Origin: Amoebophrya sp. A120
Lineage: Eukaryota > Protista > Dinoflagellata
Direction of reading: 5' to 3'
Assembly (NCBI GenBank): GCA_905178155.1
Contig: CAJINV010000005.1
Span: 439,319-503,318 of the forward strand
DNA: 64,000 bases
Positions 1-64,000 of this stretch are shown here, one piece after another. The position numbers and the translations under genes were made by a program. The notes below the pieces were generated by a model that saw only the letters and a list, made by a program, of their open reading frames with translations, was not told where the DNA came from and did no database searches. The first letter of the stretch is position 1. Each line of letters starts with the position of its first letter.

Positions 1-1229
1 GGGCTTTGGTAGTCACGAGTTCCGGATGCGTCGTGCAAGCCTAGTTTGATCCAATCGGTGACGCGCTTGGTCTCCGGGCTGTCAGGCTGAAAGAGAGGGC
101 GTGACTTCTTGTCCCTGGCAACCAAGTTTGCATCTTTGTAAACGGCGAAGACGAAGGTCATCCAGGGATTCACGATGCGCACGGTTGGGTTTTCCGGGTA
201 CAGGTGCTTTTCGGTGACGGCGTCCCCGCCCGCAGCACACTCCAACACAAACTTCTTGATGTCTTTTGTAACACTGGCCACAGCTTCTTGCTGCTGGAGG
301 AAGGTTCGGTTGCAGGACTCCCAGGCGGAACTGATTTTCAGCACCTGCGCTTCCATGTTGCGTTTCTTATTGTAACTGTTTTCCGACCCGAAAACGTCAT
401 CGAACACTTCCCGCGTCTTAATTTTGCCTTCGAACTCCTGCAGCTGGGCAAGAGTCATCTTGTTTTCCGAGCCCAGAGTGGAGAACAAGTCCCAAAGAGC
501 CTTGGCGGCGGTGGGAAACTTTCCGCTGTGAAACTGCCACACACGCAGATCCCTGCTTTTTCCGTCATTTCCGTTCTTGCCATTCTTAATGCCCTTCTCT
601 GGTTCTGGCTTCTTACCATTTTTTCCAAACTCCTTGTCCTTCCCTTTGAAAACTATTTCCTTTCCATCCTTCTTTCCTTTCATTGCGCCCTTGAACTGCA
701 AGTCCTGATCTTTTCCACCCTTCCCGTTTTTATCGTCCTTCCCGTTTTTCCCATCGCCTTTGCCGTTTTTCCCATCTCCCTTTTTCCCCTTACTGAAGCC
801 CGGTATCAGAAAGTGACAAACGCCGTTTGTCCATTCCTCGGCAGCCTCGCGCTGCGCGTCTGACCCTTCGAAGTTGTAAAGGCAGGCCACTCGCAGCAAC
901 TCAACCAAAGCCGCGCCCGCTTCGCCGCTTGTCAGCTTTTCTCTGCCTGCTACGCCCGTGCAGTTTTCTATCTTTGTAAGAATCTTCTCAGCCGCTTCGC
1001 TCGCATCGCGCGGGTTCACGGGGTTTATCTTGGCGCCGTCCTTGTCGCTCCAGTCCCAGACGCAGTCCCTGAAAATCTTGCAAATCGGCGGGCTGTTCGG
1101 GTTTGGCTTTTTTGGCCCGATGAGCACGCTTCTATATGTGGAATGCTCCGCGTCGTCCTCGTAGTCAATTTTCTTGAAATAGACCAACGCCGCCGCCTTT
1201 AATGCTTCCTCCTCTGTGGGTGAAGACAT
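1..1229 (-). CDS. Hypothetical protein, 5' part; runs off the left edge; contains a G/K/D/N-rich repeat segment
   Basis: ATG at 1229 (MSSPTEEEALKAAALVYFKK...) opens a stop-free frame towards base 1. It is absent from the ORF track because no stop lies in the window. A GKKGDGKNGKGDGKNGKDDKNGKGG tract is at about 560-790. Confidence 0.75.
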   Translation of the reverse strand, partial: MSSPTEEEALKAAALVYFKKIDYEDDAEHSTYRSVLIGPKKPNPNSPPICKIFRDCVWDWSDKDGAKINPVNPRDASEAAEKILTKIENCTGVAGREKLTSGEAGAALVELLRVACLYNFEGSDAQREAAEEWTNGVCHFLIPGFSKGKKGDGKNGKGDGKNGKDDKNGKGGKDQDLQFKGAMKGKKDGKEIVFKGKDKEFGKNGKKPEPEKGIKNGKNGNDGKSRDLRVWQFHSGKFPTAAKALWDLFSTLGSENKMTLAQLQEFEGKIKTREVFDDVFGSENSYNKKRNMEAQVLKISSAWESCNRTFLQQQEAVASVTKDIKKFVLECAAGGDAVTEKHLYPENPTVRIVNPWMTFVFAVYKDANLVARDKKSRPLFQPDSPETKRVTDWIKLGLHDASGTRDYQS

Positions 1230-1474
1230 GGCGTTTGCGTTTGAAAGAATGTATTTTCTGGAGTGTTGACGATTTGCATGAGCATGAAGTAAGTTAATTA
1301 TGAAAAGAATCGAGCACTAAAACTAAGGCATTCTTCCTCAAATTACTGGCAGGAAAGTTTTTATTTTCACTGCTAGAATCGGTAACCGCAGCTGGATCTG
1401 GAGCCTGAGGTAGAAAGGCGACAATAGTGCTGATTTCTTCTAACACGGACAGCTATATCATGACCTCAACGACC

Positions 1475-1744
1475 TCATGGATGTGGATCCCAATAGTAGC
1501 AGCCACCGGAGAGAAGCCACGAGATCAGGATCCAATCTGTGTCGTGCTCCGCATGACAAAGATCCTTCCCGTCGTGTAGGCAACTTTGGATCAGGCGAAC
1601 TACGTACTCGTTCATCCGAAACTGAGCGGGGACCTGTTGTGGAAGGTTTTCTTTCGCTTGTTTCTTTCCTTGGACCACTGAATAATTGCAGGGTCGTGGA
1701 TTGAAAGCTGGAACGTAGGAGACTTCATCTTCGATCGCGACCAT
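1475..1744 (-). CDS. Possible short hypothetical ORF (MVAIEDEVSY...)
   Basis: ATG-initiated part of ORF 1475..1897 on the gene-bearing strand; no recognisable motif. Confidence 0.2.
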   Translation of the reverse strand: MVAIEDEVSYVPAFNPRPCNYSVVQGKKQAKENLPQQVPAQFRMNEYVVRLIQSCLHDGKDLCHAEHDTDWILISWLLSGGCYYWDPHP

Positions 1745-2085
1745 CTTCTCAATTATAATGAACTCCAGTGCCGTCGGCTTCAGGAGCAGATTCGAAAAAA
1801 ACACCGAAATTCGAAACACGTCGAACACGTTAGAAAATCGTCGAGGTCGATAGATACTCTTAACTTGCTCGGAGATAATATCCGCAGTAAAGAACAACGT
1901 TGCACATTGCTTTTGCGCAATAGACTTTGGAGAGAAACTGTTCGGCTATTTTTGATGCGAAAGTTTGTAGTTTTCTTTCCACTCGCAACTCAAGTCACTT
2001 AATAAATACTTAGGTTTTAGTTTAAGAGAAAGAGTGGATGAAGGCCGCATGTAGATGTAATACTAAAAACTTATCATTCAACTCT

Positions 2086-4846
2086 TCACAACCATCTCTC
2101 CAGCATTTTTTCACTGCTTTCCCACAAATAATCCATCATTTCCTCGTCCTGCGCCAGCCTGCTCTGCGTCGCCAACTTACTGTCTCCCACGTAGTGCTTA
2201 TCCAACGAAAAAAGTGCTACAGTTACACATTTGTTGGCAATTCAGCAACACAAATTTTATCTGCATGAGAGAGGAAATTTGCAATGCCGAGATCATAGGG
2301 GAAAACGAGTATGAAACGAGGATCACATGCCTTTCCGGCATGCGAAAGGTAATCACGCTTGCGCGTTCTGCAATACAAGATGTAACTGTAACACTTTTTT
2401 CTTTGCATAGTGCTCGCCGATGATCGGCCTGAGCTCGAACATCGCGTACAGGATCTGGTTCACTGCCGCTTCCTTCGCCGTGATCATCCCGATAAACCGC
2501 AGTGAATAGTGCTGGAAAACCCCAGCGGTGTTGTAGTAGCTCGCTTTGACGTTGTTTCTGCCCTTGTCGGAGAAGATCACGTCCATGAATAACCAGTTGG
2601 AAAGCGGTTGCACCACCTTCCCGAAGAAATTCCCGATCGCGTTCTCGGCAAGCGACCCGGTGTACACCATACCGGGGTGGACGGACACGCTGTGGACGTC
2701 GAGCTTGCGAACCAGGGAGTTGCTGAAGAGATTGTTCATCAACTTTGTGTTACTGTAGGTGTTCCAGTGGAAATCGAGACCAAGTTTGGTTATGTTCAGA
2801 GAAGTACTTGCGGTCTTGTTGGTTGGCTTCTTTTTCGCAAGAATTTGCTGTTCCTGCGTACTATCCGTGCTGTTCTTCTTGTTTTTCACCATTTTACCCG
2901 ACAGCCCGTCCTCCAGTGCTGTGGCGAGGGCGGATTTCTTTTTCGATTTGAAGCCGGGTAGCCTTTATCCAAGAAAAAAAGTGGCACCGTTACACATTTG
3001 TTGTCAATTCACCAACACAAATTTTCTCTGTCTGATAGAGAAATCATGTGCAGCGCTGAGATCATAAGGGAATAAAACACGTATGAAACGAGGCTGTCAT
3101 GCATATCCGGCATGACAGAGCTTGCTTGTATTGCTTGGCCTCCAGCAACACAATGTGTAACTGTAACACTTTCACCTTTCCATAGCTTTCCAAACGCGTG
3201 TAGCAAGGAGCTGACGTGGATAACGCGTCGGAGAACTTTCTTCTGGTTTTTCTTTTCATCCTCCTTCAAAAGCAGTCTCGTGAGCAGGAAAGGCGACAAG
3301 TGGTTGGTCTGAAACTGGAGCTCAAACCCGTCTTTTATCGTAAGGAAAAATCCGCCCTCCCCATATCGAAAAGAAAATTTGTGATGCTGATTTGTCACCA
3401 CAAATCAGCTTTGTCTTGCGCACAAGGCAAACGGCATCCATGTGGCGCATCGTATAGCGAGTCTGTCATGCGTCTTCGTCTATGTCAGACTTGTTTCTCA
3501 TGCTCAGCTGCTAGCCGGATGCGTACCCAAATGGGCTTAGAATATGCCGACAAGCTCTTGCTGCAATACAAAGTTCATTTGTGTACACAAATCCAGCAAC
3601 ACAAATTGTCTTTTGAGTATGGGGTGGGGGCTTTTTTCACCTTGATATCTTTCGTGATTTCCTTCTTCTCCATCCACCCGATGTATTGCAGTGAAAAATG
3701 CCCCCACCCCGGAGTTTGCAGAAGTTTGTCATGCAAAGTTTCCCAATGACAGCTTTTTGTCTTGCATAAAAGGATTGCGAGCGTTTCTGATGCAGAATCA
3801 GGGTGCGCAAGGTGCCTTGTGCATAATAGAGCCGCCTGCTGTTCGGCTATTTCGCAACACAAATTTGATCTATTCAGCATGGAAAATTTGTGATGCTGAG
3901 ATATGCAAGACGGGGAATGTTTCTGTTGGAAAGGTTTGCAATACTGCCAAGCTGGGGGTGGGGGCATTTTTCATTGTAATACGATGCCCGCGTTGTTCAC
4001 TAAAACAACGGCTTTTTTGGACTCCTTGGCCAGTTCCCGGATTTTTTCGTCCGCTTCCTTCACGTATCAAATGCAAAAATGTCTGGGTCTGGAAGGTTGG
4101 AACTTGTCATGCTAACTTCGGACTCTAAGAAACTCTGTATTGCATGACCAGCAAGAGGAGTCTAGTTTGTGCTACGCGGGGAGGGCGTTTGTCATGCGGA
4201 GTAGGCATCAGGAAGCCCTCTAAAAATCTGTGATGCTAGGGCGTGCATTATAGACGTCCTGGGTCATGCAAAACATGCATCACAAGTCTCAGAATCTTCC
4301 AGACCCAGACATTTTTGCATTTGATATCACGGCTTTCAGGGACGACAGGTCGAGGGGTAAGATGTGTGGCTTGGGAACACCAGCACGAGAAGTGGAAGTG
4401 CTTAGGTCGATAGTTGTACTTGTAGCGCTTTGATATTGATGTTCATCTGCATCAAGAGAAGAAGGAGCTTCTCTAGTTTTATTGTTGTACTGGTCGGCCA
4501 AAAGTTGTTCCATTTTCTTCGTGTTCCGCACGGCGAAAACTAGCTGCTTTTCCAACCCCAGGTCCAGCAATTCCACGGCCAGCGCGAACCCGATCCCGGA
4601 GGAGGCGCCGGTCACGACGAAGAGAACATCCTTGTCGATCATTTTTCGCGGGACTTTGTACAAATCTTCCCCCGACAGCAAACCGTAAAATCTGTTCTCG
4701 CCGTTCGTGGCCAGCGGGTGGGGGTGCGGGTAGGTGGTCAGGAAATAGTAAATGCCGTGGCGAAGCTCCTCCGGGACCGCTTTGTAGTACGCGAAGGCAA
4801 GAAACGCCATCGCCATCGGCAAAAGCTTCCACTGACGGTCCTTCAT
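2086..4846 (-). CDS. Short-chain dehydrogenase/reductase (retinol dehydrogenase-like), interrupted by 5 TIR introners
   Basis: After removing each element plus one DR: VVTGASSGIG, LDLSSLKAVKEAD, LVNNAGIG, ITKDGFELQFQTNHL, VIHVSS, YSNTK, VHPGMV and C-terminal AQDEEMMDYLWESSEK; TGA at 2086-2088. Confidence 0.93.
2199..2409. mobile_element. TIR introner, family C
   Basis: TATCCAACGAAAAAAGTGCTACAGTTACA...TGTAACTGTAACACTTTTTTCTTTGCATA; DR GTGCT/GTGCT; removal gives IIGEHYVGDSK. Confidence 0.92.
2966..3184. mobile_element. TIR introner, family C
   Basis: Same TIR and interior as 2199-2409; DR GCCTT/GCTTT (1 mismatch); removal gives AFG(K/R)LPGF. Confidence 0.88.
3336..3647. mobile_element. TIR introner, family B (AAAAATCCCCCCTCCCCATATC-type ends)
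   Basis: DR TCTTT/TCTTT; removal rebuilds ITKDGFELQF. Confidence 0.93.
3684..3981. mobile_element. TIR introner, family B' (TGAAAAATGCCCCCACCCC ends)
   Basis: About 27-bp TIR; DR CGATG/CGATG; removal gives NNAGIGWME; interior closely similar to 47507-47811. Confidence 0.93.
4065..4326. mobile_element. TIR introner, family A (TATCAAATGCAAAAATGTCTGGGTCTGGAAG)
   Basis: Perfect TIR of about 31 bp; DR TCACG/TCACG; removal gives SLKAVKEADEKI. Confidence 0.95.
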
Positions 4847-5370
4847 TTTGATGTTTGTTCTACGGAGTCAACGGTTTTAAGCTCCTGTATCGACTATAAA
4901 GTGCGTGGATAGAAGCAAAACCACGTGGGTTCCTGCGTCCTCGAAAATAAATCTTCAATGGCTCGCGCCCTACTCTAGAAATCTATTGCAGTCGTTTTCA
5001 CGTCACTGCATGTCTTCACAGGAAAGAGAAAAAAAATCGTGCACGAATTTGCACTCCTATTGGTCTTTACAACCCCTTCATTTTCTTCGACGGGCTCTTT
5101 CCGTCTAACCTTCTATATTAAGAGCTCGCGTTCTTTTTTTTCTAAGCCTCTTGTGTGAACCGCCGAGAGCAGGAGAACACGACGAAAGTATCTACAGTAT
5201 GATGAAATGCAGTTGCAGGTAGAAGCAGCAGGGTCCACTTCTCTAGTGCCTCCAGCTGGGCCGCATTCATTCATTTTCATTTTTCTGGGGCCGGCGAGTC
5301 CAACAAATACAACATCAATGTTCCTGCTTGATGTACTTCGGCGGGGGGAAAATTAATATTCTTGCTGGTA

Positions 5371-6072
5371 TCTTCATATCCATGCGGATGAAGTAGATTC
5401 AGATTTTGATTTTCAGCACTGAGTCTCGCCATCAAGGTGCTTGGTCGGGGTTTTCCAATGGCCGCGGCCCCTCTTCATATCCCGGCATACTAGGCACAAG
5501 CAGTCTTGCTCGCGTTTGCGCAGATTGCAATCCCTCCACAACCCTCCGCAACCCTCCGCAGCCCTCCGCAACCCACGGGCGCGCGAGCCTCTCCCCCCCC
5601 GCATCTCTACACCTATGTAGTGCCGTATCTACATACTCATATGCTATTTATGTATAGATACAAAATATCATACATACTAGATATTCGTAGACAAAAAAAG
5701 CCGCACCATATCCGCCACCGACCACAACCCTCCGCAACCCTCCGCAACCCACCGCAACCCTCCGCAACCCTCCGCAACCCACCGCAGCCCTCCTCCCCCC
5801 GCTCCTTTGGTGCTTTCTTTCTTCCGCCGCTTTTTATATATGGTCTGCAGTGTATCTAGTAGCTGCGCAGCTTCCTTCTTTTTTTGCAAGAATGAAAGTA
5901 GTACTAGTAGCATAGATAAACCATAGGGCCTGTAGCCATCTGGGTAGATCCAGAAACCAGCGCAACCGCCCACAACCCTCGGCAACGCCTCTCCCCCACT
6001 GGTATCTTCGTGCTTCCTTCCTCCCCCTCTTCATATCCATGCGGATGAAGTAGATTCAGATCTTGATTTTCA
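5371..6072. repeat. About 700-bp intergenic unit with 45-bp terminal direct repeats and internal (AACCCTCCGC)n arrays
   Basis: TCTTCATATCCATGCGGATGAAGTAGATTCAGAT(T/C)TTGATTTTCA at 5371-5415 and 6028-6072. 10-mer tandem arrays at about 5538-5576 and 5722-5793, with a degenerate copy at about 5961-5990. Confidence 0.8.
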
Positions 6073-6403
6073 CACGAATTGCAATTCATCTTGTTCTGGC
6101 AGGAGAGAACAAGTTTTTTTTTACGGTCACCGTGGCCGAGAGGACAACAATCGATTTAAACAAGAAATCTACCCTTTCGAAACACCTCTATCATCAACGA
6201 CCAAATAGCTTTACTGTCACGGTCTTGCTATCTTTACACGTGAAGAAAATGAAAAAGAAGGCCGGGCGGCGCGGCTTCAGAAGAAACATCATTTCTGGTA
6301 CGTTTTAATTTCAATCGTCAATATAATTTCTCGTCTACTAGTACCCCCGCCCGAACTTCGATTTTGTGGTCTTGTGCAGTTTCTGCACAAAAATCCTAAG
6401 TGC

Positions 6404-8594
6404 TTACGACCCACCCGCGGCCAGGGTTGCGCGAAAGGGGAGCGGTGCCATGTATGCATTGCAAATATATCCTCTGGGTCTGTCATGCGAAATTTGAAGG
6501 ACAAGGACTTCTAGGAGAACAAGATCAGGAGTGATATGAATACTTACGTGTAGGAGCCAGGTTTGTTGTCGCGCTGAAAGCCAGTTTGTCATGTCCATGT
6601 GCATGACGGATGCATTATCTGCAACAAGCCTGGAAAATAAACAAAAAACTTCTGATGCTGTTATAAACGCCGGACAAGCACAAGCTGTGCTGGCTACATC
6701 AACTCGGCGAAGTAGATGCAAGTACCAGCAGCGAGCACAAGTTTATTCCTCGAGACCCAGATCGAAATTTGCAGTGCATACCATGTAGTCGTCGGCGATG
6801 GGGTCGAGTCCGTGTTGCTTCATGTGTTCCTCCCAGTTGTCGACTGGGACGACCACAGCACTGATCGTGCCACTTGGTCGTTCTTGGTCGCTCTTCTCGT
6901 TCTTGACCAGTGCATGGTTCACTTCCGTTTTCTTTTCTTGGTCCATGGCTTCTCCATCGATGCTGGCTGTATTACTGTTCTCGTTCTTAATAGCTTGATG
7001 AAGGTCATGTTGTCCCGCATTTGGTCGTCAGTATCACAAGAAAAAAGTGCTACAGTGACACATCTATTGCAACTTCAGCAACACAAATTTTCTCTGTGTT
7101 GCAGAGAAAACTTGCGATGCAGAGATCTTCCTAAGGGAAAACACATACGAAACGAAGTTCGGATGCATTTCTTGCATGACAAAGGTTGTCTGTCTTGCGG
7201 CTCCTGCAACACTATGTGTAACTGTAAGTGTAACACTTTTTTCTTGCGATAGTCGGGGTCGTTGGACTAGTACTGCAGTAGAACACAACACCGCCCTTCC
7301 AGTTTGAATTTGATCCTGATCTTCCTGCTTATAATAGGTCTCAAGAATCTGGGCTCCTGCAGATAGCGTGGGACAAAGAGTAGACGCTAGTGATGTCGTA
7401 CTAGGCAATGCACCGAGAACGGGAGATGAAAAAGTAGATGGCTGCTGCTGTTCATGTTCTCCTTGTCCTTCAACACACATCAAACTTGTAGTACCAGTAG
7501 AAGAGGCAACATTCGAGGTAGAAGTTGAAGTAGCGCTGTTGTTCTTTCCTGTACTTTTTTTCTTCTTTTCGGTTTGATGTCCTTTCTTTTCCGAGGTCGC
7601 GCTGCTGTTGCCGCTGTCCTTGCGTTTAATATTTTTCGGTGTAGTTGGGCCAGAACCAGTGTCTTTTTTGGTCGGCTTTTTCGGTTTTTTGTGCAGCTTC
7701 TTGTTCCCCGGTGAGTTGTTGCTTTGCTTCGATGAATTTTTTCGGCTTTTTTTGATGATCTTGCCCACGACCGGAAGAGTGGATGATGCTGATGCGCCGG
7801 CACTGTAAGTTGCTTTCACAGATGGAGATGTAGTTGAAGATGAGCCGTTCATGAGTAAAAAATCTTGTTCACCGTTTGTCGTTTTCAGCATTTTTTCATC
7901 ATCATTTTCCTCCTTCGCTTCCTCCAAGATCCGTCGTTCCGCGGTAGCTTCGGCCTGCAGCGCCGCCTCCCGCTTCCCGCGCGCCCACGAGTTATTGTGA
8001 GGAAAATCAAAAATCCCCCCTCCCCATATCAACTTGGAAATTTGTGATGCTGATTTGTGGCCACCGCCACAAATTATCGGCTTTGTCTTGCAGAAAGTGC
8101 TTGCCGGGTATGCAGAAGGCTAGCAATCAGGTATGGCAAACAGGTTGGCAGTAGTCGAAAGCGCACGACAGACTGGCTGTAGAATGCGCCACAAGGAGGC
8201 TCCCATTACCCCATGATGGGCAAGACAAAGAGGATTTGTGACCCCACATCAGCATCACAAATCTCCTTTTCGATATGCAGAGGAGGGATTTTTTCTTGCA
8301 ATAGGAGTGCGGGCGGAACCAGCTGCACATCGTGGACGGGGAAGCCGTGCTAGATGCGCCAAAAAGATGGCTGAATCGGTCCCGTTCGGGGACGAAAGAC
8401 AGGGTGACCCCCTCGGCGGAGGACTGGATGCAACTCAAGTAGTAGGTCCCGACTTTCAAGCCCCACTGGTCGCTCGGGAGCTTCTCAATGTCGAAAGTGT
8501 GTTTGTCATAGAAGACCTTGGTAAACTTGACGTGAACCACACCACCCATGGAGTGCTGCCACTCGCCTTGCAGGTCGGCGATCTGGGGGTCCAT
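6404..8594 (-). CDS. Hypothetical protein (K/S/T-rich low-complexity middle), 3 introners
   Basis: ORFs 8127..8594, 7064..8032, 6743..6946 and 6404..6721 join in frame after removing the elements (FRPHSWARG; QRPRRPNAG; DDYMAPLPF). The 3' end is uncertain. Confidence 0.7.
6453..6780. mobile_element. Diverged family-A-like TIR introner
   Basis: TATGCATTGCAAAT...TCTGGGTCT / AGACCCAGA...ATTTGCAGTGCATA; DR CCATG/CCATG. Confidence 0.85.
7032..7251. mobile_element. TIR introner, family C
   Basis: TATCACAAGAAAAAAGTG / CACTTTTTTCTTGCGATA; DR GTCAG/GTCGG. Confidence 0.88.
7993..8303. mobile_element. TIR introner, family B
   Basis: Family-B ends; DR CGAGT/GGAGT (synonymous mismatch). Confidence 0.87.
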
Positions 8595-10392
8595 CCTGAT
8601 TTGTTCTTCGATTAAGTACTTTCACTTTCAGCGGTTTATTGTGCTTTGTGGTATCAGATGGCTCACGTAAAAATAAAGTAAAAAACGTTCTTATTTAGTA
8701 GTTGTAAAGTTGCTAATATAATAGTAAAATGCTGCCCCCACGACGAGACAAACTCCGTCTTGTCAAATTGAAGGCTCTAGAGAGCAAGTGGTTACTACAG
8801 ATACAGAATTTCTTGTTGCCCGGGTTCTTACAATCTTTATCTTGGACAGTAAAGTTCTTGTATGTTGCGTATTGTTACAGTGACTCGCGTAGGTGCTCGC
8901 AAAGAAAGACTATGTGAATTGTGCGAGTGAGGGAAAATAACATTAACAATACTACTCCAGTAGAATTTCCATAAGTTTGAATGAGTTTTTATCGATACGA
9001 TTACGATACTAATCTAATCTAGACCTAGAAATTTCTTCCGCTTCTCCTCAGATGGCGTTGTTAGTTTTCCGCTGATATTGATTGGAAAAAAAATTGTCGA
9101 CGTCGGACTGGATCTATTCAGTGAGCGATTAAGTAAAAATACTGCTTCCTTGTAGCCACGGCAGGAACACAAATACAACGAAAAATCATGAATAGATCCT
9201 GCTAGATCAGTTTTCGTTGCCAGTGCCATTTCTATCACTTGGGCAACTGGACCTGGCAGTGTTAGCAAAGCTAGATCTTCCATATCGGCGACGTACCAAA
9301 ATGTTTGATAGTGGATGAAGCAGATTCGACAGAAGGATTTTCCAGGGCGCAGGAGGTGCACTTCTATGCGGGCTTTGTTCGCTTCGACCCTTCTCGAGTT
9401 TTTTGCATAGTGGCGCTTGTCGCGAGTGGAAGTCTTCAACAGCGAAGGTAATAAATTGATGCACCAGTGCAGTAGAATACAGTTTGATGTCGGCAAATTG
9501 CTTTTGACACACGGAGGTGAGGCAAGGAGAGAAACTGGTGAGCGAGTCTGACTGTAGTACGAAAAATATACCTATGTCCGATCAGTATATTAGTCCAAAT
9601 TCAGTGTAGCATTTTGTCGTGTAGAAGAGAACAAACAAGGAACAAAAAAGCTATACAATGAAGTTGTTTCAAATCGTGTAGAAGAAGAAAAACGTAAAAA
9701 TGACAAAAACTATACATAGATGCTAATGCGGAAAGTCTTGCCTTGCAAGCCACAAACTGCCGTACAGGCACCTCCGAAATTGTGGCTGCAAGAAGGTCCG
9801 GTTTAATCTCACGTGACTCAGTTTTCGATCTTCCCCCGAAAATCAATGCATTTTTGCACCGCAATTTATCTATTTACATAGACCCTCCTAGCAGTTGTTT
9901 TTACACAGTAGGTGTGTGTAAACTGACCCCAGGTAGAATCCAGGAATGTGATATTTGTAAAAGATGAAACAGAAAAACAGGTTGCTACGGGAGTGCTGCG
10001 TATGTTGCATAATATCGGAACAAAAAGCTGCATAGGATAGCAAAGATGAAAAGCAGATCCGCATGGGTAACAAGTCAAAATTTCAGATCATACATTTTTA
10101 TGCAATGATATTTGAAGCGTAAACTATAAATAAGCGTTTTCACGATGAAAATTCGTTCTGTAGCCACTAGCTGATTATAGCCTGTGCCAAGGACGGTTGA
10201 TATTAAACTCTGTTGCATATTAGTGTTGAAACGGAAACTGTATTGAATGAGCATTTATTCTAACCCTCGAAAGATGAACAAGAAGATTAACCGCCTGATG
10301 GCTCCTAATAGCCCGCTAGACAGTAACACTTTTGTCCTTCTATTTTTCTCTTGAAGCAGCAAGACCTCAGCTGGTTTCTTCCCGATCGGCCC

Positions 10393-13300
10393 TCAGCGCA
10401 AGTGCGCGGGTCCGGGCCCATCCCTTGTGATCATGCTGCCGTAGGAAGCCGCAGTGGTGGAGTAGCTGTTTTTCACCATCTGCGGCTGCTGGTTCGGCCC
10501 CGCCGCGGAACTGGTGTGGTTGAGCTTGTGAAATTGCACGAAGACCCCCGTAATGTCATCCGAGATCTCGTTGTCCGAGTCCGACTATGCATTGCAAAAT
10601 CAATAACAATATCGCAATCGCATTTTTCATACTGAATCTGATTGCAGTACTTATTGCATGACATTGACGGTTCTTGTGGTAGTGATTTCTTCATAGAATC
10701 AGCATTAGAAATTCCATTTACTTCTCGAAGTGAACAATAGTTCTATCAACCTAGACCTGGATTAGTATGTGCCGGATATTAAGAATTTTGCAATACATAC
10801 AGACATCCACTGGTGCCAAGACACCTTGGCCAAGTTCTCCATGCCGACCTGTGCGTCCTCATTCTGTGCGTTCATCGCATGCTGCGCGGCCTCCGGAGCC
10901 TCGAGGAATTCCCACACACCGTCACTGCAAACGAGAAGTCCGATGTCGTCCTGTTTTGTTCATTCGTTGTTTATTCCTCATACGTCGATCTACACAGTGA
11001 GCTGGTCTCGTGCATTTCACACAGAGACAGATCCACAGACTCTGCAGCATCAACACATATAATGCGGAAAACAATCTGAATCTTATCTTTATCATTCATG
11101 CGCATGCCGCTTCGTTTATAGTTTGTTTATTTCATCGTAAAAAATATTACGCTCTGTATCCGGAATTTGCTGACTTCTGCCTCCGCACACAAACCAGCTT
11201 CCCGGTGAGCTATCAAATGTAAAAATGTCTTGGTCTGGAAGGGTTGGAACTTGTGATGCAAACTCTGGAACACACAAAAATTTGTGTTGCATGAGCGCCA
11301 AAAGCTGTCCATTTCTTGGCACGCAAGTAGGAAGTTTCTCATGCGGGACAGGCATCATGAGGCGTGCTCAAAACCTGTGATGCTTTTGCCTGCATCAGAC
11401 GCCACTTGCGTGATCCGAAATATGCATGACAAATCTCAGAATCTTCCAGACCCAGACACTTTTACATTTGATATGAGCCACGCAGTCCCCAAATGCTCTG
11501 CTCATGTTCAAACCCGTATCAGAATGAAAAATCCCCCCTCCCCATATCGAAAACGGAAATTTCTGATGCTGATTTGTGGTCACAAATCATCTTTGTCTTG
11601 CATGCAGGGCCATAGGAGCCATTTGACGCATTCCAGAGCAAGTCTGTCATGCGCATTCGACTACGGCAAACCTGTTTGTGATGCGCAATTGCTAGCCTTC
11701 TACATACCCAAACAGGCTCAGAAAATGCCGCCAAGCACTTGCTGCAAGACAGATCTGATTTGTATACGCAGATCCAGCATCAGAAACTTCGTTTCGATAT
11801 GGGGAGGGGGGATTTTTCATTACGATAACCCGGGTACATTTGACCTTGGTTTTTTAGTTGCTTTTCGTGCGGCAGCGTGACCACGATGTCAAAAGCAAAC
11901 CAAAAATGCCGTGTCAAAAGCAACTGCGAAGCATAACTTCAATTTCATCTTCATCCACGAAAAGCGACACTCTCAAATAAACCAAAAGTCTCATCAGATA
12001 AGTACCTTTCGCGAACACCCTGTGGTTAAAGAAGCCGTCAAACAAAACTCGCCCGCCCCGCTCCTCAATGCGCTTCTTCTCTTCCGCCAAGCTTGGCTTG
12101 TGGTCCCTCGTCAAGTCCCGGCCCGTGTAGGCGCCCTTGCTGGTTCGGGAGACCATCACAGCGCGGCTGTCACCGACGTGGGCAACCTTTGTTTGATGAT
12201 AGTTTAATATGATGGTGGCATTCGCATTTGATGATGGTGTAGTTCTTCTTCCAGCTCCTGCTACACTAGGCCATGCATAAAAACTACAGTTCGATCTGTA
12301 CTACTATCTGTCATTGCATCAGAAGTTCTACTAGCATCGTTGCAAACAAGGCCATTTTCGTGTAGTACATAGATCATCCCTTTTTCTGGTCCCGCGAGGA
12401 TTTGGTAGACTAGGGTGCACGTGGAGCCGCTCATGCCAGCTTGGAGTGTTGCGTGCCGTTCCGCGTGCTCAATAAGTTTTTGGCATTTGGCAAAAGCTGT
12501 TTGGAGGGCCGCTGCCGGATCTGTGATTTGATACATGGGTTGTGTGGTCGGAATATTACTTGAATAAGAATTTCACCTGCTCAACATCAACATGATCCTC
12601 ATCGAATGAAATTTTTCATCATATAAAAAAAGCAAATTTTCATTCGCTGAAAAGAAGAACTAAAAACAGCACAAGCAAACACACAGATTCACCCTTCGCT
12701 CTGTTCGGTTCGTTCAAAAAGAGCTTCGGCAGGGCATCCTTAACGAATTGTGATATGTGGTGCCCTATCAAATGCAAAAATGTCTGGGTCTGGAAACTTG
12801 TGATGCAAGGAAGGCACTAGTGAACTCACTGTAATGCGCTGCCAGGCATGACAAGTTTTTTTCATGGTTCTGAGTTGCGTATTCCGCATGGCATGAGAAA
12901 CTGCATTGTTGCATGACAGGGAGAAGGAGCTCTTCGCGGCCATGCAATACAGAGTTCAGAGTCATGCCCGACTAGCATGACAAATTTCGGAATCTTCCAG
13001 ACCCAGACATTTTTGCATTTGATATGCCCGTGCTGCCCGTGCCCATCGTACACTCCGACAAGAAGAAACTCCTCTGCAACGTAGAGCTGAGAAAAGTTTC
13101 ATAGGAAAAGTGACGTAAGTATCAACAACATCGACGAGTAATTGCATTGCCTTTCGCGAGGAAAAGTAAAGCAGCTTATTATATTGGGTGGGTAGCAATA
13201 GAGTGGAGAAAGAATATGCGAAATAAATTTGTATACCACACTAAAGGCATCCTGATTTGGTGATTCTGGCTTCATGCCCTTTTTGCAGCTTATGCCGATT

Positions 13301-14342
13301 CCCAGCTTGTTCAGCTCTTCCCTGGTTTTCTCGTTCCCTGCCTTGTCTGCTGCGGAACGCTTGTCTGTTTTTATATTTTATTTCCAGTGTTTGTTTTTGA
13401 TATAGCTTTTGCTTATATTTATAGTCCTATGGATGTTGACGAGAAGATCATGGTGACAGCTGTGGTACTAGGTTGCACTTGCAGTTGCAGCCTGACAAAA
13501 ACGTCGATCAAATACTTGGTGACTAAGAGTCGTAAAAATCAAAATCGACTTCTTCTATACCAGAGGAGCTGCTAGCCGCTGGTCCTGCTTGTGTCAATTT
13601 CTCATCGAACGACTTTTGTCCCGTCTGATCCGAATGGAAACTTGACAAGTTCAGCTTTCTCCTGGCTTGCGTTGTTTTCACCAAGTCGCTGGCGTTTGTG
13701 GTTTTCAGAAACTGCATCAAGCCATGGTTTATGAATTGCAAAAATGTCTGGGTCTGGAAGGTTGAAGTTTGTGATGCTAGTTTATTTTGGATTCTAAAAA
13801 AATCTGTATTGCATGATCAGCAAGAGGAGTCTAGTTTGTGCTACGCGGGAAGGGCATTTGTCATGCGGAATAGGCATCAGGAAGCCCTCTAAAGATCTGT
13901 GACGCTAGGTCATGCATTACAGGCATTCTGGGTCATGCAAAACATGCATGACAAACCCGGCAACATTCCCGACTCAGACATTTTTGCATTTGATATGGTT
14001 GTCTGTCGGAGCTGCTGTTGTAGACCCTGTGGAGCTTCGCGCGGCACCGGATTGGCTCGGCCTGGATAATCGAGAATTTGAGGCCGGTTGGTTGTCATGA
14101 ACACAATCAACGAGTAGACAGCACAGGAGCGTCGATATCATCAAATAAAGCAACAGAAAGGAAAAACACATGAAAAATTCTTATTCTGCCAGGAGGTCCT
14201 CAAGAAGGCATTATATGTACTCTTTCTTATCCACCGTGCCCAAGGTTAGCCTCCTTCTTTCGCTGGCTACCCGACGGGTTTTCCTCGGATTTCTGGTCGC
14301 ATCGGACCGACCTCCCGAAGTTGCGAGATACTCCGTCGCCAT
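10393..14342 (-). CDS. Protein phosphatase 2C (PPM family); 5 introners plus several GT-AG introns
   Basis: Motifs SCKKGMKPESPNQD, GVYDGHG, SGSTCT, VAHVGDSRAV, TRDHKP, PGLNMSRAFGD, CSDGVWEF, SDDIT. The start (ATG 14342, MATEYL...RRRLTLG) is inferred; stop TGA at 10393-10395. Confidence 0.9.
10586..10799. mobile_element. Aged introner: only about 14-bp TIR retained
   Basis: TATGCATTGCAAAA / TTTTGCAATACATA; DR CCGAC/CAGAC; removal gives QWMSDSDNEISDDIT. Confidence 0.8.
11211..11473. mobile_element. TIR introner, family A
   Basis: DR TGAGC/TGAGC; removal gives GDCVAHREAGL. Confidence 0.93.
11517..11827. mobile_element. TIR introner, family B
   Basis: DR ACCCG/ACCCG; removal gives MYPGLNMSRAFGD. 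Confidence 0.93.
12766..13024. mobile_element. TIR introner, family A
   Basis: DR TGCCC/TGCCC; removal gives DGHGQHGHHISQFVK. Confidence 0.94.
13730..13995. mobile_element. TIR introner, family A
   Basis: DR TGGTT/TGGTT; interior closely similar to 4065-4326; removal gives PTDNHGLMQF. Confidence 0.93.
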
Positions 14343-15095
14343 CTTCCGATAGTTTGAAACGTAGCTTTCGCGATTTGAAATCTTACACGACTGATCTACT
14401 TTCTCAAAAAAATTCTACAAAACAAGCTAAAACAGACAGAAACAAATCATCTTTACGTTCTTTCATATTTTTGCGCACGAACGCACGACTCGTTTCTTGC
14501 TTGTTTGCAAAGCATGTTGATGATACTATCAATATTCAGAGACGAACGAGTGTGGCTTGCAATATGGAGCCCCGAGACGACACTGCTATGATCTTGATCC
14601 CCCCCACAACTGATGGAGCAAGTTTAATTTCCTTTACGCACCCTTACCGACTAATGATAATCTCCCACCGAACTTTTTATCATGCGACATAGAACTCCGA
14701 GTGCTGCAGTAACAGCTCTACCAGACAAGAACAAAAAGTGAAACTAAAACCGAAGCACGAGAAATATCATTTTCACCGAAGCAACACTACAAACCGATGA
14801 AATGAAGCAACCTACAGCAACACCATCCCCACAGTAGAGCAATAAATTCGAACGACTGACGGTCAACAAGTAAAGAGTGCCTTGGTCGTGAAACTACTCA
14901 TCGAACAGAGGAAATTGTCCTCGGGTTCGCGGCAAGAGCAACGCTCACTTCAGCAGGCACCTTTTGTGAAGTAGAAACCGCATAAGCGATTGTATAATTT
15001 GTATTTGTAGCAACGCGTCATAGCTTTGCTTGCATAGCAAAGCACAGAGCAAATGCAAATTGAGTTTCTTCGATAACATTATAAATATCATATTT

Positions 15096-17809
15096 TCAGG
15101 ATATGCAGCAAGAGCTTTGGTCTTCCACCGAGTACTCGAATTGCAGTGTGCCATTTACCCTCGCGGCAACACATTCCTGAATGTCGACCCAGTCACGCAG
15201 AGTAGCGTTACTCGTGCTCCCCGGCCGGTTCTGTGCGTTTTTCAAGTGTAGCTGCTTGATCTCGTCCTCGCAAAACTCCAAACAGCTCCGCTCGTTCTTG
15301 AACAACATCCCGACCACGGACAGAATCCGCGCCACATTTTCCATCGACCGATGGGCAAGCGAGTATTCCAGCGGACACCACAACACCTCGTGGTTCGCAC
15401 CGTTGTGCAGCAGCAACCGGACCAAATTCGGTTGGCGCCAGCAAACCGCGGCTTGCAAGGGTGTCGGCGCATCGGCCGTGGGAGCAACGGACCCCTCGAT
15501 GTTCGCGTTTAGTTCGAGCAACACTTTTGCCGTCTTTGCCCTCCCGTGGATCACCGCGTTGTGCAGTAGCGTGAAGTTTTTCCGATACCCGAACCGGTCT
15601 TCCGCCGGGTCGCCCCAGGAGCACAGCTGGCCATAGTAGTTGATGTCGGCGCCCTCTCGGAGCCGCGCGACGATCTCTATCAAATGGAAATATGTCGGGG
15701 TCTGGAAGATTCCTACATTTGTCGATGCGTGTCTGGCATGCCTTAAGAATCTGTGATGCAGGAGCACGAAGCGGTCCTCTTTTCTGTCATGCAAAAACGC
15801 AGTTTGCCATGCAGAACACGCAACACATAGGAGCCCAAAAAATTTGTTATGCGTGGTTCCGTATTTTTGCAGTGGAACAAACTCTCATTCACTTTTAGCA
15901 TTACAAGTTTCCAGACCCAGACATATTTGCATTCCATAATCTCCTCGCGACTTCCGTACCAGGTGCCGACGCACTTCCACAGCTTGGCTTGCGGGTGCCC
16001 GTCCTGGCGTATGACAGTGCACAACTCCCCCTTCCCCTCATTTGCATAGCATGAACGGCAATACAAGCATCAATTCAACAAGAGTGCCGGCTTTGCATGA
16101 CAAATTTGCACTGGAGTATAGTGCCACTTGGGCTACCAGAATTTGTCATGCAAACAGTGCCAAGAAGCGAAGGGTGGAATGGGTATTTTGCATGACAAAT
16201 GAGGGGGAGGGGGAGTTGTGCACTTTCATATGGCGCCCGGCTTGCCACTGCCGGACGAGAATCCGCTGCGGGTTTCATCACGAGGAAACATCCCCCCTCC
16301 CCATATCAAAAGTAGGAGGCTTCTGATGCTGGGTTTGCGTATACAGATCGGGTTTGTCTTGCAGTAGAGGGCAGCAGGCTCCTGCCAAGCCTGAGTAGAG
16401 AGCTTTTGGCCTAGGGGCTTAGCATGAAGAACGTCTATGCTGTAGGCCCAGCAGTATCACAAACCGCCCGCATAATGCGGCAGAGCCTGTGGAGTTGTCT
16501 TCTTGCAAGACAGACGTGATTTGTGGTCTCAAATCAGCAAGACAAATTTTCGGAAACACACCTTTTCGATATGGGGAGGGGGGATTTTTCCTCGCAATAG
16601 GTTTCTCGGATCCGCGGTAAGCCCGACCGGGACTAAGGGACCGGTGTACAGGTGCTGCGAATTATTGGTCGCATTGCGATTTGCAGTTCCCCAGGTCGTT
16701 GTAGTACTGGCTCCTCCCGCTCCAGAGCTTGTGGTTACAGAAATCGTTGCGCCAACAGCACCTCCTTGTGTCGCCGGAAGTAAGCTCACCTGCGTTGGAC
16801 TCGCCGCAATTGATGGCCCGGGACCCCCGCTGTGAAGAATGGTTACCTGTGACGCCGGGATCGTTTGCTGAATGGTCATTCCCCCGCCATGATGATGTCC
16901 TAGCAAGTGCGATGGCTGCGGCGGCGGGCTCGGTACTGGCGGCCCGTAGGATGACGGGTAGGCGAAGCTGGGCATCGGATGAGGAGGCCGCCCTGGTACA
17001 CCCGAGCTGGAGCTACTCGATGTTGCCGCCGTCGTGGTCTGGCCGTTTGTCGGCAGATACCGCTGCTGAACTGGCGCTGGAGGCGGTGGCTGTTGTTGAC
17101 CCTGACCCGCTCCCCCCGTGTTGAACAAGTGTTGCGCTAGAGTTTGCAGAAACCCCGGACTTCGCGTCGTCGCCGGTCTGTTCGGCGCAGGGGGAATCGG
17201 TTTCGCGATCCCCTTCTTTTCGCAATAGTCCTCGATGAGGGATCGGACCGCGCGATTGGGTATCAGATTGTTGGGAGAAATCTCTTCTCGCGTGACAGGA
17301 CTACTGGAATGCCCAAGGGAAAACCAGTCTTGGATACTCTGGCGGTCGTACGTCTGCCCGTCCTCCGCCACCACCGGGTCCGCCATCAGTTCGCGGGAAA
17401 TGGGGCACAGAAACTCCGACGGGTGGTCCTCCTCTTCTACTTCATCCGTGGCTTGACGCTCGTCTGAGGCAGCAACCTGCGGTGTAGTTCTACTTGCGGG
17501 CCCCGCGGCGCCCGCGTGTTCTGCCGGAGGCGGCGGAGGAGGTTGTGCCGAGGAGGAGCTAGTTGACGTGGTGGACGCAGGAGGAAACAAGCTAGTACTG
17601 GCAGCACGACCATCATCATGCTGTTGTACTAGTTGTTCGTCTGGTACTAGCAACGGCGGCGCCGACGCGTTTGCGTAGGGGTTGGTCGCGGGGGGACGCT
17701 CGTCAAGATCATCGCAAGTTGTTGACCAGGGGAGCAAAGTCGTTTCCGGAGGAGCTGCGTCGGCCCGGCTGCTCGAACCACTGCTCGACGTTGCTTTGTC
17801 AGGATTCAT
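15096..17809 (-). CDS. U-box and ankyrin-repeat protein (putative E3 ubiquitin ligase), 3 introners
   Basis: U-box PSEFLCPISRELMADPVVAEDGQTYDRQSIQDW...SPVTRE...LIPNRAVRSLI; ankyrin repeats TLLHNAVIHGRAKTAKVLLELNANIE and TPLQAAV...LVRLLLHNGANHE. These join in frame through two micro-exons. Confidence 0.88.
15678..15938. mobile_element. TIR introner, family A
   Basis: DR ATCTC/ATCTC; removal gives SREEIVARLREGAD. Confidence 0.92.
16010..16230. mobile_element. TIR introner, family D
   Basis: TATGACAGTGCACAACTCCCCCTTCCCCTCATTTG / CAAATGAGGGGGAGGGGGAGTTGTGCACTTTCATA; DR TGGCG/TGGCG. Confidence 0.92.
16276..16599. mobile_element. TIR introner, family B (left end CA instead of TA)
   Basis: DR GGTTT/GGTTT; removal gives DPRNPQRILV. 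Confidence 0.9.
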
Positions 17810-18477
17810 GCTGTTGGTTTTTATCTTGACTTGAGTAGTCTGCTGGAGGTCATTGCTGGGTCCAGAGGAATAAGAACGATGAAAAGTGGGAAGCAAGAGA
17901 ACTGCTTCTTCTACACGAAGGAAGGGGCAGCGCCCTTTTTGTCGTGGTCGAAGCTGCAGAAGAACAGGTCGCTTCGATCACCGTTTTCTTTGTGATCTAG
18001 CTCCAAGGCTGCACGAAAAATGAATTGAGCAAGCAGTTTCTACACAGAAAGTTTTGATGATAATATGGCAAAAAGACCAACATTCACTCGCTCGTCGACA
18101 GTTTTGAAGCGCGGCCCCCACTCAACATCTGGGCTTCAGTCGTAGTCGCAGCGGCCGCAGTCGCATCGCAGGTTTTGAGTCCAGGAACACAGAACAGACG
18201 AAACTTCGAAATATTCCAGAGGGTACAACTTACCTGGTGGCATCTTGTTGTTCCACCTTCAGGAAAGTTTTTTCGTATGTATAACTCCTTCAAGGTCTTC
18301 AAAATCTTCAACGAGTGTCTGTACCATTGCGCAGCAAAAACAAGAAACGCATAAACAAAATGCTTGTTCCTCCCTCCTGATTCCGTGTTCCTCCCGGAAA
18401 TTTTAATCCATTCATCAATTGCAGATCCTTCATGAAAATTGTTGACACTACGTCTACTCGCCGCAAAAAAAGTAAAC

Positions 18478-21400
18478 TCATCCGTAGTTCAGCTGCGGGG
18501 TCCCCTCAATTTCCACGGGCGTGCGGTCCGTTGGCAAGACGCATCGGAACGCGAAGAACTATCCAGGAGAAAACACCCATGCCATCCTGATCCATTTCTT
18601 GCATGACAAACGAGTGCAACTTGTTATGCATGTTTGCATGACAAATTGGATGGGGATGGGTGTTTTTTATTTCCTGGATAAGAACGCTGCTGTGTACATC
18701 CCGAAAATCGCCAGATACGCCAAGGCTGCCCAGTTGCTCCTTGGGTTTAGGATCATGTACAAGTGAATCCCCCGGTTGTCCAAGGCCCACAGGTAGAAAG
18801 CCAAGTACAGGATCCCGAACAGCAGCCCAAACCAGAGGTCTAAAAACAGCAGCGGTCGCGGATTGAGCCAAATTTGGTCGGCCCAAGCGAGGAGGACGTT
18901 GAAGCCGTGCACGTTTATCTGGAAAAACCCGAAATTCCACTGCATAAAGTCCCGCACCGACCCCCTTTCCTTCTTCTTCGCGAGCAAAAAGCAGACGATC
19001 ACGGGGACCAAAACCCCCCACCAGACGACGAAAGTGATGGTCGCTTGCACCAGGGCCGGAAACCTGAAAACTTCGTAAATTCCGACGAAAATGGGTCCGA
19101 GGCAGGTGCCGCACATACCCTGTTAGTTGATATTTATTGGACGACGTCGGGATCATGTTGGCACAGTCAGGATTTCTTCTGGCGATACAATAGATTCGTT
19201 GTCAACCCTGCAGGGACAGAATTTAGGATTTACTTCGAAGGAGATGTACCTCCCTAACAAGTTGAAGTTCTCGTAGCACGAAGAGCGAGCTGAAATTCGA
19301 TGCTTTCGAAAGCAACCGTCTATCAAATCAAAATCTCAAAAATCAACAAATACCCCGCATCGGGCGAACAGTAGGACAAATGTCGCCATCAAGTGCCTGA
19401 CGGTGAATAGGTTCCAGCTGGTCATGGTATAGCTGACACAGGGCCACCAGCTTATCCGCATCACCATAATGCCCACGTTCAGCGCCCCCCAAAACGCGAT
19501 ACCGCTGTGCACGGACAAAAGTGTTGCGTCACTGGTCGCTCTCGTCGCCGGGCCGCCATTGTAGTTCGGAAACATTTGGTTTTCAATGGCGTACTTCTCC
19601 CAATTTTCCGTCTCCCAGATCGCAAAGGACGGCAGTCGGTTGAGCGCCTGCTCCGGGTGTAAGGCTCCGGCGGGCCTTGGTTGGTTCATGAAGCCTTCCG
19701 GGTCGCGCAGGAAGGCCATTTGCGGCACCAGGGGGCACCAGACAATGTTCGCCGGAGTTGCGTAGGCCCCGAAAGGGGTCCGGCCTCCGTCTATCGAAAG
19801 GAAAGATCCCCCCTCCCCATATCAAAACGGAGCTTCAATTTCTGATGCTGGATTTGTGTACACAAATCAGGTTTGTATTGCAGAGAGGCACTGCGGCCAG
19901 ATCCCCAGGCTAGGTAGGGGCGTATGGGTCTAGTTGTTCAGCATGGCAAACGGGTCTCTTTTAGGGCCAACAGCATGACAAATCGCTTCCATAGTGGGGC
20001 AGAAGCTTCTGCCCTTGTCTTCTTGCAAGACAAAATGTGATTTGTGACCTCAAATCAGCAACACAAATTTTCGGAAACATACCTTTTCGATATGGGGAGG
20101 GGGGATTTTTACTTTTGATACCGTCGAGGGAGTCTGCCAAGTCGGGCCCGGGTTTTCGGAAGTACATCACGGGTATGGCGACGGTGATGAAGATATCAAA
20201 AGTGAAAATGTCTGGGTCTGGAAGAATGCAAGATTGTCATGCTATTTTTGGATTCTAGAAAAATCTGTATTGCATGACCAGCAAAAGGAGCCCAGTTTCT
20301 GCTACGCGGGGAGGCCATTTGTCATGCGGAATAGGCATCAAGAAGCACTCAGAAAATCTGTGATGCCAGGAAATACATCACAGACGTCACGGGCCATGTA
20401 AAATCTGCATGACAAGTTCGCATTCTTCCAGACGCAGACACTTTTACATTTGATAGAAGAGAAAGGCAGCCCAGAAAACGATCCGCGGCAAGGCTTTCGG
20501 GCGATCGGTCCACAGCCACTCGTTGTCCTCGGTGATTTATGCATTGCAAATATGTCTGGGTCTGGATGGATGCGATTGCGAACTTGTGATGCGCATTTCA
20601 CAACACAAAAAAATCTCTCATGCAGAGGCAGCAAAAGATGCCCACTTCCTGTCACCAAAAGGTGGAATTTGTCATGCGGCTTAGGCAATGCGAAAGATAA
20701 TTATAATTTTCGAAATCTGTGATGCTAGTAGGGCTTCCATGACAGACCGTCTGTGTCATGCAAAAACAGCATGACAACCTCACCTCTTCCAGACCCAGAC
20801 ATATTTGCAATGCATATGATTTGGGTTCGAAAAAACTCGGCCGCCTCCTCGAAGTTGCGCAAGGGCGGGACCGTCGACCACTTGTCCTCCTTCCTCTTCT
20901 TGTTTTTTGCCGCCCAGCTTCCCATTCCATCGTCAAACGAGCCCATGGAGAGCTCGGAGGTTATCGTATTTAAAAACGTCCCCGCCCCATAGTTGTGATG
21001 CAGATCTGCATGCTGAAAATGTTTCTCATGCGGAGCCCCATGAAAAGCATTTTCTAGTCGCGTTTTGGAATTTTTCATGCTCCAATCAGCTTAGTTGGCT
21101 AGATTTGTGATGCTGCTGAACAAGCTCCACAGGACTACACTACGAGGACAGCCTTGTCATGCTAAACAACAAAAGCTGGTTGATTTGTCTAGCAGATTCC
21201 CCATCTTGACTCTGGTGTGGGGACGCTTTTAATCAGGATAGAGGTGCCCCCGAAATCATCTTCTTGGGAGGAGTATCAAATGTAAAAATGTCTGGGTCTG
21301 GAAACTTGTGATGCTGTGTGGCGTATCATGAGGAGGCGACAATTGCTGGCTCAGCATGATAAGTTTCTGAGCTTCTAGGTGTTGCCTATTCTGCATGACA

Positions 21401-22206
21401 AACTACGTTTCTGCATGACAGAAAAGTGGGGCTCTTTGGTAATGTGCATGACAGATTTAAGAGTCATGCCAGACAAGCATGACAAACTTACATTCTTCCA
21501 GACCCAGACATTTTTTTACACTTGATAAGGAGGCTGAAAAGATGGAAACCAACGGGACATCGAGGAAAAGCGCGGTCGCTTTTTCCGTCTGCTCTTCGGC
21601 AAAGGTAGTGGGAAAAGCCCTAGTACCTTCTATGTCGCTTTCCGTCGACGCCCGTCGTTTCCGCAGTAATTGAACACTGGTGTAGTTGTTCTGCTGTGGT
21701 CCGCGTGTCTGCTGGCTGTGGTTTTCCTTATTGCTATTGTTCACATTTTGATTATTTTCATCAACATCGCCTTTAGTTGTTCTTTTCGCATTCCTGCTGT
21801 TGCTCTTTCGGGACATCGTATTTTTGCCTCCGTAGAGGTACTGATTTGCTTGGCCATACGACTGCAGGTCTTCGGATGCTGGGACCATGCCGAGGAAGTC
21901 ATCCGGCGGCTCAGTTGGATCTGAGTTTATCGAGCGGGAAGTAGATGTTGTTCTTGCACCAGGAGCCGGTCTTGTCGACTTGATGCTTGGCATCTTCGTC
22001 GTTTCTCCTTTGGTAGACTGTGCGGAAGTAGATGCGGTTCTTGCCGGCGAGAAGAAAGAAGTGGTCTCGGTTGCTGTATCCTCTTCGTCGTCGTACTCGG
22101 CATCGCGGTAATTTGAACGTGGAGGACTCGTCGCTTCTTCATCGGGAGACGCGCTAAGACGGCGCGGTGCTGCGGTGTCTTCGTGAGAGGAGAACTCGCC
22201 AAACAT
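18478..22206 (-). CDS. Multi-pass membrane protein, possibly FAR-17a/AIG1/rolling-stone-like; 6 introners plus a GT-AG intron
   Basis: In-frame join of all segments from ATG 22206 to TGA 18478-18480. Hydrophobic helices with YTMTSW, NVHGFN and LYMILN motifs. The family call is by motif resemblance only. Confidence 0.72.
18560..18680. mobile_element. Minimal 121-bp TIR introner, family F
   Basis: TATCCAGGAGAAAACACCCAT / ATGGGTGTTTTTTATTTCCTGGATA; DR AGAAC/AGAAC. Confidence 0.9.
19792..20120. mobile_element. TIR introner, family B
   Basis: DR CCGTC/CCGTC; removal gives SLDGGRTPF. Confidence 0.92.
20194..20455. mobile_element. TIR introner, family A
   Basis: DR GAAGA/GAAGA; removal gives AAFLFITVAIP. 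Confidence 0.92.
20538..20816. mobile_element. TIR introner, family A
   Basis: DR TGATT/TGATT; removal gives RTQITEDNEW. Confidence 0.92.
20962..21240. mobile_element. TIR introner, family E (AAAAACGTCCCCRCMCCA ends)
   Basis: DR GAGGT/GAGGT; related to 33076-33354. Confidence 0.9.
21274..21527. mobile_element. TIR introner, family A
   Basis: DR AGGAG/AGGAG; removal gives FSASSQEDDF. Confidence 0.92.
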
Positions 22207-23091
22207 GATTCTGAGCTTCTACGTGAAGATGAAGAAGATCTTCGCGAGCCCAAATAATTGAAAGAGCTGCAAAAAACGTTTAGGTATTTTATACTTGTAG
22301 TAGAGTAGTAAGAAAGTACTTCTAGCGGAAGTTAAAGTTAGAAGAAGTTTTTTCGCGGGAGCAGACCTCCATGCGAAGTTGTGAAAAAAATAACTTCGAT
22401 TCCCATTCACCAATACTTAGGGGAAAAGTTGCACAACAAACAGTATCGACAAAATGATTACATCAGGCTAGTAGCTACTAGCTCAAAACGACAGAGCGTC
22501 GTCGGTACCGGTACATACACATAGACGTATTGCGTGCAAAGAAATGGAAAAGAAAGGTAATATGGCTAATTATGGGTCTGTGTTTTTCATTGCGGTACCG
22601 GTATGTTGAAGTTCATCATGAGAGGACGGCACCGATTGAAAGCTATAAAGCATTTTGTTTGAACTGTGACACCGATGGACTATGTTCGAAGCACACCGAA
22701 GAGACACCATTTCATACATGAGTAAGTAGACAGTCGAAATAACACCGACGCTCTTCATCAAACATTATCATGTTTCCGAAGGTTCTTTGACGACCGATAT
22801 GCGACCGATCTCGAAGTCCGTGGTGGAGTTCGACTACAGATCACAGAAATAGAACTTTCAGAGGATGTGAAGTGACAACACTAGCGACCATCAGAAAATG
22901 TGGGGATCACAGATGGCACTATGTCAAATCGGTGAGCCAGAAACGTGTTTGTTGCAATGATTATTGCACTGTTTCTTGTCCGAAACATTTGTTTACAGCG
23001 GACGACCACAACTCATGAGTTGTTTGTGATGAGTCTGTTGTTTCTCCTGATCAAAAATCTGCAGACTGATTCTTCAGATAATTCTCTTAGG

Positions 23092-26000
23092 TTAATCTTT
23101 GACAGAAGAACCTGCAGCGACCCGTTGCCAAGCCACTTCCTCTTCGACACTATCTGCCAAGCAGAACCGCCACAGAAATTCCGGTTGCAACTGCGACAAA
23201 ACGGCTTTCTCTTTCGCTTCCTCCAAGAACGAACCTGGAAGGATTACGTGCAAGTCTTTTAATATTATCTTGTTCGTCTTTACAGATGTTGAAGTTGACA
23301 GCTGTTTCTGACGCTCTACTTCCAATTTGGCACTGCTCGTAGTTCTTGCAGGCTCCTTCTTGAGCCAGGACGATGAAGAGGAGGAGGATGAGGCTGCGTG
23401 TGGCTGTTGGAGAAGTGGAACTGCTGCCGCAGTTGTAGCAATTATGGGAGATGAAGATGAAGAAACTCTGGACACCATCTTCACTCTCTCCACGTCTCTC
23501 GCGTCCGCAACCGTCTGCAAGTCATCGTAGTGAAACAGCAAAACCGGGGCTGGCTGGTTGTTGGAGGGTGCTACAGTGTTTATGTTATTCTTCACTCCAA
23601 GGTGCTGGGGTACACGTACAGGCTCTGCAACTCCGCGACTGTTGATGAGGACATCTGCTACATGATTTTTACAAGATGAACCGGCTTTGTTGTAATTGTT
23701 CGCATTGAGTAGATTATCTTTCATATGCTGCGGTCCGATGCCAAAGACCTGCTGCAAAACGCTGGGCCCCTTGACCCTTGCAATCCCCGCCGCCTGGAAG
23801 CAGTCGCTCGCCCACTTCCCCGCAATCGCCTTCTGCACATCGAGAGAGAGGTCTTGCCCGCGTTTTTTCACAATTTTGATCGACGTCCCACCCTTGTTGT
23901 TTTTCGAGTCTCTTTTGTTTCCACGACCAGCAGTGACTGCGTCCACTTCGACTTCGAGCAAGGCCGAAAGCTGCTCGTCGTTCTTATCTGGTACAACATC
24001 ATCCAGCAAAGTGAGGTCAACAACATCACAAACACCCGCATTTTTGTCACCACCAGCAGCAGTGGTCACAAAAGAAGAGTCTTTGCTTCCTGCTCTAGAA
24101 ACGGTATTTGAAGTATATCCACCTCTTTGCGCTGGGTCAAACGGGTTCGCGCCCTTTTTGTGGAACACCACAAAACTCAAATCGCACGCCTTCAGCACCG
24201 GCGCAATGGCTTGGATCTGCTCCCAGTTTTCGAAGCAAACGACAAAAACCGCCGTGGGGTAGAGCTGCGGCATCTGCAAAAGCGCTCTGGCGAGGGAAAC
24301 GCCCCGGCTGCAGTGCTGGGGCTGAAGCTGGGCGAGGGTAATGGCTTCCTCTATCCGAAGGTCCATCGCCTTGTCGGCGCCGGCGAGAAACCGCTTGTCT
24401 GTGTAGTGCGACTTCTCAAGAAGGAGCGGCGTAACAGCAGGCTTAGAAGTTGAAGAAGTACTACTAGTACAACTCGCGGTCAGTAGCAGGTTTTCAGTTC
24501 CGGTACAATTCATCTTCTTACTGCCACACGGTGGATGAACATCATCAACAAGTTGTGTAGTTGCAGCAGTAGCGAAACAGCCAGGTTGAAGATTTATTTT
24601 CCCTTCCATGCTTCTATGGCTCTTCAAACGCTCTTCTTCACCTCCGGAGGACGAGGACCCGGCGGAGGAAGCTGACGTCGTCGGGAGTCCGGTCGTGGAG
24701 GAGTTCACACCCTGCTGCACCGAGGACTCCTTGTTCTGTGCAAGAAGGAGGTCCCCCTCCCCTTCGTTCTCCCTGGCCACCGGCGTTCTCCCTGGCGACA
24801 CCGGTTCTTGCTTAATCCTTATCGCGCTGCTGGAGCTCGAAGATTTTTCACCAGCTGGTGCACCCCGCGTAGAAGCTATAATCGCTGTAGTTCTCGATGA
24901 TTGATGTTCATCTCTACCACCGGCCAACAACTCCGCCTGCGAAAAGACAACCGGCTCAAGCCTGAAGTTCAGTCTTGCAAATACGTCGTCGATTGAGGCT
25001 TCGTCTTCGTCCTCCATGGGCTCCTTCTTGATCCGCATCGGGGGGCTCTTGTTGTTGTTCTCTCCCGCAGCACAGCAGATGGAAGTAGTCTTCCCGTGGT
25101 CTTTGTGGTTGCAACAGCTCTTATTTTCGACGCTGTCGTTCTCGTTGTCTATGTCTTTGCCGTCTCCCCCTGTCGAATCCTGTTCAACGTCTTTACCTTG
25201 TTCTTCGTTCCTGCCTTGTTGAACAAATGTTTTGTGAAACCTTGTTTCCGCGTATTTCTGCTCTTCCTTCAGTTTGTACAGACCGCCACCGTGCAACGCG
25301 TGTTCGGCGTAGATCGGCTCCCTACAGGTTGGGCAGAACAACGTGTGTTTCTCAAACCCGTGCCTTTCCTGCAACAAGTTTCGAATGTGCGTCAACATGC
25401 ACTCCCGACAGTACGCGTGCCCGCAGTGTAGGACCACGAACTCCTCCGTCCAGTCGAGATTGGTCAAGTCGGACCGCTCCGCGATCTCCTTGCCCTCTTC
25501 CATACAGACCGGACACCCAGCCTCCAAAAAGTTTTCCTTGATCTTGCGGAAAAAGTTAAACGCCTTCAGTTCCTTCGCAAACTCGCGGCCGCACAACTCT
25601 AACTTCACCTTCAACACCGCGCCCTTCCCCGCCCCGTCCGGCCAGTGCTTCTTGTGGATCTCTTCGAATTCGTTGTCGTCGATTTTCGCGAAGAACGCGT
25701 TGAAGTCTTTTTTTGTCTTGTAGTCAAAAGCGTGTGTCCCGATCTGCTGGAAATTTTCCGTTTTTTCCAGTAAAGCCGTGTGGAGGTTTTTGAAGAACCA
25801 GCCGTGGTCTTTGTATTTCCGCCAGACGTCCCTTTCTTTCATGTTCACGAACTTATCAAACAGCGCGTCCGGTAGGTTCGACCGCTGGGACTCGTGTACG
25901 TGGTAGTCGAAGAGGAGCTTGTGTGCGTTGTCGCGGCCTCGCCCCTTGCGGGAACGATCGTTGAACATCGCTCCTCGTCGGTTGTGAGGAAACAAATGGC

Positions 26001-29000
26001 TATTTCTGCCGCGGTTGTTCAACACAGAGCCCCGTCTGACCCGGTTGTAGTTCCTGCTGCTGTAATGGTACCACCGGCCGAAGTGGTGGCGTCGGGCGTT
26101 TCTACCCCTGTGGAAGGCTCGATGGATGTTGGGTGGACCAGAACTACCTCTTCCCCCGCTCGGGCTGTTGCTATTCATCTCCAGCGCGTTGCGGGAACTT
26201 CCGCCGGGCCCGTGCGAACCAGCGGCGCCCGGCGGGGCGTGGTTCTCGTCGGTGACTAAATCCTTCTCGAATAAGTCGCGGAAGCCTTGCTGCGGTTTTA
26301 TGCCCTTTCTCTTCCGCCCGCCAACGCGGCGGGTTGTCAGGGGGTTCGGGTTACTGATAATCGCAGTGTTTAGTCCGTTGCTTGTTGAAGCTGCACCGCT
26401 GGAATTATTTTTCCCACGACCCTTGTTCCCATTATGTCTGTTACTGTTCGGATTTCTTCGCACGGAACCAACCGTCAACCGATTGCCTAGAAGTCCTTGC
26501 TGCTGGTTAAATGAACCAGGCCTGTTCGTCGCAGCATTTATTGCTGGGTTTAAGTTAGAGGTGCTAGACGAAGAAGATGCTCCCTGTTTATTTCTCGCCG
26601 TCAGAACGACAGTCCCATCGCCCGGTTTATTTCTCTTATCATTCGACTTGATCACGACCACAGCTTTATTTCCCTTCGCGTTTTCGTCACCGGCATTTCC
26701 ACCATTTTTCGCAGCCGCCGCCCTCGCCGCCAACTGCGCTTTCCTTGCCTTCAAATTCTTCAAGAGTAATCTTCTCTTCCGTCCTTTGAACGGCAGTTTC
26801 TGCTTCACCATCCGGGCGGTGAACCTTCGCTGCTGCTCCGCCCGGATCCGTTTCGCGACGCGAGCTTCGATCAGACTGAACGGGAACTGCCGCTCGATTT
26901 CCGCCTCGTTCTGCTTCAAAATGTTCATCTGTTCCTGTTTCAGATTCTCCCTCAGTTTCTGCTTCTGCAGCGCGATGAAGCACTTCAACTCATCCACGAT
27001 CGAGTCCTGGTCCGCTTTCATGGAACTTCCGCAGGCTTCGAACAAGGCTACCCGTGGGTTCCGGGAAGAGAGAAGCGTCAGGTCGGTTGAAAATTCATCT
27101 CTTGGCTTCAAAGATATCTCGTGTACGGGCTCCTTGCCGTCGTTCAAGTTGGTTTCGCGGAGGAGGGTTTGAAGGAAGGATTTCACATTCAAATCACTCT
27201 TCTCGTTCGGGAGATTCTCGAAGGTCAGAGAATTGTCCTTACTGGTCGTCTGGTCATTTGTTCCATTCACTGTTGCACCTAGTTCGCCCCCCGCAGGAAC
27301 CACAAGTCCCCCATTCGCGGCGATTATAGACATCCCTGGATCACTGGCTTCCCAGTCGACCTCCATACTCGCTGGCACTAACACATTGAAAGGGTTCTTG
27401 TCGTCCTTTTCTTGCATCTTGTTCAAATCCTTCAACGGCGGCGACTTGCTGTTTGATTTTGGTTTTGAATCGGCAAGAACGTAGACCCCCGCATTCATCT
27501 CCACTGCTTCAACCAGACAAGCCACTCGCAAATAGCACTTGAACAGTTTGTACGTGTCCGCCACTTGGCGGAATAACTGTGCCATCCGGTGCCGTGCCAC
27601 GTTTCGCAGCATCAAAGGTCGGTTAAAAATGATGGCGTCGGTGTTGGCTTTGAATTGCGTGCTGAGACCACCTGCTGTGGAGTTCAGCTGCTGCGTTTTT
27701 TGCAATTCCTCTCGTTCCTGCTTCAACGTCATTGTGTGCTTCGGCAGAAAATATTGCTGCAGCAACACCTTTTTCTCCGGAAAGAAGGACGCCAAGTGAA
27801 TCTGCTCCAGTTTCACTCGCTGCTGTTGTTCCGCTTCTGGATCAAGGATTTTCGTAGTGCTGCACTGCGGTGTAGTGCTGCACTGCGGTTGTATTGGTAC
27901 TATGACAGCGCTTCTTCCCACCTCCGTCAGAAACATCAGCTCTCCCTGTGACCCGGGGTTCAAAGGCACGACGATTTGCTTTGTTTGGCTTGTTGGTCCT
28001 CTGGAGGCTGATGATGAAAGCACTGGCACGAGTAGATCACCAGGAGCGGTGGCCCTGCTATGAACAACTTCTATATTAGTAGAGTGTTGCTGGACCACAA
28101 CATCACCAAGGGTAAAAATGTCGTGGTCCTTCGTGTTCGCGTAAACGTACTTCGCTACGAAGCGGTGTAAGTTTTCCATAATCTTCCTCCTCGCGACGTG
28201 AAGATTTTGATTCGCACCGCCGCTTGTGCACTTGCCGGTGTCGTGATGCAATTCCACCGTCTCAAGAACATTCTCGAGGTCCAGCTCGTTCTGAAATCCC
28301 CAAAACGGACCGAGCAGATCGATACCAAATAACAACGCTAGGCGTGCCATTATGGCGTTCTCAACTGTTACATTCTCAACTGTTACATGAGTTTGTGATG
28401 CAAGCATGGGAAAACTAAAAGGGGAAAGATTGCGCCTTTTGCATGACAGATTTGGCACAGATTCTTAGCCTATTTGGCACTTCGAGAATTTGCCATGCGA
28501 AGCAGCTTGATCGCGTCGATTCTGGTTCGAACTTTGCATGCCAAATCATGTAACAGTTGAGAATGTAACATTTGAGAACGCCATAGCCATCCGCTGCAGC
28601 TGCTTCTGCTCAGAAGTCGTAGTAGAGCAGGGGTGAGGTGGACGAGGATAAGCGCAAGTAGACGCGCCTCCACTATGTGTACTAGTACAAGAACTTTGAA
28701 GCTGCGCCACCCGGATCCACTTACCGAACTCCACACTGGAAATGTTGCTGCATCAAATGCAAAAGTGTCTGGGTCTGGAAGATTTCTAGATTTGTCACGC
28801 ATATTTTGCATGAGCCATGATGTCTGTGATGCATGCCGTAGCATCACAGATTTTTAGGTGGCTTTGTGATACGATACATCTACGACCGCATGAGAAATGC
28901 CGTCTCCACGTAGGACAAATCCGACCCCTCTTGCTGGTCATGCAATGCAAATTTTTTTATTTTTACTATCCACAGACAGCATCACAAGCTGTGACCTTCC

Positions 29001-31265
29001 AGACCCAGACATACTTGCATTTGATACGCTCACGCCCTCATCGATTTGCAACTGCAGAGCCGCGTCGTTCCCGCACTGCTTCCTGACCTTATCCCAAGTG
29101 GTCTTCATCTCAGTTTTCTTTTTCGTTTGCGACAACGAGGTACAACTAGACTCCTTTCGCAAAAGACTTTGCAGTTGCGCCCCAGCAGGAGCTGCTGCTG
29201 GTCCTTTGTGTTGCGCCGGCGGCTTAGAATTACTGTGATGTTGCTGGTGTCCTTCCTGCTTCTGGTAGTTTATCTGGTGGTCTACTCCACCATGATGTAC
29301 ATCTGCACTGTGGCGTGGACGATCCTCAGTGTTGTAGATCATCCGCAGCGTTTTCTCTTCGACTTTGTCGTCCTGACTAGACGCCGTCGTTCGGTCGTAA
29401 AGGACGGAAAACCAGTTGTGCGCGTGCAACACCGATCAAATGCAAATACGTCTGGGTCTGGAAATTTGTGATGCTAAAACGAGCATGATGGAAACGTTAC
29501 GTTTTCTTATCCGGGAAAGCATGACAAGTTTGCGACACGCTTTCTCATACGACCTCCGCGTGAGAAACTGCGTTCGTCTTGTATGACAAGAGAGGCTGCC
29601 ACTTTTGTTGGTCATGCAATACAGATTTCACAGGAATGCACGACCAGCATTACAAGTTCCAACTTCCCAGACCCGGACATATTTGCAATGCATAACACCT
29701 TGCAGTCGAGGTACAGCTCGGAGCCAAAGCAACAGTCGTTCACCAGGACGACGTTATGGAACTGTCAGGATTGAAATCGTCAAAGTTGAAATAGTTTGTC
29801 ATGCATAAAATGCAACGCAGAAAATGCCTGTCTTGCAGAGTAGGCAAGGGAGGCAGATTGTAAGCCTGCCGCGGGGTAGGAATAGAGCTGCTAAACTAGC
29901 ATGACAAAAGCCGTCTTCGTTACCCAAACCGCATTACAAACTGGATTCCGGCTCTACTCGAAGTTGTCATGCGCTGCTTAGAAATTGGGCTTGCAACTGG
30001 TATCGATTTTATGCATTACAAGTTATTTCAACTTTGTCGATTTCAACTCTGACACATCCATAGACGTCCGCGTTGCTGTAGTCGATTCGCAAGTCCCGGG
30101 CCTTGTAGACCTGCCTGATCCGCGTGAAGCAATTCGCCGCGCGCAACGCGTCCCGCCACGTTGAGAAGGACTGGGCGCTGCAGATGATGAGGGTGGGGAG
30201 GATTTGCAGGTCGATATTAACATTCGTGGTCTTCGGTGGATATAACGTATTTCCTGTCTGCAACGTCGCGTGGAAGTCCACTGCGGAGCTGGATTTTTTA
30301 CTCGCGGAACAAGACGACGAGGACGACGCTGAGCAAGATGTGATGCCTCCTGTTGTAGAAATGATCTTCGACCCGGTCGGCTTATCATTGTCCACACTGA
30401 CACTAGTTGCAGTTCCTGCAAGGCCGGTATTAATACTGTTAGATGAACTGCCTTTCGTTTTCGCCAACCACGCCTCTCTTTGCTTTTTGATACACGAGAC
30501 CAAGGTCGGTATGCTAGTCAGCTCCGCCGCAAGAACGCCTCCGGTGCTGCAATCTGAGAATTTCACCGCACAGGAGACTCTTTCTGGCGGTCGCTGCGGT
30601 TGCACGACAGGGGGCTGGAGTTGTTGTTCCTTTTTGCTCGAATCTTGAAAATTGGAAAACGGTTTCAGCTTCGTCCTCATCCTCCACAGCGGCATATCAG
30701 CCACGAAATTGCACTCAAAAACGCCGGTGCCCGGGCCGTGATCCGCAAGCCTATCGCCCATTACAGAATCGAGCTCCTTTACCGTGCGGCTGTGATGTTT
30801 CAGAGCTGCTCCGATCTTTACGAACGGGGTGGGACGAGGTCCTTCTTGCCCTTGGTTGCTGCAATCATTATTGGAAGATAGTAGTTGTAGAGATGAAACA
30901 TGGCTCTGCACATTCGTGTCCTGCTGCAGCAGAGCCGTGTCAACAGCACCGTTCCCGGATGATACCTGAAATTCCGCGTGGCACCGCCACCTTCTCGCGT
31001 AGACACAACTGGTCCAGAACTCGTCTACCAGATTTGACCGGTTCCCTTTTGGCGCATTAAAGTTATTCACCGGGACCGGATGCCACTGCGCACTGAAAGT
31101 TGTGGTTGGCGGTGTATTATTTGATGTGTCTTGAGAACAACAACCGGACGTCGCGGAAGTCGTCTTCAGCCGCTTCAAAGGTGGGGGCTTCGCGTGGTCC
31201 ATCTCGTTCCTTATTGGCGGGGATTTTGATCGCAACATCGTTTGCTCCTTCGAGGGTAGCAACAT
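23092..31265 (-). CDS. Large RING-finger protein with degenerate SNF2 (Rad5/Rad16/SHPRH-like) motifs; 4 introners
   Basis: RING CPVC...CGHAYCRECM...CPTCR. SNF2-like remnants PTLIICSAQSFSTW, ADVVLVN, LHAHNWFSVLYD, VFVVCFENWEQIQAIAPVL and WRFCLADSVEEEV. The start position is uncertain. Confidence 0.75.
28351..28585. mobile_element. TIR introner, family H (TIR with internal TTCTCAACTGTTACA repeat)
   Basis: About 40-bp near-perfect TIR TATGGCGTTCTCAACTGTTACATTCTCAACTGTTACATGA; DR GCCAT/GCCAT. Confidence 0.93.
28751..29026. mobile_element. TIR introner, family A (left end CA)
   Basis: DR TGCTG/CGCTC (2 mismatches); frame restored as EGVS(D/N)ISSVEF. Confidence 0.85.
29434..29694. mobile_element. 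TIR introner, family A (left end GA)
   Basis: DR ACACC/ACACC; removal gives DCKVLHAHNW. Confidence 0.9.
29755..30062. mobile_element. TIR introner, family G (about 55-bp TIR)
   Basis: TATGGAACTGTCAGGATTGAAATCGTCAAAGTTGAAATA / TATTTCAACTTTGTCGATTTCAACTCTGACACATCCATA; DR GACGT/GACGT. Confidence 0.92.
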
Positions 31266-32474
31266 TGTCTGTAGCGTGGTCGTCTTCCTTGCAGAGGGAC
31301 ATCGATTGCAACCACGAAGCGGGTCAGTCCACGTGGCAATCTTCCCTCGAGCGTCGCTGCGAACGGGGGGACGTCGTCATTTTTTGCAGACGGGGAATTA
31401 TGGCAATAGAGATGTTGAGTTCTGTCATTTTCGAAACATCAACGTGGTAGGTAGTGGGTGGCAATAACGTGGTGAGGGTACGAAAGTACAACCAAAAGTC
31501 AAATACACATTACCAAAAGTGTCAAAAAACAAAGGGTAGCTTCTATTCCGACGACGGAGTTGACGCGGTAGTGTTCATTCATGGGTCCTGAAACAAGATG
31601 AAGTGCGGCGCAGATAGAGCGTTGACGTACGATAGGACGTAACTAGTTCCACGCCGAAACCGAATATTTTCTTTCTTAGACGTTTTCGTTTTTTACATAA
31701 ACAATCTTCAAGACATTCGCTCAACGCGTGCATGACGATCTGCGACCCACCGAGGAGGATGTAGTTGCATTGAACGCAGATGTTGAAAGTACCTCTTACG
31801 TGTCTCTAGTGTGGAAGCAGAGTTTCAAATGCAGAACTGAAACCGACTCCGACGAGTGGACATGCGGCTGCAGTTGTGTGCCTCCACGTGCTTTTGGCGT
31901 GCTTTATCTTTTTTTACAAAAAAATCGTGATTTATTGAGTTGTCTTGACTCGCGGTCGTGAGACATCGCGTGTTTTCACCGTTCGTGCTCTCTCGATAAT
32001 GAGTGGCAGAGGCAGTACCAGTACGAGTTCTACTAGCATGAGGCATCGTCGTCGTGATTACCACGACGGACGAGCCGTTCAGTGTCTGTTTCTTTCTTCA
32101 CCACCAGCAACTTGGTTCAGGGACGTCGTCGTGAGTAAGTAGCACTTGCTCGTCGCTCTGCCACGACAGCTTGCGGGTGTGCTACAAAAAAAGTTCGCGT
32201 TGGTGCTTAATTAAGAGCGCTGGTCAACAGCACAGGAGCTTCATCGGCTGCGATTGAAGATTTCTGCACAGAGCTCAGCTGCTGCATCATGCTCATGACC
32301 GCGAGGGAGGATGCGAAAGTTGAAGTTCTGCGAATGAATTCTGCAAGCGCGGCGCGTGCTAGCCCAGGGAAAGTTTGCAGCTTTTGGCGAAAGCAAGACA
32401 ACCTTTCCTGCTGTTTGTGTCCTCGGCGAGTGGGGCGAAGCTCAAGTTTGATCAATCTTCTCCAACAAGTTTGA

Positions 32475-35278
32475 TCACACCGCATTCGGTCCAGTCGACG
32501 CGCTCCTCCCACCCGCGCTAGGATGCTCCACACTGAGCGAAATCGCACTCGGATCTAGCCCGTCATCCATGATTGCCCCAGTGGAAGCGGATGCGAGGGT
32601 AGTCCTCTCTTCCGTGTCTCCTCTGGAGAAAGATGCCGAGGGAGTCTTCACGGCCGGTCCGTCCAAAAATCCTTTATTTTTCGTCCCCACATCCGGACTC
32701 GCGACCGGCTGCCCGCCCGTCGCACCACCAGTTGTAGCTGACGCGGTGCCACCCCGACTGGAATTTATCGACTGCTGCACTACGGCTGCTTTCGCCGTGA
32801 ACTCCGCTACTATAGCGTGCAAATTGTCGTAGAACCCGAACACGATCGCGATGAGAAAAGTCGCGCCCGCGAAGTAGCGAAAGAGCGCCTGGATGTTTCC
32901 ACCAAACGCCGCGTCGATGAGGAAGCCGCCGAGGACGGATCCCATGCCGGTCCCGAGACCCGTAAAGGTGGAGTGCAATATCGACTGCATGGACGCTTTC
33001 CGACCTTCCGCGAACTGCCTCCCGATGTAGACGGTTATCGAGAGGTACGGAAACGCGAAGGAAAATCCCGCCATTTATCCTGAGTAAAAACGTCCCCACA
33101 CCAGAGTTGTCATGCAGATTTGCAAGGACAGGAACATTTGTAATGCGCATCGCCAGGAAAGGCATTTTTAGTCGTGTTTTGGAATTTGTAATGCTGTAAA
33201 CAGGATGAGCAGATGGATTTCTGATGCAGCTGGCCTTGCGCACCTGCACTGCACTACGGACTGCAACTTGTGATGCGTGACCCCCAAAAGTTCTAGGTGT
33301 GTGTTGCAAAATCCCCATCTTGACTCTGGTGTGGGGATGTTTTTACTCAGGATACCATTACCTCGGCGTACATCGCCTCCATGGGTTGCGTCAGTACGCT
33401 ATGGAATGCAAAAATGTCTGGGTCTGGGAGATTTCTGGATTTGTCATGCATATTTTCCATGACCCATGATGTCTGTGATGCATGCCGTAGCATCACAGAT
33501 TTTTAGAGCGCTTTGCGATACCTCTACAGCATGAGAAATACCCTCTCCGCGTAGCACAAACTGGAGTCCTCTTGCTGGTCATGCAATACAAATTTTTTCA
33601 GAATCCAGAGACAGCATCACAAGTTTTACTTAGAATGTTCCAGACCCAGACATTTTTACATTTGATATACGCCGTACCAGTACAGTCTGATGGAGTTGAC
33701 ACACAAGAAGAGAATCTGCGCGTTCGGTAGCGAAATCTGGTCCACCAACTGCATGCCGTAAATCCACACCGGTATCTCGAAGATCATGCCGAACAGCCTG
33801 CACGCGCCCATGAAGTCCACGCCAGCGTTGAGCTCAGAGAGCATGATGAACTCGTAAGCGCCGATGATGCCGAGCTGACAACCCAGAATAAACAGGGCGC
33901 ACACGACTCTGAGAGAAAGTGAGGTTTTGTGAAATACAATTTAAACTTATGCAAGTTGATGTTGACTATGACTGTAGTACGCTGTACGCAAAATGAAAAT
34001 TTTTGACTGGTGCAACATTCGCTGAGATGCAGTTCTACAACCATAATCTCAAACTACTAAGTTGTACTTGTACACCCTTTTACTAGTGCTGTCTCTACTA
34101 GTATACCTTGGACAGCCTTCGGTGTTCCAGATTTGCGCCACCAGTGCTTTGAACTCCGCGTAGATTGAGCGCTCCCGCAACAACCGATCTGCGTCGGGCG
34201 TCACGTTTTTTACGTATTTGTGCATGATGGCCCAGTACACGCTGGATGCGAAGCAGATCACGGCGAATGCGACGAAAACCTTATCCACTCGTTCGTACGG
34301 GGCGGCTTCAGAAGTGCCTGCGGCGACGAACAAGCCGGTCAGGGCGGCGAGAATCCCAAACCCGAAATTCCCGAAGAGACGAACCTGATACAAATGGAGT
34401 TTAGCTTAGTTATTTTTACAACAAGACGAAGACCTCGATGCTGCAATGTGATAGTCACATCATTGCAAAACCAAAATCTCGGGGGGAGCGGAGCCCGAGC
34501 AGAATACATATATCACAGCATTGCAAAACCAAAATCTCGGGGGGAGTTCTTTCCAGATGCAGAATTATACAGCGAACTTCTTTATACTATACCTGTCCAA
34601 ACTGTGCCTTGTCCTTGAACGCATACAAGCACTGTGCGTCGAGAACTGAGTTGCACCCTTTCAGGCACGGCGCAGTCAAAGCGGTCAGGAACAGAAGCAT
34701 CCAAAAGGAATCCGCAAACACGATGTAGAGGAATTTGAGGGCGCCGGTTGCGGACATGGCGATAACCTTTCTTGTGTTTGTTTTGTATTGCGTTGTGTCA
34801 AACAAAATCACGCGGGGCAGGCGCTGTGGCATCACATCATGTTGCAACGCCATCAAAGACTGGAAGTTGTATGAAAAAACTATACCAGTCCCCAATTATG
34901 GCACTTCCAGGTATCTAGTATCCCTCCAAAAAGTGGCACGAGCAGGATGCTGAAGCAAATATCCGCAGCCGCCATGAAACCGACCTGCGTCGGGGTGTAG
35001 CCGTGCAAATGGGTCCACAAGGCGACAAAAGGAATGAACGCCCCGAGCAGGCCGCCTTTCATGAACAGAGCCCCGGCGAGAATGGCCTTCTGTTTCACCG
35101 TGATTTCACCGGGGATGACGTAGTCCGTTGAGGAATTTTCACCTCCTGCCTGGTGATCGTTACCTCCATCGCTGGCACCGCCCATGTTGACGGAAGTCGT
35201 CGTGGCGCCGTAATTCTGGTCGCCGGAAAGATGCGGGGCAGAAGTGCTGCCTTGATTGCCGGTGAGGCTCATGGCCAT
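32475..35278 (-). CDS. Major facilitator superfamily transporter (MFSD6/MFS_1-like); 2 introners plus GT-AG introns
   Basis: Repeated hydrophobic helices; PLFGGILDTW, FGQVRLFGNFGFG, FEIPVW and GLGTGMGSVLGGFLID motifs. Confidence 0.85.
33076..33354. mobile_element. TIR introner, family E
   Basis: TATCCTGAGTAAAAACGTCCCCACACCAGAGT / ACTCTGGTGTGGGGATGTTTTTACTCAGGATA; DR CCATT/CCATT. Confidence 0.94.
33400..33667. mobile_element. TIR introner, family A (opposite orientation to 4065-4326)
   Basis: DR TACGC/TACGC; removal gives YWYGVLTQP. Confidence 0.92.
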
Positions 35279-35944
35279 CGTCGAGTCGCGCGTCGGTGGC
35301 GGGAGATGAAGTAGGTGTGGCCTGGTCTGCTGATCCTCAGATTCAATCTGGTTTCCGTTTTCGAAGTTTCAGCCGTCCTTGCCGCGCTGGGCGGACAAGG
35401 GCAGGATTTTTCGAGGATGTCATGATTCGCATTAGTTTGTTCCGTGTTTTTTCTTTATTTTTGTGCGAAAATAGTCACAGGCTTCTTGTCAAGTGAGCAA
35501 AGATATAGCAGGACGAAAAGTTATTTTTTCTTTGCAGCAGGAAGCCGGGCACCATGGGGCGATACAAGTTAGCGATGCTCTTGTATTTGCCCTCTCTAGC
35601 TTCTCGTCGTCTTCGCCTTACGAAAAATATGCGAACCAACGCTCTTTGATGCTTGTAGTTGCGAGTGCGTTTTTGCATTCTTTTAGGCCAGTCGTAATTT
35701 TGGTCGCAGCCTCAACATCGCTCCACACTCATTGAAAAAGTGACGCGAAATGACAACTCGAGAACAGAAACACGAATAAAAGCGGTTCCAAAAAGGTTCG
35801 TGACCTGTCTGTAGGAGACTGCGTCACGACTGATACGCACTTTTCTCACTTTTACTCTTTCGATGAACTGATGTCGCTATATTTGTTGTTCAGAGCTCAA
35901 CATGTCGCTTCTTCTATATGCTTTTTCCAATTTGTATTTGACTT

Positions 35945-37708
35945 TCAGAAATATTTTCTCAGAAGCTCCGTACCAAAATCAAACAGGTCTTGTAACCCAC
36001 TCCGATGCAAAATCAGAAACCTCGCTTCAAAGTTATTCCTCTGCACGACGTTATCTTCAGTTGGGCCTTCTTTTCCGCGGTCCATGTTCTGGAAAAACTC
36101 AGGCTCATAGTGCAGGTCACAGCTCCGGTGCGAATGATGCATCGATTTAAACATCACAGCGACCTCCTGCGGTTTGTTCGTTTCCTTACATCTTGATTGC
36201 AGGCAACAAATCAGGTCCGTGTCTTTGATCGGGACCTTTTTGGTATTATCAAACTCATCAGGAACAACAACCACATCAGAATCGTCTTCAGCATCGCTTT
36301 CTCCTTCTGCTCCATGTAGAAGTTCTTGTGGCCGCTTTACTTCTGTTCCTCGTCCTAGTTGTTCAGCTGCAGAACTATCATCTGCAAGAACTTCTACCTC
36401 CTGCGCTGCCTGTTTCTCTATCAGACCTTGCACCTGTTCCGAAAAATATTCGTCCAGCAGCCGTTGGTCCTGCTCCTTATCCGCCCAAATCCTCTTGGAT
36501 TGCACGCACAACGAGCTCGCCACCGCTTTCTGGTCGTGACACAGCGTGAACCACAGGTTGCACACGTCATGTTCGGCCTGGTTCAGTATCAACCGGAACT
36601 TCTTCAGATAATTTTCGTATTCCTCCGGCGATGCTGCGCGCCGGATCACGTCGCGGGCGGGGACTTGTTGTGAAGCTTGTAGTTGCTCGACTGCAGCGGG
36701 TGCTGACGAGTGAGGGAACGAGGAGAATAAAGGTTCATCTTCTGGCACCTCTTCATCTTCCCCTGCAACAGTCGATGGCGTACGCGTGGAAGAACAAGCA
36801 GCGGTGCTATCCCTTCGAAGTAAATTCAACGGAGACGCTGCAGCTTCATTATCATTACCACGACGTTTCTCGTCCGCCAGCTTCTCCCCCGCACGCCGGT
36901 GCCACAGTGGCAGCCAGGAAAGAAGAAACTCTTCTAGCACCTCTTCTCCGTTGTTGCAATCCGAAGTTGGATCGTTATTCCATCTGTCCTTGAAGCAGTC
37001 GAAGTCCGTGTGCCAGTGGTTCAAATAGGTCTTTTTCCCGTCGAGCCCGATGCCCCGGGTTCGGTAGGAAATAAACAGAACCTCGCAAGAACAGGCTTCA
37101 TCGTTATTCTTTCCCTCACATTTTTGGTCGTTGTACACGCACTGCAGATGATTTTCTGCGGCTTGTATCAGAGGACGAAACTTCGTATCGTCGTCATCGT
37201 GCAAGGGGCTTTTGTTCATCCCCTCTCTGCAATTTTTTCGATTCTCTTCGTAATCCGGGTGGCTTCTCCAGTTTTTGTAAAATTCCCGCATGTTCCCGAT
37301 CTGTAACGACAGATGCTCGATCTCTGACAAGTTTTTATCGGCGTGCTCTGATTTTGCTTTTTTGTTCTGCGGCCGTGATGTCGTCCCCTCGTCGGGCAAC
37401 CGGTACACTCCGATTTTCTCCAAACATTGCTTGGCCCAAGAGGTGTAGGAGCAAGTGTCGCTACTTGTGATGGTGGAGCTTTTATCTACTAAAGATGAAA
37501 GATCACTATCCGGCTTCACCCTTCTTGTTCTACTATCAAACTCCGGCAGCGCGCGCACCCCGGTGAAGCGATTCTCTCGGGTCACTTTGGGAATTGTGAA
37601 TCTGCTTCCCAGAGACTCATAGAGCGTGTATGCCGCGTTCGCCTTGACTCCGTCGGCGAGCTGGAGCTTGTCGAGGGAAAACTCCTCGTCCTGGTCAATT
37701 ATGGGCAT
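35945..37708 (-). CDS. Hypothetical protein, possibly CmcJ/NvfI-like Fe(II)/2OG oxidoreductase
   Basis: Uninterrupted ORF (first ATG 37708). HWHTD, CNLWFTL, MFKSMHHSH and RNNFEARFL resemble the HxD...H...RxSxExR pattern. Confidence 0.6.
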   Translation of the reverse strand: MPIIDQDEEFSLDKLQLADGVKANAAYTLYESLGSRFTIPKVTRENRFTGVRALPEFDSRTRRVKPDSDLSSLVDKSSTITSSDTCSYTSWAKQCLEKIGVYRLPDEGTTSRPQNKKAKSEHADKNLSEIEHLSLQIGNMREFYKNWRSHPDYEENRKNCREGMNKSPLHDDDDTKFRPLIQAAENHLQCVYNDQKCEGKNNDEACSCEVLFISYRTRGIGLDGKKTYLNHWHTDFDCFKDRWNNDPTSDCNNGEEVLEEFLLSWLPLWHRRAGEKLADEKRRGNDNEAAASPLNLLRRDSTAACSSTRTPSTVAGEDEEVPEDEPLFSSFPHSSAPAAVEQLQASQQVPARDVIRRAASPEEYENYLKKFRLILNQAEHDVCNLWFTLCHDQKAVASSLCVQSKRIWADKEQDQRLLDEYFSEQVQGLIEKQAAQEVEVLADDSSAAEQLGRGTEVKRPQELLHGAEGESDAEDDSDVVVVPDEFDNTKKVPIKDTDLICCLQSRCKETNKPQEVAVMFKSMHHSHRSCDLHYEPEFFQNMDRGKEGPTEDNVVQRNNFEARFLILHRSGLQDLFDFGTELLRKYF

Positions 37709-38346
37709 TTTGGTGTTTTGTGCTTTATTTGCACTCGAAATATACAGGTTTGAACCAGAACTACCGTATGTTCTTGGTAGCGTCTGGCAAAAAAATAGAT
37801 TTTCGAAATCTATTTTCTTAAACAAGCGTGAGCGTCTGGATGTCGGTGTCGCTGAGTAGAATAGAGATAAAATGGCTGATGTCGCAAGGGGCAAAAATGA
37901 AGGACCAAAAACAAAAAGAGAAAGACGATCATGATAAGATATGATTACTAAAGTTCAAAAGCTAATGGATCCATGAGATTCTTTCTCAGCAAGATCTACT
38001 GTTTACACTTGCAAAGGGATTTGTTTTCCAAGATCGATGCACTTGCCACCGCTGGACATCGGCGCAGCGAGGTATCGCCGGTGCGTGCAGTTTGAATCTT
38101 TTATTTCTTGCCCGCTTTATGTTTATTTTTTCTTCACTTTCTTTTCTCTTTTATCATATTACACTCTTTGCTTTTTTTTTCCTTCGTTGTTTCCGATTCC
38201 GATAGTGCGTATGCATTTGTGAAAATCTAGACCAACAAAATTGAGCCGCAAGACTATTCAGAGGAAGCAAAATTCAAAAACTTTATTCCTGCGTAAGTAG
38301 TTCGGTGGTGTGCATTTGCGTATCGAAACCTGGTTGTGTGAAATTC

Positions 38347-41300
38347 TCACATCACAATCTCCGTCGCCTGCTCTCCACGACCTTCTAGATGCATTTCTGG
38401 AACATCAAGCGCTTGCGTGTAGAGCAAGGAAAATTGCATTTGCAGCAGCTTCACCCCGTTTTCGTCTGCATTTCTATTCCTTGCGCTTCTTGTTCTACTT
38501 CCCGCGTTGCTGCTTCTAGTCAGTCCGCAGACGGAAAATTTTGGAGAAGGGCCGCTGCTCTCGTCCCCGCCCACAGAACCGCAATTTGTAACCGACACCA
38601 CTTCTTCTGGTAGTTCCCAAGCGAGGCGGTTCTCCACGGGAAGGGCTGTTTCCAGATCCCAGATCAACTCCAGAATCCGCTTGTTTTCTTGCTTCAACCC
38701 GAGTAGAAATCGGTTTTGAACCAATACTATCGACTGAAACATCCTGTCCTCCACGAACTCCGCGACCGGGTACAGGTTTCGGTCGTAGACGGTAAGCAGG
38801 CCAATAGACTGATCCAGCACCACGGTATGGATCTTCTGGCTTGTTGGGTTACTACTAGTCGCCTGTTCTGCTCTAGTACCTCCGTGCGCAGTAGCAGGTG
38901 GATGTGGAACGAGAACATCCGCGGCAAGTTGTTCATCCTGTGCGAGAGGAGAAGACGGTGCTCTTGATGTAACCGAGGCGGTACTGCTGGCATCTGTCCT
39001 CTCAGTAGTGCTGGAGGCGAGCAAAATGTGCGTCGGCGACGTTGCAGCTGCATCGTGCGCTGGTTGGAAAAAATGCTGGATCTGTGGCCCGGTGAAGATT
39101 TTTTCTGCACTGCTTTTTCTGTTTTTCTTTTTCATTCCGAAAAACAACTCTGGCCTCGGGCATGCGATGGCGATCTCGTGTTCTGAAAGCAGCGGCAGAG
39201 AAGTACTACCTGGTCGCCCGCTTGATTCCGCCACGACGACAGGCGTACCTTCGTACACAGTGAGCTCGGATACCGGGGCGCGCACCGCACAAGAATCATC
39301 TTCTACAGTGTGGTTTGTTGTACTAGCGTGAGCATCTATAATTGCATCATCTGCGATGTCAGTTGGAGTTGATACCATCCCTGTTGTACTCGTCGCTCCT
39401 AACTCCACGCGGTGCAGGCGGTACGTGTCCGCGAGGAAGCAGACGAGATTGTTTGTCTCTCCTGGTGCACGACTTCTCGTGCAGGCAACAGCCATGGGCG
39501 AGAAAAATGCCGCATTCGCTTTTTGCGGTTGTATGGTGTGCACTGCGGTTAGTCTCGGTGTGTGAAGGTGGTAGAACACATCTGGCGCGCCTACCGTGGT
39601 TGCGGAGCTAGTAGCGGGCGCATTGTTCCTAGAAGTTGTACTGGAGAAGAGTATTGGCAGGATGCTCGAAGTCGCGTAAGAGACAGACGCAAGCTTAGCA
39701 GCCAGGTTCAGCTTGTCCGTGGAGGAAAATGCAGGGGCGCTGTGATGCCGATGCAGCTGCTGGTTAAAAGCAGCTGCGTGTCCTCGTGCGGTGTTGCGAA
39801 GATCGCTGCACTCCTCGTAGGTGCGTGATAATTTGTTGTCGCGCGGAACTACTTCGGCCTGCCCCTCATCGGAACTAGAAGCACTTGCTGTGTAGCACAA
39901 TACCCTCCACCAAGACACGACCGGGGTCGTCGTGCTGGAAGAAGAGGCACCACGAGCAGATGAACTGTCGTTTGGCCGTCCAGAATAAAAGTGCTGGTCA
40001 TCTTCTTGCTGCTGGTCCTCGCTCCCCCCGCGGCTATCAAATGCAAAAAGTGTCTGGGTCTGGAAAGGTTGGACCTTGTGATGCTAACTTTGGACTCTAA
40101 AAAAATTTGTATTGCACGACCAGCAAGAGGAGTCTAGTTTGTGCTACGCGGGGAGGGCGTTTGTCATGCGGAGTAGGCATCTGGAAGCCCTCTAAAAATC
40201 TGTGATGCTAAGTCGTGCATTACAGACATCCCGGGTCATGCAAAACCTCCATGACAAGTCTCAGAATCTTCCAGAACCGGACATATTTGCATTTGATAGC
40301 GGCCCTGATGAGGCAACTTCCTTCGTATCCAGCTCGGATCCTGCCCCCCCGGCACGTTCGCACCGAAGGCCATGGTGGAAATCGACCAGAGCAACCCGAT
40401 ATGGATTGCAAATATGTCTGGGTCTGGAAGAGTGCAAGATATGTCATGCATATTTCTCATGGCCCATGGTGCCTGTAATTCATGACCCTGCATCAGAGAC
40501 TTTTAGAGGGCTTCCTGATGCACCTTCCGCATGAGAAATGTCCTGTCTGCGTAGCACAAACTGGACCCCCCTTGCTGGTCATGCAATACAAATTTTTTTC
40601 GAATCCAAAAACAGCATGACAAGTTCCAGACCCAGACATTTTTGCATTTGGTACCCGACGGTCCACACCCCGACCAACACGGCGGAGCCGGCGAAAAACG
40701 TCTTCCAGGGCAGCAAGCCCGGCGGCGCGGCTCGCGTTCCCGCGCTCGAAGAGGACGAGTTATAATTCGGCGTACTCCCGGCAGATTGTTGCAGACTCAG
40801 GTTCGAGAGCTCCCTCTTCCGCCGCAGCCATTCCAAACTCCGGTTCCAGGACGACGAAGGGTCGTGAGTACAATTATCCGGGCTGTTGTTGTTTGCACGG
40901 GAAGATTGATACTGATCATCTATTCCTCTTGGCGTTCTTGTCGAAGTGGCCGCGGCTCCAGGCGCGGTGCCTCTCCTTCCTCTCGTCGCAGATGACGAGC
41001 CGTTCGCTACTTCCTGTGGTCCAGTATCATCTTCCCCTGCACTCGAAGAGGACATCACATTCCCCCGGTGACTGGGCGTGTTTCCAGTTTTCTCGGAGGA
41101 GTGGGGAAACGGGTGGAAACTCACCGCAGCCAGGGGGCGATTGACGAAATGTTTCATCGTCCCTGCGTCCACCCCCTCGCGGCCGCCGAATCGCCACTCC
41201 TGCGCCGGGTTGTGGCGGTCCTGATTGGAGGCCGGTTTCGGATTTGGTGCGGGGGTTTTGTTCGATTTGTTCCGTTTTTTGGAGCTGCTGTTGCTTGATG

Positions 41301-44300
41301 ATGAGCTGCTTGAGGATCCGGCATCTGTATAATTCTGATTCCTGCTGTTCCCCCCTGGTGTCGTGTTGCTCCTCTGCAAGGTCGGTATAATGCCGCGGGT
41401 GGAAGCACTACTGGCAGATGAAGTACCTCCGGCTACAACCCCCAGCTGTTTTGCTCGGCTGCTCTGAGAGAAAGAAGCGGATCCCGTAGCAGTTGTTGAA
41501 AAAGCGGTGGTGTTGCTGCGCTGAACCGCTGCGGTGCCCCCGCTGTGTGTTCTACCAGTAGAAATGGCCCCCTCGCTAAGATTTCCCCCATGTTGATCCG
41601 CAGACCGGTTCGTGCTGCCCCCGGAGGGAGAATTGCTGTTGATGTTGTATTCGGACCATTCGTAGCCCTGCACCGAGGAAAGCATCAACCCGCCCTCTGA
41701 CGTCGTATACGTCGATCCAGTTTCGCTGTTCCCGGACTGGGTTGAAGATTTGGAAAAATTTCGCGAAATGGTAGTACTGTTGTTCATGTAGTCCTCACCA
41801 GTGCAGCCTTCAGCATCGGGTAATATTACCCCAGTGCAAACACACTTCTCCCCCAGTGCGTCCACAAGTTCCGCAAAATCCGTAATCAGCCGCTCCAAAT
41901 TTGAAAGCGAAAGTGCAACTTTTGCGTTCTTTGGCAAGTCCCACTTTGTCTGTTTCGCCTCGGGGTCGTAGTAGAAAACCGTTGCGCCGAAACCCTCGGA
42001 CCAAACGATCTCCACGTAGGTCGGGACTTCTCCACCACCACTTTTATTTGTCGGAGTGGTTGTAACCGCGACCGCGACCGCAGTAGGTGCTGCTGTGTCC
42101 TCTACTTCACCGCCGGCTTCCTGTGCAGCCACGAGCTTCGCAGCGGCGGCTGTCGCGACATCCACCTCGCTGATGCCCTCCATGCAGAAGGACACGTGAC
42201 CACCCCCAGCGGTCGTGTCTACTGTATCAAGAGGGTCGACGTCTTTCGCGGAGGATGAACCGCCGTTCCTTGGGCTGGGCGGCTGGCTCGAGCACTGCTG
42301 GACTAAATCCTTCAATTTCGCACTCGCTTTGTCGTATTTCTCCTGCAAGAATTCGCACTGTCCCGCCGCCCCCAAATCCAACTGTTCGTGCGCTTTCGCC
42401 CGTGCGTAGAGGTTCAGGGGTTTGAAAATGTCTTTTTGGATCTCCCGGCAGTCCTTGATCATCTGGGCGGTGGTCAAATCTTCGAAAAAATCCCCGTCCA
42501 CCCAGTGTTCCTGACCGGCGGGGAGTGAGAGCTGCATCGACATCGTTGTGGTCGTCCCGTCGTGGCCAACTGCACCTCTTGGTGTGTAGTTGTTCGTCCC
42601 ATCATTTGTGCTAGCGCCGAGAGAATTGGTATGTTGCGCTGGACTCGAGGAAGATGTTCCACCTGCTCCGAACAGACTCGCACTGCTCGTCTTCCGACTG
42701 CGGTTCTCGTTCAGTTCCGTGGACGCTTTGTCGTACCAGCCGAAGACGTCGAGGTACAGCACGGACCGAAAGGTCGTGGGCAAGGCGACGTTGTCTTCGG
42801 TGATTTGCGCGCGCGTGATGGTCAAGATGAAGATGATCCAGACGAGATGGGCGAGGAAACCTAACGGCACAACGACCCTGTGGAAATCGTACAGTGCGTC
42901 GTTGTCGAGGATCTTCAGCGTCGTGCCCGACGCGGATAAAACCGGGCCGACAAGAAGCAGTGAACAGGCGATGTAAGTCGCTCTTCTGTGCAGGTAGAGA
43001 TCGAGGCGCGCGAGGAGGATTGACGCGCAGGTGAACACTGCGGCGCAACCGTACGCGACCATCGGAGCTTTAGCCTGTAGTTTTGGAGGATTTTGGTAGA
43101 AGTTTGCATTTCATCATCTCGCATAAGGTATGCACAGTGCAAGTGAGTACGCGGACGAGGAAAACAAGCATCACCAAAAGGAAGCACCACCTGCTTCTTT
43201 CCGCGTAAAAAAAATGTACCTCGATGATCAAATATCCCAACACGTAATATGTGAGCGCGTGCAGTAATTGGTTCGTGCCCATCGACATCGCTACTCTGGC
43301 GTACGCATCGTACGACTGCCAGTTGGCTTGCAGTTGCCGGTAGAGCTTCACGTGCTCCAACATCGTCACATGGTCTGCGGACGTGAGCTGCTGCGTCTGC
43401 AGCTGGGCGGATGTTGAATTACCGCCTGTACTTGAAGATGGTACTACCCCAGAACTGTGCTCCGCGATGGGGTGGAGCTCGTGATCGAGCGCATGCGGGT
43501 CGTCGTGCTCGTCATTGGCACCGCCCTTAGTCGGGGTGTTTTTAGAGGACTGTTCTCCTGCGTGCTCCCGGCTCATAGTATCGTTTAACTTTTCCGCTTG
43601 CTGCTTCCAGATGGGCACCCGCAGCATATCTCCAAGTTTCTTCCCTTCGTAGTCGGTCGCGTACCCCCGCGCTGCGTCGATCTGGGTAACCGAAGGGACG
43701 GGGAGACGGACGAACTGCGTGAGCAGTCGGACACCGAAAGAGTGCGCGGCAATGGAGGCATGCATGGCGAGCCAGACGGAGATTAGAAGGTAGAGAAAAG
43801 CACCGGAGATGCTTATCAGATACCTGCGATTAATAAATGTACTTGACTTTCCTTGCTCGCGCACAAGAGCCATCATGCGCAATAAAAAAACTACAAACAC
43901 AAAGGGCAAAATAAAAACATCGAACCGAAAAACTGTAAATTTAAATCTACTTTTGATACGGAAAAAAAAGAAAAAAGCCAGTAGACTTTATTCAGTCTAG
44001 TACAGCCAGAGCATCCAGTCGGGGTACAGCGTTCCCTCCTTGCTCTCCAACCTTCCCTCGGTGTACAAGGCGACGCAAAACCCGAGCTGCAAAGTGTTCA
44101 CGATCAGGTAATTATCCATTTTCGCGATCGTCAAACCGACCAAGTCCCGGACGTCCTCGCGATAAAGTTCGAACTGCTTCACCCGCATGTCCTGGCCCTG
44201 GTACTCGCGCTTGATGCGCTGTTCCTGATCGAACATAAAGTTCTTCCGGTTGTAGTTGAACAGCGCGTGCGCGCCCGCCCCCAGCGCGGCGATCACCTCC

Positions 44301-44305
44301 ACCAT
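38347..44305 (-). CDS. Large multi-pass membrane protein of unknown function; 2 introners plus GT-AG introns
   Basis: ORFs 43997..44305, 43070..43909, 40579..43062 and 38347..39918 join in frame (WL|YLISIS, IE|AKAPMV, TVGLLWS, QGRGGSE). Several TM segments and long S/T/G-rich tracts. Confidence 0.75.
40035..40298. mobile_element. TIR introner, family A
   Basis: DR GCGGC/GCGGC; interior closely similar to 4065-4326. Confidence 0.93.
40400..40653. mobile_element. TIR introner, family A (inverted relative to its neighbour 40035-40298)
   Basis: DR CCCGA/CCCGA. Confidence 0.92.
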
Positions 44306-45142
44306 TTTGCTAGTAAGCTATCAAAGGCTTTCTTTTCAAAAAGTCAAATTTTTGTATTTCTTAGTTAGAGGACTATAATCGACATCGAAATCGATAGCGT
44401 CTAGTACAAAGATACGAAAACGAATACGAAACTTCTTGTCGTGGTGGCCAATAAGTACTTACTTACCCCGCTGCCCGCTCAAAAAAAAGGCCTTTTTACT
44501 TATTAGGTCGGTGGCTCTGGCTCTGCCTTCATCTTTGTCAAGCTTTTCTCGCCTCAAGCACCGTCGAGAGTTGATGGTCATAGAGACAGGCAGAAGTCTA
44601 AGTCATACAGTGACAGATGCATCCTCAGAAACAATTACAATACGAAAAGCAAGGAACAACAGCTAGGTCTTTGCTCTTCCAGCACTAGGTTTCCTTGCAG
44701 TTCGAGCTGCGCCAGAGTGTAGAGGTTTCTCCGAAACTTTCGTGCTGTTGCAGTTCTTTTCTTTCGGTTTTTCTGTCTGCGTGTGTCTGTGCCTGTGCAT
44801 TTAGCGTTTCAAACTGTGCATTTTGTTTTTTGTTGAAATAAACCGAAAAAAGCGATGTATGTTGAAACGCGGTCGCAGTCTCAGCGTCGGAGTCCATTGC
44901 AAGAGGAAGAGCAGCGCGGCGTCGCAGGAGTGCTGCAATGAGTGACTACTTTTCAACGCTTCATTGCAGAACAATGTTCCTACACGAGCACATTTCCAAA
45001 TCAAACTCGCGAGATCGCCTTATCCGAATGAAGACTTCCTCGCCCTACTCGGTGTAGAAGAAGTACAGCTAATACGCAGCATGAAGAAACCGATTCATTC
45101 GCGCAGCAATGGCGCGACACCTTGGTGTTTGTCTCTCCGCAG

Positions 45143-48100
45143 TCAGGTGGTCGACGCAGCAGCGGCTTTCTGTGGTGGTGAGCTTGCACCTCCGCTGCCG
45201 TCACCTCCAACAGCATTCCCCGCCGCCGTTTTCTTCGCAAATATGAAATGCCCGCGCGTCCGCCTGACTGCCCAGATTTGCCGTGGAAGCTGGTGTGGGT
45301 TCAATACGGGCAACACCCGACAAACGTCCTCGACCGACCCGGCGTCAAAAAGGCGCTTCAAGTGTAGGAGGGCGATCTGATTTTCGGATAATGTTGATCT
45401 TCCTTGTGCATTTAGAAACAATTCTGGTCTATTAGAACGTTTACGTTGCATAGGCATTCCTTTCAAACAGAGCAGCACGCACCAGATGCATCTTTGCATT
45501 AACAACAATAAAATCATGCTAAAAAATCTTCTCATGATGTCTTTCTGTCTACTCTCTTGCAAGAAGTAGAAGTACATGCGCCTTCCCGGTGTCCAGATCC
45601 AGCGCATCGGCTGCGTCGTTGATGTTCTTTTGCGCATGAATGGGTCCAGACGACAGGTAGTCGACCAGCTGCCCGAGCTCTTCGTCGCTGACTCCCATCT
45701 GCGGGCCCCAGATGTAGTGCTTTCCACAAACCAAGGCCTTCGTGACGTAGGACTGCACCGTTTGCGGTTTCAGGTTCAATTCCGACCCGACCTCCTCCAA
45801 CGTGTAGCCCTGCTGGAACACACGCAGCCAGACCCGGTGCACCGCGTTCGGGAGGAGAATCTCGTGGTCCAGTGGCGGTTTCATACTGTCGTCCGGAGGA
45901 CGAGGACCTCCACTCGGCGATGCTCCTGGATCGGTTGCAGAAGTCGCTGGAGAGGACGATCCACCGCTGCTTGCAGCTCCTGCTGGGGCGTTAGTACAAC
46001 CATCACTTCCGTTATTTGGAGGTGGGCTGTAGGTGCTTATCCTCTGCGGGACGAAGAGCCACTGATGGGACTGGGGATTTTCCAGGTCTAGGGGCGTGCA
46101 GTCTGCTACCGCAGGCGCAGGCTCAGGTTTCACTTTGGGTTTATTTCTCGGCTTGTTTGCAGCTCCTTCTTGGGGTGCAAGATGACCGGCGGCTGCACCA
46201 TCGTTAGCATCTGCTTGTGAAGATCCTCCTCCACTTGTTTCTGCTCTAGCGTTCGTCGCTGATGCTGACCCCCTAGCAGCGACATCTATTCTTCGCTTTT
46301 TCAGGACGAGATTAGTGTCCTCGATGTCTTCTACGATGTTGACCGCTGGTGCTTCTATTAACGGGGGTTTCGCAACCTTTGTGCCGAGAAACTCGGACAC
46401 CATGTGTAAATTCTCCTGCGTTGCCCCCACTCCCACCGGCGCCTCCTGATCGCTGGACTTTTTTCTCCTCGATGAAGCCGAAGACGTGGACGGTTTACGG
46501 AGCATGTTTCTCACCTTGCCGGGCGGTGCATCCTCGTCTGGTGCGGCACTCTGCGCTGCTGAAGCTCCTACAGAAGGCTGCGCTCCCGCAGCAAAGGATG
46601 GAGCGGACTCCTCGCCAGTTGTAGCATCTACTTCGCTGTTGGTACTAGATGATGAAGTTCCGCAGCTCACCGTTGTACCGTCGAAGGTTGTATCAGAGGT
46701 CCTTATTTCAGGTGAGGTACTTCTAGATGAACCATCCTCCGCAAGAGCTACAACCTCCTCTCCAGAAGAGAAAAACCCCTCCGGCAGCGTCGTGTCGAAA
46801 CACGCGGGTGCTTTCACAACTTTCAACCGGTTCGCTTTCCGCAATTTCAAAGCCAAACTGGCGGACGCAAACCGGGGCAGGAAAATCACCGGGCCGCTCC
46901 CTCCGGTCAGACTGTAGTGACTCGAGCACACCATCCCTTCCAGATTGAAGCTGGTGATATTAGAACTACTTCCACTACTACTTCCACCGGCGCCCTTGTT
47001 GCTGCTCTTTCTCACGTACTTGAGCTGCTCTGATTCCGGTAAATCTTGCAACGTCTCCAGCGCCCAGTAGGTCGACAGATGGCTCGCGGCGTCCGTCGCA
47101 GCGTACACTTGTTGCACGTTGGTGAGGGGCAGGTTCTCCCAATCGGAGCACCGGGTTTTCTTCGCTTTGTCCATGGGGACGCCGTAAAAGAAGGCACACA
47201 GAGAGGCCAGAGTGAAGTTCGTGATCTGATTTATCATAATTCTTGTTCTACTTGTCTCCCTTCGTAATATTCTACTTCCTATGCGCGTGCGCGGTGTTAA
47301 ATGCCAATGCGAGAATGCGAGGCTTATTAATCAAACGAGGACATAGGAGCAGATAGAAAGAGAATTGCACATGTACTGTTCTTGAACGAGGACATCACAA
47401 CCTTGTAAGTACCTCATCGACCTGGTCTTTTCCAACAGCCGCTTGTGGCGAGGCCGCAGACCCGGGGTTGATTTTCTTCCGTGCCAGCTTTTCCGTGTCC
47501 ACTCAATATTAGAATGAAAAATGCCCCCACCCCAGAATTTGCAAAAGTTTCTCATGCAAAGTTTCCAAATGAAAGATTTTTGTCTTGCATGACAGAACTA
47601 CGAACCTTTCTGATGCAGAATCTAGGTGCGCAAGGCATCTTGTGCAATGCAGACCCGGCTACTGTTGGGCTCCTTTGCAACACAACTTTGAGCTATTCAG
47701 CATGGAAAATTTGTGATGCTAAGATATGCAAGACGGCGAATATTTCATTTGGAAAGTTTTGCAATACAAATGCGTCCAAGTTCTGGGGTGGGGGCATTTT
47801 TCATTGTAGTACCCAAGCGACCTTGTTTTCCGACACTGTGATCAGGTTGTATAACCTGCTCAGGTGTTACAGTGTCAAACGTTACAATAGAATATGGAAA
47901 TCTGTGATGCAAGAGTGCATGTTCTAGCCCACTCTCATAGGATTGCGCATGACAAGTTCCGAAGTCCCAAATCCCACTAGAATCTGGCGAAATTTGTATT
48001 GCAAAAGGTGGAATGCTGTGCGAGTCTGTCATGCTGATCATGCAACACAAGCTCCAGACTCTATTGCAACGTTTGAGATTGTAACGTTTGAGCAAGCCAT

Positions 48101-48882
48101 AGGTTGTCGTTGACCAAGCGCGTGCAGTCGCCCTTGATATTCACCCCAACTTTCAGAATGTTGTCGTCCTCGAGAATCCGCTTCAGCGACGGCGGAAACT
48201 TCAAAAAGTGCTTCAGGTGGAAAAGCTTCACCTGAAAATGTTGTTAACAAGTTGCAGTTTCATAAGATTTTTGAGAACAAATAAAATCCAACAGCTGGTT
48301 TGCAACAAATAAGGACGAGAGCATCTTCGCGAGTCTTATCCTGGTGCACAACAAGATGGATCCAATGACTCGTCCTCCAGACTAGTGATGTTGTACTCGC
48401 AGTCGTATAGTAAGTACTTGCATTTTCCGCTGTAACGAGGCGTGTGAGGGTATCAGTTGTAGTGGCCAGCTATCCCTTGCGAGCGGGCTCTTATCTTCGT
48501 AGGCCAATTGGAGCAACGCGACTTTTGATCGGTGGTTTTTCCTGTACGACATATTCCACTCCGCGTCTACGCCCACGAGGGAAACCTTTTCTCGTAAAAT
48601 CTTCTTGCAAATCTCCTCTGCGTCGAGCGCGCAAGTCACGTACTGGCACCGCCCGGAAAACCTGAACGTATTTTGCATTCGGGAAGGTTGTGGCCGTGGG
48701 GGGCTTGTGCTTGTGGAGGAGGAAGTAGAACTACTCGATGAAGACGAAGTCGATCTCGAGCTGCGCGTCGTCGTGCTTGCTGCACCACTGGCAGCAAGCT
48801 TTGCGGCTGCCCGGGTGCTGGAAGAGGTGAGGCGGGAGGTCGTCACCTGGAGTACCGGGAAAGACCGGTGAAACCGAACCAT
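45143..48882 (-). CDS. WRN/EXD2-like DEDDy 3'-5' exonuclease with C-terminal helix-turn-helix; 2 introners plus GT-AG introns
   Basis: VGVDAEW, KVALLQLA, LKRILEDDNILKVGVNIKGD and SDWENLPLTNVQQVYAATDA motifs; HTH-like TLEEVGSELNLKPQTVQSYV. Both ends are inferred. Confidence 0.85.
47507..47811. mobile_element. TIR introner, family B'
   Basis: DR CTCAA/CCCAA; homologous to 3684-3981. Confidence 0.9.
47850..48101. mobile_element. TIR introner, family I
   Basis: TATAACCTGCTCAGGTGTTACAGTGTCAAACGTTACAATAG / CTATTGCAACGTTTGAGATTGTAACGTTTGAGCAAGCCATA; DR GGTTG/GGTTG. Confidence 0.92.
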
Positions 48883-50498
48883 CTTGCTTTGCCACTGAGG
48901 AAGATGGCAGCTGCGTCCTGGTGCAGGACGATTGATGTATGAAAATAAACGCGGGGTCGCCGGGTTGTTTTGCGGTATTGATTTCAATTTATGTTTATGT
49001 CGCGTATAACCACACTGGCTGCGACCACGCCAGAAAACAACTAGTACGACGTGACGTTGTGTTCAATAATTTCGTGCGTCGAAGCGGATCAGAACATATC
49101 GCATCCACGACGAACAGATACTCTCAGCTGCATCCACGAACCTGACAAGCTAAGCTGCACTTCAGTGGCATACACGATGATGGAGGCAGCTCTGTTGAGT
49201 CATGTGCCGTGAACCGAACCAGACGAGGCAGCCCGGGAAACCACCTTTGTCTAGATATTAGTACTACCTTAAGAATGACCAACGATGTGAACCATCACCA
49301 GCAACGAGAACTCACTAAAAGTCGCTTCAAAAATTTCTCACTCAGACAGAAACACGCAGCTATTGCCATTTCGACGCCTCTATTTACAAGTTGATCCGGC
49401 CTATTCTCGTGTGGTCCGGATTTCATCGCTCCAGAAGAAAATTTCAACTCGGTCAGAGTGAAGTTCTGCGACGATAATCGTGCACGGCTCGCTCGAAAAT
49501 ATTTCTACCAGCACTCTCAGGAGACACACGAACCAGATGTTTATTCCCCTCACCAAGAACAGGCAGTCCGGCTTGTGTGCGGATAGTCGCAACATCATGC
49601 GACATTTTTTCCTTTTATAATTTTTGCTACATCGACCGCATGAAGAACAAGATGTTGGCTTTCCCACACTGCCAGTTTGGAAAAGGTGAAAGTGCCATGA
49701 AAAGTGTGAAGACTGGTGCTCACCACCAGGATGGATAAAACCTCGGATAGGAAGCTGGAGGAGCTCTAGTATGGATGAAATTTCAAGATCAAGAACGTTT
49801 GGTACGACAAGTAATGATAAATGGCACTAGAACAAAGATATACAACTCATACTCACGACGTCCACAGCCACTCAATATCATATTTTTTTTTTCATTGCTT
49901 TATTTTCAGTGCCCATGATGATACTTTCAAAAGAGGCGGGACGATATTCAAATTTGTTAAAAAGTCATTCAAAATTGAAATTCTTGGTGAAGTGAAGTTT
50001 ACTCCCAGGTCGTGATAAAGTTTTCCGGGCGAGAAAAATGCAATAATTGCGGAACGGCTCAACAGTGTAACTTCATTTTGTGTCCGCATGGAGGACTCGT
50101 TCGTTTTGCCCGTCGGAACAGTTGTGAAAGCAATAAAGCCCAAGTAGACAAGAAGGCATTCGATTCCGAGAGACCTTTTTCATTTTTGGATGTGTAGTAC
50201 GGTGTCGCTTGTTGCTGACGAGCTTGTTTCTCGTGTCGTTGGTAAAGTCCTTCAGAATTTCGATCCGCGCCTCCCCCGACGGCTGCAGCCGCGCCGACCA
50301 CCTATTCAGGGATAATTTCAACTCGTCCGTGCTAAAATGCTTATGATTTTGGGTTAGATGGAGGTGGCACGCATGATTACCTTCCACACGACGTCCCAGA
50401 CTGACTGCTACCGCATGATATATTTCATTTCCTGCTATTTCAATCCATTTCTATAAATATTCTTCAACAGAAACAAACGCATGATGGAAAAATTTCAA

Positions 50499-53400
50499 CT
50501 ACGTAGAAGTACCTCCGCCCCGTCCCCGGGACCGCGAACGATCCCGGCGTTCCCTGTGATGCGATCGCTTCCGGCCTGCTTGGTGATCTCCACCGCGACC
50601 ACGCCCTCCTCCCACGTCGTCCGCCGACCCACGTCGGTTGCTATGATGCGTACCACCGCGGGAACGGCGCCGGGACGTGGACTTATTTCGGCCACGCCGG
50701 TTGTCCTTGCTTTCCGCTCGTGGTTGGTGTTGAGAAGCTGTGGTGCCGCTTGTTGGTTGCTGCAGTCCAAAAGACGAAGACCCACCTGCTCCCATCATGC
50801 TGTTCTGCAATTCGGTTGCTTGATCAGTATTGGATTGATCTTGTCCTGCGAAAAAACCAGCACTTGTTTTTTTGGAAGTCCAGCATGCCGGGTCGCCGGC
50901 AGCACTTATTTTTGTGCTATCGGGAAACGTAGAGGTTGATACGTGTTCATCGGTTTCGGCGGCAGCTGCGTGTTTATCTGTGTCACCATCTGTCGCGGTC
51001 GCTGCAGTTTTATTCGCATTACAGCTGGTCTGCTCGTACGGGTTGTTGTAGGCACCCCCGGCCGCGGTTCCGTAATTGTAGGAGTTGTAAAGTTGCTCCG
51101 CATAGGCGGCAGACGCAGCTGCATCCACACCGCTCGTTCCACTGCTCGTCCCCCAGAACTGCGCGGCCTGATCGCCGCTGTAGGTCCGGTCACAACCGCC
51201 TCGTGACGTGTTTGTTGCGTCCCCGCGACCACCTTTCATGCCACTTCGGCTCCGCTCGCCCCTCGTACCGCCACCTCCTTGCCCCGGCGGCGGGTGGAAT
51301 TTCGGCCGTCCCTGCCCGGGAGGTCCCTGGATGTTGCTCCCATAGATGCAGCTGTTCAGGTTGCTCGTCGGGGAGATGCCACTACCACCGCCTCCGTGGG
51401 CGGCTCCAGTGGAGCTGTTGTACCAGTGGCTTTGGTCGTGGGCTCCTGCTCCGGGGTACGCACCATGATGAGCTGCTGCTGCATTACTGTGCCAGTGGTC
51501 GGAGGTGGTCTGTGGGTCGTCAAAGGCAGATAGCATCTGTCCTTCGGACGACGTCATGGAAGAAGACGAATTGTAGTGCGCCGGGTTTTGCTCTTGATCT
51601 GGCCCCCGCTTGTACGGGTCTGGCATCACATTCGGAGTTGTGCTGGTACTATTTGTGGTCGATGATGGTTGAAGATCAACATCTTGCCCGCCGCGACCAC
51701 CACCGTGAGCGGCTTCCTGCTGCCGCAGCTGGTCACCAATGGTGGCAGCACATCCGGCAGTACGAGCAGAACCGGCATTTGCAGTAGTCCTCCCGCTGTC
51801 CTCGTGCAGGGCCCCAACATCAAAGGCACCTGGAGCTGCCGGAAAATCTTCGAGGTCATCATTTTCTGCGGCCGCGCCCATCAGCAACGCGGCCATGTCC
51901 GCTGCGGCGGAGCAACCGGCTGGTTCAGAATTGTTGTGGTGCCCATGGCCGCTGTCTTCGGGAAGGGACGGGGAAGATGCGGTGGTACTGCTGGTGGGGA
52001 AGGTAGACATTTCGTTCGGTGCAGCTTTACTCCCACGAGGACCGCCTGCGTGTTGTTGACCATACGGGGCGTTTGAATTGTAGTTGCTCAAACTACTGAC
52101 CGTGTCCTCAGGAGCTGCTGCTCCATTCGGTGGTCCTTGCTGTAGTTGACCACCTAGACCTGCTTCTGCTGTTCCACAAGAGGAGCCGTAACCTGTTCCA
52201 TAATGAGCGCTCGACGTGGTCGTGGTCCCAACATGTTGAAAATCATGCTGCGCCGGTTTATTCGGACTAGGCGTGTTTTTTTTCATGCTCATCGCATTTT
52301 CAAAACTTGTAATGCCCCCGCGCTGATGAAGAATGTCTGTGTTGATTTTGTTCTGCATGGGATTATAATTCGACGAGTTCTTGCTTTTGTTTTGCGCACC
52401 GCTAGAAATACCACCACGATTCGGCGAGGACGTTGTCCCGTGGTCTTCGCCAAGCAGCGCGTTCTCGATTTCCCGCTGCTCGGAGGTGCTGGAATGATCC
52501 TGCAGAGGCGGCGGGGGTCCTCCCGAGTGCGACGAGCTAGTACCGTAGGCTGATGGATTGTTCATCTCAAACATATGTTTTAGTGGGTCCTCGTTTGGTG
52601 CTTCTAAAGCTTGTGGCTGATCGTAACCTCCTCGACCGCCCTGTCCGTACGCGCCCCCAGTCGCGCCCATACTGGCATTGGTCTCTGGCACAAACGCCGG
52701 ACCTCCTCCGCGATGATTGCGGTCGTGAAGCGGGGGCCCATGCTGGTCCGATGCTCCTGAGTATCCGCCGCCGTAGGGTCCGCCTCCTCCGCCTTCCTGA
52801 TTGTAGCGTTGAGGACCACGATGGTCAAAGTGATCTCGCGCGGCCGAGCTGCAGCCGGGTCCCCCGCGAGGAGGTGGACCATTTTGCCCATGGTAACTAG
52901 TTCCACTGCCATAGTTGCTCCTATAATTTCCCCCGCTACACCCACCCGCAAAATGGCTGCTCCGATCGCCGCTCACTTTACGTTCTGGAACGACTCCTGC
53001 TCCCGAGTTATTAGTCGCAGCTTTATTTCTGTCCACCTCCTTGCTCAGCTTCCGCTCCGGCGGGGGGAGAACTTGACTGCCTTTTCTTTCCTGCCGGTTC
53101 TGCGATTGATGATTCTGGCCCGATTTGCTGCGGTAGTTATTATTGTTGTGGGAAGTAGAACTATTGCACGACTCTTGTTCCGATTTCTCCTTTGTGTTGT
53201 CGACTTCCTTCGAACTTTTTCGGTAGTTGTTCTGTTGCGAGTATGACTCTTGTTGAGTACTAGAATTCTCGTCCTGATTCCGATTTTTGTTATTTCCGAG
53301 GACACTGTCATTGTCGTTACTTTTCGACGCATTGTTGTTCATCCACCATTCGCCTCCGCCTTTGCCACCCCCTAGCGGGCAGAGGTTCGGGTTGTCGTAA

Positions 53401-56400
53401 TGATCATCCTTTTTGTTACCTCTAGATGAAGTACCGCCTCCACCGCGTGATTGTGATTGGGGATTATTACCTTCCTTGTTGTTCCCAGATGATGAATGAT
53501 GAGAATTATTTCCGTAGTTGTTCTCTTTAGACGAGTTCCGTGATCCACCTCCACCCTTCATACTGTGGAGTTCCATCATGTCGTGGTATTTCCCACCATA
53601 CCCGCCTCCTGCGCCCATCTTTCCCTTCACCATCATCATGTGCTCCCACTCCGCCTTTCCCATCGGCCCACCCCAGCTCCCTGGGGGGCCCCAGGAAGAG
53701 GGGCCTCCACCCGGCGGGCCGCCTTTCATCATATGATCGCCTCCTTTGCTCATCATGTGGTGCTCGGACCAAGAACCTTTCGCAGCCATCATGTCCGGTG
53801 GTACAAAAGGACCCACACCTCGTTGTTCACCACCTCCGTAGGGACCACCTCCCGCTATCCAAGAACTCTTGCCACTCCCGCCACCATCCATCTTCCCCCA
53901 AGCAGGTCGATCCGGGCCGGTGAGAGGTCGGTCTTTCCCGCCGTTATGCGGGTTCATCCAGTTGTCACTGTACATACCCCCCTTAAGCGGGTCGCCGAAC
54001 GAGTTGTGATGAGAACCGCCACCTCTTGCCCCCATGATATTGCCAAACGGTACTCCCGGGCTGCGATCGTCGTTGTAGCTACTGCCCCTCATGTTTCTGT
54101 CACGGCTGCGGCGCTGATGGTTGTCGTTGTAGTTGCTTCCACCTCGATTGCTGTGCATGTTGCTATTCCCTCCATTCCCTCGGCCCCCGCCACCTCCGCG
54201 GAGGTGATCACGTTCGTGATTGCGGCCGCGATGGTAATTGTCACCACGGTCTTGCATATTGTAGTTGTTTCGATGACTGCCATAGTTGATGTCGTAGTTC
54301 CGCGGTGTCGCGATGCTGCAATCCCTTGCAGCTTTCCCCTCCAGCTGATCGAAACCCACCGGTTCGTTTTGATGTGGTCTTTTGTAGCCCCCGCCTCCTG
54401 CTTTCGGTGTGTAGTTCGTACCGCCGGACCGGTGGCGATTTTGGGCTCCGGTTGTGGAGCGGTGGGTGTTATTATTTACCCCCGCGTGACGCCCGGAATG
54501 ATCGTCGTTTTGGTGGTGGCCGCCTCGACCGCCGCGGTGGTCACCACGATGATGATTGTGATTTTCACGATCGCGGTGTTCACGGTCACGGTTGTTGGCT
54601 CCATGTGGTCCAGCACCTCCACGGTCGCGGTCGTGACCATAATTATCATCCTGGTTGCTGTAATTTCTTCCGCCTCTAGAACTATCGTGATGACGGCCAC
54701 GGCCGCTGTGGTCGTTATGTGCTGAATGTAGTTGCCCATGTTGCCCACCTGTCGAAGTGCCGCCTTGTCCTGCTCCCCTCGCCAATCCACCATGGTCACT
54801 GTAGTTGTAACTATCATCATTCAGGCCATTCGCATTGTTCCCGCGACTCAAGTCGTGTCGGCCTGACCGGCTGCCGCTCCGAAGATGACTGCTGTTGTTC
54901 ATCATCGTCCCACGATCTTCCGAGCGGTTGGTCGCTGACCCAGAAGGTGGGCCTACACTTCTACCGGTTGTTGGCGTTGGTCCATATAGCAACTCATGGT
55001 ACGTATGAACTGCAAAAGTATCGTATTCGTATAATTGCATTACAAATCTCCTCAGCATGAGAAAGAAAATTTGTAATGCTGATTTACCCCCACAAAAAGA
55101 TTTGTAATGCATGATTGCAATACGAATACGATACTTTTGCACAGGATAGTACGAGATTCCCACCGGCGGTTGCCGAATAGCGTGTGGTGCGCCGGGACTG
55201 CTCTGTGCGCCGGGGCCGGAAAGACGTACACCAGAGTTACTTTTAGGGTTGATATTGCCAACATTACCACCTCCGCTGCTCGAAGTAGTTGTGCCTCCAC
55301 CTCCGCCGAATAAGTGCGCCAATGCCTGGTTCACTACAGCTGGATCCGCCGCGGGCGGAGCACCAGCGTTAGTACCCCCGCCATTCGTCAGCATCAAATC
55401 GATGGTCTTGAAGAAATCTCCATCGTCTGCCTTTTTCGCTGGTTTCGGAGCCCACTTTCGACTTCTCCCGTTATTTCCGGAGTCGTCATTAGATTCCGGA
55501 GACCCGGACCCCGCATAATTGTTGTTGGCATGATCAAAAGAGCCCCCGGAACTGTTTGCCAGATGGTAATTATTGTTTATCGCCATACCTCCGGAAGCAG
55601 AGGAACTATTCGAGCCTGTTCCACCTCCTGCTTCTCCCAGCAGCTGCAAAGCGTTCATGGTTTGCGGAGCAACTCTACTTTCTCGCTCGGCTTTCGCTGG
55701 AGAGGGGGGCTTCGAGGACTCATTCCGCGTCACGGTTAACCCTGCCAGTTGCAAAATGGTGTCCACGTCACTCGCGGAAGCGTTTGCCATGCTGCCGCCC
55801 GAGGAGGTTTGATGTTGTGCGGGCTTGGTGATAGTACTTGCTTCTGGTTTATTCTGCAAGCTGAAATTATCCTGGTTGTTCGGAGGAACTATCGTAGCGG
55901 AACAATTCGCAGGTATCGTCGAACACACGACACCTGCAGGTGGTGGCACAACCAGAGCAGCAGTCGCCGCTTGCGTGACCTTCTGCAGCTCCTCCGCGAC
56001 CCGCATGCGCTCCTTCTCCTCCTGCCTTCTGACCACCTCGTCGTGGTAATTCAAGTACGGGAGCAGCAGGCCTTGCAGGTAATTGGAGAAGTCATTGGGG
56101 GTGAGGATTTCCCGCAGCGCCGCCGAGGTGGGGGAGACAATACGGCGGAGAAACTCCGCAGGGCTGGCTTCCATGAAATTATTGTTGTCCACAAAACAAA
56201 CCCGCAAACAGCTGTTTTTCGTCCGCGTCAAACTGACGTCTAACTTTCCAAACCGGTGCGCCCCATGGGGGCTCCGCGTCCAGGGGAGTGGAAGCGGCCA
56301 CTGCTCAATCACCTTCTCAAATTGGTCCGCGTCCTCCGCGCCGGCCTCTTGCTGGATCTTCTGAGGTGTAATTATGTTTTTGATGTTTCACGATGTACTG

Positions 56401-59400
56401 TGTGTTCTTTGTTGAAGCATGAAGTAGATCTTCTGCACGATAGAGCGCTCTACAAACGAAACATCGATATTAAATAAAGAATAAATAACTCCAGTGCTGT
56501 TGCTGTAAACAAAGAAATCGATACGTTCTTCCCGGGGGTTGTTCCAATGTCGAAGTTTTTCGTTGCTTCGTCAACTTTCGGATCGCTCGGCTTCACCATG
56601 AAGAAGCACACCTCGCACACGTCCTGGAAGTGCAACCGGAGAATTTCTGCAATCGTCTGCGCCCGCAGGATCGGGGGGTTTGGTAGCCGCAACGCTTTCA
56701 ACACTTCCCGGCGGAAAGCCGGCTGGTGCAAGGACCGCCACGACAGAAACACGTGGTCCACGGTATTACTATTTTGCTGTTGGCCCCCGCCCCCGCTCAT
56801 GCAAGAACTGCCGCCTCCTTCCCCGTGATGCAGAGAGCCGCCACTGGTCCCCCCCGGCGTGCTGCTTTGCTCCATCGGCGAGTTGCCGTTCTGTCCCTGC
56901 ACGTGGTTCCGCTTGTTTTCCACGTGGTTCGGCACGGAAAAGCACCGGATCCGGTGAAACGCCGCTCGCAACGCGCCGGCCTGCCCTTTGCGGGTGGAGA
57001 AATTGGGGTCTTCGGTTTTCTTCTGCAACTCGATCGCCGCATTGTAGTTGTCGAGGAACATCTTGTTCTTCATGTTCCGGGCGTTTTGCAGCCAGCCGGT
57101 CATGATCATCCCGTGCCCCGCGGCCATGAAGTACTGGGCCTGCAGGGCTTCGACCGACTGCATAATGGAACCGAGAGGACCTATTATTTTGTGATTTTTG
57201 GAAAGAAATAAAAAAAACGCAACGTGAGCGAAGAAGCTCAAAAACGCGACGCGAATGAAATAATGAAAACAAAATCGACAAAAATTTCTACTTCATGTGT
57301 GAAACAAGATGTCGTCCAACAGAAGTACTTAATTGCAAGAACTACGTGGCACAGGAGGAGCTGCCGGAAAAGTTTTATCAGTACTCTTCTCCGCATCCTG
57401 ATTTTTGAAACTCATCGCCTGGATATTCTGCAGCTGTTCGGCGATGCTGGAGATGTGCTCGAGCACCAGTGCCAAGTGCAGCAAAAAGTGCTCTATGACC
57501 TGCTCAAGCGTTACAATCTCAAACGTTACAATAGAGTCTGGAATTTGTGTTGCATGATGGGCATGACAGACTCGCACAGCGTTCCACCTTTTGCAATACA
57601 AATTTCGACAGAATGCAGTGGGGTTTGGAGCTCCGGAACTTGTCATGCGCAACCCTATGAGAGTTGGCTGGATCATGCTCATCATGCAAGACAAATCTCA
57701 GATTCTATTGTAACGCTTGAGATTGTAACGCCTGAGCGGGTTATATGCTCCTTCGCCGTCTTTTGGGAGTTCTGGACCGTGAAGCGGAGCATGTCCGACT
57801 GGAGATGGGAAAACAAGTTATCATTCAGCTGCTGCAGTGCAGCCCTGTGCAGGCCAACGTCCTCCGCGTCAAAAACCTGTAGGGTTTTTGTTTCATCTTG
57901 TACGAAAGGACAATCATCCTCGCGTGTTGACTTCCTTCCTGAACTTGCACTCTGCAAAGCTGACGAGAAAGAACCTCGACCCAACAAGCGCACAATGACA
58001 TTGAACATGAAGTATGGGTAGTTCTTCTTGTGCTGAAAAAATAACAATATTTATAGTTTAGTAAATACCGACTTTCCCTCGTGCGACACGAGAAACGCGC
58101 AATCGGGGCGGTAAATTGTCGTGGGTACTTTGACCGCCCGCTGCTTGCTAATCTCTCGCTGGCTCCGCGGGAGCTCGCCCCGGAGTGCTTTCATCAGCCG
58201 CCGTTCTGCGTTCAGCCAAATTCGGTTCAAGTCTTCTTCCAGCCAGGACTGGAGTCTGTCGCCCAGATTCTTCAACAACTCCGTGGCGTACTCGGTGCAT
58301 TTCGGAAACTTCCGAATCAGCAAATTCGTGTCCAGAAACCGGTCCGCCTTGTGCAACAACGTTTCGTAGAACTTCCTCTCCAAATCCACGTCTTGAAGAT
58401 TGTCCTTCTTCTTGTTTTCGACCACGGAAGCATTTGCAGTATTCGGCTTGTTCGTGGTGTTGCTGTTCATCCTGGCCGCGTCCGGGCTGGCGAGAAACTT
58501 CTCCAGGTCGTGGTCTTCGTCCTTCTTGTCTAACTCGGAAATTCTTTTGTTGCGCAGGAAAATTTCCCGCTCCTTGCTGTAGATGCTAAGAGCGTGTAAA
58601 CAGAGCTCGTCGTCTAGAATGAGCTTCTCCAGTTTCTTCCGTTTGTTTGTACTATGCTGTTCTTGTGCGCCGGCTTGGTGTTTGTTGGCATTGTCTTTGT
58701 TCTCTTTCTTCTCCGCTGCGGCTGCTGAAACAAGAACGTCCTGGCTGTCAGTCCCGAACATCGGGGAGTCAAGGTCCTCAAAGTCATACTCGTCTTCGTC
58801 CTCCGAACTGTGGTCTGGGTCTTCCACCTCGACGACGCTCGGGCCGCTCTCGTGGCTCTTCACAGTAGAAGTCGCCTGCGGTTGTACAGCGAAAGCAACA
58901 TGCGCGTCGGTTTTAACATTGCTGTCCATAGCTGGTGCACCAGCAGTTGTAGTTTCCCCTACTTTATTAATTTCCGCCGTGTTCTCTGCGTCGGTCGTCC
59001 CAAAAATCATGCTTTCCTCGTCATGCTGATTCGCGTCATCTTCCGGTGCGCTTGATGCTTGTTTCATTTCCACGTCTGCCTGCCCATCATGATCTGCACC
59101 AAGAACCGTAGTACCGCCGTAATAATCCTGTGCATCATCAAAATCCAACAGATTCCGCGTTTTATTCCTCTGCATCTCTTCGGATGTTGACTTTCTCATT
59201 TGATGTTCCACTGTCGTTGTTTCATTTGTTCCGCTGTGCGCCGAAAGAAGTGGATGACTCGCTGCAACTTGATGTTGCAGCTGGTGGGTCCTCGTCTGAT
59301 GTTGACCACGATGTACTTGGTCAAGACTGCTTATCACCGGGGAGGATGTCTTTGAATAAATCTTCTGAACTGGTGGAGCAACTTTCTTCGCTTCTCCGAC

Positions 59401-62400
59401 AGAAATATTTTCCGACACTTTTACTTCCGGCGGGCCGCATTTCCTCCCCTTCTTGTTGCTGGTCAAAACGATCTTCCCTTGTTTCCTCGGTTTGGCAAAG
59501 TGAATCGCGGTCGAGGCGTTTTCGATCATGTCGATCGCCTCGATTTATGCATTGCAAATATGTCTGGGTCTGGAGGGATGCAACTTGTGATGCTAAATCT
59601 GAATCATGCAAAAATCTGTGTTGCATGAGTACGAAAAGCTGTCCTCTTTCGACCAAGTTGCGGGGGAGTTTCTCATGCGGGATAGGCATGATAGAGACCT
59701 CACAGAACCTGTCACGCTAGGTTCCACATTCCAGACCTCATGGGTCATGGAAAACCTGCATGACAAACCTTGCATCCTTCCAGACCCAGACATTTTTGAA
59801 TTTGATACGATTATTTTCCGCTTCGCCCCCTGCTCCCGCGTTTCGTTTGGGGCTAATTCGAGCAGGGCATCGAGAGCTTCGACCGAGGAAGTCATGATGT
59901 CTCTTTGAGGATTGATGTTCATCGTTGTGTAGGCGTTGGCGTGAAAATTTTGATTTTCTGGCGGTACTACCAGCATCTGCCCCAAAGGGGATTGTTTGAA
60001 CGACGCGGACATAATGGACGCGGGCGGAGGAACCCCTGCTGCTTTGGAGGTAGACACGAGGTAGGGCTGCTTCTGCTGCTGGGGGACACAAGAAACTGGT
60101 GGCACAACAGCAGTGGCCGCTCCTGTGTGGTTCGTCGCGGCCGCCGCGGGTGAAAAATTCGGGGACTGTCTACCCGGTAGCAGCTGCAGCGGTTTTTTCT
60201 TTGGCTTTACTGGGGCCAGCACGGGATTCTGTAGTTGAATCGTTTCCAGGGGAGATGGGGCGGCGGAAAAACCGGATTGAGCATGTTGTGGATTGAAAGA
60301 GGAGTAATCGACGGTCCTTCCTGACGGCGACCGGGACTGGCCTTGCTGTTGAGCCGCCTTATTTTGTAGGTCGACGCTCGACGAAGGTGTGCAACTAGAT
60401 GAGCAGGCACTATTAATATTCACTGCACGACCGTCTTCTTGTTGCTCATGGAAGAGGTTCATCGTCGTCCTGGCCGCGCCCGCGGGCTGGTCTTCTCTAA
60501 CATGCTGTCCATGTTGAACATGATGAAGAGCGAAATCGGGCGAACTGTTGTTTGACGCTTCGTCCGACGCGGAAAAGCCGCTTTTGCCCAAGGGTCGGGT
60601 CGTGTTGTGGTCCTCCATAGTTTTTTTTGCGTTTGAGTTCTTGAACGCATTGCTGTCAGCGCACATCGTCGACGAGGAAAGGACCTCCGGGGTTTTCAAA
60701 GCTTGGTCGACTATCTCGGTGGTAGTAGTGGTAGCTCCCTGGAGGAGGTTCATGTCGTGGTTTTCAGCTTCAGGAGCAAGTACCACTTTATTGTCTGCAT
60801 CTGCTGCGGCCGCCATATTAGTGTTCGTCCCCGTAGGTAATACCGTACAAGCGCTGGTGCTCGAGAATTTTGCACCTACTTCCTCAGGCGAGGACAAGAA
60901 CTTCATCGCAGCAGCACCAGTCCTCCCGTCTGCAGTGACAGTGGCCTCGCTGATGTCGCATTCCAAAAGCGTCGGTGCATTTTTATTGAAAGTTTTTACG
61001 GTACTGGCCGCGTCGGCTGCGGCTTCAGCTTCTTGTTCACCGCTAGTACTACAGGACGCCATGGGCTCCTCCGTAGACGACCATGTCGGCTGCAGTGGCG
61101 TGTCTGCGGTCCAGGTTCCAGACGGCAAATTTTCCACATCTTGCACCGCCTTGCTGCAACTTGTTTCCGTGGCGACTTCACAAGAACTGGTCCGCTGTCC
61201 AGGTACCTCGTCCGCACACGACACCTGTTCATCGCGTTCTTGCCCGCTGCTCGCAGAAGTCTCCAAACCCGTCGTCTTCTCCGAAGGGCAAGGGCACGGA
61301 GCATGGCAAGCTCCATTGCCAATCGCAGTAGATCCAGCAGGAGCCAGAGCGACCTTCAGAGAAAATGACAGGAAAGAAGATTATTCGATTAGTACTGGTT
61401 GTTGTTCATCATCCATTTTTTCCATTTGGGGTACTGCTACCCCTTTTCTTGCACGACCACCTTCAACATCAGTCGACTGCAACTATTTTTCACTGCATCA
61501 GCATCAGCAGGAGATCTTCGATTCTTCCTGGCTGGACGACCGCACAACGGTGTCTCCACCAGGCGCTGCCGGGTTATATTTCTGTCGGCGCCCAAATGAA
61601 CCTACAGCCTGGCGACTGGAGATGAAGCTCTGGTGCGCACTGTGCCAAAAAGAAGCGCAAAACATGTCGATGGTGGAATACAAAACAGTTCTTTATCATC
61701 ATTGTCACACAAAAAATTTCCAAAAAGATTACCTCCGCAGCTCCCGAAGTCAAAACAAAGTCCTCTGAAGGCAAAGCCTCAGCATTATTTGCATCTTCCA
61801 CGTTAACGCTCCCCGGGGAAAATGTTGAGACTTTAGGTGCTGTGTCATTGGTAGTTACGCAGTTTGGAAATAATTTGTGCGATGCAGACTCGTCTGTAGT
61901 CAGCAACGTCCTCGATTCTTCCCTCTCTCCAGCCGCAACCTCGTTCGCCGCTTTGTTCGCAAATAGGATTTCCGCCGCCGCGGGCGGCTCTGACCAGGAA
62001 ATTGCCGATCGCTCAGGACTCGTGTTAAGAGACGGGTCCGCGGAGGAGGGGGCGGTACCGGCTATTTCTATTTGTGTAGCTTCCCCGCCGGCTTCGGCTG
62101 CAAGCAAGTGCGGGTCTCGTTCTGCAGTAGTTGCCGTCGTCACGTTATCGATCCCGGAGTTAATACTCGAGTCCTGGTTGTTTTCACCCTCCTTATTCTC
62201 TTCATGTTGGTCTTCACTGACACAACACTGAGACTTCTCGGTCGTCGAGTTTTTGGGAGGCTGCTCAGCATCAGGGGACTGTTGAGCAACGACAGCGTCT
62301 TGCTCTTCATCTTCCTGCGCAGCATCTGGAGCTGCATTCCCGAGGACTGCTCTGGGAGATGATGTCGCCCGTGCTTCTGGTGCGGCACCAGGTTGTTGAG

Positions 62401-62488
62401 ACTGGTGGTCAGATTGAAGATTTTGCGGGGTAATATTTTCGGTGTTTGTATTTTTAACCAAGTGGTCTGGATTTATTTGAGAGCCCAT
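50499..62488 (-). CDS. Very large hypothetical protein with G/R/N/H-rich low-complexity C-terminal half; 3 introners plus GT-AG introns
   Basis: Consecutive minus-strand ORFs. Introner junctions are in frame (RKIIEAIDMIE; AKEHFLL; GISYHELL). The single-gene model and 5' exons are inferred. Confidence 0.65.
55004..55148. mobile_element. Stop-free in-frame TIR introner, family J
   Basis: TATGAACTGCAAAAGTATCGTATTCGTAT / ATACGAATACGATACTTTTGCACAGGATA; DR GTACG/GTACG; 145+5=150 nt. Confidence 0.9.
57494..57745. mobile_element. TIR introner, family I (opposite orientation to 47850-48101)
   Basis: DR TGCTC/TGCTC. Confidence 0.93.
59546..59807. mobile_element. TIR introner, family A
   Basis: DR CGATT/CGATT; same interior subfamily as 11211-11473. 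Confidence 0.93.
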
Positions 62489-64000
62489 GGTGAAGATCCA
62501 CCTGCTGGCAGCACACCGGAGAGGAACAATCAACGAAGTAGTGATCCGCTACGTGGATCTATTTGACCTCCTGCAGGTCGTGCTCGTCGTGCGGAGAAAT
62601 TCTAACCCGCCCTTAGAGAGCAAGGAAGTCAATCGTCAGATAGTCCCGTAGTTATCGTACTTATCGCGGCAACAGCGGAAAATACAGAAGTAAACCGACC
62701 AGGGGCGACAAGTGGGCGACGAAAGAGAAGTTCTCGGTGCTAACAACCACAGGCGCAAGATATCTTCGGGGGTTGATCGAGTCAGGGCTTCTTTCAACAC
62801 TTCGAATAAAACAAGTATTTCATTGAGGACTACACTACCTTTTGAAGATGTAGATGACGTGATTTTGTCTGTTGCCTCCTTATCTATCTGCTAAGCTACT
62901 TAACTTAAGTTCCTTCTCTATTTGATCTAGTGGAATATTTTCATGCGAGCAGTGATGGATCAAGAGAGTCCTCATGATCAACGTAAAGCATCGAGTATCA
63001 TCGTTGTGAGCAGTTGCAAGGGTTGTAGTGCTATTTTTTCAGTGCCGCGTGCTCGACGGGTACAGCTCGCTTCACAGCTCTACATGAAAGAAGCAAAAAT
63101 CGGTAGGTCTTACCGCGTGTAGTTCAGGGGATACAAATTTCGCTTTGCTAGAACTAGATGTAGGAAAAAGGTCGTGCAGCGATACAAAACAACTTCTCGA
63201 GGAGCAGCGGTAAAACCATTCGTTGCACAGGCTGTCATCAATGTGGAACGGCATGAAGAATCGGTATTTAGTGAAGCGCTCTGCTATGTCGTCCTATACT
63301 ATTCCATCGTATGTTTAAAAATGTGTGGTCTTCTATGGAAACAGAAACCATTTCTTTCCTTACAACTTCATGCTGAATGTCCATCAGAATCCGAATTGTT
63401 GTGTCTACAGCTGCTCAGTCTGATATCACAGATACACTTCCATCTTGTCCTCTTTCCCATGTACAACATGTACAGTAAATTCAACCAGCTTTGATACTTG
63501 TATCTTCATCTTCATCATCCTCGTTCAACGTCACTTGCCGGCTGCTTCTTGGAACTTATTCTTATTGCACTACCACTATAGCGGATACACATACAGTGAA
63601 ACACCAACACGTAAGTAGAATGATCAACGAAAGCACATGCTGGTATCATAGCGGATTACTAGTTTGCTCGACTTCCAGTTTTTTCTTGCCTATATCACAA
63701 TCTTCCAACAGGATCATGAAGTTACGTTTTTTTTTCCGGTCGTGCACATGGATGCTGTCTTCAAATTGACGCACGAAATGCTTGTGCTTGTTGAGATTGA
63801 GGCTTGCAGTCGAACCCACACAGGAGACAGTCTTGCCTCCTTTGCAAAGACAACACGGAGCACTCAATGGCTGATTGTGGTTGCGCTACGCAACCTCAGA
63901 TGATTCCACCAACATAATCGAATTGCGTTCTGTATTGTCAAGGTCAGGCACAACATGTCTCTACTAGCAAAGCGAGGTGACCTACGTCCCGCTTGTGAAA

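Follow-up and report, generated by a model that had tools for sequence, protein, structure and literature searches.

Amoebophrya is a marine parasite of algae. In the parts of Farhat et al. (2021; PMC7789003) compared here, the introners of Amoebophrya sp. A120 are described as RNA-supported non-canonical introns with a resemblance to MITEs, whose inverted repeats begin with TAT, seven variable bases and then AAA, and whose direct repeats (DRs) are 3-5 nt long (a 5-bp example is given in Fig. S19). In these parts the DRs are variable in length and position, the intron border is marked as unknown, and nearly all spliceosomal proteins are reported as found, U1 snRNA and snRNP27 being listed as not found; in the part of Parker et al. 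(2023) used here, loss of SNRNP27K is associated with +4U donors. In the supplement of Gozashti et al. (2025; PMC12130899), A120 introner family 38 is annotated as 'Ginger; 5-bp TSD, TA/TA Termini', with ORFs homologous to Copia/Gypsy. The label '5-bp TSD' stands once in supplement file 8. In the other rows compared, out of 22 of the 58 for A120, automated TSDs range from 2 to 5 and splice sites are mixed, and neither a register nor a mechanism is given in the passages and rows compared.

Two other intron classes offer partial parallels in the sections of the sources compared. The nonconventional introns of euglenids (PMC12501133; PMC11282704) share with the elements studied here a stem that joins the ends, a border blurred by DRs and a 3' overhang longer than the 5' overhang, and their rule was found from introns whose borders could not be slid. 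In Euglena, CAG lies at about +4 to +6 and CTG at -8 to -6, and the introns are excised as circles, whereas our tables of element end composition show no CAG/CTG at these positions, the predicted stem runs from +2 to -5, and the 5' motif matches the host's own spliceosomal donor. The introns of Fritillaria borealis (PMC11282704) are MITE-derived, with TIRs and TSDs like those of our elements, and their removal is reported to proceed via a changed U2 spliceosome; their preferred ends are AG-AC and AG-AT, in contrast to the free acceptor dinucleotide of the A120 elements.

Introner elements in the window

We analyzed a 64,000-nucleotide stretch of DNA (the window), one exon of which matches, at 100% identity across 550 aa, a protein with the name Amoebophrya sp. 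A120. As the elements in it lie in the same genome, carry the TAT + 7 nt + AAA inverted repeat and a DR within the 3-5 nt range, recur in families in the window and in other loci, and are removed from transcripts without GT-AG, they are the published A120 introners. The link to Amoebophrya introners made by the original prediction was thus correct, and its claim of novelty was overstated, given what the portions of PMC7789003 and PMC12130899 compared already report for this genome. With family 38 the elements share TIRs, a constant 5-bp TSD and TA/TA termini. They differ from the description of Farhat et al. in a 5-bp DR that abuts the TA in every case, a subterminal motif common to different families and, probably, a single cut register with an NUAY donor.

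Window scans, together with a BLAST search of the window in which the first 30 elements served as queries, confirmed 35 elements in coding sequence between 2199 and 59807, and reproduced the predicted counts: TA at both ends in 32 of 35 (the three variants, 16276, 28751 and 29434, all lie at the transcript 3' end) and 5-bp DRs in 35/35, perfect in 29. The predicted size range of 121-328 bp held at its lower limit, the longest element being 329 bp, and the supposed 11 or so TIR families became 12 or 13 upon BLAST clustering. For an element a..b, the DRs are a-5..a-1 and b+1..b+5, and the inferred intron is a-4..b+1. Register k=4 (4|5) denotes a 5' cut 1 nt before the TA and a 3' cut 4 nt after it. 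The elements and control introns are:

2199..2409 (-): introner, family A, SDR gene; perfect 5-bp DR; run X3 piece starts at 2408
2966..3184 (-): introner of family A in the SDR gene; transcript position 3 of the DR is mismatched, informative for k of at least 3; indirect evidence from the end of an X3 record 9 piece at 2958
3336..3647 (-): introner, family B, SDR gene, splits TKDGFELQFQTNHL; perfect DR; X3 record 9 length of 257 nt fits
3684..3981 (-): introner, family B2, SDR gene, splits NNAGIG region; perfect DR; X3 record 9 length
4065..4326 (-): introner, family C, SDR gene; perfect DR; X3 piece starts at 4327
6453..6780 (-): singleton introner; perfect DR; end of an X3 piece at 6447; intact in X1 contig 6032-7080
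7032..7251 (-): introner, family A; DR mismatch at position 2; joint not seen
7993..8303 (-): introner, family B; DR mismatch at position 5, informative for k of at most 4; X3 record 11 joins 7988 to 8305
10586..10799 (-): singleton introner in the PP2C gene; position 4 of the DR is mismatched, informative for k of at least 4; indirect evidence from the end of an X3 record 12 piece at 10580; intact in X1 contig 8036-11240
11211..11473 (-): introner, family C, PP2C gene; perfect DR
11517..11827 (-): introner, family B, PP2C gene, splits PGLNMSRAFGD; perfect DR
12766..13024 (-): introner, family C; perfect DR
13730..13995 (-): introner, family C; perfect DR
15678..15938 (-): introner of family C in the U-box/ankyrin gene; perfect DR; end of an X3 piece at 15672
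16010..16230 (-): introner, singleton; perfect DR
16276..16599 (-): introner, family B, 3' end variant ATG; perfect DR
18560..18680 (-): singleton introner and, at 121 bp, the shortest element; perfect DR
19792..20120 (-): introner of family B and, at 329 bp, the longest element; perfect DR
20194..20455 (-): introner, family C; perfect DR
20538..20816 (-): introner, family C; perfect DR
20962..21240 (-): introner, family D; perfect DR
21274..21527 (-): introner, family C; perfect DR
28351..28585 (-): introner, singleton; perfect DR; no joint listed
28751..29026 (-): introner, family C, 3' end variant ATG; DR mismatches at positions 1 and 5, informative for k from 1 to 4; joint 28746->29028, run X5 only, depth 2.3
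29434..29694 (-): introner, family C, 3' end variant ATC; perfect DR; no joint listed
29755..30062 (-): introner, singleton; perfect DR; no joint listed
33076..33354 (-): introner, family D, MFS transporter gene; perfect DR; joint 33070->33355, 4/4 runs
33400..33667 (-): introner, family C, MFS transporter gene; perfect DR; joint 33394->33668, 4/4 runs
40035..40298 (-): introner, family C; perfect DR; joint 40029->40299, 3/4 runs
40400..40653 (-): introner, family C, 5' end TAC; perfect DR; joint 40393->40653, 4/4 runs
47507..47811 (-): introner of family B2 in the 3'-5' exonuclease gene, with TAC at its 5' end; position 4 of the DR is mismatched, informative for k of at least 4; joint 47500->47811, both=2, 4/4 runs; the residue in P0001 agrees
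47850..48101 (-): introner, family E; perfect DR; joint 47843->48101, 4/4 runs
55004..55148 (-): introner, singleton or loose family B; perfect DR
57494..57745 (-): introner, family E; perfect DR
59546..59807 (-): introner, family C; perfect DR
33909..47412 (-): control set of ordinary GT-AG introns, seven in number, 33909-34106, 34385-34592, 34767-34885, 43075-43219, 43824-44003, 45377-45575 and 47226-47412; donors GTA(T/C) in 7/7

A strict scan recovered 30 window elements, against a mean of 0.17 (maximum 2) in 100 dinucleotide shuffles. The 5' end is TAT in 33 of 35 elements and TA(T/C) in all, A occupies positions 11, 12 and 13 of the terminal inverted repeat in 29, 29 and 33 of 35, and a subterminal TGTNNTGC repeat is common to different families. 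The two ends are predicted to pair in a stem (mean pairing probability 0.68-0.90 over TIR positions 1-20). The repeat did not extend past 5 bp in any of 427 elements, and DR composition was similar to exon background. These features support the transposon origin and target-agnostic insertion that had been proposed. A search for an autonomous partner in the window and 144 loci found none; it returned only two longer TIR pairs, of 631 bp and 972 bp, in which the longest ORFs encode 85-86 aa, and some TIR ends there stay unpaired and could belong to elements with other repeat lengths. None of the loci compared for empty sites was orthologous to the window, and protein homologues were collinear across the junctions. 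Rfam gave zero matches in the window.

Upon removal of each element plus 5 nt, every junction lies in a stop-free minus-strand frame of 17 to ~1950 codons on either side, and three motifs (TKDGFELQFQTNHL, NNAGIG and PGLNMSRAFGD) are present only once the elements are deleted, in agreement with the predicted restoration of frame and motifs. The frame-only control is weak, as deleting 2, 5 or 8 extra bases scored alike (28, 28 and 27 of 35), so the precision of removal rests on RNA joints and not on frames. Sliding the junction gave GT-AG at any register in 0/35 elements and GC-AG in one case, which bears out the claim that there is no general GT-AG solution.

Removal from RNA

Transcript contigs skip exactly the element plus 5 nt at 7 of the 10 elements tested, with no joint at the other three and no scar at any, matching the joints that the original prediction had expected. 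Additional contig pieces of run X3 are consistent with the same removal. All RNA runs come from one sample of one study, runs X3-X6 being RNA by guess, and the X1/X3 contig region was read from the 16 contig pieces listed, as repeat-to-repeat joints of run X1 dominated its joint table of 1601 rows. Raw RNA runs X9 and X10 contributed 142 and 3 reads, placed only on a few element ends. None of the 15 joints of transcript contigs was a back-joint indicative of a circle, a kind of joint that such contigs are not expected to hold.

The prediction had left the level of removal as either RNA or DNA. Elimination from a somatic or stage-specific genome, like that of ciliate internal eliminated sequences, would fit the TA-bounded ends and draws on the guessed identity of X3-X6. 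However, the contigs joined across elements also lack ordinary GT-AG introns and are therefore mRNA, and in the DNA-like run X1, unbroken contigs pass through the elements at 6453 and 10586 at a depth of 27-28, like that of element-free bins, so that the elements are present in X1 contigs at flat depth and do not show the ciliate-type absence from bulk somatic DNA. In addition, the 5'/3' asymmetry described below follows the transcribed strand. DNA-level removal is thus largely refuted and now highly improbable, and removal of the element plus 5 nt at the RNA level is settled.

Probable position of the cut within the direct repeat

A perfect DR hides the position of the cut, and imperfect repeats locate it; about 18% of the elements have an imperfect 5-bp repeat, which would amount to thousands across the genome. 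Seven junctions were informative, five from RNA and two (the L016 points) from an orthologue's residue; all fit k=4, no other register fits all seven, and two had been forecast before their joints were examined. Of the RNA points, 2966 and 10586 were read from a piece end whose partner piece is not displayed, and 28751 is a single contig of depth 2.3. On the basis of these seven junctions, the cut likely lies inside the repeat, at one fixed offset from the paired ends, and not at the TA edge. The earlier reading of this DNA had missed both this cut inside the repeat and the match to the host donor at +2 to +4.

Alternatively, both cuts could slide together within the repeat, with the agreement of the seven junctions due to chance. 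By chance, seven registers drawn at random would have one register in common with P=0.16 (0.31 for the five RNA points), the passages of Farhat et al. (PMC7789003) compared call splice sites variable relative to the hairpin, and A at -2 in 8/9 predominant A120 motifs of their Table S4 would fit k=1. Repeat mismatches also fall at third codon positions at 3.0x first plus second positions (P=0.075 against a ceiling of 2 for a free intronic copy), an excess of synonymous changes that may reflect mixed registers. Against sliding, all seven junctions agree on one register, chance would carry every one of the four later tests with P ~0.06 (4/6 x 2/6 x 2/6 x 5/6), the 5'/3' asymmetry points to defined positions, and the published variability would be expected from aligner placement within perfect repeats. 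We therefore regard a sliding register as improbable.

No homologue was found for locus L049, homologues P0005 and P0006 of locus L031 carry a third residue at both informative sites, no register creates a stop codon in the imperfect repeats listed, and 79 DR mismatches showed no direction toward G+1 or AG. Phase 0 is in excess (154/319 at k=4 or k=1); as insertion with a weak symmetric preference for G/C targets could produce this, we did not use it as evidence. T at +2 in 9/9 predominant A120 motifs of Farhat Table S4 (in the part compared; PMC7789003) fits k=4, and was not counted as independent because aligners favour such placements. For strain A25, the published motifs all start with TT.

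Donor match and a proposed route of removal

At k=4 the donor reads N-U-A-Y, in alignment with the canonical G-U-A-Y donors of the host, and the acceptor is arbitrary. UAY occupies +2 to +4 in 35/35 elements, compared with GUAY in 7/7 RNA-shown canonical introns, a match that holds only if the k=4 register is correct. Among 194 predicted canonical introns, in which only GT was forced, 80 have GTAY donors; A at -7 is not fixed in predicted canonical introns (34/80), the gene finder being noisy (it recovered 3/7 known introns exactly and the donor of a fourth).

Across 427 oriented elements, U+2 and the A at -7 (counted back from the 3' cut) tolerate fewer changes than the positions that mirror them. 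The opening T varies once, against 13 times at its mirror position (P=0.002), and the third base 14 times, against 2 for its mirror A at -7 (P=0.004); the control, TIR positions 11-13, gives 19 A>G and 15 T>C. The sole opening-T variant yields a GC donor at k=4. The elements lack the GT(GC)-AG ends of U2-type spliceosomal introns: G at +1 (134/427 vs 28% background) and an AG acceptor (31/427 vs 6.7%) are not enriched, the two occur together at k=4 in 11/427 (~10 expected), and +1/-1 pairing gives no clear signal (P=0.052).

These missing signals weigh against a spliceosome, as ordinary second-step docking would need them, and they would suit a non-spliceosomal or separate machine, either a Euglena-type pathway or a structure-specific endonuclease acting with a ligase, working at the same fixed register with the TA-closed stem as its ruler. 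So would the predicted extension of the stem to the terminal bases (mean 0.77-0.86 at positions 1-3), which a spliceosome would need to melt, and the example of Euglena, whose nonconventional introns, in the sources as compared above, are stem-defined, leave as circles and are proposed to use other factors. Such a machine leaves without explanation why TA(T/C) coincides exactly with positions +2 to +4 of the canonical donor, why +4 accepts T>C (the host itself uses GUAC as a donor) when the mirror A does not accept A>G, and why the only opening-T variant gives a GC donor; we consider it unlikely. By the same match of the 5' end to the host donor, the transposon-derived system for reversing insertions envisaged by the original prediction retains its scarless removal, but as a separate system is less likely than a relaxed spliceosome.

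We favor, as a probable reading, that these transposon-like inserts stay in the DNA and are removed at a fixed 1+4 register, the likely agent being a relaxed spliceosome for which the predicted terminal stem serves as a guide. One transposase type would read TAT-N5-(G)N-AAA ends and the shared subterminal TGTNNTGC repeat, and would insert elements almost anywhere while duplicating 5 bp. The element plus 5 nt is then missing from the mRNA without a scar. At the 7/7 informative junctions, the donor would be N-U-A-Y, with TA(T/C) of the element supplying +2 to +4 and the target a free +1. The stem would join the ends and set the 3' cut by distance rather than by AG, and the conserved A at -7, the first A of the closing ATA, is a candidate branch point. 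As the 1 nt and 4 nt overhangs add up to the 5-bp duplication, any target and either orientation would allow scarless removal.

A more specific form of this reading is tentative, though quite possible: a spliceosome without need for G+1 or a 3' AG would read U+2, A+3, Y+4 and a branch A from the closing ATA, with the 3' cut measured from the stem, and the 1+4 overhang would equal the 5-bp duplication, transposase family and spliceosome being geometrically matched. If so, any insertion in either orientation would be a perfect intron, with tens of thousands in the genome.

What is likely new here is that imperfect repeats locate the cut, at a fixed 1+4 register with an NUAY donor. Such a register would explain spliceosomal removal from almost any site, turn 'no splice signature' into a testable rule, and predict a branch point and the bases that matter. 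If removal is spliceosomal, the elements would form a large class of natural introns in which both +1 and the acceptor are free, which bears on 3' site docking and on how transposons turn into harmless introns. The register rule would also correct gene models in the A120 genome and its relatives.

Inverted-repeat elements and their published counterparts

Using scans for inverted repeats with 5-bp direct repeats (DRs), and BLAST searches of the window with the first 30 elements, we identified 35 TA-ended elements of 121-329 bp that occupy 14% of the window and form 12-13 sequence families. The DRs are perfect in 29 of the 35, the outer base is variant in three, and a strict scan found 30 elements, whereas 100 shuffles averaged 0.17. 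The minus-strand host genes (SDR, PP2C, U-box/ankyrin, RING, MFS transporter and 3'-5' exonuclease; PP2C named from a motif quoted in the original prediction, all others from Pfam) resemble the unidirectional clusters reported for Amoebophrya. Arrays of a 10-bp tandem repeat (CAACCCTCCG) lie in intergenic sequence at 5527-5793.

As the original prediction had claimed, deleting each element plus 5 nt leaves a stop-free minus-strand frame across every junction and restores the three protein motifs it quoted, none of which occurs in the unspliced sequence. Its claim that sliding the junction gives no general GT-AG solution also held, with GT-AG in 0/35 elements at any register.

A protein named Amoebophrya sp. 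A120 matches a 550-aa window exon at 100% identity, and the element ends agree with the inverted repeat published for A120 introners (TAT, seven variable bases, AAA; PMC7789003). We therefore conclude that these are the already published A120 introner elements. That account reports 3-5 nt repeats, illustrates one of 5 bp, and labels the intron border unknown (PMC7789003); a supplement annotates one A120 family as '5-bp TSD, TA/TA Termini' (PMC12130899).

Removal from transcripts

Assembled contigs of four sequencing runs (X3-X6; one sample of one study, with RNA type as guessed by the tool) were aligned to 28250-48200, where they form 15 joints, all listed. Seven skip exactly an element plus 5 nt, accounting for 7 of the 10 elements in this region and bearing out the expected junctions, seven are ordinary GT-AG introns, and none leaves a scar. 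The remaining joint falls within element 47850, its contigs being loose at both ends, and likely reflects another copy elsewhere; elements 28351, 29434 and 29755 have no joint. Because both intron kinds are missing from the same contigs, these represent mRNA. Within 2050-22000, an X3 contig runs directly from 7988 to 8305 (311+5 nt skipped), and another matches exactly the 257 nt expected for the sequence between four excised elements.

The original prediction had allowed removal at either the RNA or the DNA level. Only the former stood: unbroken contigs of the DNA-like run X1, possibly the source of the window itself and not an independent data set, span elements 6453 and 10586, with flat depth of about 27-30 over introns and spacers. 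Removal is post-transcriptional, and elimination from DNA is highly improbable.

Two observations concern copies elsewhere. About 140 reads of the raw RNA run X9 match an element end at 4065-4115 but continue into other flanking sequence, so that sample contains a same-family copy in unspliced form; X4-X6 also contain contigs of a related family-E copy from a separate locus, differing internally by 67 nt (47849-47964).

Position of the cut

A perfect repeat conceals the junction, whereas a mismatched repeat shows the source copy of each base. With k as the number of repeat bases retained from the upstream copy, seven junctions were informative:

Element 7993, minus-strand gene: k at most 4, from a direct X3 joint
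Element 2966, minus-strand gene: k at least 3, from the end of an X3 piece (left-aligned joints, partner piece not displayed)
Element 10586, minus-strand gene: k at least 4, from the same kind of X3 evidence (left-aligned joints, partner piece not displayed)
Element 28751, minus-strand gene: joint 28746->29028 on one contig (depth 2.3), k from 1 to 4, predicted beforehand from k=4
Element 47507, minus-strand gene: joint 47500->47811 in four runs, two shared letters, k at least 4, likewise predicted beforehand from k=4, and in agreement with protein P0001
Metagenome locus L016, first imperfect repeat: fits the A120 orthologue only with k at least 4
Metagenome locus L016, second imperfect repeat: fits only with k at most 4

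The L016 strain has 90% protein identity to A120; its registers take the exonic copy from conservation and were compared without prior prediction. Two further homologue comparisons gave no information on the register. The seven junctions intersect at k=4, and seven random registers would share some single value with P=0.16. This is moderate evidence for a fixed register, and we regard registers that slide within the repeat as unlikely.

At k=4 the intron begins 1 nt ahead of the opening TA and finishes 4 nt past the closing TA, giving a 5' end of N-U-A-U/C in 35/35 window elements. RNA-shown canonical donors are G-U-A-U/C in seven of seven cases, and GTAT/GTAC donors make up 80/194 introns predicted by a noisy finder that forced GT and AG alone, with no conservation past +4. 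This register thus aligns the invariant transposon end with the consensus of host donors and leaves +1 as the sole unconstrained position. Acceptor dinucleotides are arbitrary: each of the 16 is seen. One 320-nt predicted intron, at metagenome locus L013, is a degraded family-C element with GT-AG ends at k=4, so that it passes as canonical. For strain A25, nine predominant motifs all start TT with varied acceptors, and its inverted repeat start, TTA (Farhat 2021 Table S4), would likewise yield U+2 and A+3.

Terminal asymmetry, transposition and mechanism

We extended the sample with 144 metagenome loci (134 after contained ones were removed; 673,938 bp), retrieved with the TIR of one family, which is therefore over-represented. 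The assembly represents a related strain with the same families, up to 97% identical. For 394 of 435 high-confidence elements, codon usage alone supplied the orientation, and 392 were kept after two nested false calls were removed, giving n=427 with the 35 window elements. Repeats are perfect in 350/427; identity is 0.95-0.97 at the five positions, in part by construction, and falls to background immediately outside them. Repeat composition is exon-like, and the sequence around the insertion site shows a slight, symmetric bias to G/C. The rate of repeat mismatches at third codon positions is 3.0 times that at the other two (38/565 vs 23/1030), an excess that may reflect mixed registers. Phases in 319 locus elements are skewed (154/92/73, or 48% phase-0 introns at k=4), for which target preference may be the cause.

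DNA transposition is expected to treat the two ends equally. Among the 427 elements, the opening T is variant once, producing a GC donor, against 13 times at the mirror position (P=0.002), and the third base 14 times (12 to C) against 2 at the mirror A (P=0.004); the A+3 asymmetry (2 vs 7) is not significant. Control TIR positions 11-13 lack strand bias (19 vs 15). This asymmetry along the transcribed strand points to kept identities at U+2, A+3 and the A at -7. Ordinary splicing is disfavored, as neither G+1 nor AG, nor the two together, is more frequent than expected by chance in the 427 elements and predicted canonical introns lack a fixed A at -7.

The A120 spliceosome is reported to lack U1 and snRNP27 (PMC7789003), and in yeasts +4U donors are associated with SNRNP27K loss (Parker 2023). 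We favor, with some reserve, a relaxed spliceosome that would read U+2, A+3 and Y+4. In this scheme the terminal stem would take over the role of intron definition, and distance from the stem, or from a branch A within the closing ATA, would set the 3' cut. Less probable is a distinct nuclease and ligase that recognize the stem, of the type suggested for Euglena (PMC12501133).

As for the transposon, the elements are rich in TGTNNTGC and its complement (8.3 and 7.6 per kb, vs 0.6 and 0.3 outside), which are present in 316/319 locus elements. Copies are mostly directed inward at either end, peaking around 33, 43, 64, 73 and 105 bases from the respective terminus; across window and loci, a spacing of about 31 bp is common to unrelated TIR families. 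From sequence, they are probably subterminal sites bound by a single type of transposase that acts on every family. The window and loci yielded no autonomous element. Two long family-C elements (972 bp, L058:10790-11761; 631 bp, L039:3862-4492) have perfect 5-bp repeats, extra internal sequence and longest ORFs of about 85 aa, and are possibly nested insertions. The Ginger annotation of A120 family 38 (supplement, PMC12130899) offers an integrase-like enzyme as a lead for the transposase.

A literature search, with figures and subscription papers outside its scope, found no work locating the cut or describing an NUAY donor; within the portions covered, the term Amoebophrya matched no main-text passage of the Roy preprint or PMC12501133, and only a genome-list row in the supplement of PMC9860276. 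The system itself is not new; the intron border, the question its description left open, becomes directly testable.

Follow-up and report, generated by a model that had tools for sequence, protein, structure and literature searches.

The closest described counterparts of the elements studied here are the introners of Amoebophrya sp. A120, about 30,000 in number (Farhat et al., 2021; PMC7789003). In the text of that report, figures aside, they are ~240 nt long, with inverted repeats that open with TAT, followed by seven bases of no fixed identity and three or more As, direct repeats of 3–5 nt and non-GT-AG removal; U1 was not detected in A120, no transposase was reported, and both the mobiliser and U1-less splicing were left as questions. 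The same text deals only with ends and hairpins, reports no family-specific inverted-repeat code, and mentions neither an internal motif nor column conservation nor helical phase. In the part of Gozashti et al. (2025; PMC12130899) that treats A120, the families are TIR DNA elements of ~149, 208, 252, 260, 278, 305 and 320 bp; family 38 is listed there as Ginger-like, with a 5-bp target-site duplication (TSD) and TA/TA termini, and at ~810 bp, with integrase-like homology, it is unlike the short elements considered here.

Two further systems invite comparison. In the account of the Emigrant MITE, Lemi1 proteins bind cooperatively to its subterminal repeats (PMC1636448), and such MITEs are, like the A120 elements, non-autonomous, with TIRs and with repeated internal motifs that face inward at both ends. 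The A120 elements differ from them in having one motif across 13 or more families whose inner TIRs differ, in being filled with it along the whole element, in its helical phase, and in being precisely removed as introns. Subterminal repeats are known also from hAT and CACTA elements. The left end of IS1535, of the IS607 family, is described as having four TnpA-binding motifs in helical phase (PMC6188088), short sequences inside the end from which cooperative binding of the transposase and pairing of the ends start; unlike the A120 elements, IS1535 uses a serine recombinase and has neither TIRs nor a TSD, and the analogy is one of mechanism only.

TIR introners in the window

The elements in the window, by which we mean the whole 64,000-nt stretch of DNA that was analysed, are published TIR introners of Amoebophrya sp. 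A120: organism, ends, repeats, size and non-GT-AG removal all agree with the text of Farhat et al. (PMC7789003), and their lengths, spanning 110–320 bp, match those of the A120 families of Gozashti et al. Short, non-coding and present in many copies, with TIRs and a TSD, the 35 elements make up 9,165 bp together and leave 54,835 bp outside. A search without constraint on the ends returned termini TAT…ATA with a 5-bp TSD. The element filter applied to the window included TAT ends, and TAT, which also emerged in the unconstrained search, begins 65 of the 70 ends there; TAT-N7-AAA fits exactly at 51 of the 70, and the ends of the focal element fit. Among 378 elements of second-assembly loci, for which at most one TSD mismatch was allowed, the 5-bp TSD is exact in 318 and has one mismatch in 60.

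Only the inner part of the TIR is family-specific; all ends have TAT and the A-tract in common. The original prediction had set a shared motif against unrelated TIRs, a contrast that holds for the inner TIR and fails for the ends as a whole. Its further claim that the motif, and not the TIR, is the recognition code was not supported, since the terminal TAT and A-tract are likewise shared, conserved and present in the published A120 consensus. The families are, as had been expected, not simply alignable end to end: the longest match between interiors of different families is at most 109 nt. Families 5, 7 and 8 have a common motif skeleton (site offsets ~0/15/47/96/142), so common descent accounts for part of the motif sharing, and since families 4 and 12 also overlap, the families are not independent.

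The focal introner (family 0, 262 bp; 4065..4326, no strand assigned) is a non-canonical intron of a minus-strand short-chain dehydrogenase (SDR) gene that holds five elements (P0001, 477 aa; 2199..4846, a span from the start codon to the last mapped element, with the 3′ end not included). The first exon of this gene is 100% identical to P0001 of Amoebophrya sp. A120, which places the element in an A120 gene. Its 5-bp TSD copies lie at 4060..4064 and 4327..4331, and its perfect 31-bp TIR, TAT followed by an A-tract, occupies 4065..4095 on the plus strand and 4296..4326 on the minus strand. Excision of 267 nt agrees with the arithmetic of an RNA-type contig and with the P0001 junction LKAV|KEAD. 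The other elements within the span are two of family 2 (2199..2409, 2 motifs; 2966..3184, 4 motifs, with a TSD mismatch and missing from the RNA-type contig), one of family 4 (3336..3647, 5 motifs) and one of family 9 (3684..3981, 4 motifs).

Family 0 recurs along the window at 11211..11473 (4 motifs), 12766..13024 (6), 13730..13995 (6), 15678..15938 (5), 20194..20455 (5), 20538..20816 (5), 21274..21527 (5), 28751..29026 (3, degraded TSD), 29434..29694, 40035..40298 (5) and 59546..59807 (3). Family 2 has a copy at 7032..7251 (4 motifs), family 3 at 20962..21240 (3), and family 4 at 11517..11827 (4), 16276..16599 (3) and 19792..20120 (4); families 5, 6, 7 and 8 are found at 16010..16230 (4), 29755..30062 (6), 28351..28585 (2) and 57494..57745 (5), respectively. 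An unclustered element at 6453..6780 has a single strict motif.

A constrained internal motif

TGTNWTGC has 161 matches across the window, against 21.8 expected. Inside the 35 elements there are 143 copies (shuffle mean 5.8, shuffle maximum 12), while the 54,835 bp outside hold 18 against 16.4 expected, which is background level. All 35 elements have at least one copy and 34 at least two; the second assembly replicates this in 374 of 378 elements, and five of six canonical introns are free of the motif. One motif, enriched over background and common to families with different ends, had thus been rightly recognised, as had its presence in a 121-bp element (18560..18680) and a 145-bp element (family 1; 55004..55148, in frame inside a long ORF), which carry 3 copies each.

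The sites span the entire element and are not confined near its ends, and from most ends they point inward, with 19 forward and no inverted copies in the first fifth of elements and 1 forward and 23 inverted copies in the last fifth. The four forward copies of the focal element lie at 4105..4112, 4136..4143 (31 bp after the first), 4190..4197 and 4229..4236, all on the plus strand; on the minus strand are a one-mismatch copy 16 bp after the fourth (4245..4252), an additional match absent from the family-consensus sites (4268..4275), and the outermost copy, which mirrors the first (4277..4284). The positions first given for this element were right, the forward starts of 4104, 4135, 4189 and 4228 including a leading pyrimidine. 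An A-tract precedes the motif. The notion that the TIR doubles as the first copy of the motif is true in families 0, 1 and 8 only and was rejected.

Pairwise identity was 0.90 in the fixed motif columns, 0.70 in spacers, 0.62 in the N column and 0.83 in the outer 25 TIR bases. The fixed letters, in contrast to the N letter, are more conserved than spacers in all 11 of 11 families, in agreement with the earlier observation that motif columns are kept where spacers diverge. TG/CA dinucleotides are likewise conserved at 0.90 within motifs (n=106) and 0.71 within spacers (n=208), and CpG decay as the source of the apparent conservation was rejected. The sites of RBFOX, PUF and CRP, considered as look-alikes of the motif, were dropped. 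A literature search covering text without figures found no paper describing TGTNWTGC; a tunicate splicing paper (PMC13326754) held nothing relevant.

Helical phase and strand neutrality

Spacings of 31–33 bp and 15–17 bp dominate among the motif sites. The former number 18 and are spread over 11 of the 13 family consensuses, with a null mean of 1.8 (0/20,000), a recurrence that had already been pointed out. New here is that in most families the sites keep a phase of 10.4–10.5 bp, not 10 or 11. Phase coherence in the family consensuses is 0.56 at 10.5 bp, 0.00 at 10.0 and 0.02 at 11.0, with a null maximum of 0.29; it is 0.52 with the 31–33-bp pairs collapsed (null maximum 0.41, 0/300), 0.41 with one family per related group (7-group test, 0/400) and 0.39 in the window alone. 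Without the 31–33-bp pairs the phase is retained (n=22, cos 0.42, p=0.0017), and in 10 of 11 families the one-mismatch copies conform to it too. Families 3 and 9 showed no 10.5-bp phase (−0.05 and −0.02), nor did 19 small or singleton clusters (0.01); several of these families and clusters appear composite or deleted. The first motif lies at distances from the element end that cluster at ~33, 43, 53 and 62, values by which periods of 10, 10.5 and 11 are inseparable.

The predominance of the two spacings, and the common offsets in families 5, 7 and 8 that imply common descent, would fit an array left over from an ancestral ~32-bp palindromic tandem repeat, the ancestor of all families, with no current reader. 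We consider this very unlikely: it is largely refuted by the substitution pattern, in which conservation is letter-specific, leaves N free and survives the TG/CA control, and both the phase that remains without the 31–33-bp pairs and the interiors that do not align end to end speak against it. It is more improbable still that the phase has to do with intrinsic DNA bending and the positioning of nucleosomes or DVNP, and not with sequence-specific binding; the A-tract ahead of the motif would suit such a role, as would a residual AA/TT phase equal to that of the motif in families 0, 1, 2, 4, 10 and 12, but AA/TT amplitudes are low (0.07–0.41) and opposite in families 5–8, and histone-type positioning works without a fixed 8-mer.

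Also new is the absence of a sense/antisense bias. In 316 elements the two orientations relative to transcription have 616 and 577 copies (p=0.27), and intact consensus sites number 516/847 on one strand and 508/843 on the other (p=0.80); an orientation bias seen in a single family of the 13 (family 2, 6 vs 18, uncorrected p=0.023) was not taken as real. The motif might nevertheless work in RNA, by offering a splicing factor single-stranded sites or by forming stems that fold the element into a closed hairpin. Folding of the focal element is strong (z −10.1, and −4.3 for its interior by itself), interiors have a median z of −2.7 with z < −2 in 25 of 35, 66 of the 143 copies of the motif are paired with an inverted one, and given that insertions occur in both orientations (76 vs 67 in family 0) an RNA signal would be required on both strands. 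We find an RNA role quite unlikely all the same, because the motif is not retained on the sense strand, the phase peaks at 10.4–10.5 and is near zero at 11, stems need no identical letters across families, and the N letters of 49 inverted pairs are, by inspection, not consistently complementary above expectation. Strand neutrality and the 10.5-bp phase together favour a protein that binds double-stranded DNA over an RNA splicing factor. Of the original proposal, what stands is a shared, sequence-constrained motif read by a common trans-acting factor: enrichment, replication, column conservation and interiors that do not align end to end between families all withstand the refuting conditions set for it. 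The splicing-factor option is disfavoured, and the interpretation as a whole is partly supported.

Mobilisation and removal from mRNA

The TGTNWTGC array probably provides the sites at which one common protein, needed to copy the elements, binds double-stranded DNA. The phase shows a reader at the level of DNA and says nothing of whether that reader serves transposition, although this is its most likely role. Several copies of one DNA-binding domain would sit on one face of the helix, and the bound protein would wrap the 110–320-bp element such that its ends pair. The binder may be the transposase, perhaps a DDE enzyme of integrase-like type whose cuts at the TAT ends leave 5-bp TSDs, or else a host architectural cofactor. 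A common motif would explain how one mobiliser could be common to many families with different inner TIRs, and in its phased form supplies affinity purification with a concrete bait and the hunt for an autonomous partner with a signature.

By analogy with IS3EU/GingerRoot, an integrase-related transposase is a plausible mobiliser of the A120 elements. As far as these groups are described in PMC10045372 and PMC6839031, they have TA..TA termini, as do the A120 elements, and a TSD usually of 6 bp as against 5 bp in A120, a difference for which the A120 elements were not counted as members. When 80 of the 117 longest ORFs, from 531 kb of loci, were searched against Pfam, none matched a transposase or integrase; no protein that binds the motif was found, and the family-0 end had no match in a viral sequence collection. 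Three long TIR pairs were rejected as autonomous-partner candidates, two being chance pairings of separate elements and the third (L062, 972 bp) carrying a unique, non-coding insert.

Evolutionary rates bear on when the motif is constrained. The motif/spacer rate is 0.22 on internal tree branches (CI 0.17–0.28), the strongest constraint, and 0.42 (CI 0.38–0.47) on terminal branches, where constraint is weaker; TIRs likewise go from 0.47 to 0.76. On terminal branches the motif changes at a rate of 0.032, near the divergence of 0.040 derived from the TSDs. Even where terminal branches are shortest, the motif is still constrained (0.54, CI 0.26–0.92), which could reflect selection after insertion. 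Such persistence (0.42–0.56 on terminal branches) would be expected if a host DNA-binding or chromatin protein read the phased array and marked the elements for co-transcriptional removal by the U1-less spliceosome, the motif being kept because unspliceable copies are purged. This explains the 10.5-bp phase and strand neutrality equally well, and accords with the undetected U1 (PMC7789003), the mostly motif-free canonical introns and junction letters without signal. We regard it as rather unlikely: terminal-branch constraint falls below internal, the terminal motif rate approximates TSD divergence, and an unclustered element with a TSD mismatch (10586..10799) appears to be removed even though it has only two strict copies, one of them inside the TIR. 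Unlikely, too, is a single host DNA-binding protein whose reading of the phased array both mobilises introners and labels them, at the level of DNA, for precise removal by U1-less splicing, with a cut one base before TAT, mimicking A120 GTAY donors, and four bases after ATA; if true, it would amount to intron definition by a DNA code.

Under the preferred reading, in which the array serves copying, removal from mRNA would be a separate step, likely controlled by the TAT terminus together with the hairpin of the ends and not by the motif. Where splicing cuts appears to depend on the element terminus. A GT-AG reading is possible for only 15 of 258 elements; no bias was found towards G at the proposed donor (84/258 vs 0.31 background) or towards AG at the acceptor (22/258 vs 0.078). 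The removal of element 10586 was read from the end of an RNA-type contig piece. These contigs are one sample whose RNA label is only guessed, and in them five joints skip exactly the element length plus 5, with further cases from piece arithmetic; six GT-AG introns are also skipped there. The raw RNA runs X9 and X10 gave 14 and 2 matching reads, all partial. Skips are recorded at an unclustered element with family-4-like ends (7993..8303, 4 motifs; 316 = 311+5) and at copies of family 3 (33076..33354, 5 motifs; 284 = 279+5), family 0 (33400..33667, 5 motifs; 273 = 268+5, and 40400..40653, 3 motifs; 259 = 254+5), family 9 (47507..47811, 5 motifs, TSD mismatch; 310 = 305+5) and family 8 (47850..48101, 5 motifs; 257 = 252+5).

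Introner elements and their ends

An unconstrained search for inverted ends and direct repeats returned elements with TAT at the start, ATA at the end and a 5-bp duplication on either side; a refined search found 32 in the window and a local search three more, for a total of 35. They correspond to the introner elements that Farhat et al. (2021; PMC7789003) describe in A120. In that paper the inverted repeats comprise TAT, seven variable bases and three or more As, no transposase is reported in A120, and no U1 is found. The original prediction held that families with unrelated terminal inverted repeats (TIRs) share an internal motif array. “Unrelated” is only partly right: the inner TIR does differ by family, but it is the sole family-specific part, and the published form, TAT-N7-AAA, fits 51 of the 70 element ends. 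The letters of the target-site duplications (TSDs) look random. In the family alignments (families being clusters by interior sequence), positions 4–7 of the two TIRs do not covary in families 0 and 1, so the outer TIR need not pair perfectly in every case; several positions of family 2 do covary.

The window consists of eukaryotic DNA rich in genes. Throughout (1–64000), its long ORFs lie on the minus strand, as does every one of the six canonical introns with RNA support, an arrangement like that of published co-oriented gene blocks. The focal element (4065–4326, 262 bp, family 0) cuts a gene whose first exon matches, at 100% identity, a protein of 477 aa that its source names Amoebophrya sp. 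A120. Where the element interrupts the gene, the protein runs LKAV|KEAD, and its N-terminus is a short-chain dehydrogenase (a weak Pfam match, under the curated cut-off). Upstream of the gene, a 10-bp C-rich tandem repeat occurs in clusters (5512–6000).

A motif array under constraint

Matches to TGTNWTGC and its reverse complement number 161 in the window (21.8 expected), with 143 inside elements (5.8 expected) and 18 outside (16.4 expected); the extended form is approximately AAAYY-TGTNWTGC. Copies near the element ends point inward, with 19 plus and no minus in the first fifth and one plus and 23 minus in the last. Scanning with the family-0 end pattern provided a second sample of at least 153 loci, which total 531 kb and belong to a single assembly (contigs JACKZZ01); none of the loci listed matches the window's unique sequence. 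Of the 378 elements in the listed loci, 374 carry one motif or more and 351 two or more. The predicted sharing of the array across families is confirmed. Because the loci were picked by the family-0 end, that family makes up a disproportionate 189 of 413 elements. Clustered by their interiors, the elements form 44 groups, of which 13 have four or more members, and local matches between families reach at most 77 nt, except for families 4 and 12 (109) and 5 and 8 (108). A motif skeleton is common to families 5, 7 and 8, so common descent explains part of the sharing.

Across the 11 families with at least five members, conservation is 0.90 in fixed motif columns versus 0.70 in spacers, and higher in every family (11/11; Wilcoxon p = 0.001); the variable N column (0.62) is not above the spacers, and the outer TIR stands at 0.83. 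For TG/CA dinucleotides the values are 0.90 in motifs versus 0.71 in spacers. When substitutions were mapped by parsimony onto the trees of ten families, motifs changed at 0.22 of the spacer rate on internal branches and at 0.42 of it on terminal ones, rising to 0.54 (CI 0.26–0.92) on the shortest terminal branches; the corresponding TIR ratios are 0.47 and 0.76. The terminal-branch motif rate, 0.032, is close to the 0.040 divergence implied by TSD mismatches. These sequence comparisons suggest that motif constraint acts mainly during propagation; selection after insertion is also compatible with them, because part of the history along terminal branches is unsampled and one of the two TSD copies lies in exon sequence.

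Strand neutrality, helical phase and a candidate binder

Our strand caller assigned all 26 called window elements to the minus strand, and the nine uncalled ones were set to minus. Read along the mRNA strand, the copies in 316 elements divide into 616 forward and 577 reverse (p = 0.27), and the two readings do not differ in how well consensus sites are preserved (p = 0.80). Same-strand spacing of 31–33 bp occurs in 11 of 13 consensuses. Phase coherence, the degree to which sites sit on one helical face, is 0.56 at 10.5 bp for consensus sites, 0.00 at 10.0 and 0.02 at 11.0 (null maximum 0.29, n = 300), and 0.52 with the 31–33 pairs collapsed (null maximum 0.41). For individual copies at 10.5 bp, the window by itself gives 0.39, 11 of 13 families reach 0.39 or more (one of them, family 11, carries little weight because its sites are so few), and a set with a single family from each related group gives 0.41. 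One-mismatch copies are in phase in 10 of 11 families, among elements preselected for coherence. Families 3 and 9 and the 19 small clusters count against the pattern, since none of them has a phase at 10.5 bp. Judged by these patterns, the array behaves as a DNA signal. The focal element folds with z −10.1 (its interior alone −4.3), and predicted structures pair 66 of the 143 motif copies in window elements, which counts for a role in RNA, whereas consistent covariation was not found among the N letters of 49 inverted pairs, which counts against one.

We consider it fairly probable that one protein would occupy phased sites on double-stranded DNA and, once bound, help to bring the two ends of such a short element together for transposition. 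The main rival, a host DNA binder marking elements for splicing, appears unlikely. The common trans-acting reader originally proposed is partly supported: it fits the DNA-level constraint and the phase, but the ends, set aside in that proposal, are shared as well. For the binding predicted here, the Emigrant MITE offers a precedent in cooperative binding to subterminal repeats (PMC1636448), as does IS1535 with its motifs in helical phase (PMC6188088); we infer the candidate binder from the array. IS3EU and GingerRoot have similar TA termini, but their TSDs are usually 6 bp (PMC10045372, PMC6839031) and ours 5 bp. No autonomous element was found in the window or listed loci, and no transposase among 80 of 117 long ORFs. 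The best lead for a mobiliser is A120 family 38, since it is described in part of Gozashti et al. (2025; PMC12130899) as Ginger-like, with 5-bp TSDs and TA/TA ends. Introner elements are already known, and so is the type of feature to which subterminal binding repeats belong; we found no text describing the motif or phase in the literature searched, in which figures, some supplements, theses and Roy et al. (2023) could contain either.

Removal from RNA and splice register

Contigs presumed to be RNA (the label is a guess; runs of one sample) skip five elements by exactly their length plus 5, as well as six GT-AG introns on the minus strand. One spans 4327 to 2958 in 257 nt, the length that remains of the genomic distance once four elements, the focal one included, and their TSDs are taken away; another skips 316 nt (311 + 5). 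Raw RNA runs cover the window minimally. A GT-AG reading is possible in only 15 of 258 elements. Four elements with mismatched TSDs (2966–3184, 7993–8303, 10586–10799 and 47507–47811) allow mRNA splice registers of −2 to +2, −5 to −1, −1 to 0 and −1 to +1, respectively; the sole common register, from one contig per element and with its upper bound set by one element, places the cuts one base ahead of TAT and four bases beyond ATA. The intron would then start N-TAT, resembling the GTAY donors of the six canonical introns (6/6). An introner terminus mimicking a GTAY donor, with a −1/+4 cut, is a lead from single contigs, and the register agrees with the inverted-repeat offsets of 1–5 nt in the legend of Fig. 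S23 (PMC7789003).

Introns of another Amoebophrya strain are mostly GT-AG, according to part of PMC12005148. At 34767–34885 the window has a 119-nt canonical GT-AG intron with two motif copies and no detected TIRs, possibly a decayed introner that has become canonical. In the second assembly, a 972-bp family-0 element (L062:4996–5967) with perfect TIRs and TSD carries a unique non-coding insert of about 690 bp; the element sits immediately past an ORF in which Rpb1 domains of RNA polymerase were recognised. The element at 55004–55148 measures 150 nt with its TSD and lacks stops in the frame of a 1,891-aa ORF, so its retention would leave the frame intact.

Follow-up and report, generated by a model that had tools for sequence, protein, structure and literature searches.

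Introners lying in either orientation are exactly removed from transcripts of an Amoebophrya locus

Introduction

Homologous elements interrupt genes in both orientations in the 64,000-nucleotide (nt) stretch of DNA analyzed here (the window), which raises the question of how elements facing either way can be removed from transcripts when spliceosomal signals are strand-specific. By sequence, the window matches Amoebophrya sp. A120; two protein matches at 100% (P0001 and P0021; the sources label both A120) map onto it letter for letter. According to PMC7789003, 65% of A120 introns lack GT-AG borders, and the mode of their removal is a question posed there. The elements belong to an already known system, the introners that Farhat et al. 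described in 2021 (PMC7789003), and our orientation result will be little surprise to a specialist, given that introners facing both ways have been described from other dinoflagellates; the added value here lies in narrowing the likely mode of cutting of elements already described.

Results

Inventory, host strand, and orientation of the elements

We count 35 elements in the window, bounded by inverted ends (TIRs) of the TA(T)..ATA type and by 5-nt target duplications (TSDs). Our TSD-plus-TIR scan returned 34 candidates versus 0 to 3 in five local shuffles; four of the 34 were removed (three nested in other elements and one weak, at 49316), and five elements were added by hand. They measure 121 to 329 nt, have inverted repeats of ~30 nt, and recur in families; with TIR and TSD, no coding capacity, and dispersed copies they have the properties of MITEs, and we infer that they spread as non-autonomous DNA transposons. 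At the 5′ end, the bases are T in 35, A in 35, and T in 33 elements, with A at positions 11, 12, and 13 in 29, 29, and 33 of 35, respectively; TAT, G9, and A11-13 are kept across unrelated families. Terminal TA is present at the 5′ end in 35/35 and at the 3′ end in 32/35, an asymmetry that is not significant (terminal base altered in 0/35 versus 3/35; p = 0.24). TSDs are perfect in 29/35 elements, match at 4 of 5 positions in five, and at 3 of 5 in one, and G at TSD position 5 is not enriched (9/35).

The initial annotation had placed all host genes on the minus strand, and this was borne out: all 10 canonical introns visible as RNA joints read CT..AC on the plus strand, and in silico deletion of each element plus one TSD left at least 100 stop-free codons on each side in 22/35 cases on the minus strand versus 0/35 on the plus strand (shift controls, 1/35 for 1 nt and 7/35 for 2 nt).

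It had also assigned members of families A, I, and B to opposite orientations, and both coordinates and orientations proved right. We scored orientation on the interior alone, with 45 nt cut off each end, so that the inverted repeats cannot drive the score; the largest of 500 shuffle scores was 31. Opposite exceeded same-orientation scores in all five pairs: 33400 versus 40035 (224 opposite, 32 same), 4065 versus 28751 (178, 28), 13730 versus 40400 (216, 25), 47850 versus 57494 (223, 60), and 3336 versus 7993 (147, 71). Six family A copies (4065, 13730, 40035, 28751, 33400, and 40400) align over their full length, three of them in transcript-strand sense and the other three in the opposite sense. 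Forward and reverse copies number 8 and 6 in family A (binomial p = 0.79; including 12766, 15678, 21274, and 29434, joined by weaker links with scores of 60 to 129), 2 and 3 in family B, and 1 and 1 in family I, in which 28351 is a weak third member (score 68); the window elements, a small sample, thus show no orientation bias. On the transcript, forward and reverse family A copies have identical first 34 and last ~28 consensus nt. The orientation of elements relative to the host strand is absent from the searchable text of PMC7789003, where "orientation" refers to genes only and "strand" gives no matches. Copies placed by orientation score and frame test are as follows (window coordinates; no strand is assigned to elements in this or the next list):

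3336..3647, family B, forward
4065..4326, family A, forward, in a short-chain dehydrogenase gene (also domain match)
15678..15938, family A-related, forward
16276..16599, family B, reverse (also TSD/TIR)
19792..20120, family B, reverse
20194..20455, family A, forward
20538..20816, family A, forward
21274..21527, family A-related, reverse, in the same gene as 20194 and 20538
29434..29694, family A-related, reverse
59546..59807, family A, forward; no joint among those listed

Removal from transcripts

Our transcript evidence consists of cDNA contigs that derive from two samples of a single study; removal efficiency is unreadable from such contigs, and they drop rare variants, so that minor forms are invisible. 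Four runs cover the joints of the 40035-57745 region, and X3 and X5 cover those of 33076 and 33400. X1 is a DNA-like run (~45x, one sample) in which canonical introns are present unspliced and the summed depth over elements is very high; X9 contributed six partial reads.

Removal, which had been assumed in the initial annotation, is now seen for both orientations as exact joints: transcript contigs omit precisely the element plus one TSD at 40035 (A-forward), at 33400 and 40400 (both A-reverse), and at 47850 (I-forward). Removal of I-reverse 57494 follows from piece lengths; both sides of its joint are found in X3 and the 129-nt side also in X4, its own joint not being among those listed. Among the 13 elements in the compared stretches, at least seven have an exact joint, one is supported by side lengths, and five have no joint among those listed. 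The 40400 joint occurs at a contig depth equal to that of the 40035 joint. The elements are removed with non-GT-AG borders, as in A120 introners. Elements and control introns with transcript or protein evidence are as follows:

7032..7251, 4-of-5 TSD, stop expected if the downstream copy were kept; P0021 reads on using the upstream one
7993..8303, family B, reverse, fifth TSD base mismatched; annotated protein P0021 continuous across
11211..11473, family A, forward, PP2C gene; P0001 and P0002
11517..11827, family B, forward, PP2C gene; P0001 and P0002
12766..13024, family A-related, reverse, PP2C gene; P0001 joins across, A25 ortholog P0002 aligns gapless
13730..13995, family A, forward, PP2C gene; annotated protein P0001 joins across
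28751..29026, family A, reverse, 3-of-5 TSD; removal joins a 2394-codon frame, no joint among those listed
33076..33354, internal motif in one direction only; joint 33070->33355, X3 and X5, motif map
33400..33667, family A, reverse, perfect 5-nt TSD, MFS-like gene; joint 33394->33668, 273 nt, 5 ambiguous, X3 and X5, depth 0 in X1
33909..34106, minus strand, canonical GT-AG intron (control, one of the 10 with RNA joints)
40035..40298, family A, forward; joint 40029->40299, 269 nt, 4/4 runs, fold z -6.8
40400..40653, family A, reverse, same gene, ~100 nt from forward copy 40035; joint 40393->40653, 259 nt, 3/4 runs, fold z -5.7
47226..47412, minus strand, canonical GT-AG intron; skipped at contig depth equal to 47507 and 47850
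47507..47811, 4-of-5 TSD; joint 47500->47811, 310 nt, 2 ambiguous, 4/4 runs
47850..48101, family I, forward, in a 3′-5′ exonuclease domain; joint 47843->48101, 257 nt, 4/4 runs
55004..55148, short element, in-frame read-through possible yet removed; joint 54998->55149, 3/4 runs, spanned by ORF 50499-56387
57494..57745, family I, reverse; breaks 57488 and 57746 (257 nt) from neighbor-joint sides of 106 and 129 nt

Between them, the annotated proteins P0001 and P0021 are continuous across copies of both families in both orientations (A-forward, A-reverse, B-forward, and B-reverse), and at four of these element sites the A25 ortholog is gapless. The PP2C gene, conserved with A25, carries five copies (11211, 11517, 12766, and 13730 among them). 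Pfam MFS_1_like is found in the exons flanking 33400, and pieces of PF01612 (3′-5′ exonuclease domain) lie on either side of 47850. No back-joint (circle) was present among the listed joints of transcript contigs. Some RNA contigs carry element ends joined to foreign flanking sequence, which shows that certain copies outside these sites do occur in RNA.

Cut register and splice signals

The displayed RNA joints fall within the TSD. At 47507, the RNA retains the transcript-upstream (right-hand) TSD copy, the other copy giving a stop; at TSD position 4 the retained base is the upstream one, and cut registers -1, 0, and +1 therefore remain. Cutting follows transcript direction, the register evidence comprising this RNA junction and one annotation (7032, P0021), both in minus-strand genes.

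A GY-AG pair in any TSD register was found in 1/35 elements versus 3/35 on the non-transcribed strand as control, and 47850 has GT..AG on the non-transcribed strand only. The 17 canonical donors read G17 T17 A16 Y15 W17; the elements in register -1 read N, T35, A35, Y35. This register is the sole one of nine with a positive mean donor score (0.8, versus 5.3 for the canonical set itself), and at +5 and +6 the elements depart from the canonical donor. CTRAY occurs in 3/35 elements and 2/17 canonical introns, a comparison devoid of power, since no shared branch motif was found in the elements or in the canonical introns here. In Table S4 of PMC7789003, T stands at +2 in every one of the nine most frequent non-canonical pairs of A120, as placed by the aligner at ambiguous junctions. 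All but 6 of 89 spliceosomal proteins, including U2AF65/35 and U1 proteins, are present in A120 (PMC7789003).

Terminal stem and internal motif

The initial annotation had proposed a TIR stem-loop in pre-mRNA as one basis of recognition. Folding predicts end-to-end pairing of at least 15 of the first 30 nt in 35/35 elements on the transcript strand, 34/35 on the other strand, and 0/10 canonical introns, i.e., a terminal stem joining the ends, as in euglenid-type introns. The stem thus stands as a prediction, but we found no transcript-strand G·U bias (G·U versus A·C, 35:34) and hence nothing to indicate that an RNA stem is under selection. Watson-Crick pairing is weakest beside the junction (19 to 29 of 35 at positions 4 to 8). 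Together with the conserved TAT, G9, and A11-13 and the lack of G·U bias, this makes reading of sequence likelier than reading of shape. A bidirectional motif array, also suggested, is not needed, because 33076 is removed in RNA with a motif in a single direction; the internal TGT(G/C/A)(A/T)TGC motif probably serves a transposase rather than splicing.

Discussion

Recognition must rest on features common to both orientations. Since removal is exact in both orientations, the signals it needs must lie in the terminal ~30 nt and in duplication geometry; the element interior is ruled out as a strand-specific signal. The earlier proposal of orientation-independent recognition therefore stands as far as shared features are concerned; its corollary, that strand-specific spliceosomal signals play no part, does not follow, as the RNA ends are the same either way round, and TIR introners of Polarella glacialis and Aureococcus are reported to form ordinary introns whichever way they face (bioRxiv 10.1101/2020.10.14.339549).

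We regard it as an even bet that A120 introners are removed by a relaxed U2-type spliceosome that uses a donor-like N-UAY end and an acceptor chosen by distance from the stem. With inverted repeats of ~30 nt, the pre-mRNA has identical ends whichever way an element lies, and the terminal stem (17 to 30 pairs, predicted) would bring them together. The 5′ cut would fall at the base of the stem, and most probably one base before it, in which case the intron would begin N-U-A-Y and resemble the G-U-A-Y of canonical donors in this genome, but with a relaxed G; the 3′ cut would fall four to five bases beyond the stem, inside the downstream duplication, and would be set by distance rather than by AG. 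The donor likeness may be coincidence, since IS3EU/GingerRoot transposons too typically end in TA..TA.

A spliceosome-independent endonuclease and ligase acting on the terminal RNA stem with a fixed five-base stagger, as suspected for euglenid introns, is possible, though we hold it with some doubt. Such an activity would account for the lack of a conserved dinucleotide at the 3′ cut or at +1 (35 elements), for a stem predicted throughout, and for exact removal at 47507, where an imperfect TSD fits fixed geometry; in euglenids, introns with TIR and TSD leave the transcript in circular form (PMC11282704), and U1 snRNA was not found in A120 as reported in PMC7789003. The weak pairing next to the junction, the bases kept across families, and the absence of G·U bias speak against it. 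A nuclease-ligase, perhaps derived from the transposon's own end-binding protein, that reads the paired TAT-n5-G-n-AAA RNA ends and cuts with a five-base stagger corresponding to the target duplication is a tentative, rather unlikely variant. If true, it would constitute a third nuclear splicing pathway, working without splice-site dinucleotide or internal sequence, by which tens of thousands of copies in any orientation would be erased from mRNA without a scar.

It is very improbable that the junctions are slips of reverse transcriptase and the elements stay in mRNA. A hairpin with short direct repeats is a known substrate (up to 70% of cDNA reads; PMC8240250), all data used are cDNA or annotation built on cDNA, and contigs with foreign-flanked element ends would fit retention; slippage may indeed inflate apparent removal efficiency. 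However, retention would cause a frame shift or a stop in every frame for 33/35 elements, including the five copies in the PP2C gene, a gene conserved with A25. Moreover, 47507 keeps the upstream copy, whereas slippage after the downstream repeat would be expected to keep the downstream base, and one broken repeat abolished slippage (PMC8240250), yet 47507 is skipped at its neighbors' depth.

Excision from double-stranded DNA before transcription, in the style of ciliate internal eliminated sequences, is orientation-blind by nature and accords with TIR, TSD, and inward-facing motifs as DNA-transposon features, but we give it scarcely any credence: X1 contigs run from exon into element, two listed joined forms have depth 0 in that run, and both 47507 and 7032 keep the TSD copy that lies upstream on the transcript. 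Recognition in double-stranded DNA, a further suggestion of the initial annotation, is accordingly disfavored. Least probable of all is an unchanged spliceosome using ordinary or cryptic GT-AG sites in both orientations. GT stands in register -1 of 9/35 elements, 2966 has a GC-AG register, and in-frame GY/AG pairs lie near 6/8 RNA-checked elements, but these pairs differ from the joints seen and 0/7 listed RNA joints have a transcript-strand GY-AG register. Use of GT-AG as the dominant product was rejected at these seven joints, minor products being invisible in contigs.

Whether by a relaxed spliceosome or by an endonuclease-ligase, the elements show how transposons can come to insert into exons at almost no cost to the genome. 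With mismatched TSDs, RNA reads already available could cheaply locate the actual cut site, and that site would separate the relaxed spliceosome from a new endonuclease-ligase.

Among known systems, the A120 introners share with the window elements (i) inverted repeats of TAT plus seven variable bases plus at least three A, (ii) direct repeats of 3 to 5 nt, (iii) a length of ~240 nt, and (iv) co-oriented gene blocks, a hairpin proposed to join exon boundaries, and RNA-seq support; the motifs given are 8 to 20 nt, versus inverted repeats of ~30 nt here, and the cut position is left open (PMC7789003). Polarella glacialis (classes 2, 3, 6, 7, 8, and 10) and Aureococcus anophagefferens have transposon-derived, TSD-flanked introns in either orientation, with G(T/C/A)-AG sites from the element or a constrained TSD and an orientation bias (bioRxiv 10.1101/2020.10.14.339549); in contrast, the TSD in the window is unconstrained, 34/35 elements lack a GY-AG register, and this small sample shows no bias. 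Euglenid nonconventional introns share the TIR stem, TSD-like repeats, non-canonical borders, and probable MITE origin, but have a pyrimidine|purine border consensus, a CAG/CTG core, and circular excised RNA (PMC11282704). The MITE introns of Fritillaria borealis (Henriet et al. 2019, as reviewed in PMC11282704) share TIR, TSD, and removal despite non-canonical ends and appear to be spliced by a changed spliceosome; they prefer AG-AC and AG-AT ends, whereas in the window elements only their own TA dominates. IS3EU/GingerRoot DNA transposons usually have a TSD of 6 bp versus 5 bp here, and the window elements hold no transposase; they share TA..TA termini (PMC10045372), and kinship of the elements with them is no more than a lead.

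Introner elements in both orientations

A scan for TA..TA ends accompanied by a 5-nt duplication and inverted repeats returned 34 candidates in the window versus 0 to 3 in five local shuffles. Four candidates were dropped and five elements with slightly damaged ends were added, giving a final set of 35 (121 to 329 nt; named here by start coordinate), of which 29 have a perfect duplication and 6 an imperfect one. According to Farhat et al. 2021 (PMC7789003), the A120 genome has co-oriented gene blocks, 65% of its introns are non-canonical, and its introner elements carry inverted repeats (beginning with TAT, then seven variable bases and at least three A) with direct repeats of 3 to 5 nt; the elements in the window match that published description. 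Publications on this genome already cover the elements as such, the hairpin idea and non-canonical removal. IS3EU/GingerRoot, as presented in PMC10045372, likewise has TA..TA ends but 6-bp duplications, and we treat it as a lead rather than as evidence of membership.

The host genes of the elements lie on the minus strand; plus-strand open reading frames of more than 150 codons coincide in part with longer frames of the minus strand and were treated as shadows, and the Pfam scan covered the minus-strand frames. Exons of the PP2C gene (82 residues) and of a second gene (106 residues) were each 100% identical to one protein labelled Amoebophrya sp. A120, and both proteins reproduce minus-strand exons of the window letter for letter; the PP2C query also matched an A25 protein (80%). 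All element orientations given in the initial annotation were upheld on internal sequence alone and by alignment, so that homologous elements do occur both ways: family A has 8 forward and 6 reverse copies, family B 2 and 3, and family I 1 and 1, plus a weak third copy.

Elements of either orientation are removed from transcripts

Retention of an element would cause a frame shift or a stop in all three frames in 33 of the 35 cases. Conversely, removing the element with one duplication copy left at least 100 open codons on both sides for 22/35 elements on the minus strand and 0/35 on the plus strand, compared with 1/35 and 7/35 in shifted controls. Two short elements (55004-55148 and 18560-18680) allow length-neutral removal and have a single frame open. 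Reading through 55004 would add 50 residues, yet it is removed in RNA.

Public sequencing runs were compared over two stretches of the window covering 13 of the 35 elements, the other 22 lying outside. Ten GT-AG introns are skipped by contigs of runs X3 to X6, and X1 contigs (~45x) continue ungapped through six of the ten; we therefore took X3 to X6 as spliced transcripts, and X1 is DNA-like. Among the matches listed, exact joints, with the element and five bases gone, were found at the following elements of minus-strand genes:

33076, joint
33400, family A, reverse, joint
40035, family A, forward, joint
40400, family A, reverse, joint
47507, joint
47850, family I, forward, joint
55004, joint

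For 57494 (family I, reverse), breaks at 57488 and 57746 are fixed by the sides of neighbouring joints (106 and 129 nt). The remaining 5 of the 13 elements (28351, 28751, 29434, 29755 and 59546) are without an RNA joint among the matches listed. One X3 contig lacks both 40035 and 40400, which face opposite ways, and keeps exactly the 95 bases between them. Consistently, the annotated PP2C protein joins across family A copies of both orientations and forward family B copies, with no gap in the alignment of the A25 ortholog at four of these sites, and the second annotated protein joins across the B-reverse copy 7993. Thus, removal in both orientations, as proposed initially, is borne out at the sites displayed: forward and reverse copies are removed exactly in transcript contigs, and no orientation is left unremoved. 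This transcript support consists of cDNA contigs from two samples of one study and says nothing on efficiency, and the protein annotation may itself rest on the same kind of cDNA data.

The annotated proteins also join across two decayed elements (10586-10799 and 6453-6780) that retain 22 to 23 of 30 terminal pairs. In RNA contigs of X3, X4 and X6 (depth 11 to 22), a family I copy (window 47850-47964 and 57492-57712) has foreign sequence on its flanks and an internal gap of 67 nt, and hence RNA includes at least one copy located elsewhere. Raw-read run X9, which has the same species label but leaves the exons unmatched, gave six partial reads; it has reads that join a family A-type end (33634-33668) to another flank. 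The same end type may occur at other positions in a related strain.

Two-way removal excludes a strand-specific interior signal but not a spliceosome

From two-way removal it had been argued that recognition uses symmetric features rather than strand-specific signals. One part of that argument holds, in that two-way removal excludes a strand-specific signal in the element interior. The part directed against the spliceosome fails: the inverted repeat is the same in both orientations, so a donor-like or pyrimidine signal within it is offered both ways, and with the same transcript ends the argument does not follow. More specifically, on the transcript, the first 34 and last ~28 bases of the family A consensus are identical for forward and reverse copies.

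There are precedents elsewhere. Polarella has classes that give rise to G(T/C/A)-AG introns whichever way round they lie, according to Roy et al. (bioRxiv 10.1101/2020.10.14.339549), a preprint that credits an earlier report of such introns in Aureococcus, and the search described by Gozashti et al. 2022 (PMC9860276) allowed for opposite-orientation insertion. No printed orientation test for Amoebophrya elements was found in the accessible text of the literature searched, including PMC7789003, PMC12130899, PMC11453091 and PMC13149111 (Figures S19-S25 and most subscription papers fell outside the search). Two-way removal is a real, RNA-supported property of a known system and a modest surprise; it is useful in pointing to a cheap test of the mechanism.

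Three symmetric features had been put forward. Double-stranded DNA is disfavoured as the recognised feature: X1 contigs extend across exon-element borders, and X1 depth is 0 for both of the joined forms listed; excision at the DNA level is a very remote prospect. The motif TGT(G/C/A)(A/T)TGC is concentrated in the elements (139 occurrences in 9,165 element bases, 13 in 54,835 other bases, 0 in 10 canonical introns), faces mostly inward and occurs in both directions in 29/35. A bidirectional array is nonetheless dispensable, since 33076, which is removed in RNA, has the motif one way only; the motif is likely a transposase site.

Folding predicted the terminal stem in 35/35 elements on the transcript strand, 34/35 on the other strand and 0/10 canonical introns, with shuffle z scores of -6.8 and -5.7 for the two elements 40035 and 40400. 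No favouring of G·U pairs on the transcript strand was detected (35 G·U versus 34 A·C; null at four window sizes), though mismatches that came with the donor elements weaken this test. The weakest pairing is at positions 4-8, where the end variants of family A copies occur at left and right ends alike, whatever the pairing, and TAT, G9 and A11-13 are common to unrelated families. The absent G·U preference, together with weak pairing at 4-8 alongside the kept TAT, G9 and A11-13, counts against recognition by shape alone.

Splice signals and position of the cut

GY-AG occurs in a register allowed by the duplication in 1/35 elements on the transcript strand versus 3/35 on the non-transcribed strand; nearby GY/AG pairs exist but differ from the joints seen. 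The expectation that ordinary GT-AG sites are not used is thereby supported for the dominant product at the seven displayed joints, and cryptic GT-AG sites are the least probable of the explanations weighed. The 17 canonical introns (e.g., 33909-34106, 47226-47412 and 12187-12368) have GTAYW rather than GTRAG donors and A-rich 3' ends with little pyrimidine tract. A branch-motif scan brought out no clear motif in these 17 introns (CTRAY in 2 of 17, compared with 3 of 35 elements). U1 snRNA of A120, reported as undetected in PMC7789003, may have a changed 5' end.

At 47507 the duplication copies differ at position 4, and the upstream base was kept in four of four runs; the downstream base would create a stop. 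Likewise, at 7032 the downstream copy would create a stop and the annotated protein has the upstream copy. The upstream copy at both sites puts the 5' cut at the stem base, with registers (cut positions relative to the element's 5' end) of -1, 0 or +1 at 47507. The 3' cut falls about four to six bases past the stem, in sequence differing at every site; the cut is not symmetric. At register -1 all elements begin N-T-A-Y, and canonical donors here read G-T-A-Y-W. In Table S4 of PMC7789003, whose entries are aligner-dependent, T occupies position +2 in each of the nine most frequent non-canonical pairs of A120, and each of the nine A25 pairs begins with TT, the A25 repeat starting TTA. Two protein searches found no annotated protein across 28751, where Asp or Asn at duplication position 5 would separate register -1 from 0.

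Candidate mechanisms

A relaxed U2-type spliceosome would read the repeat-encoded ends, and the stem would serve as a ruler; we give this reading about an even chance. It draws on the retention of all but 6 of 89 spliceosomal proteins in A120 (as tallied in PMC7789003), on the undetected U1 snRNA, and on the Fritillaria precedent, a case described as spliceosomal in the review PMC11282704. By analogy, a separate endonuclease-ligase might remove the elements, as is suspected, in the same review's account, for euglenid introns, which leave as circles; this is possible, if doubtful. Junctions made by reverse-transcriptase slippage, a genuine risk where a hairpin comes with short repeats (discussed in PMC8240250), are improbable, and slippage is not the whole story, given that frames are broken on retention and the upstream base is kept.

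Other features of the window

Once four elements are removed, 23095-31376 forms a frame of 2394 codons that includes a RING finger; two protein searches found no match for it. Rfam gave 0 matches to the window. A C-rich unit of 10 nt is repeated in intergenic arrays, in three patches, at 5512-6000, and a ~30-nt stretch is duplicated at 34450-34560 within the canonical intron 34385-34592. Very short exons (17 to 38 nt including duplications; 11828-11844, 47812-47849, 3648-3683 and 21241-21273) sit between two elements, or have an element on one side and a canonical intron on the other.
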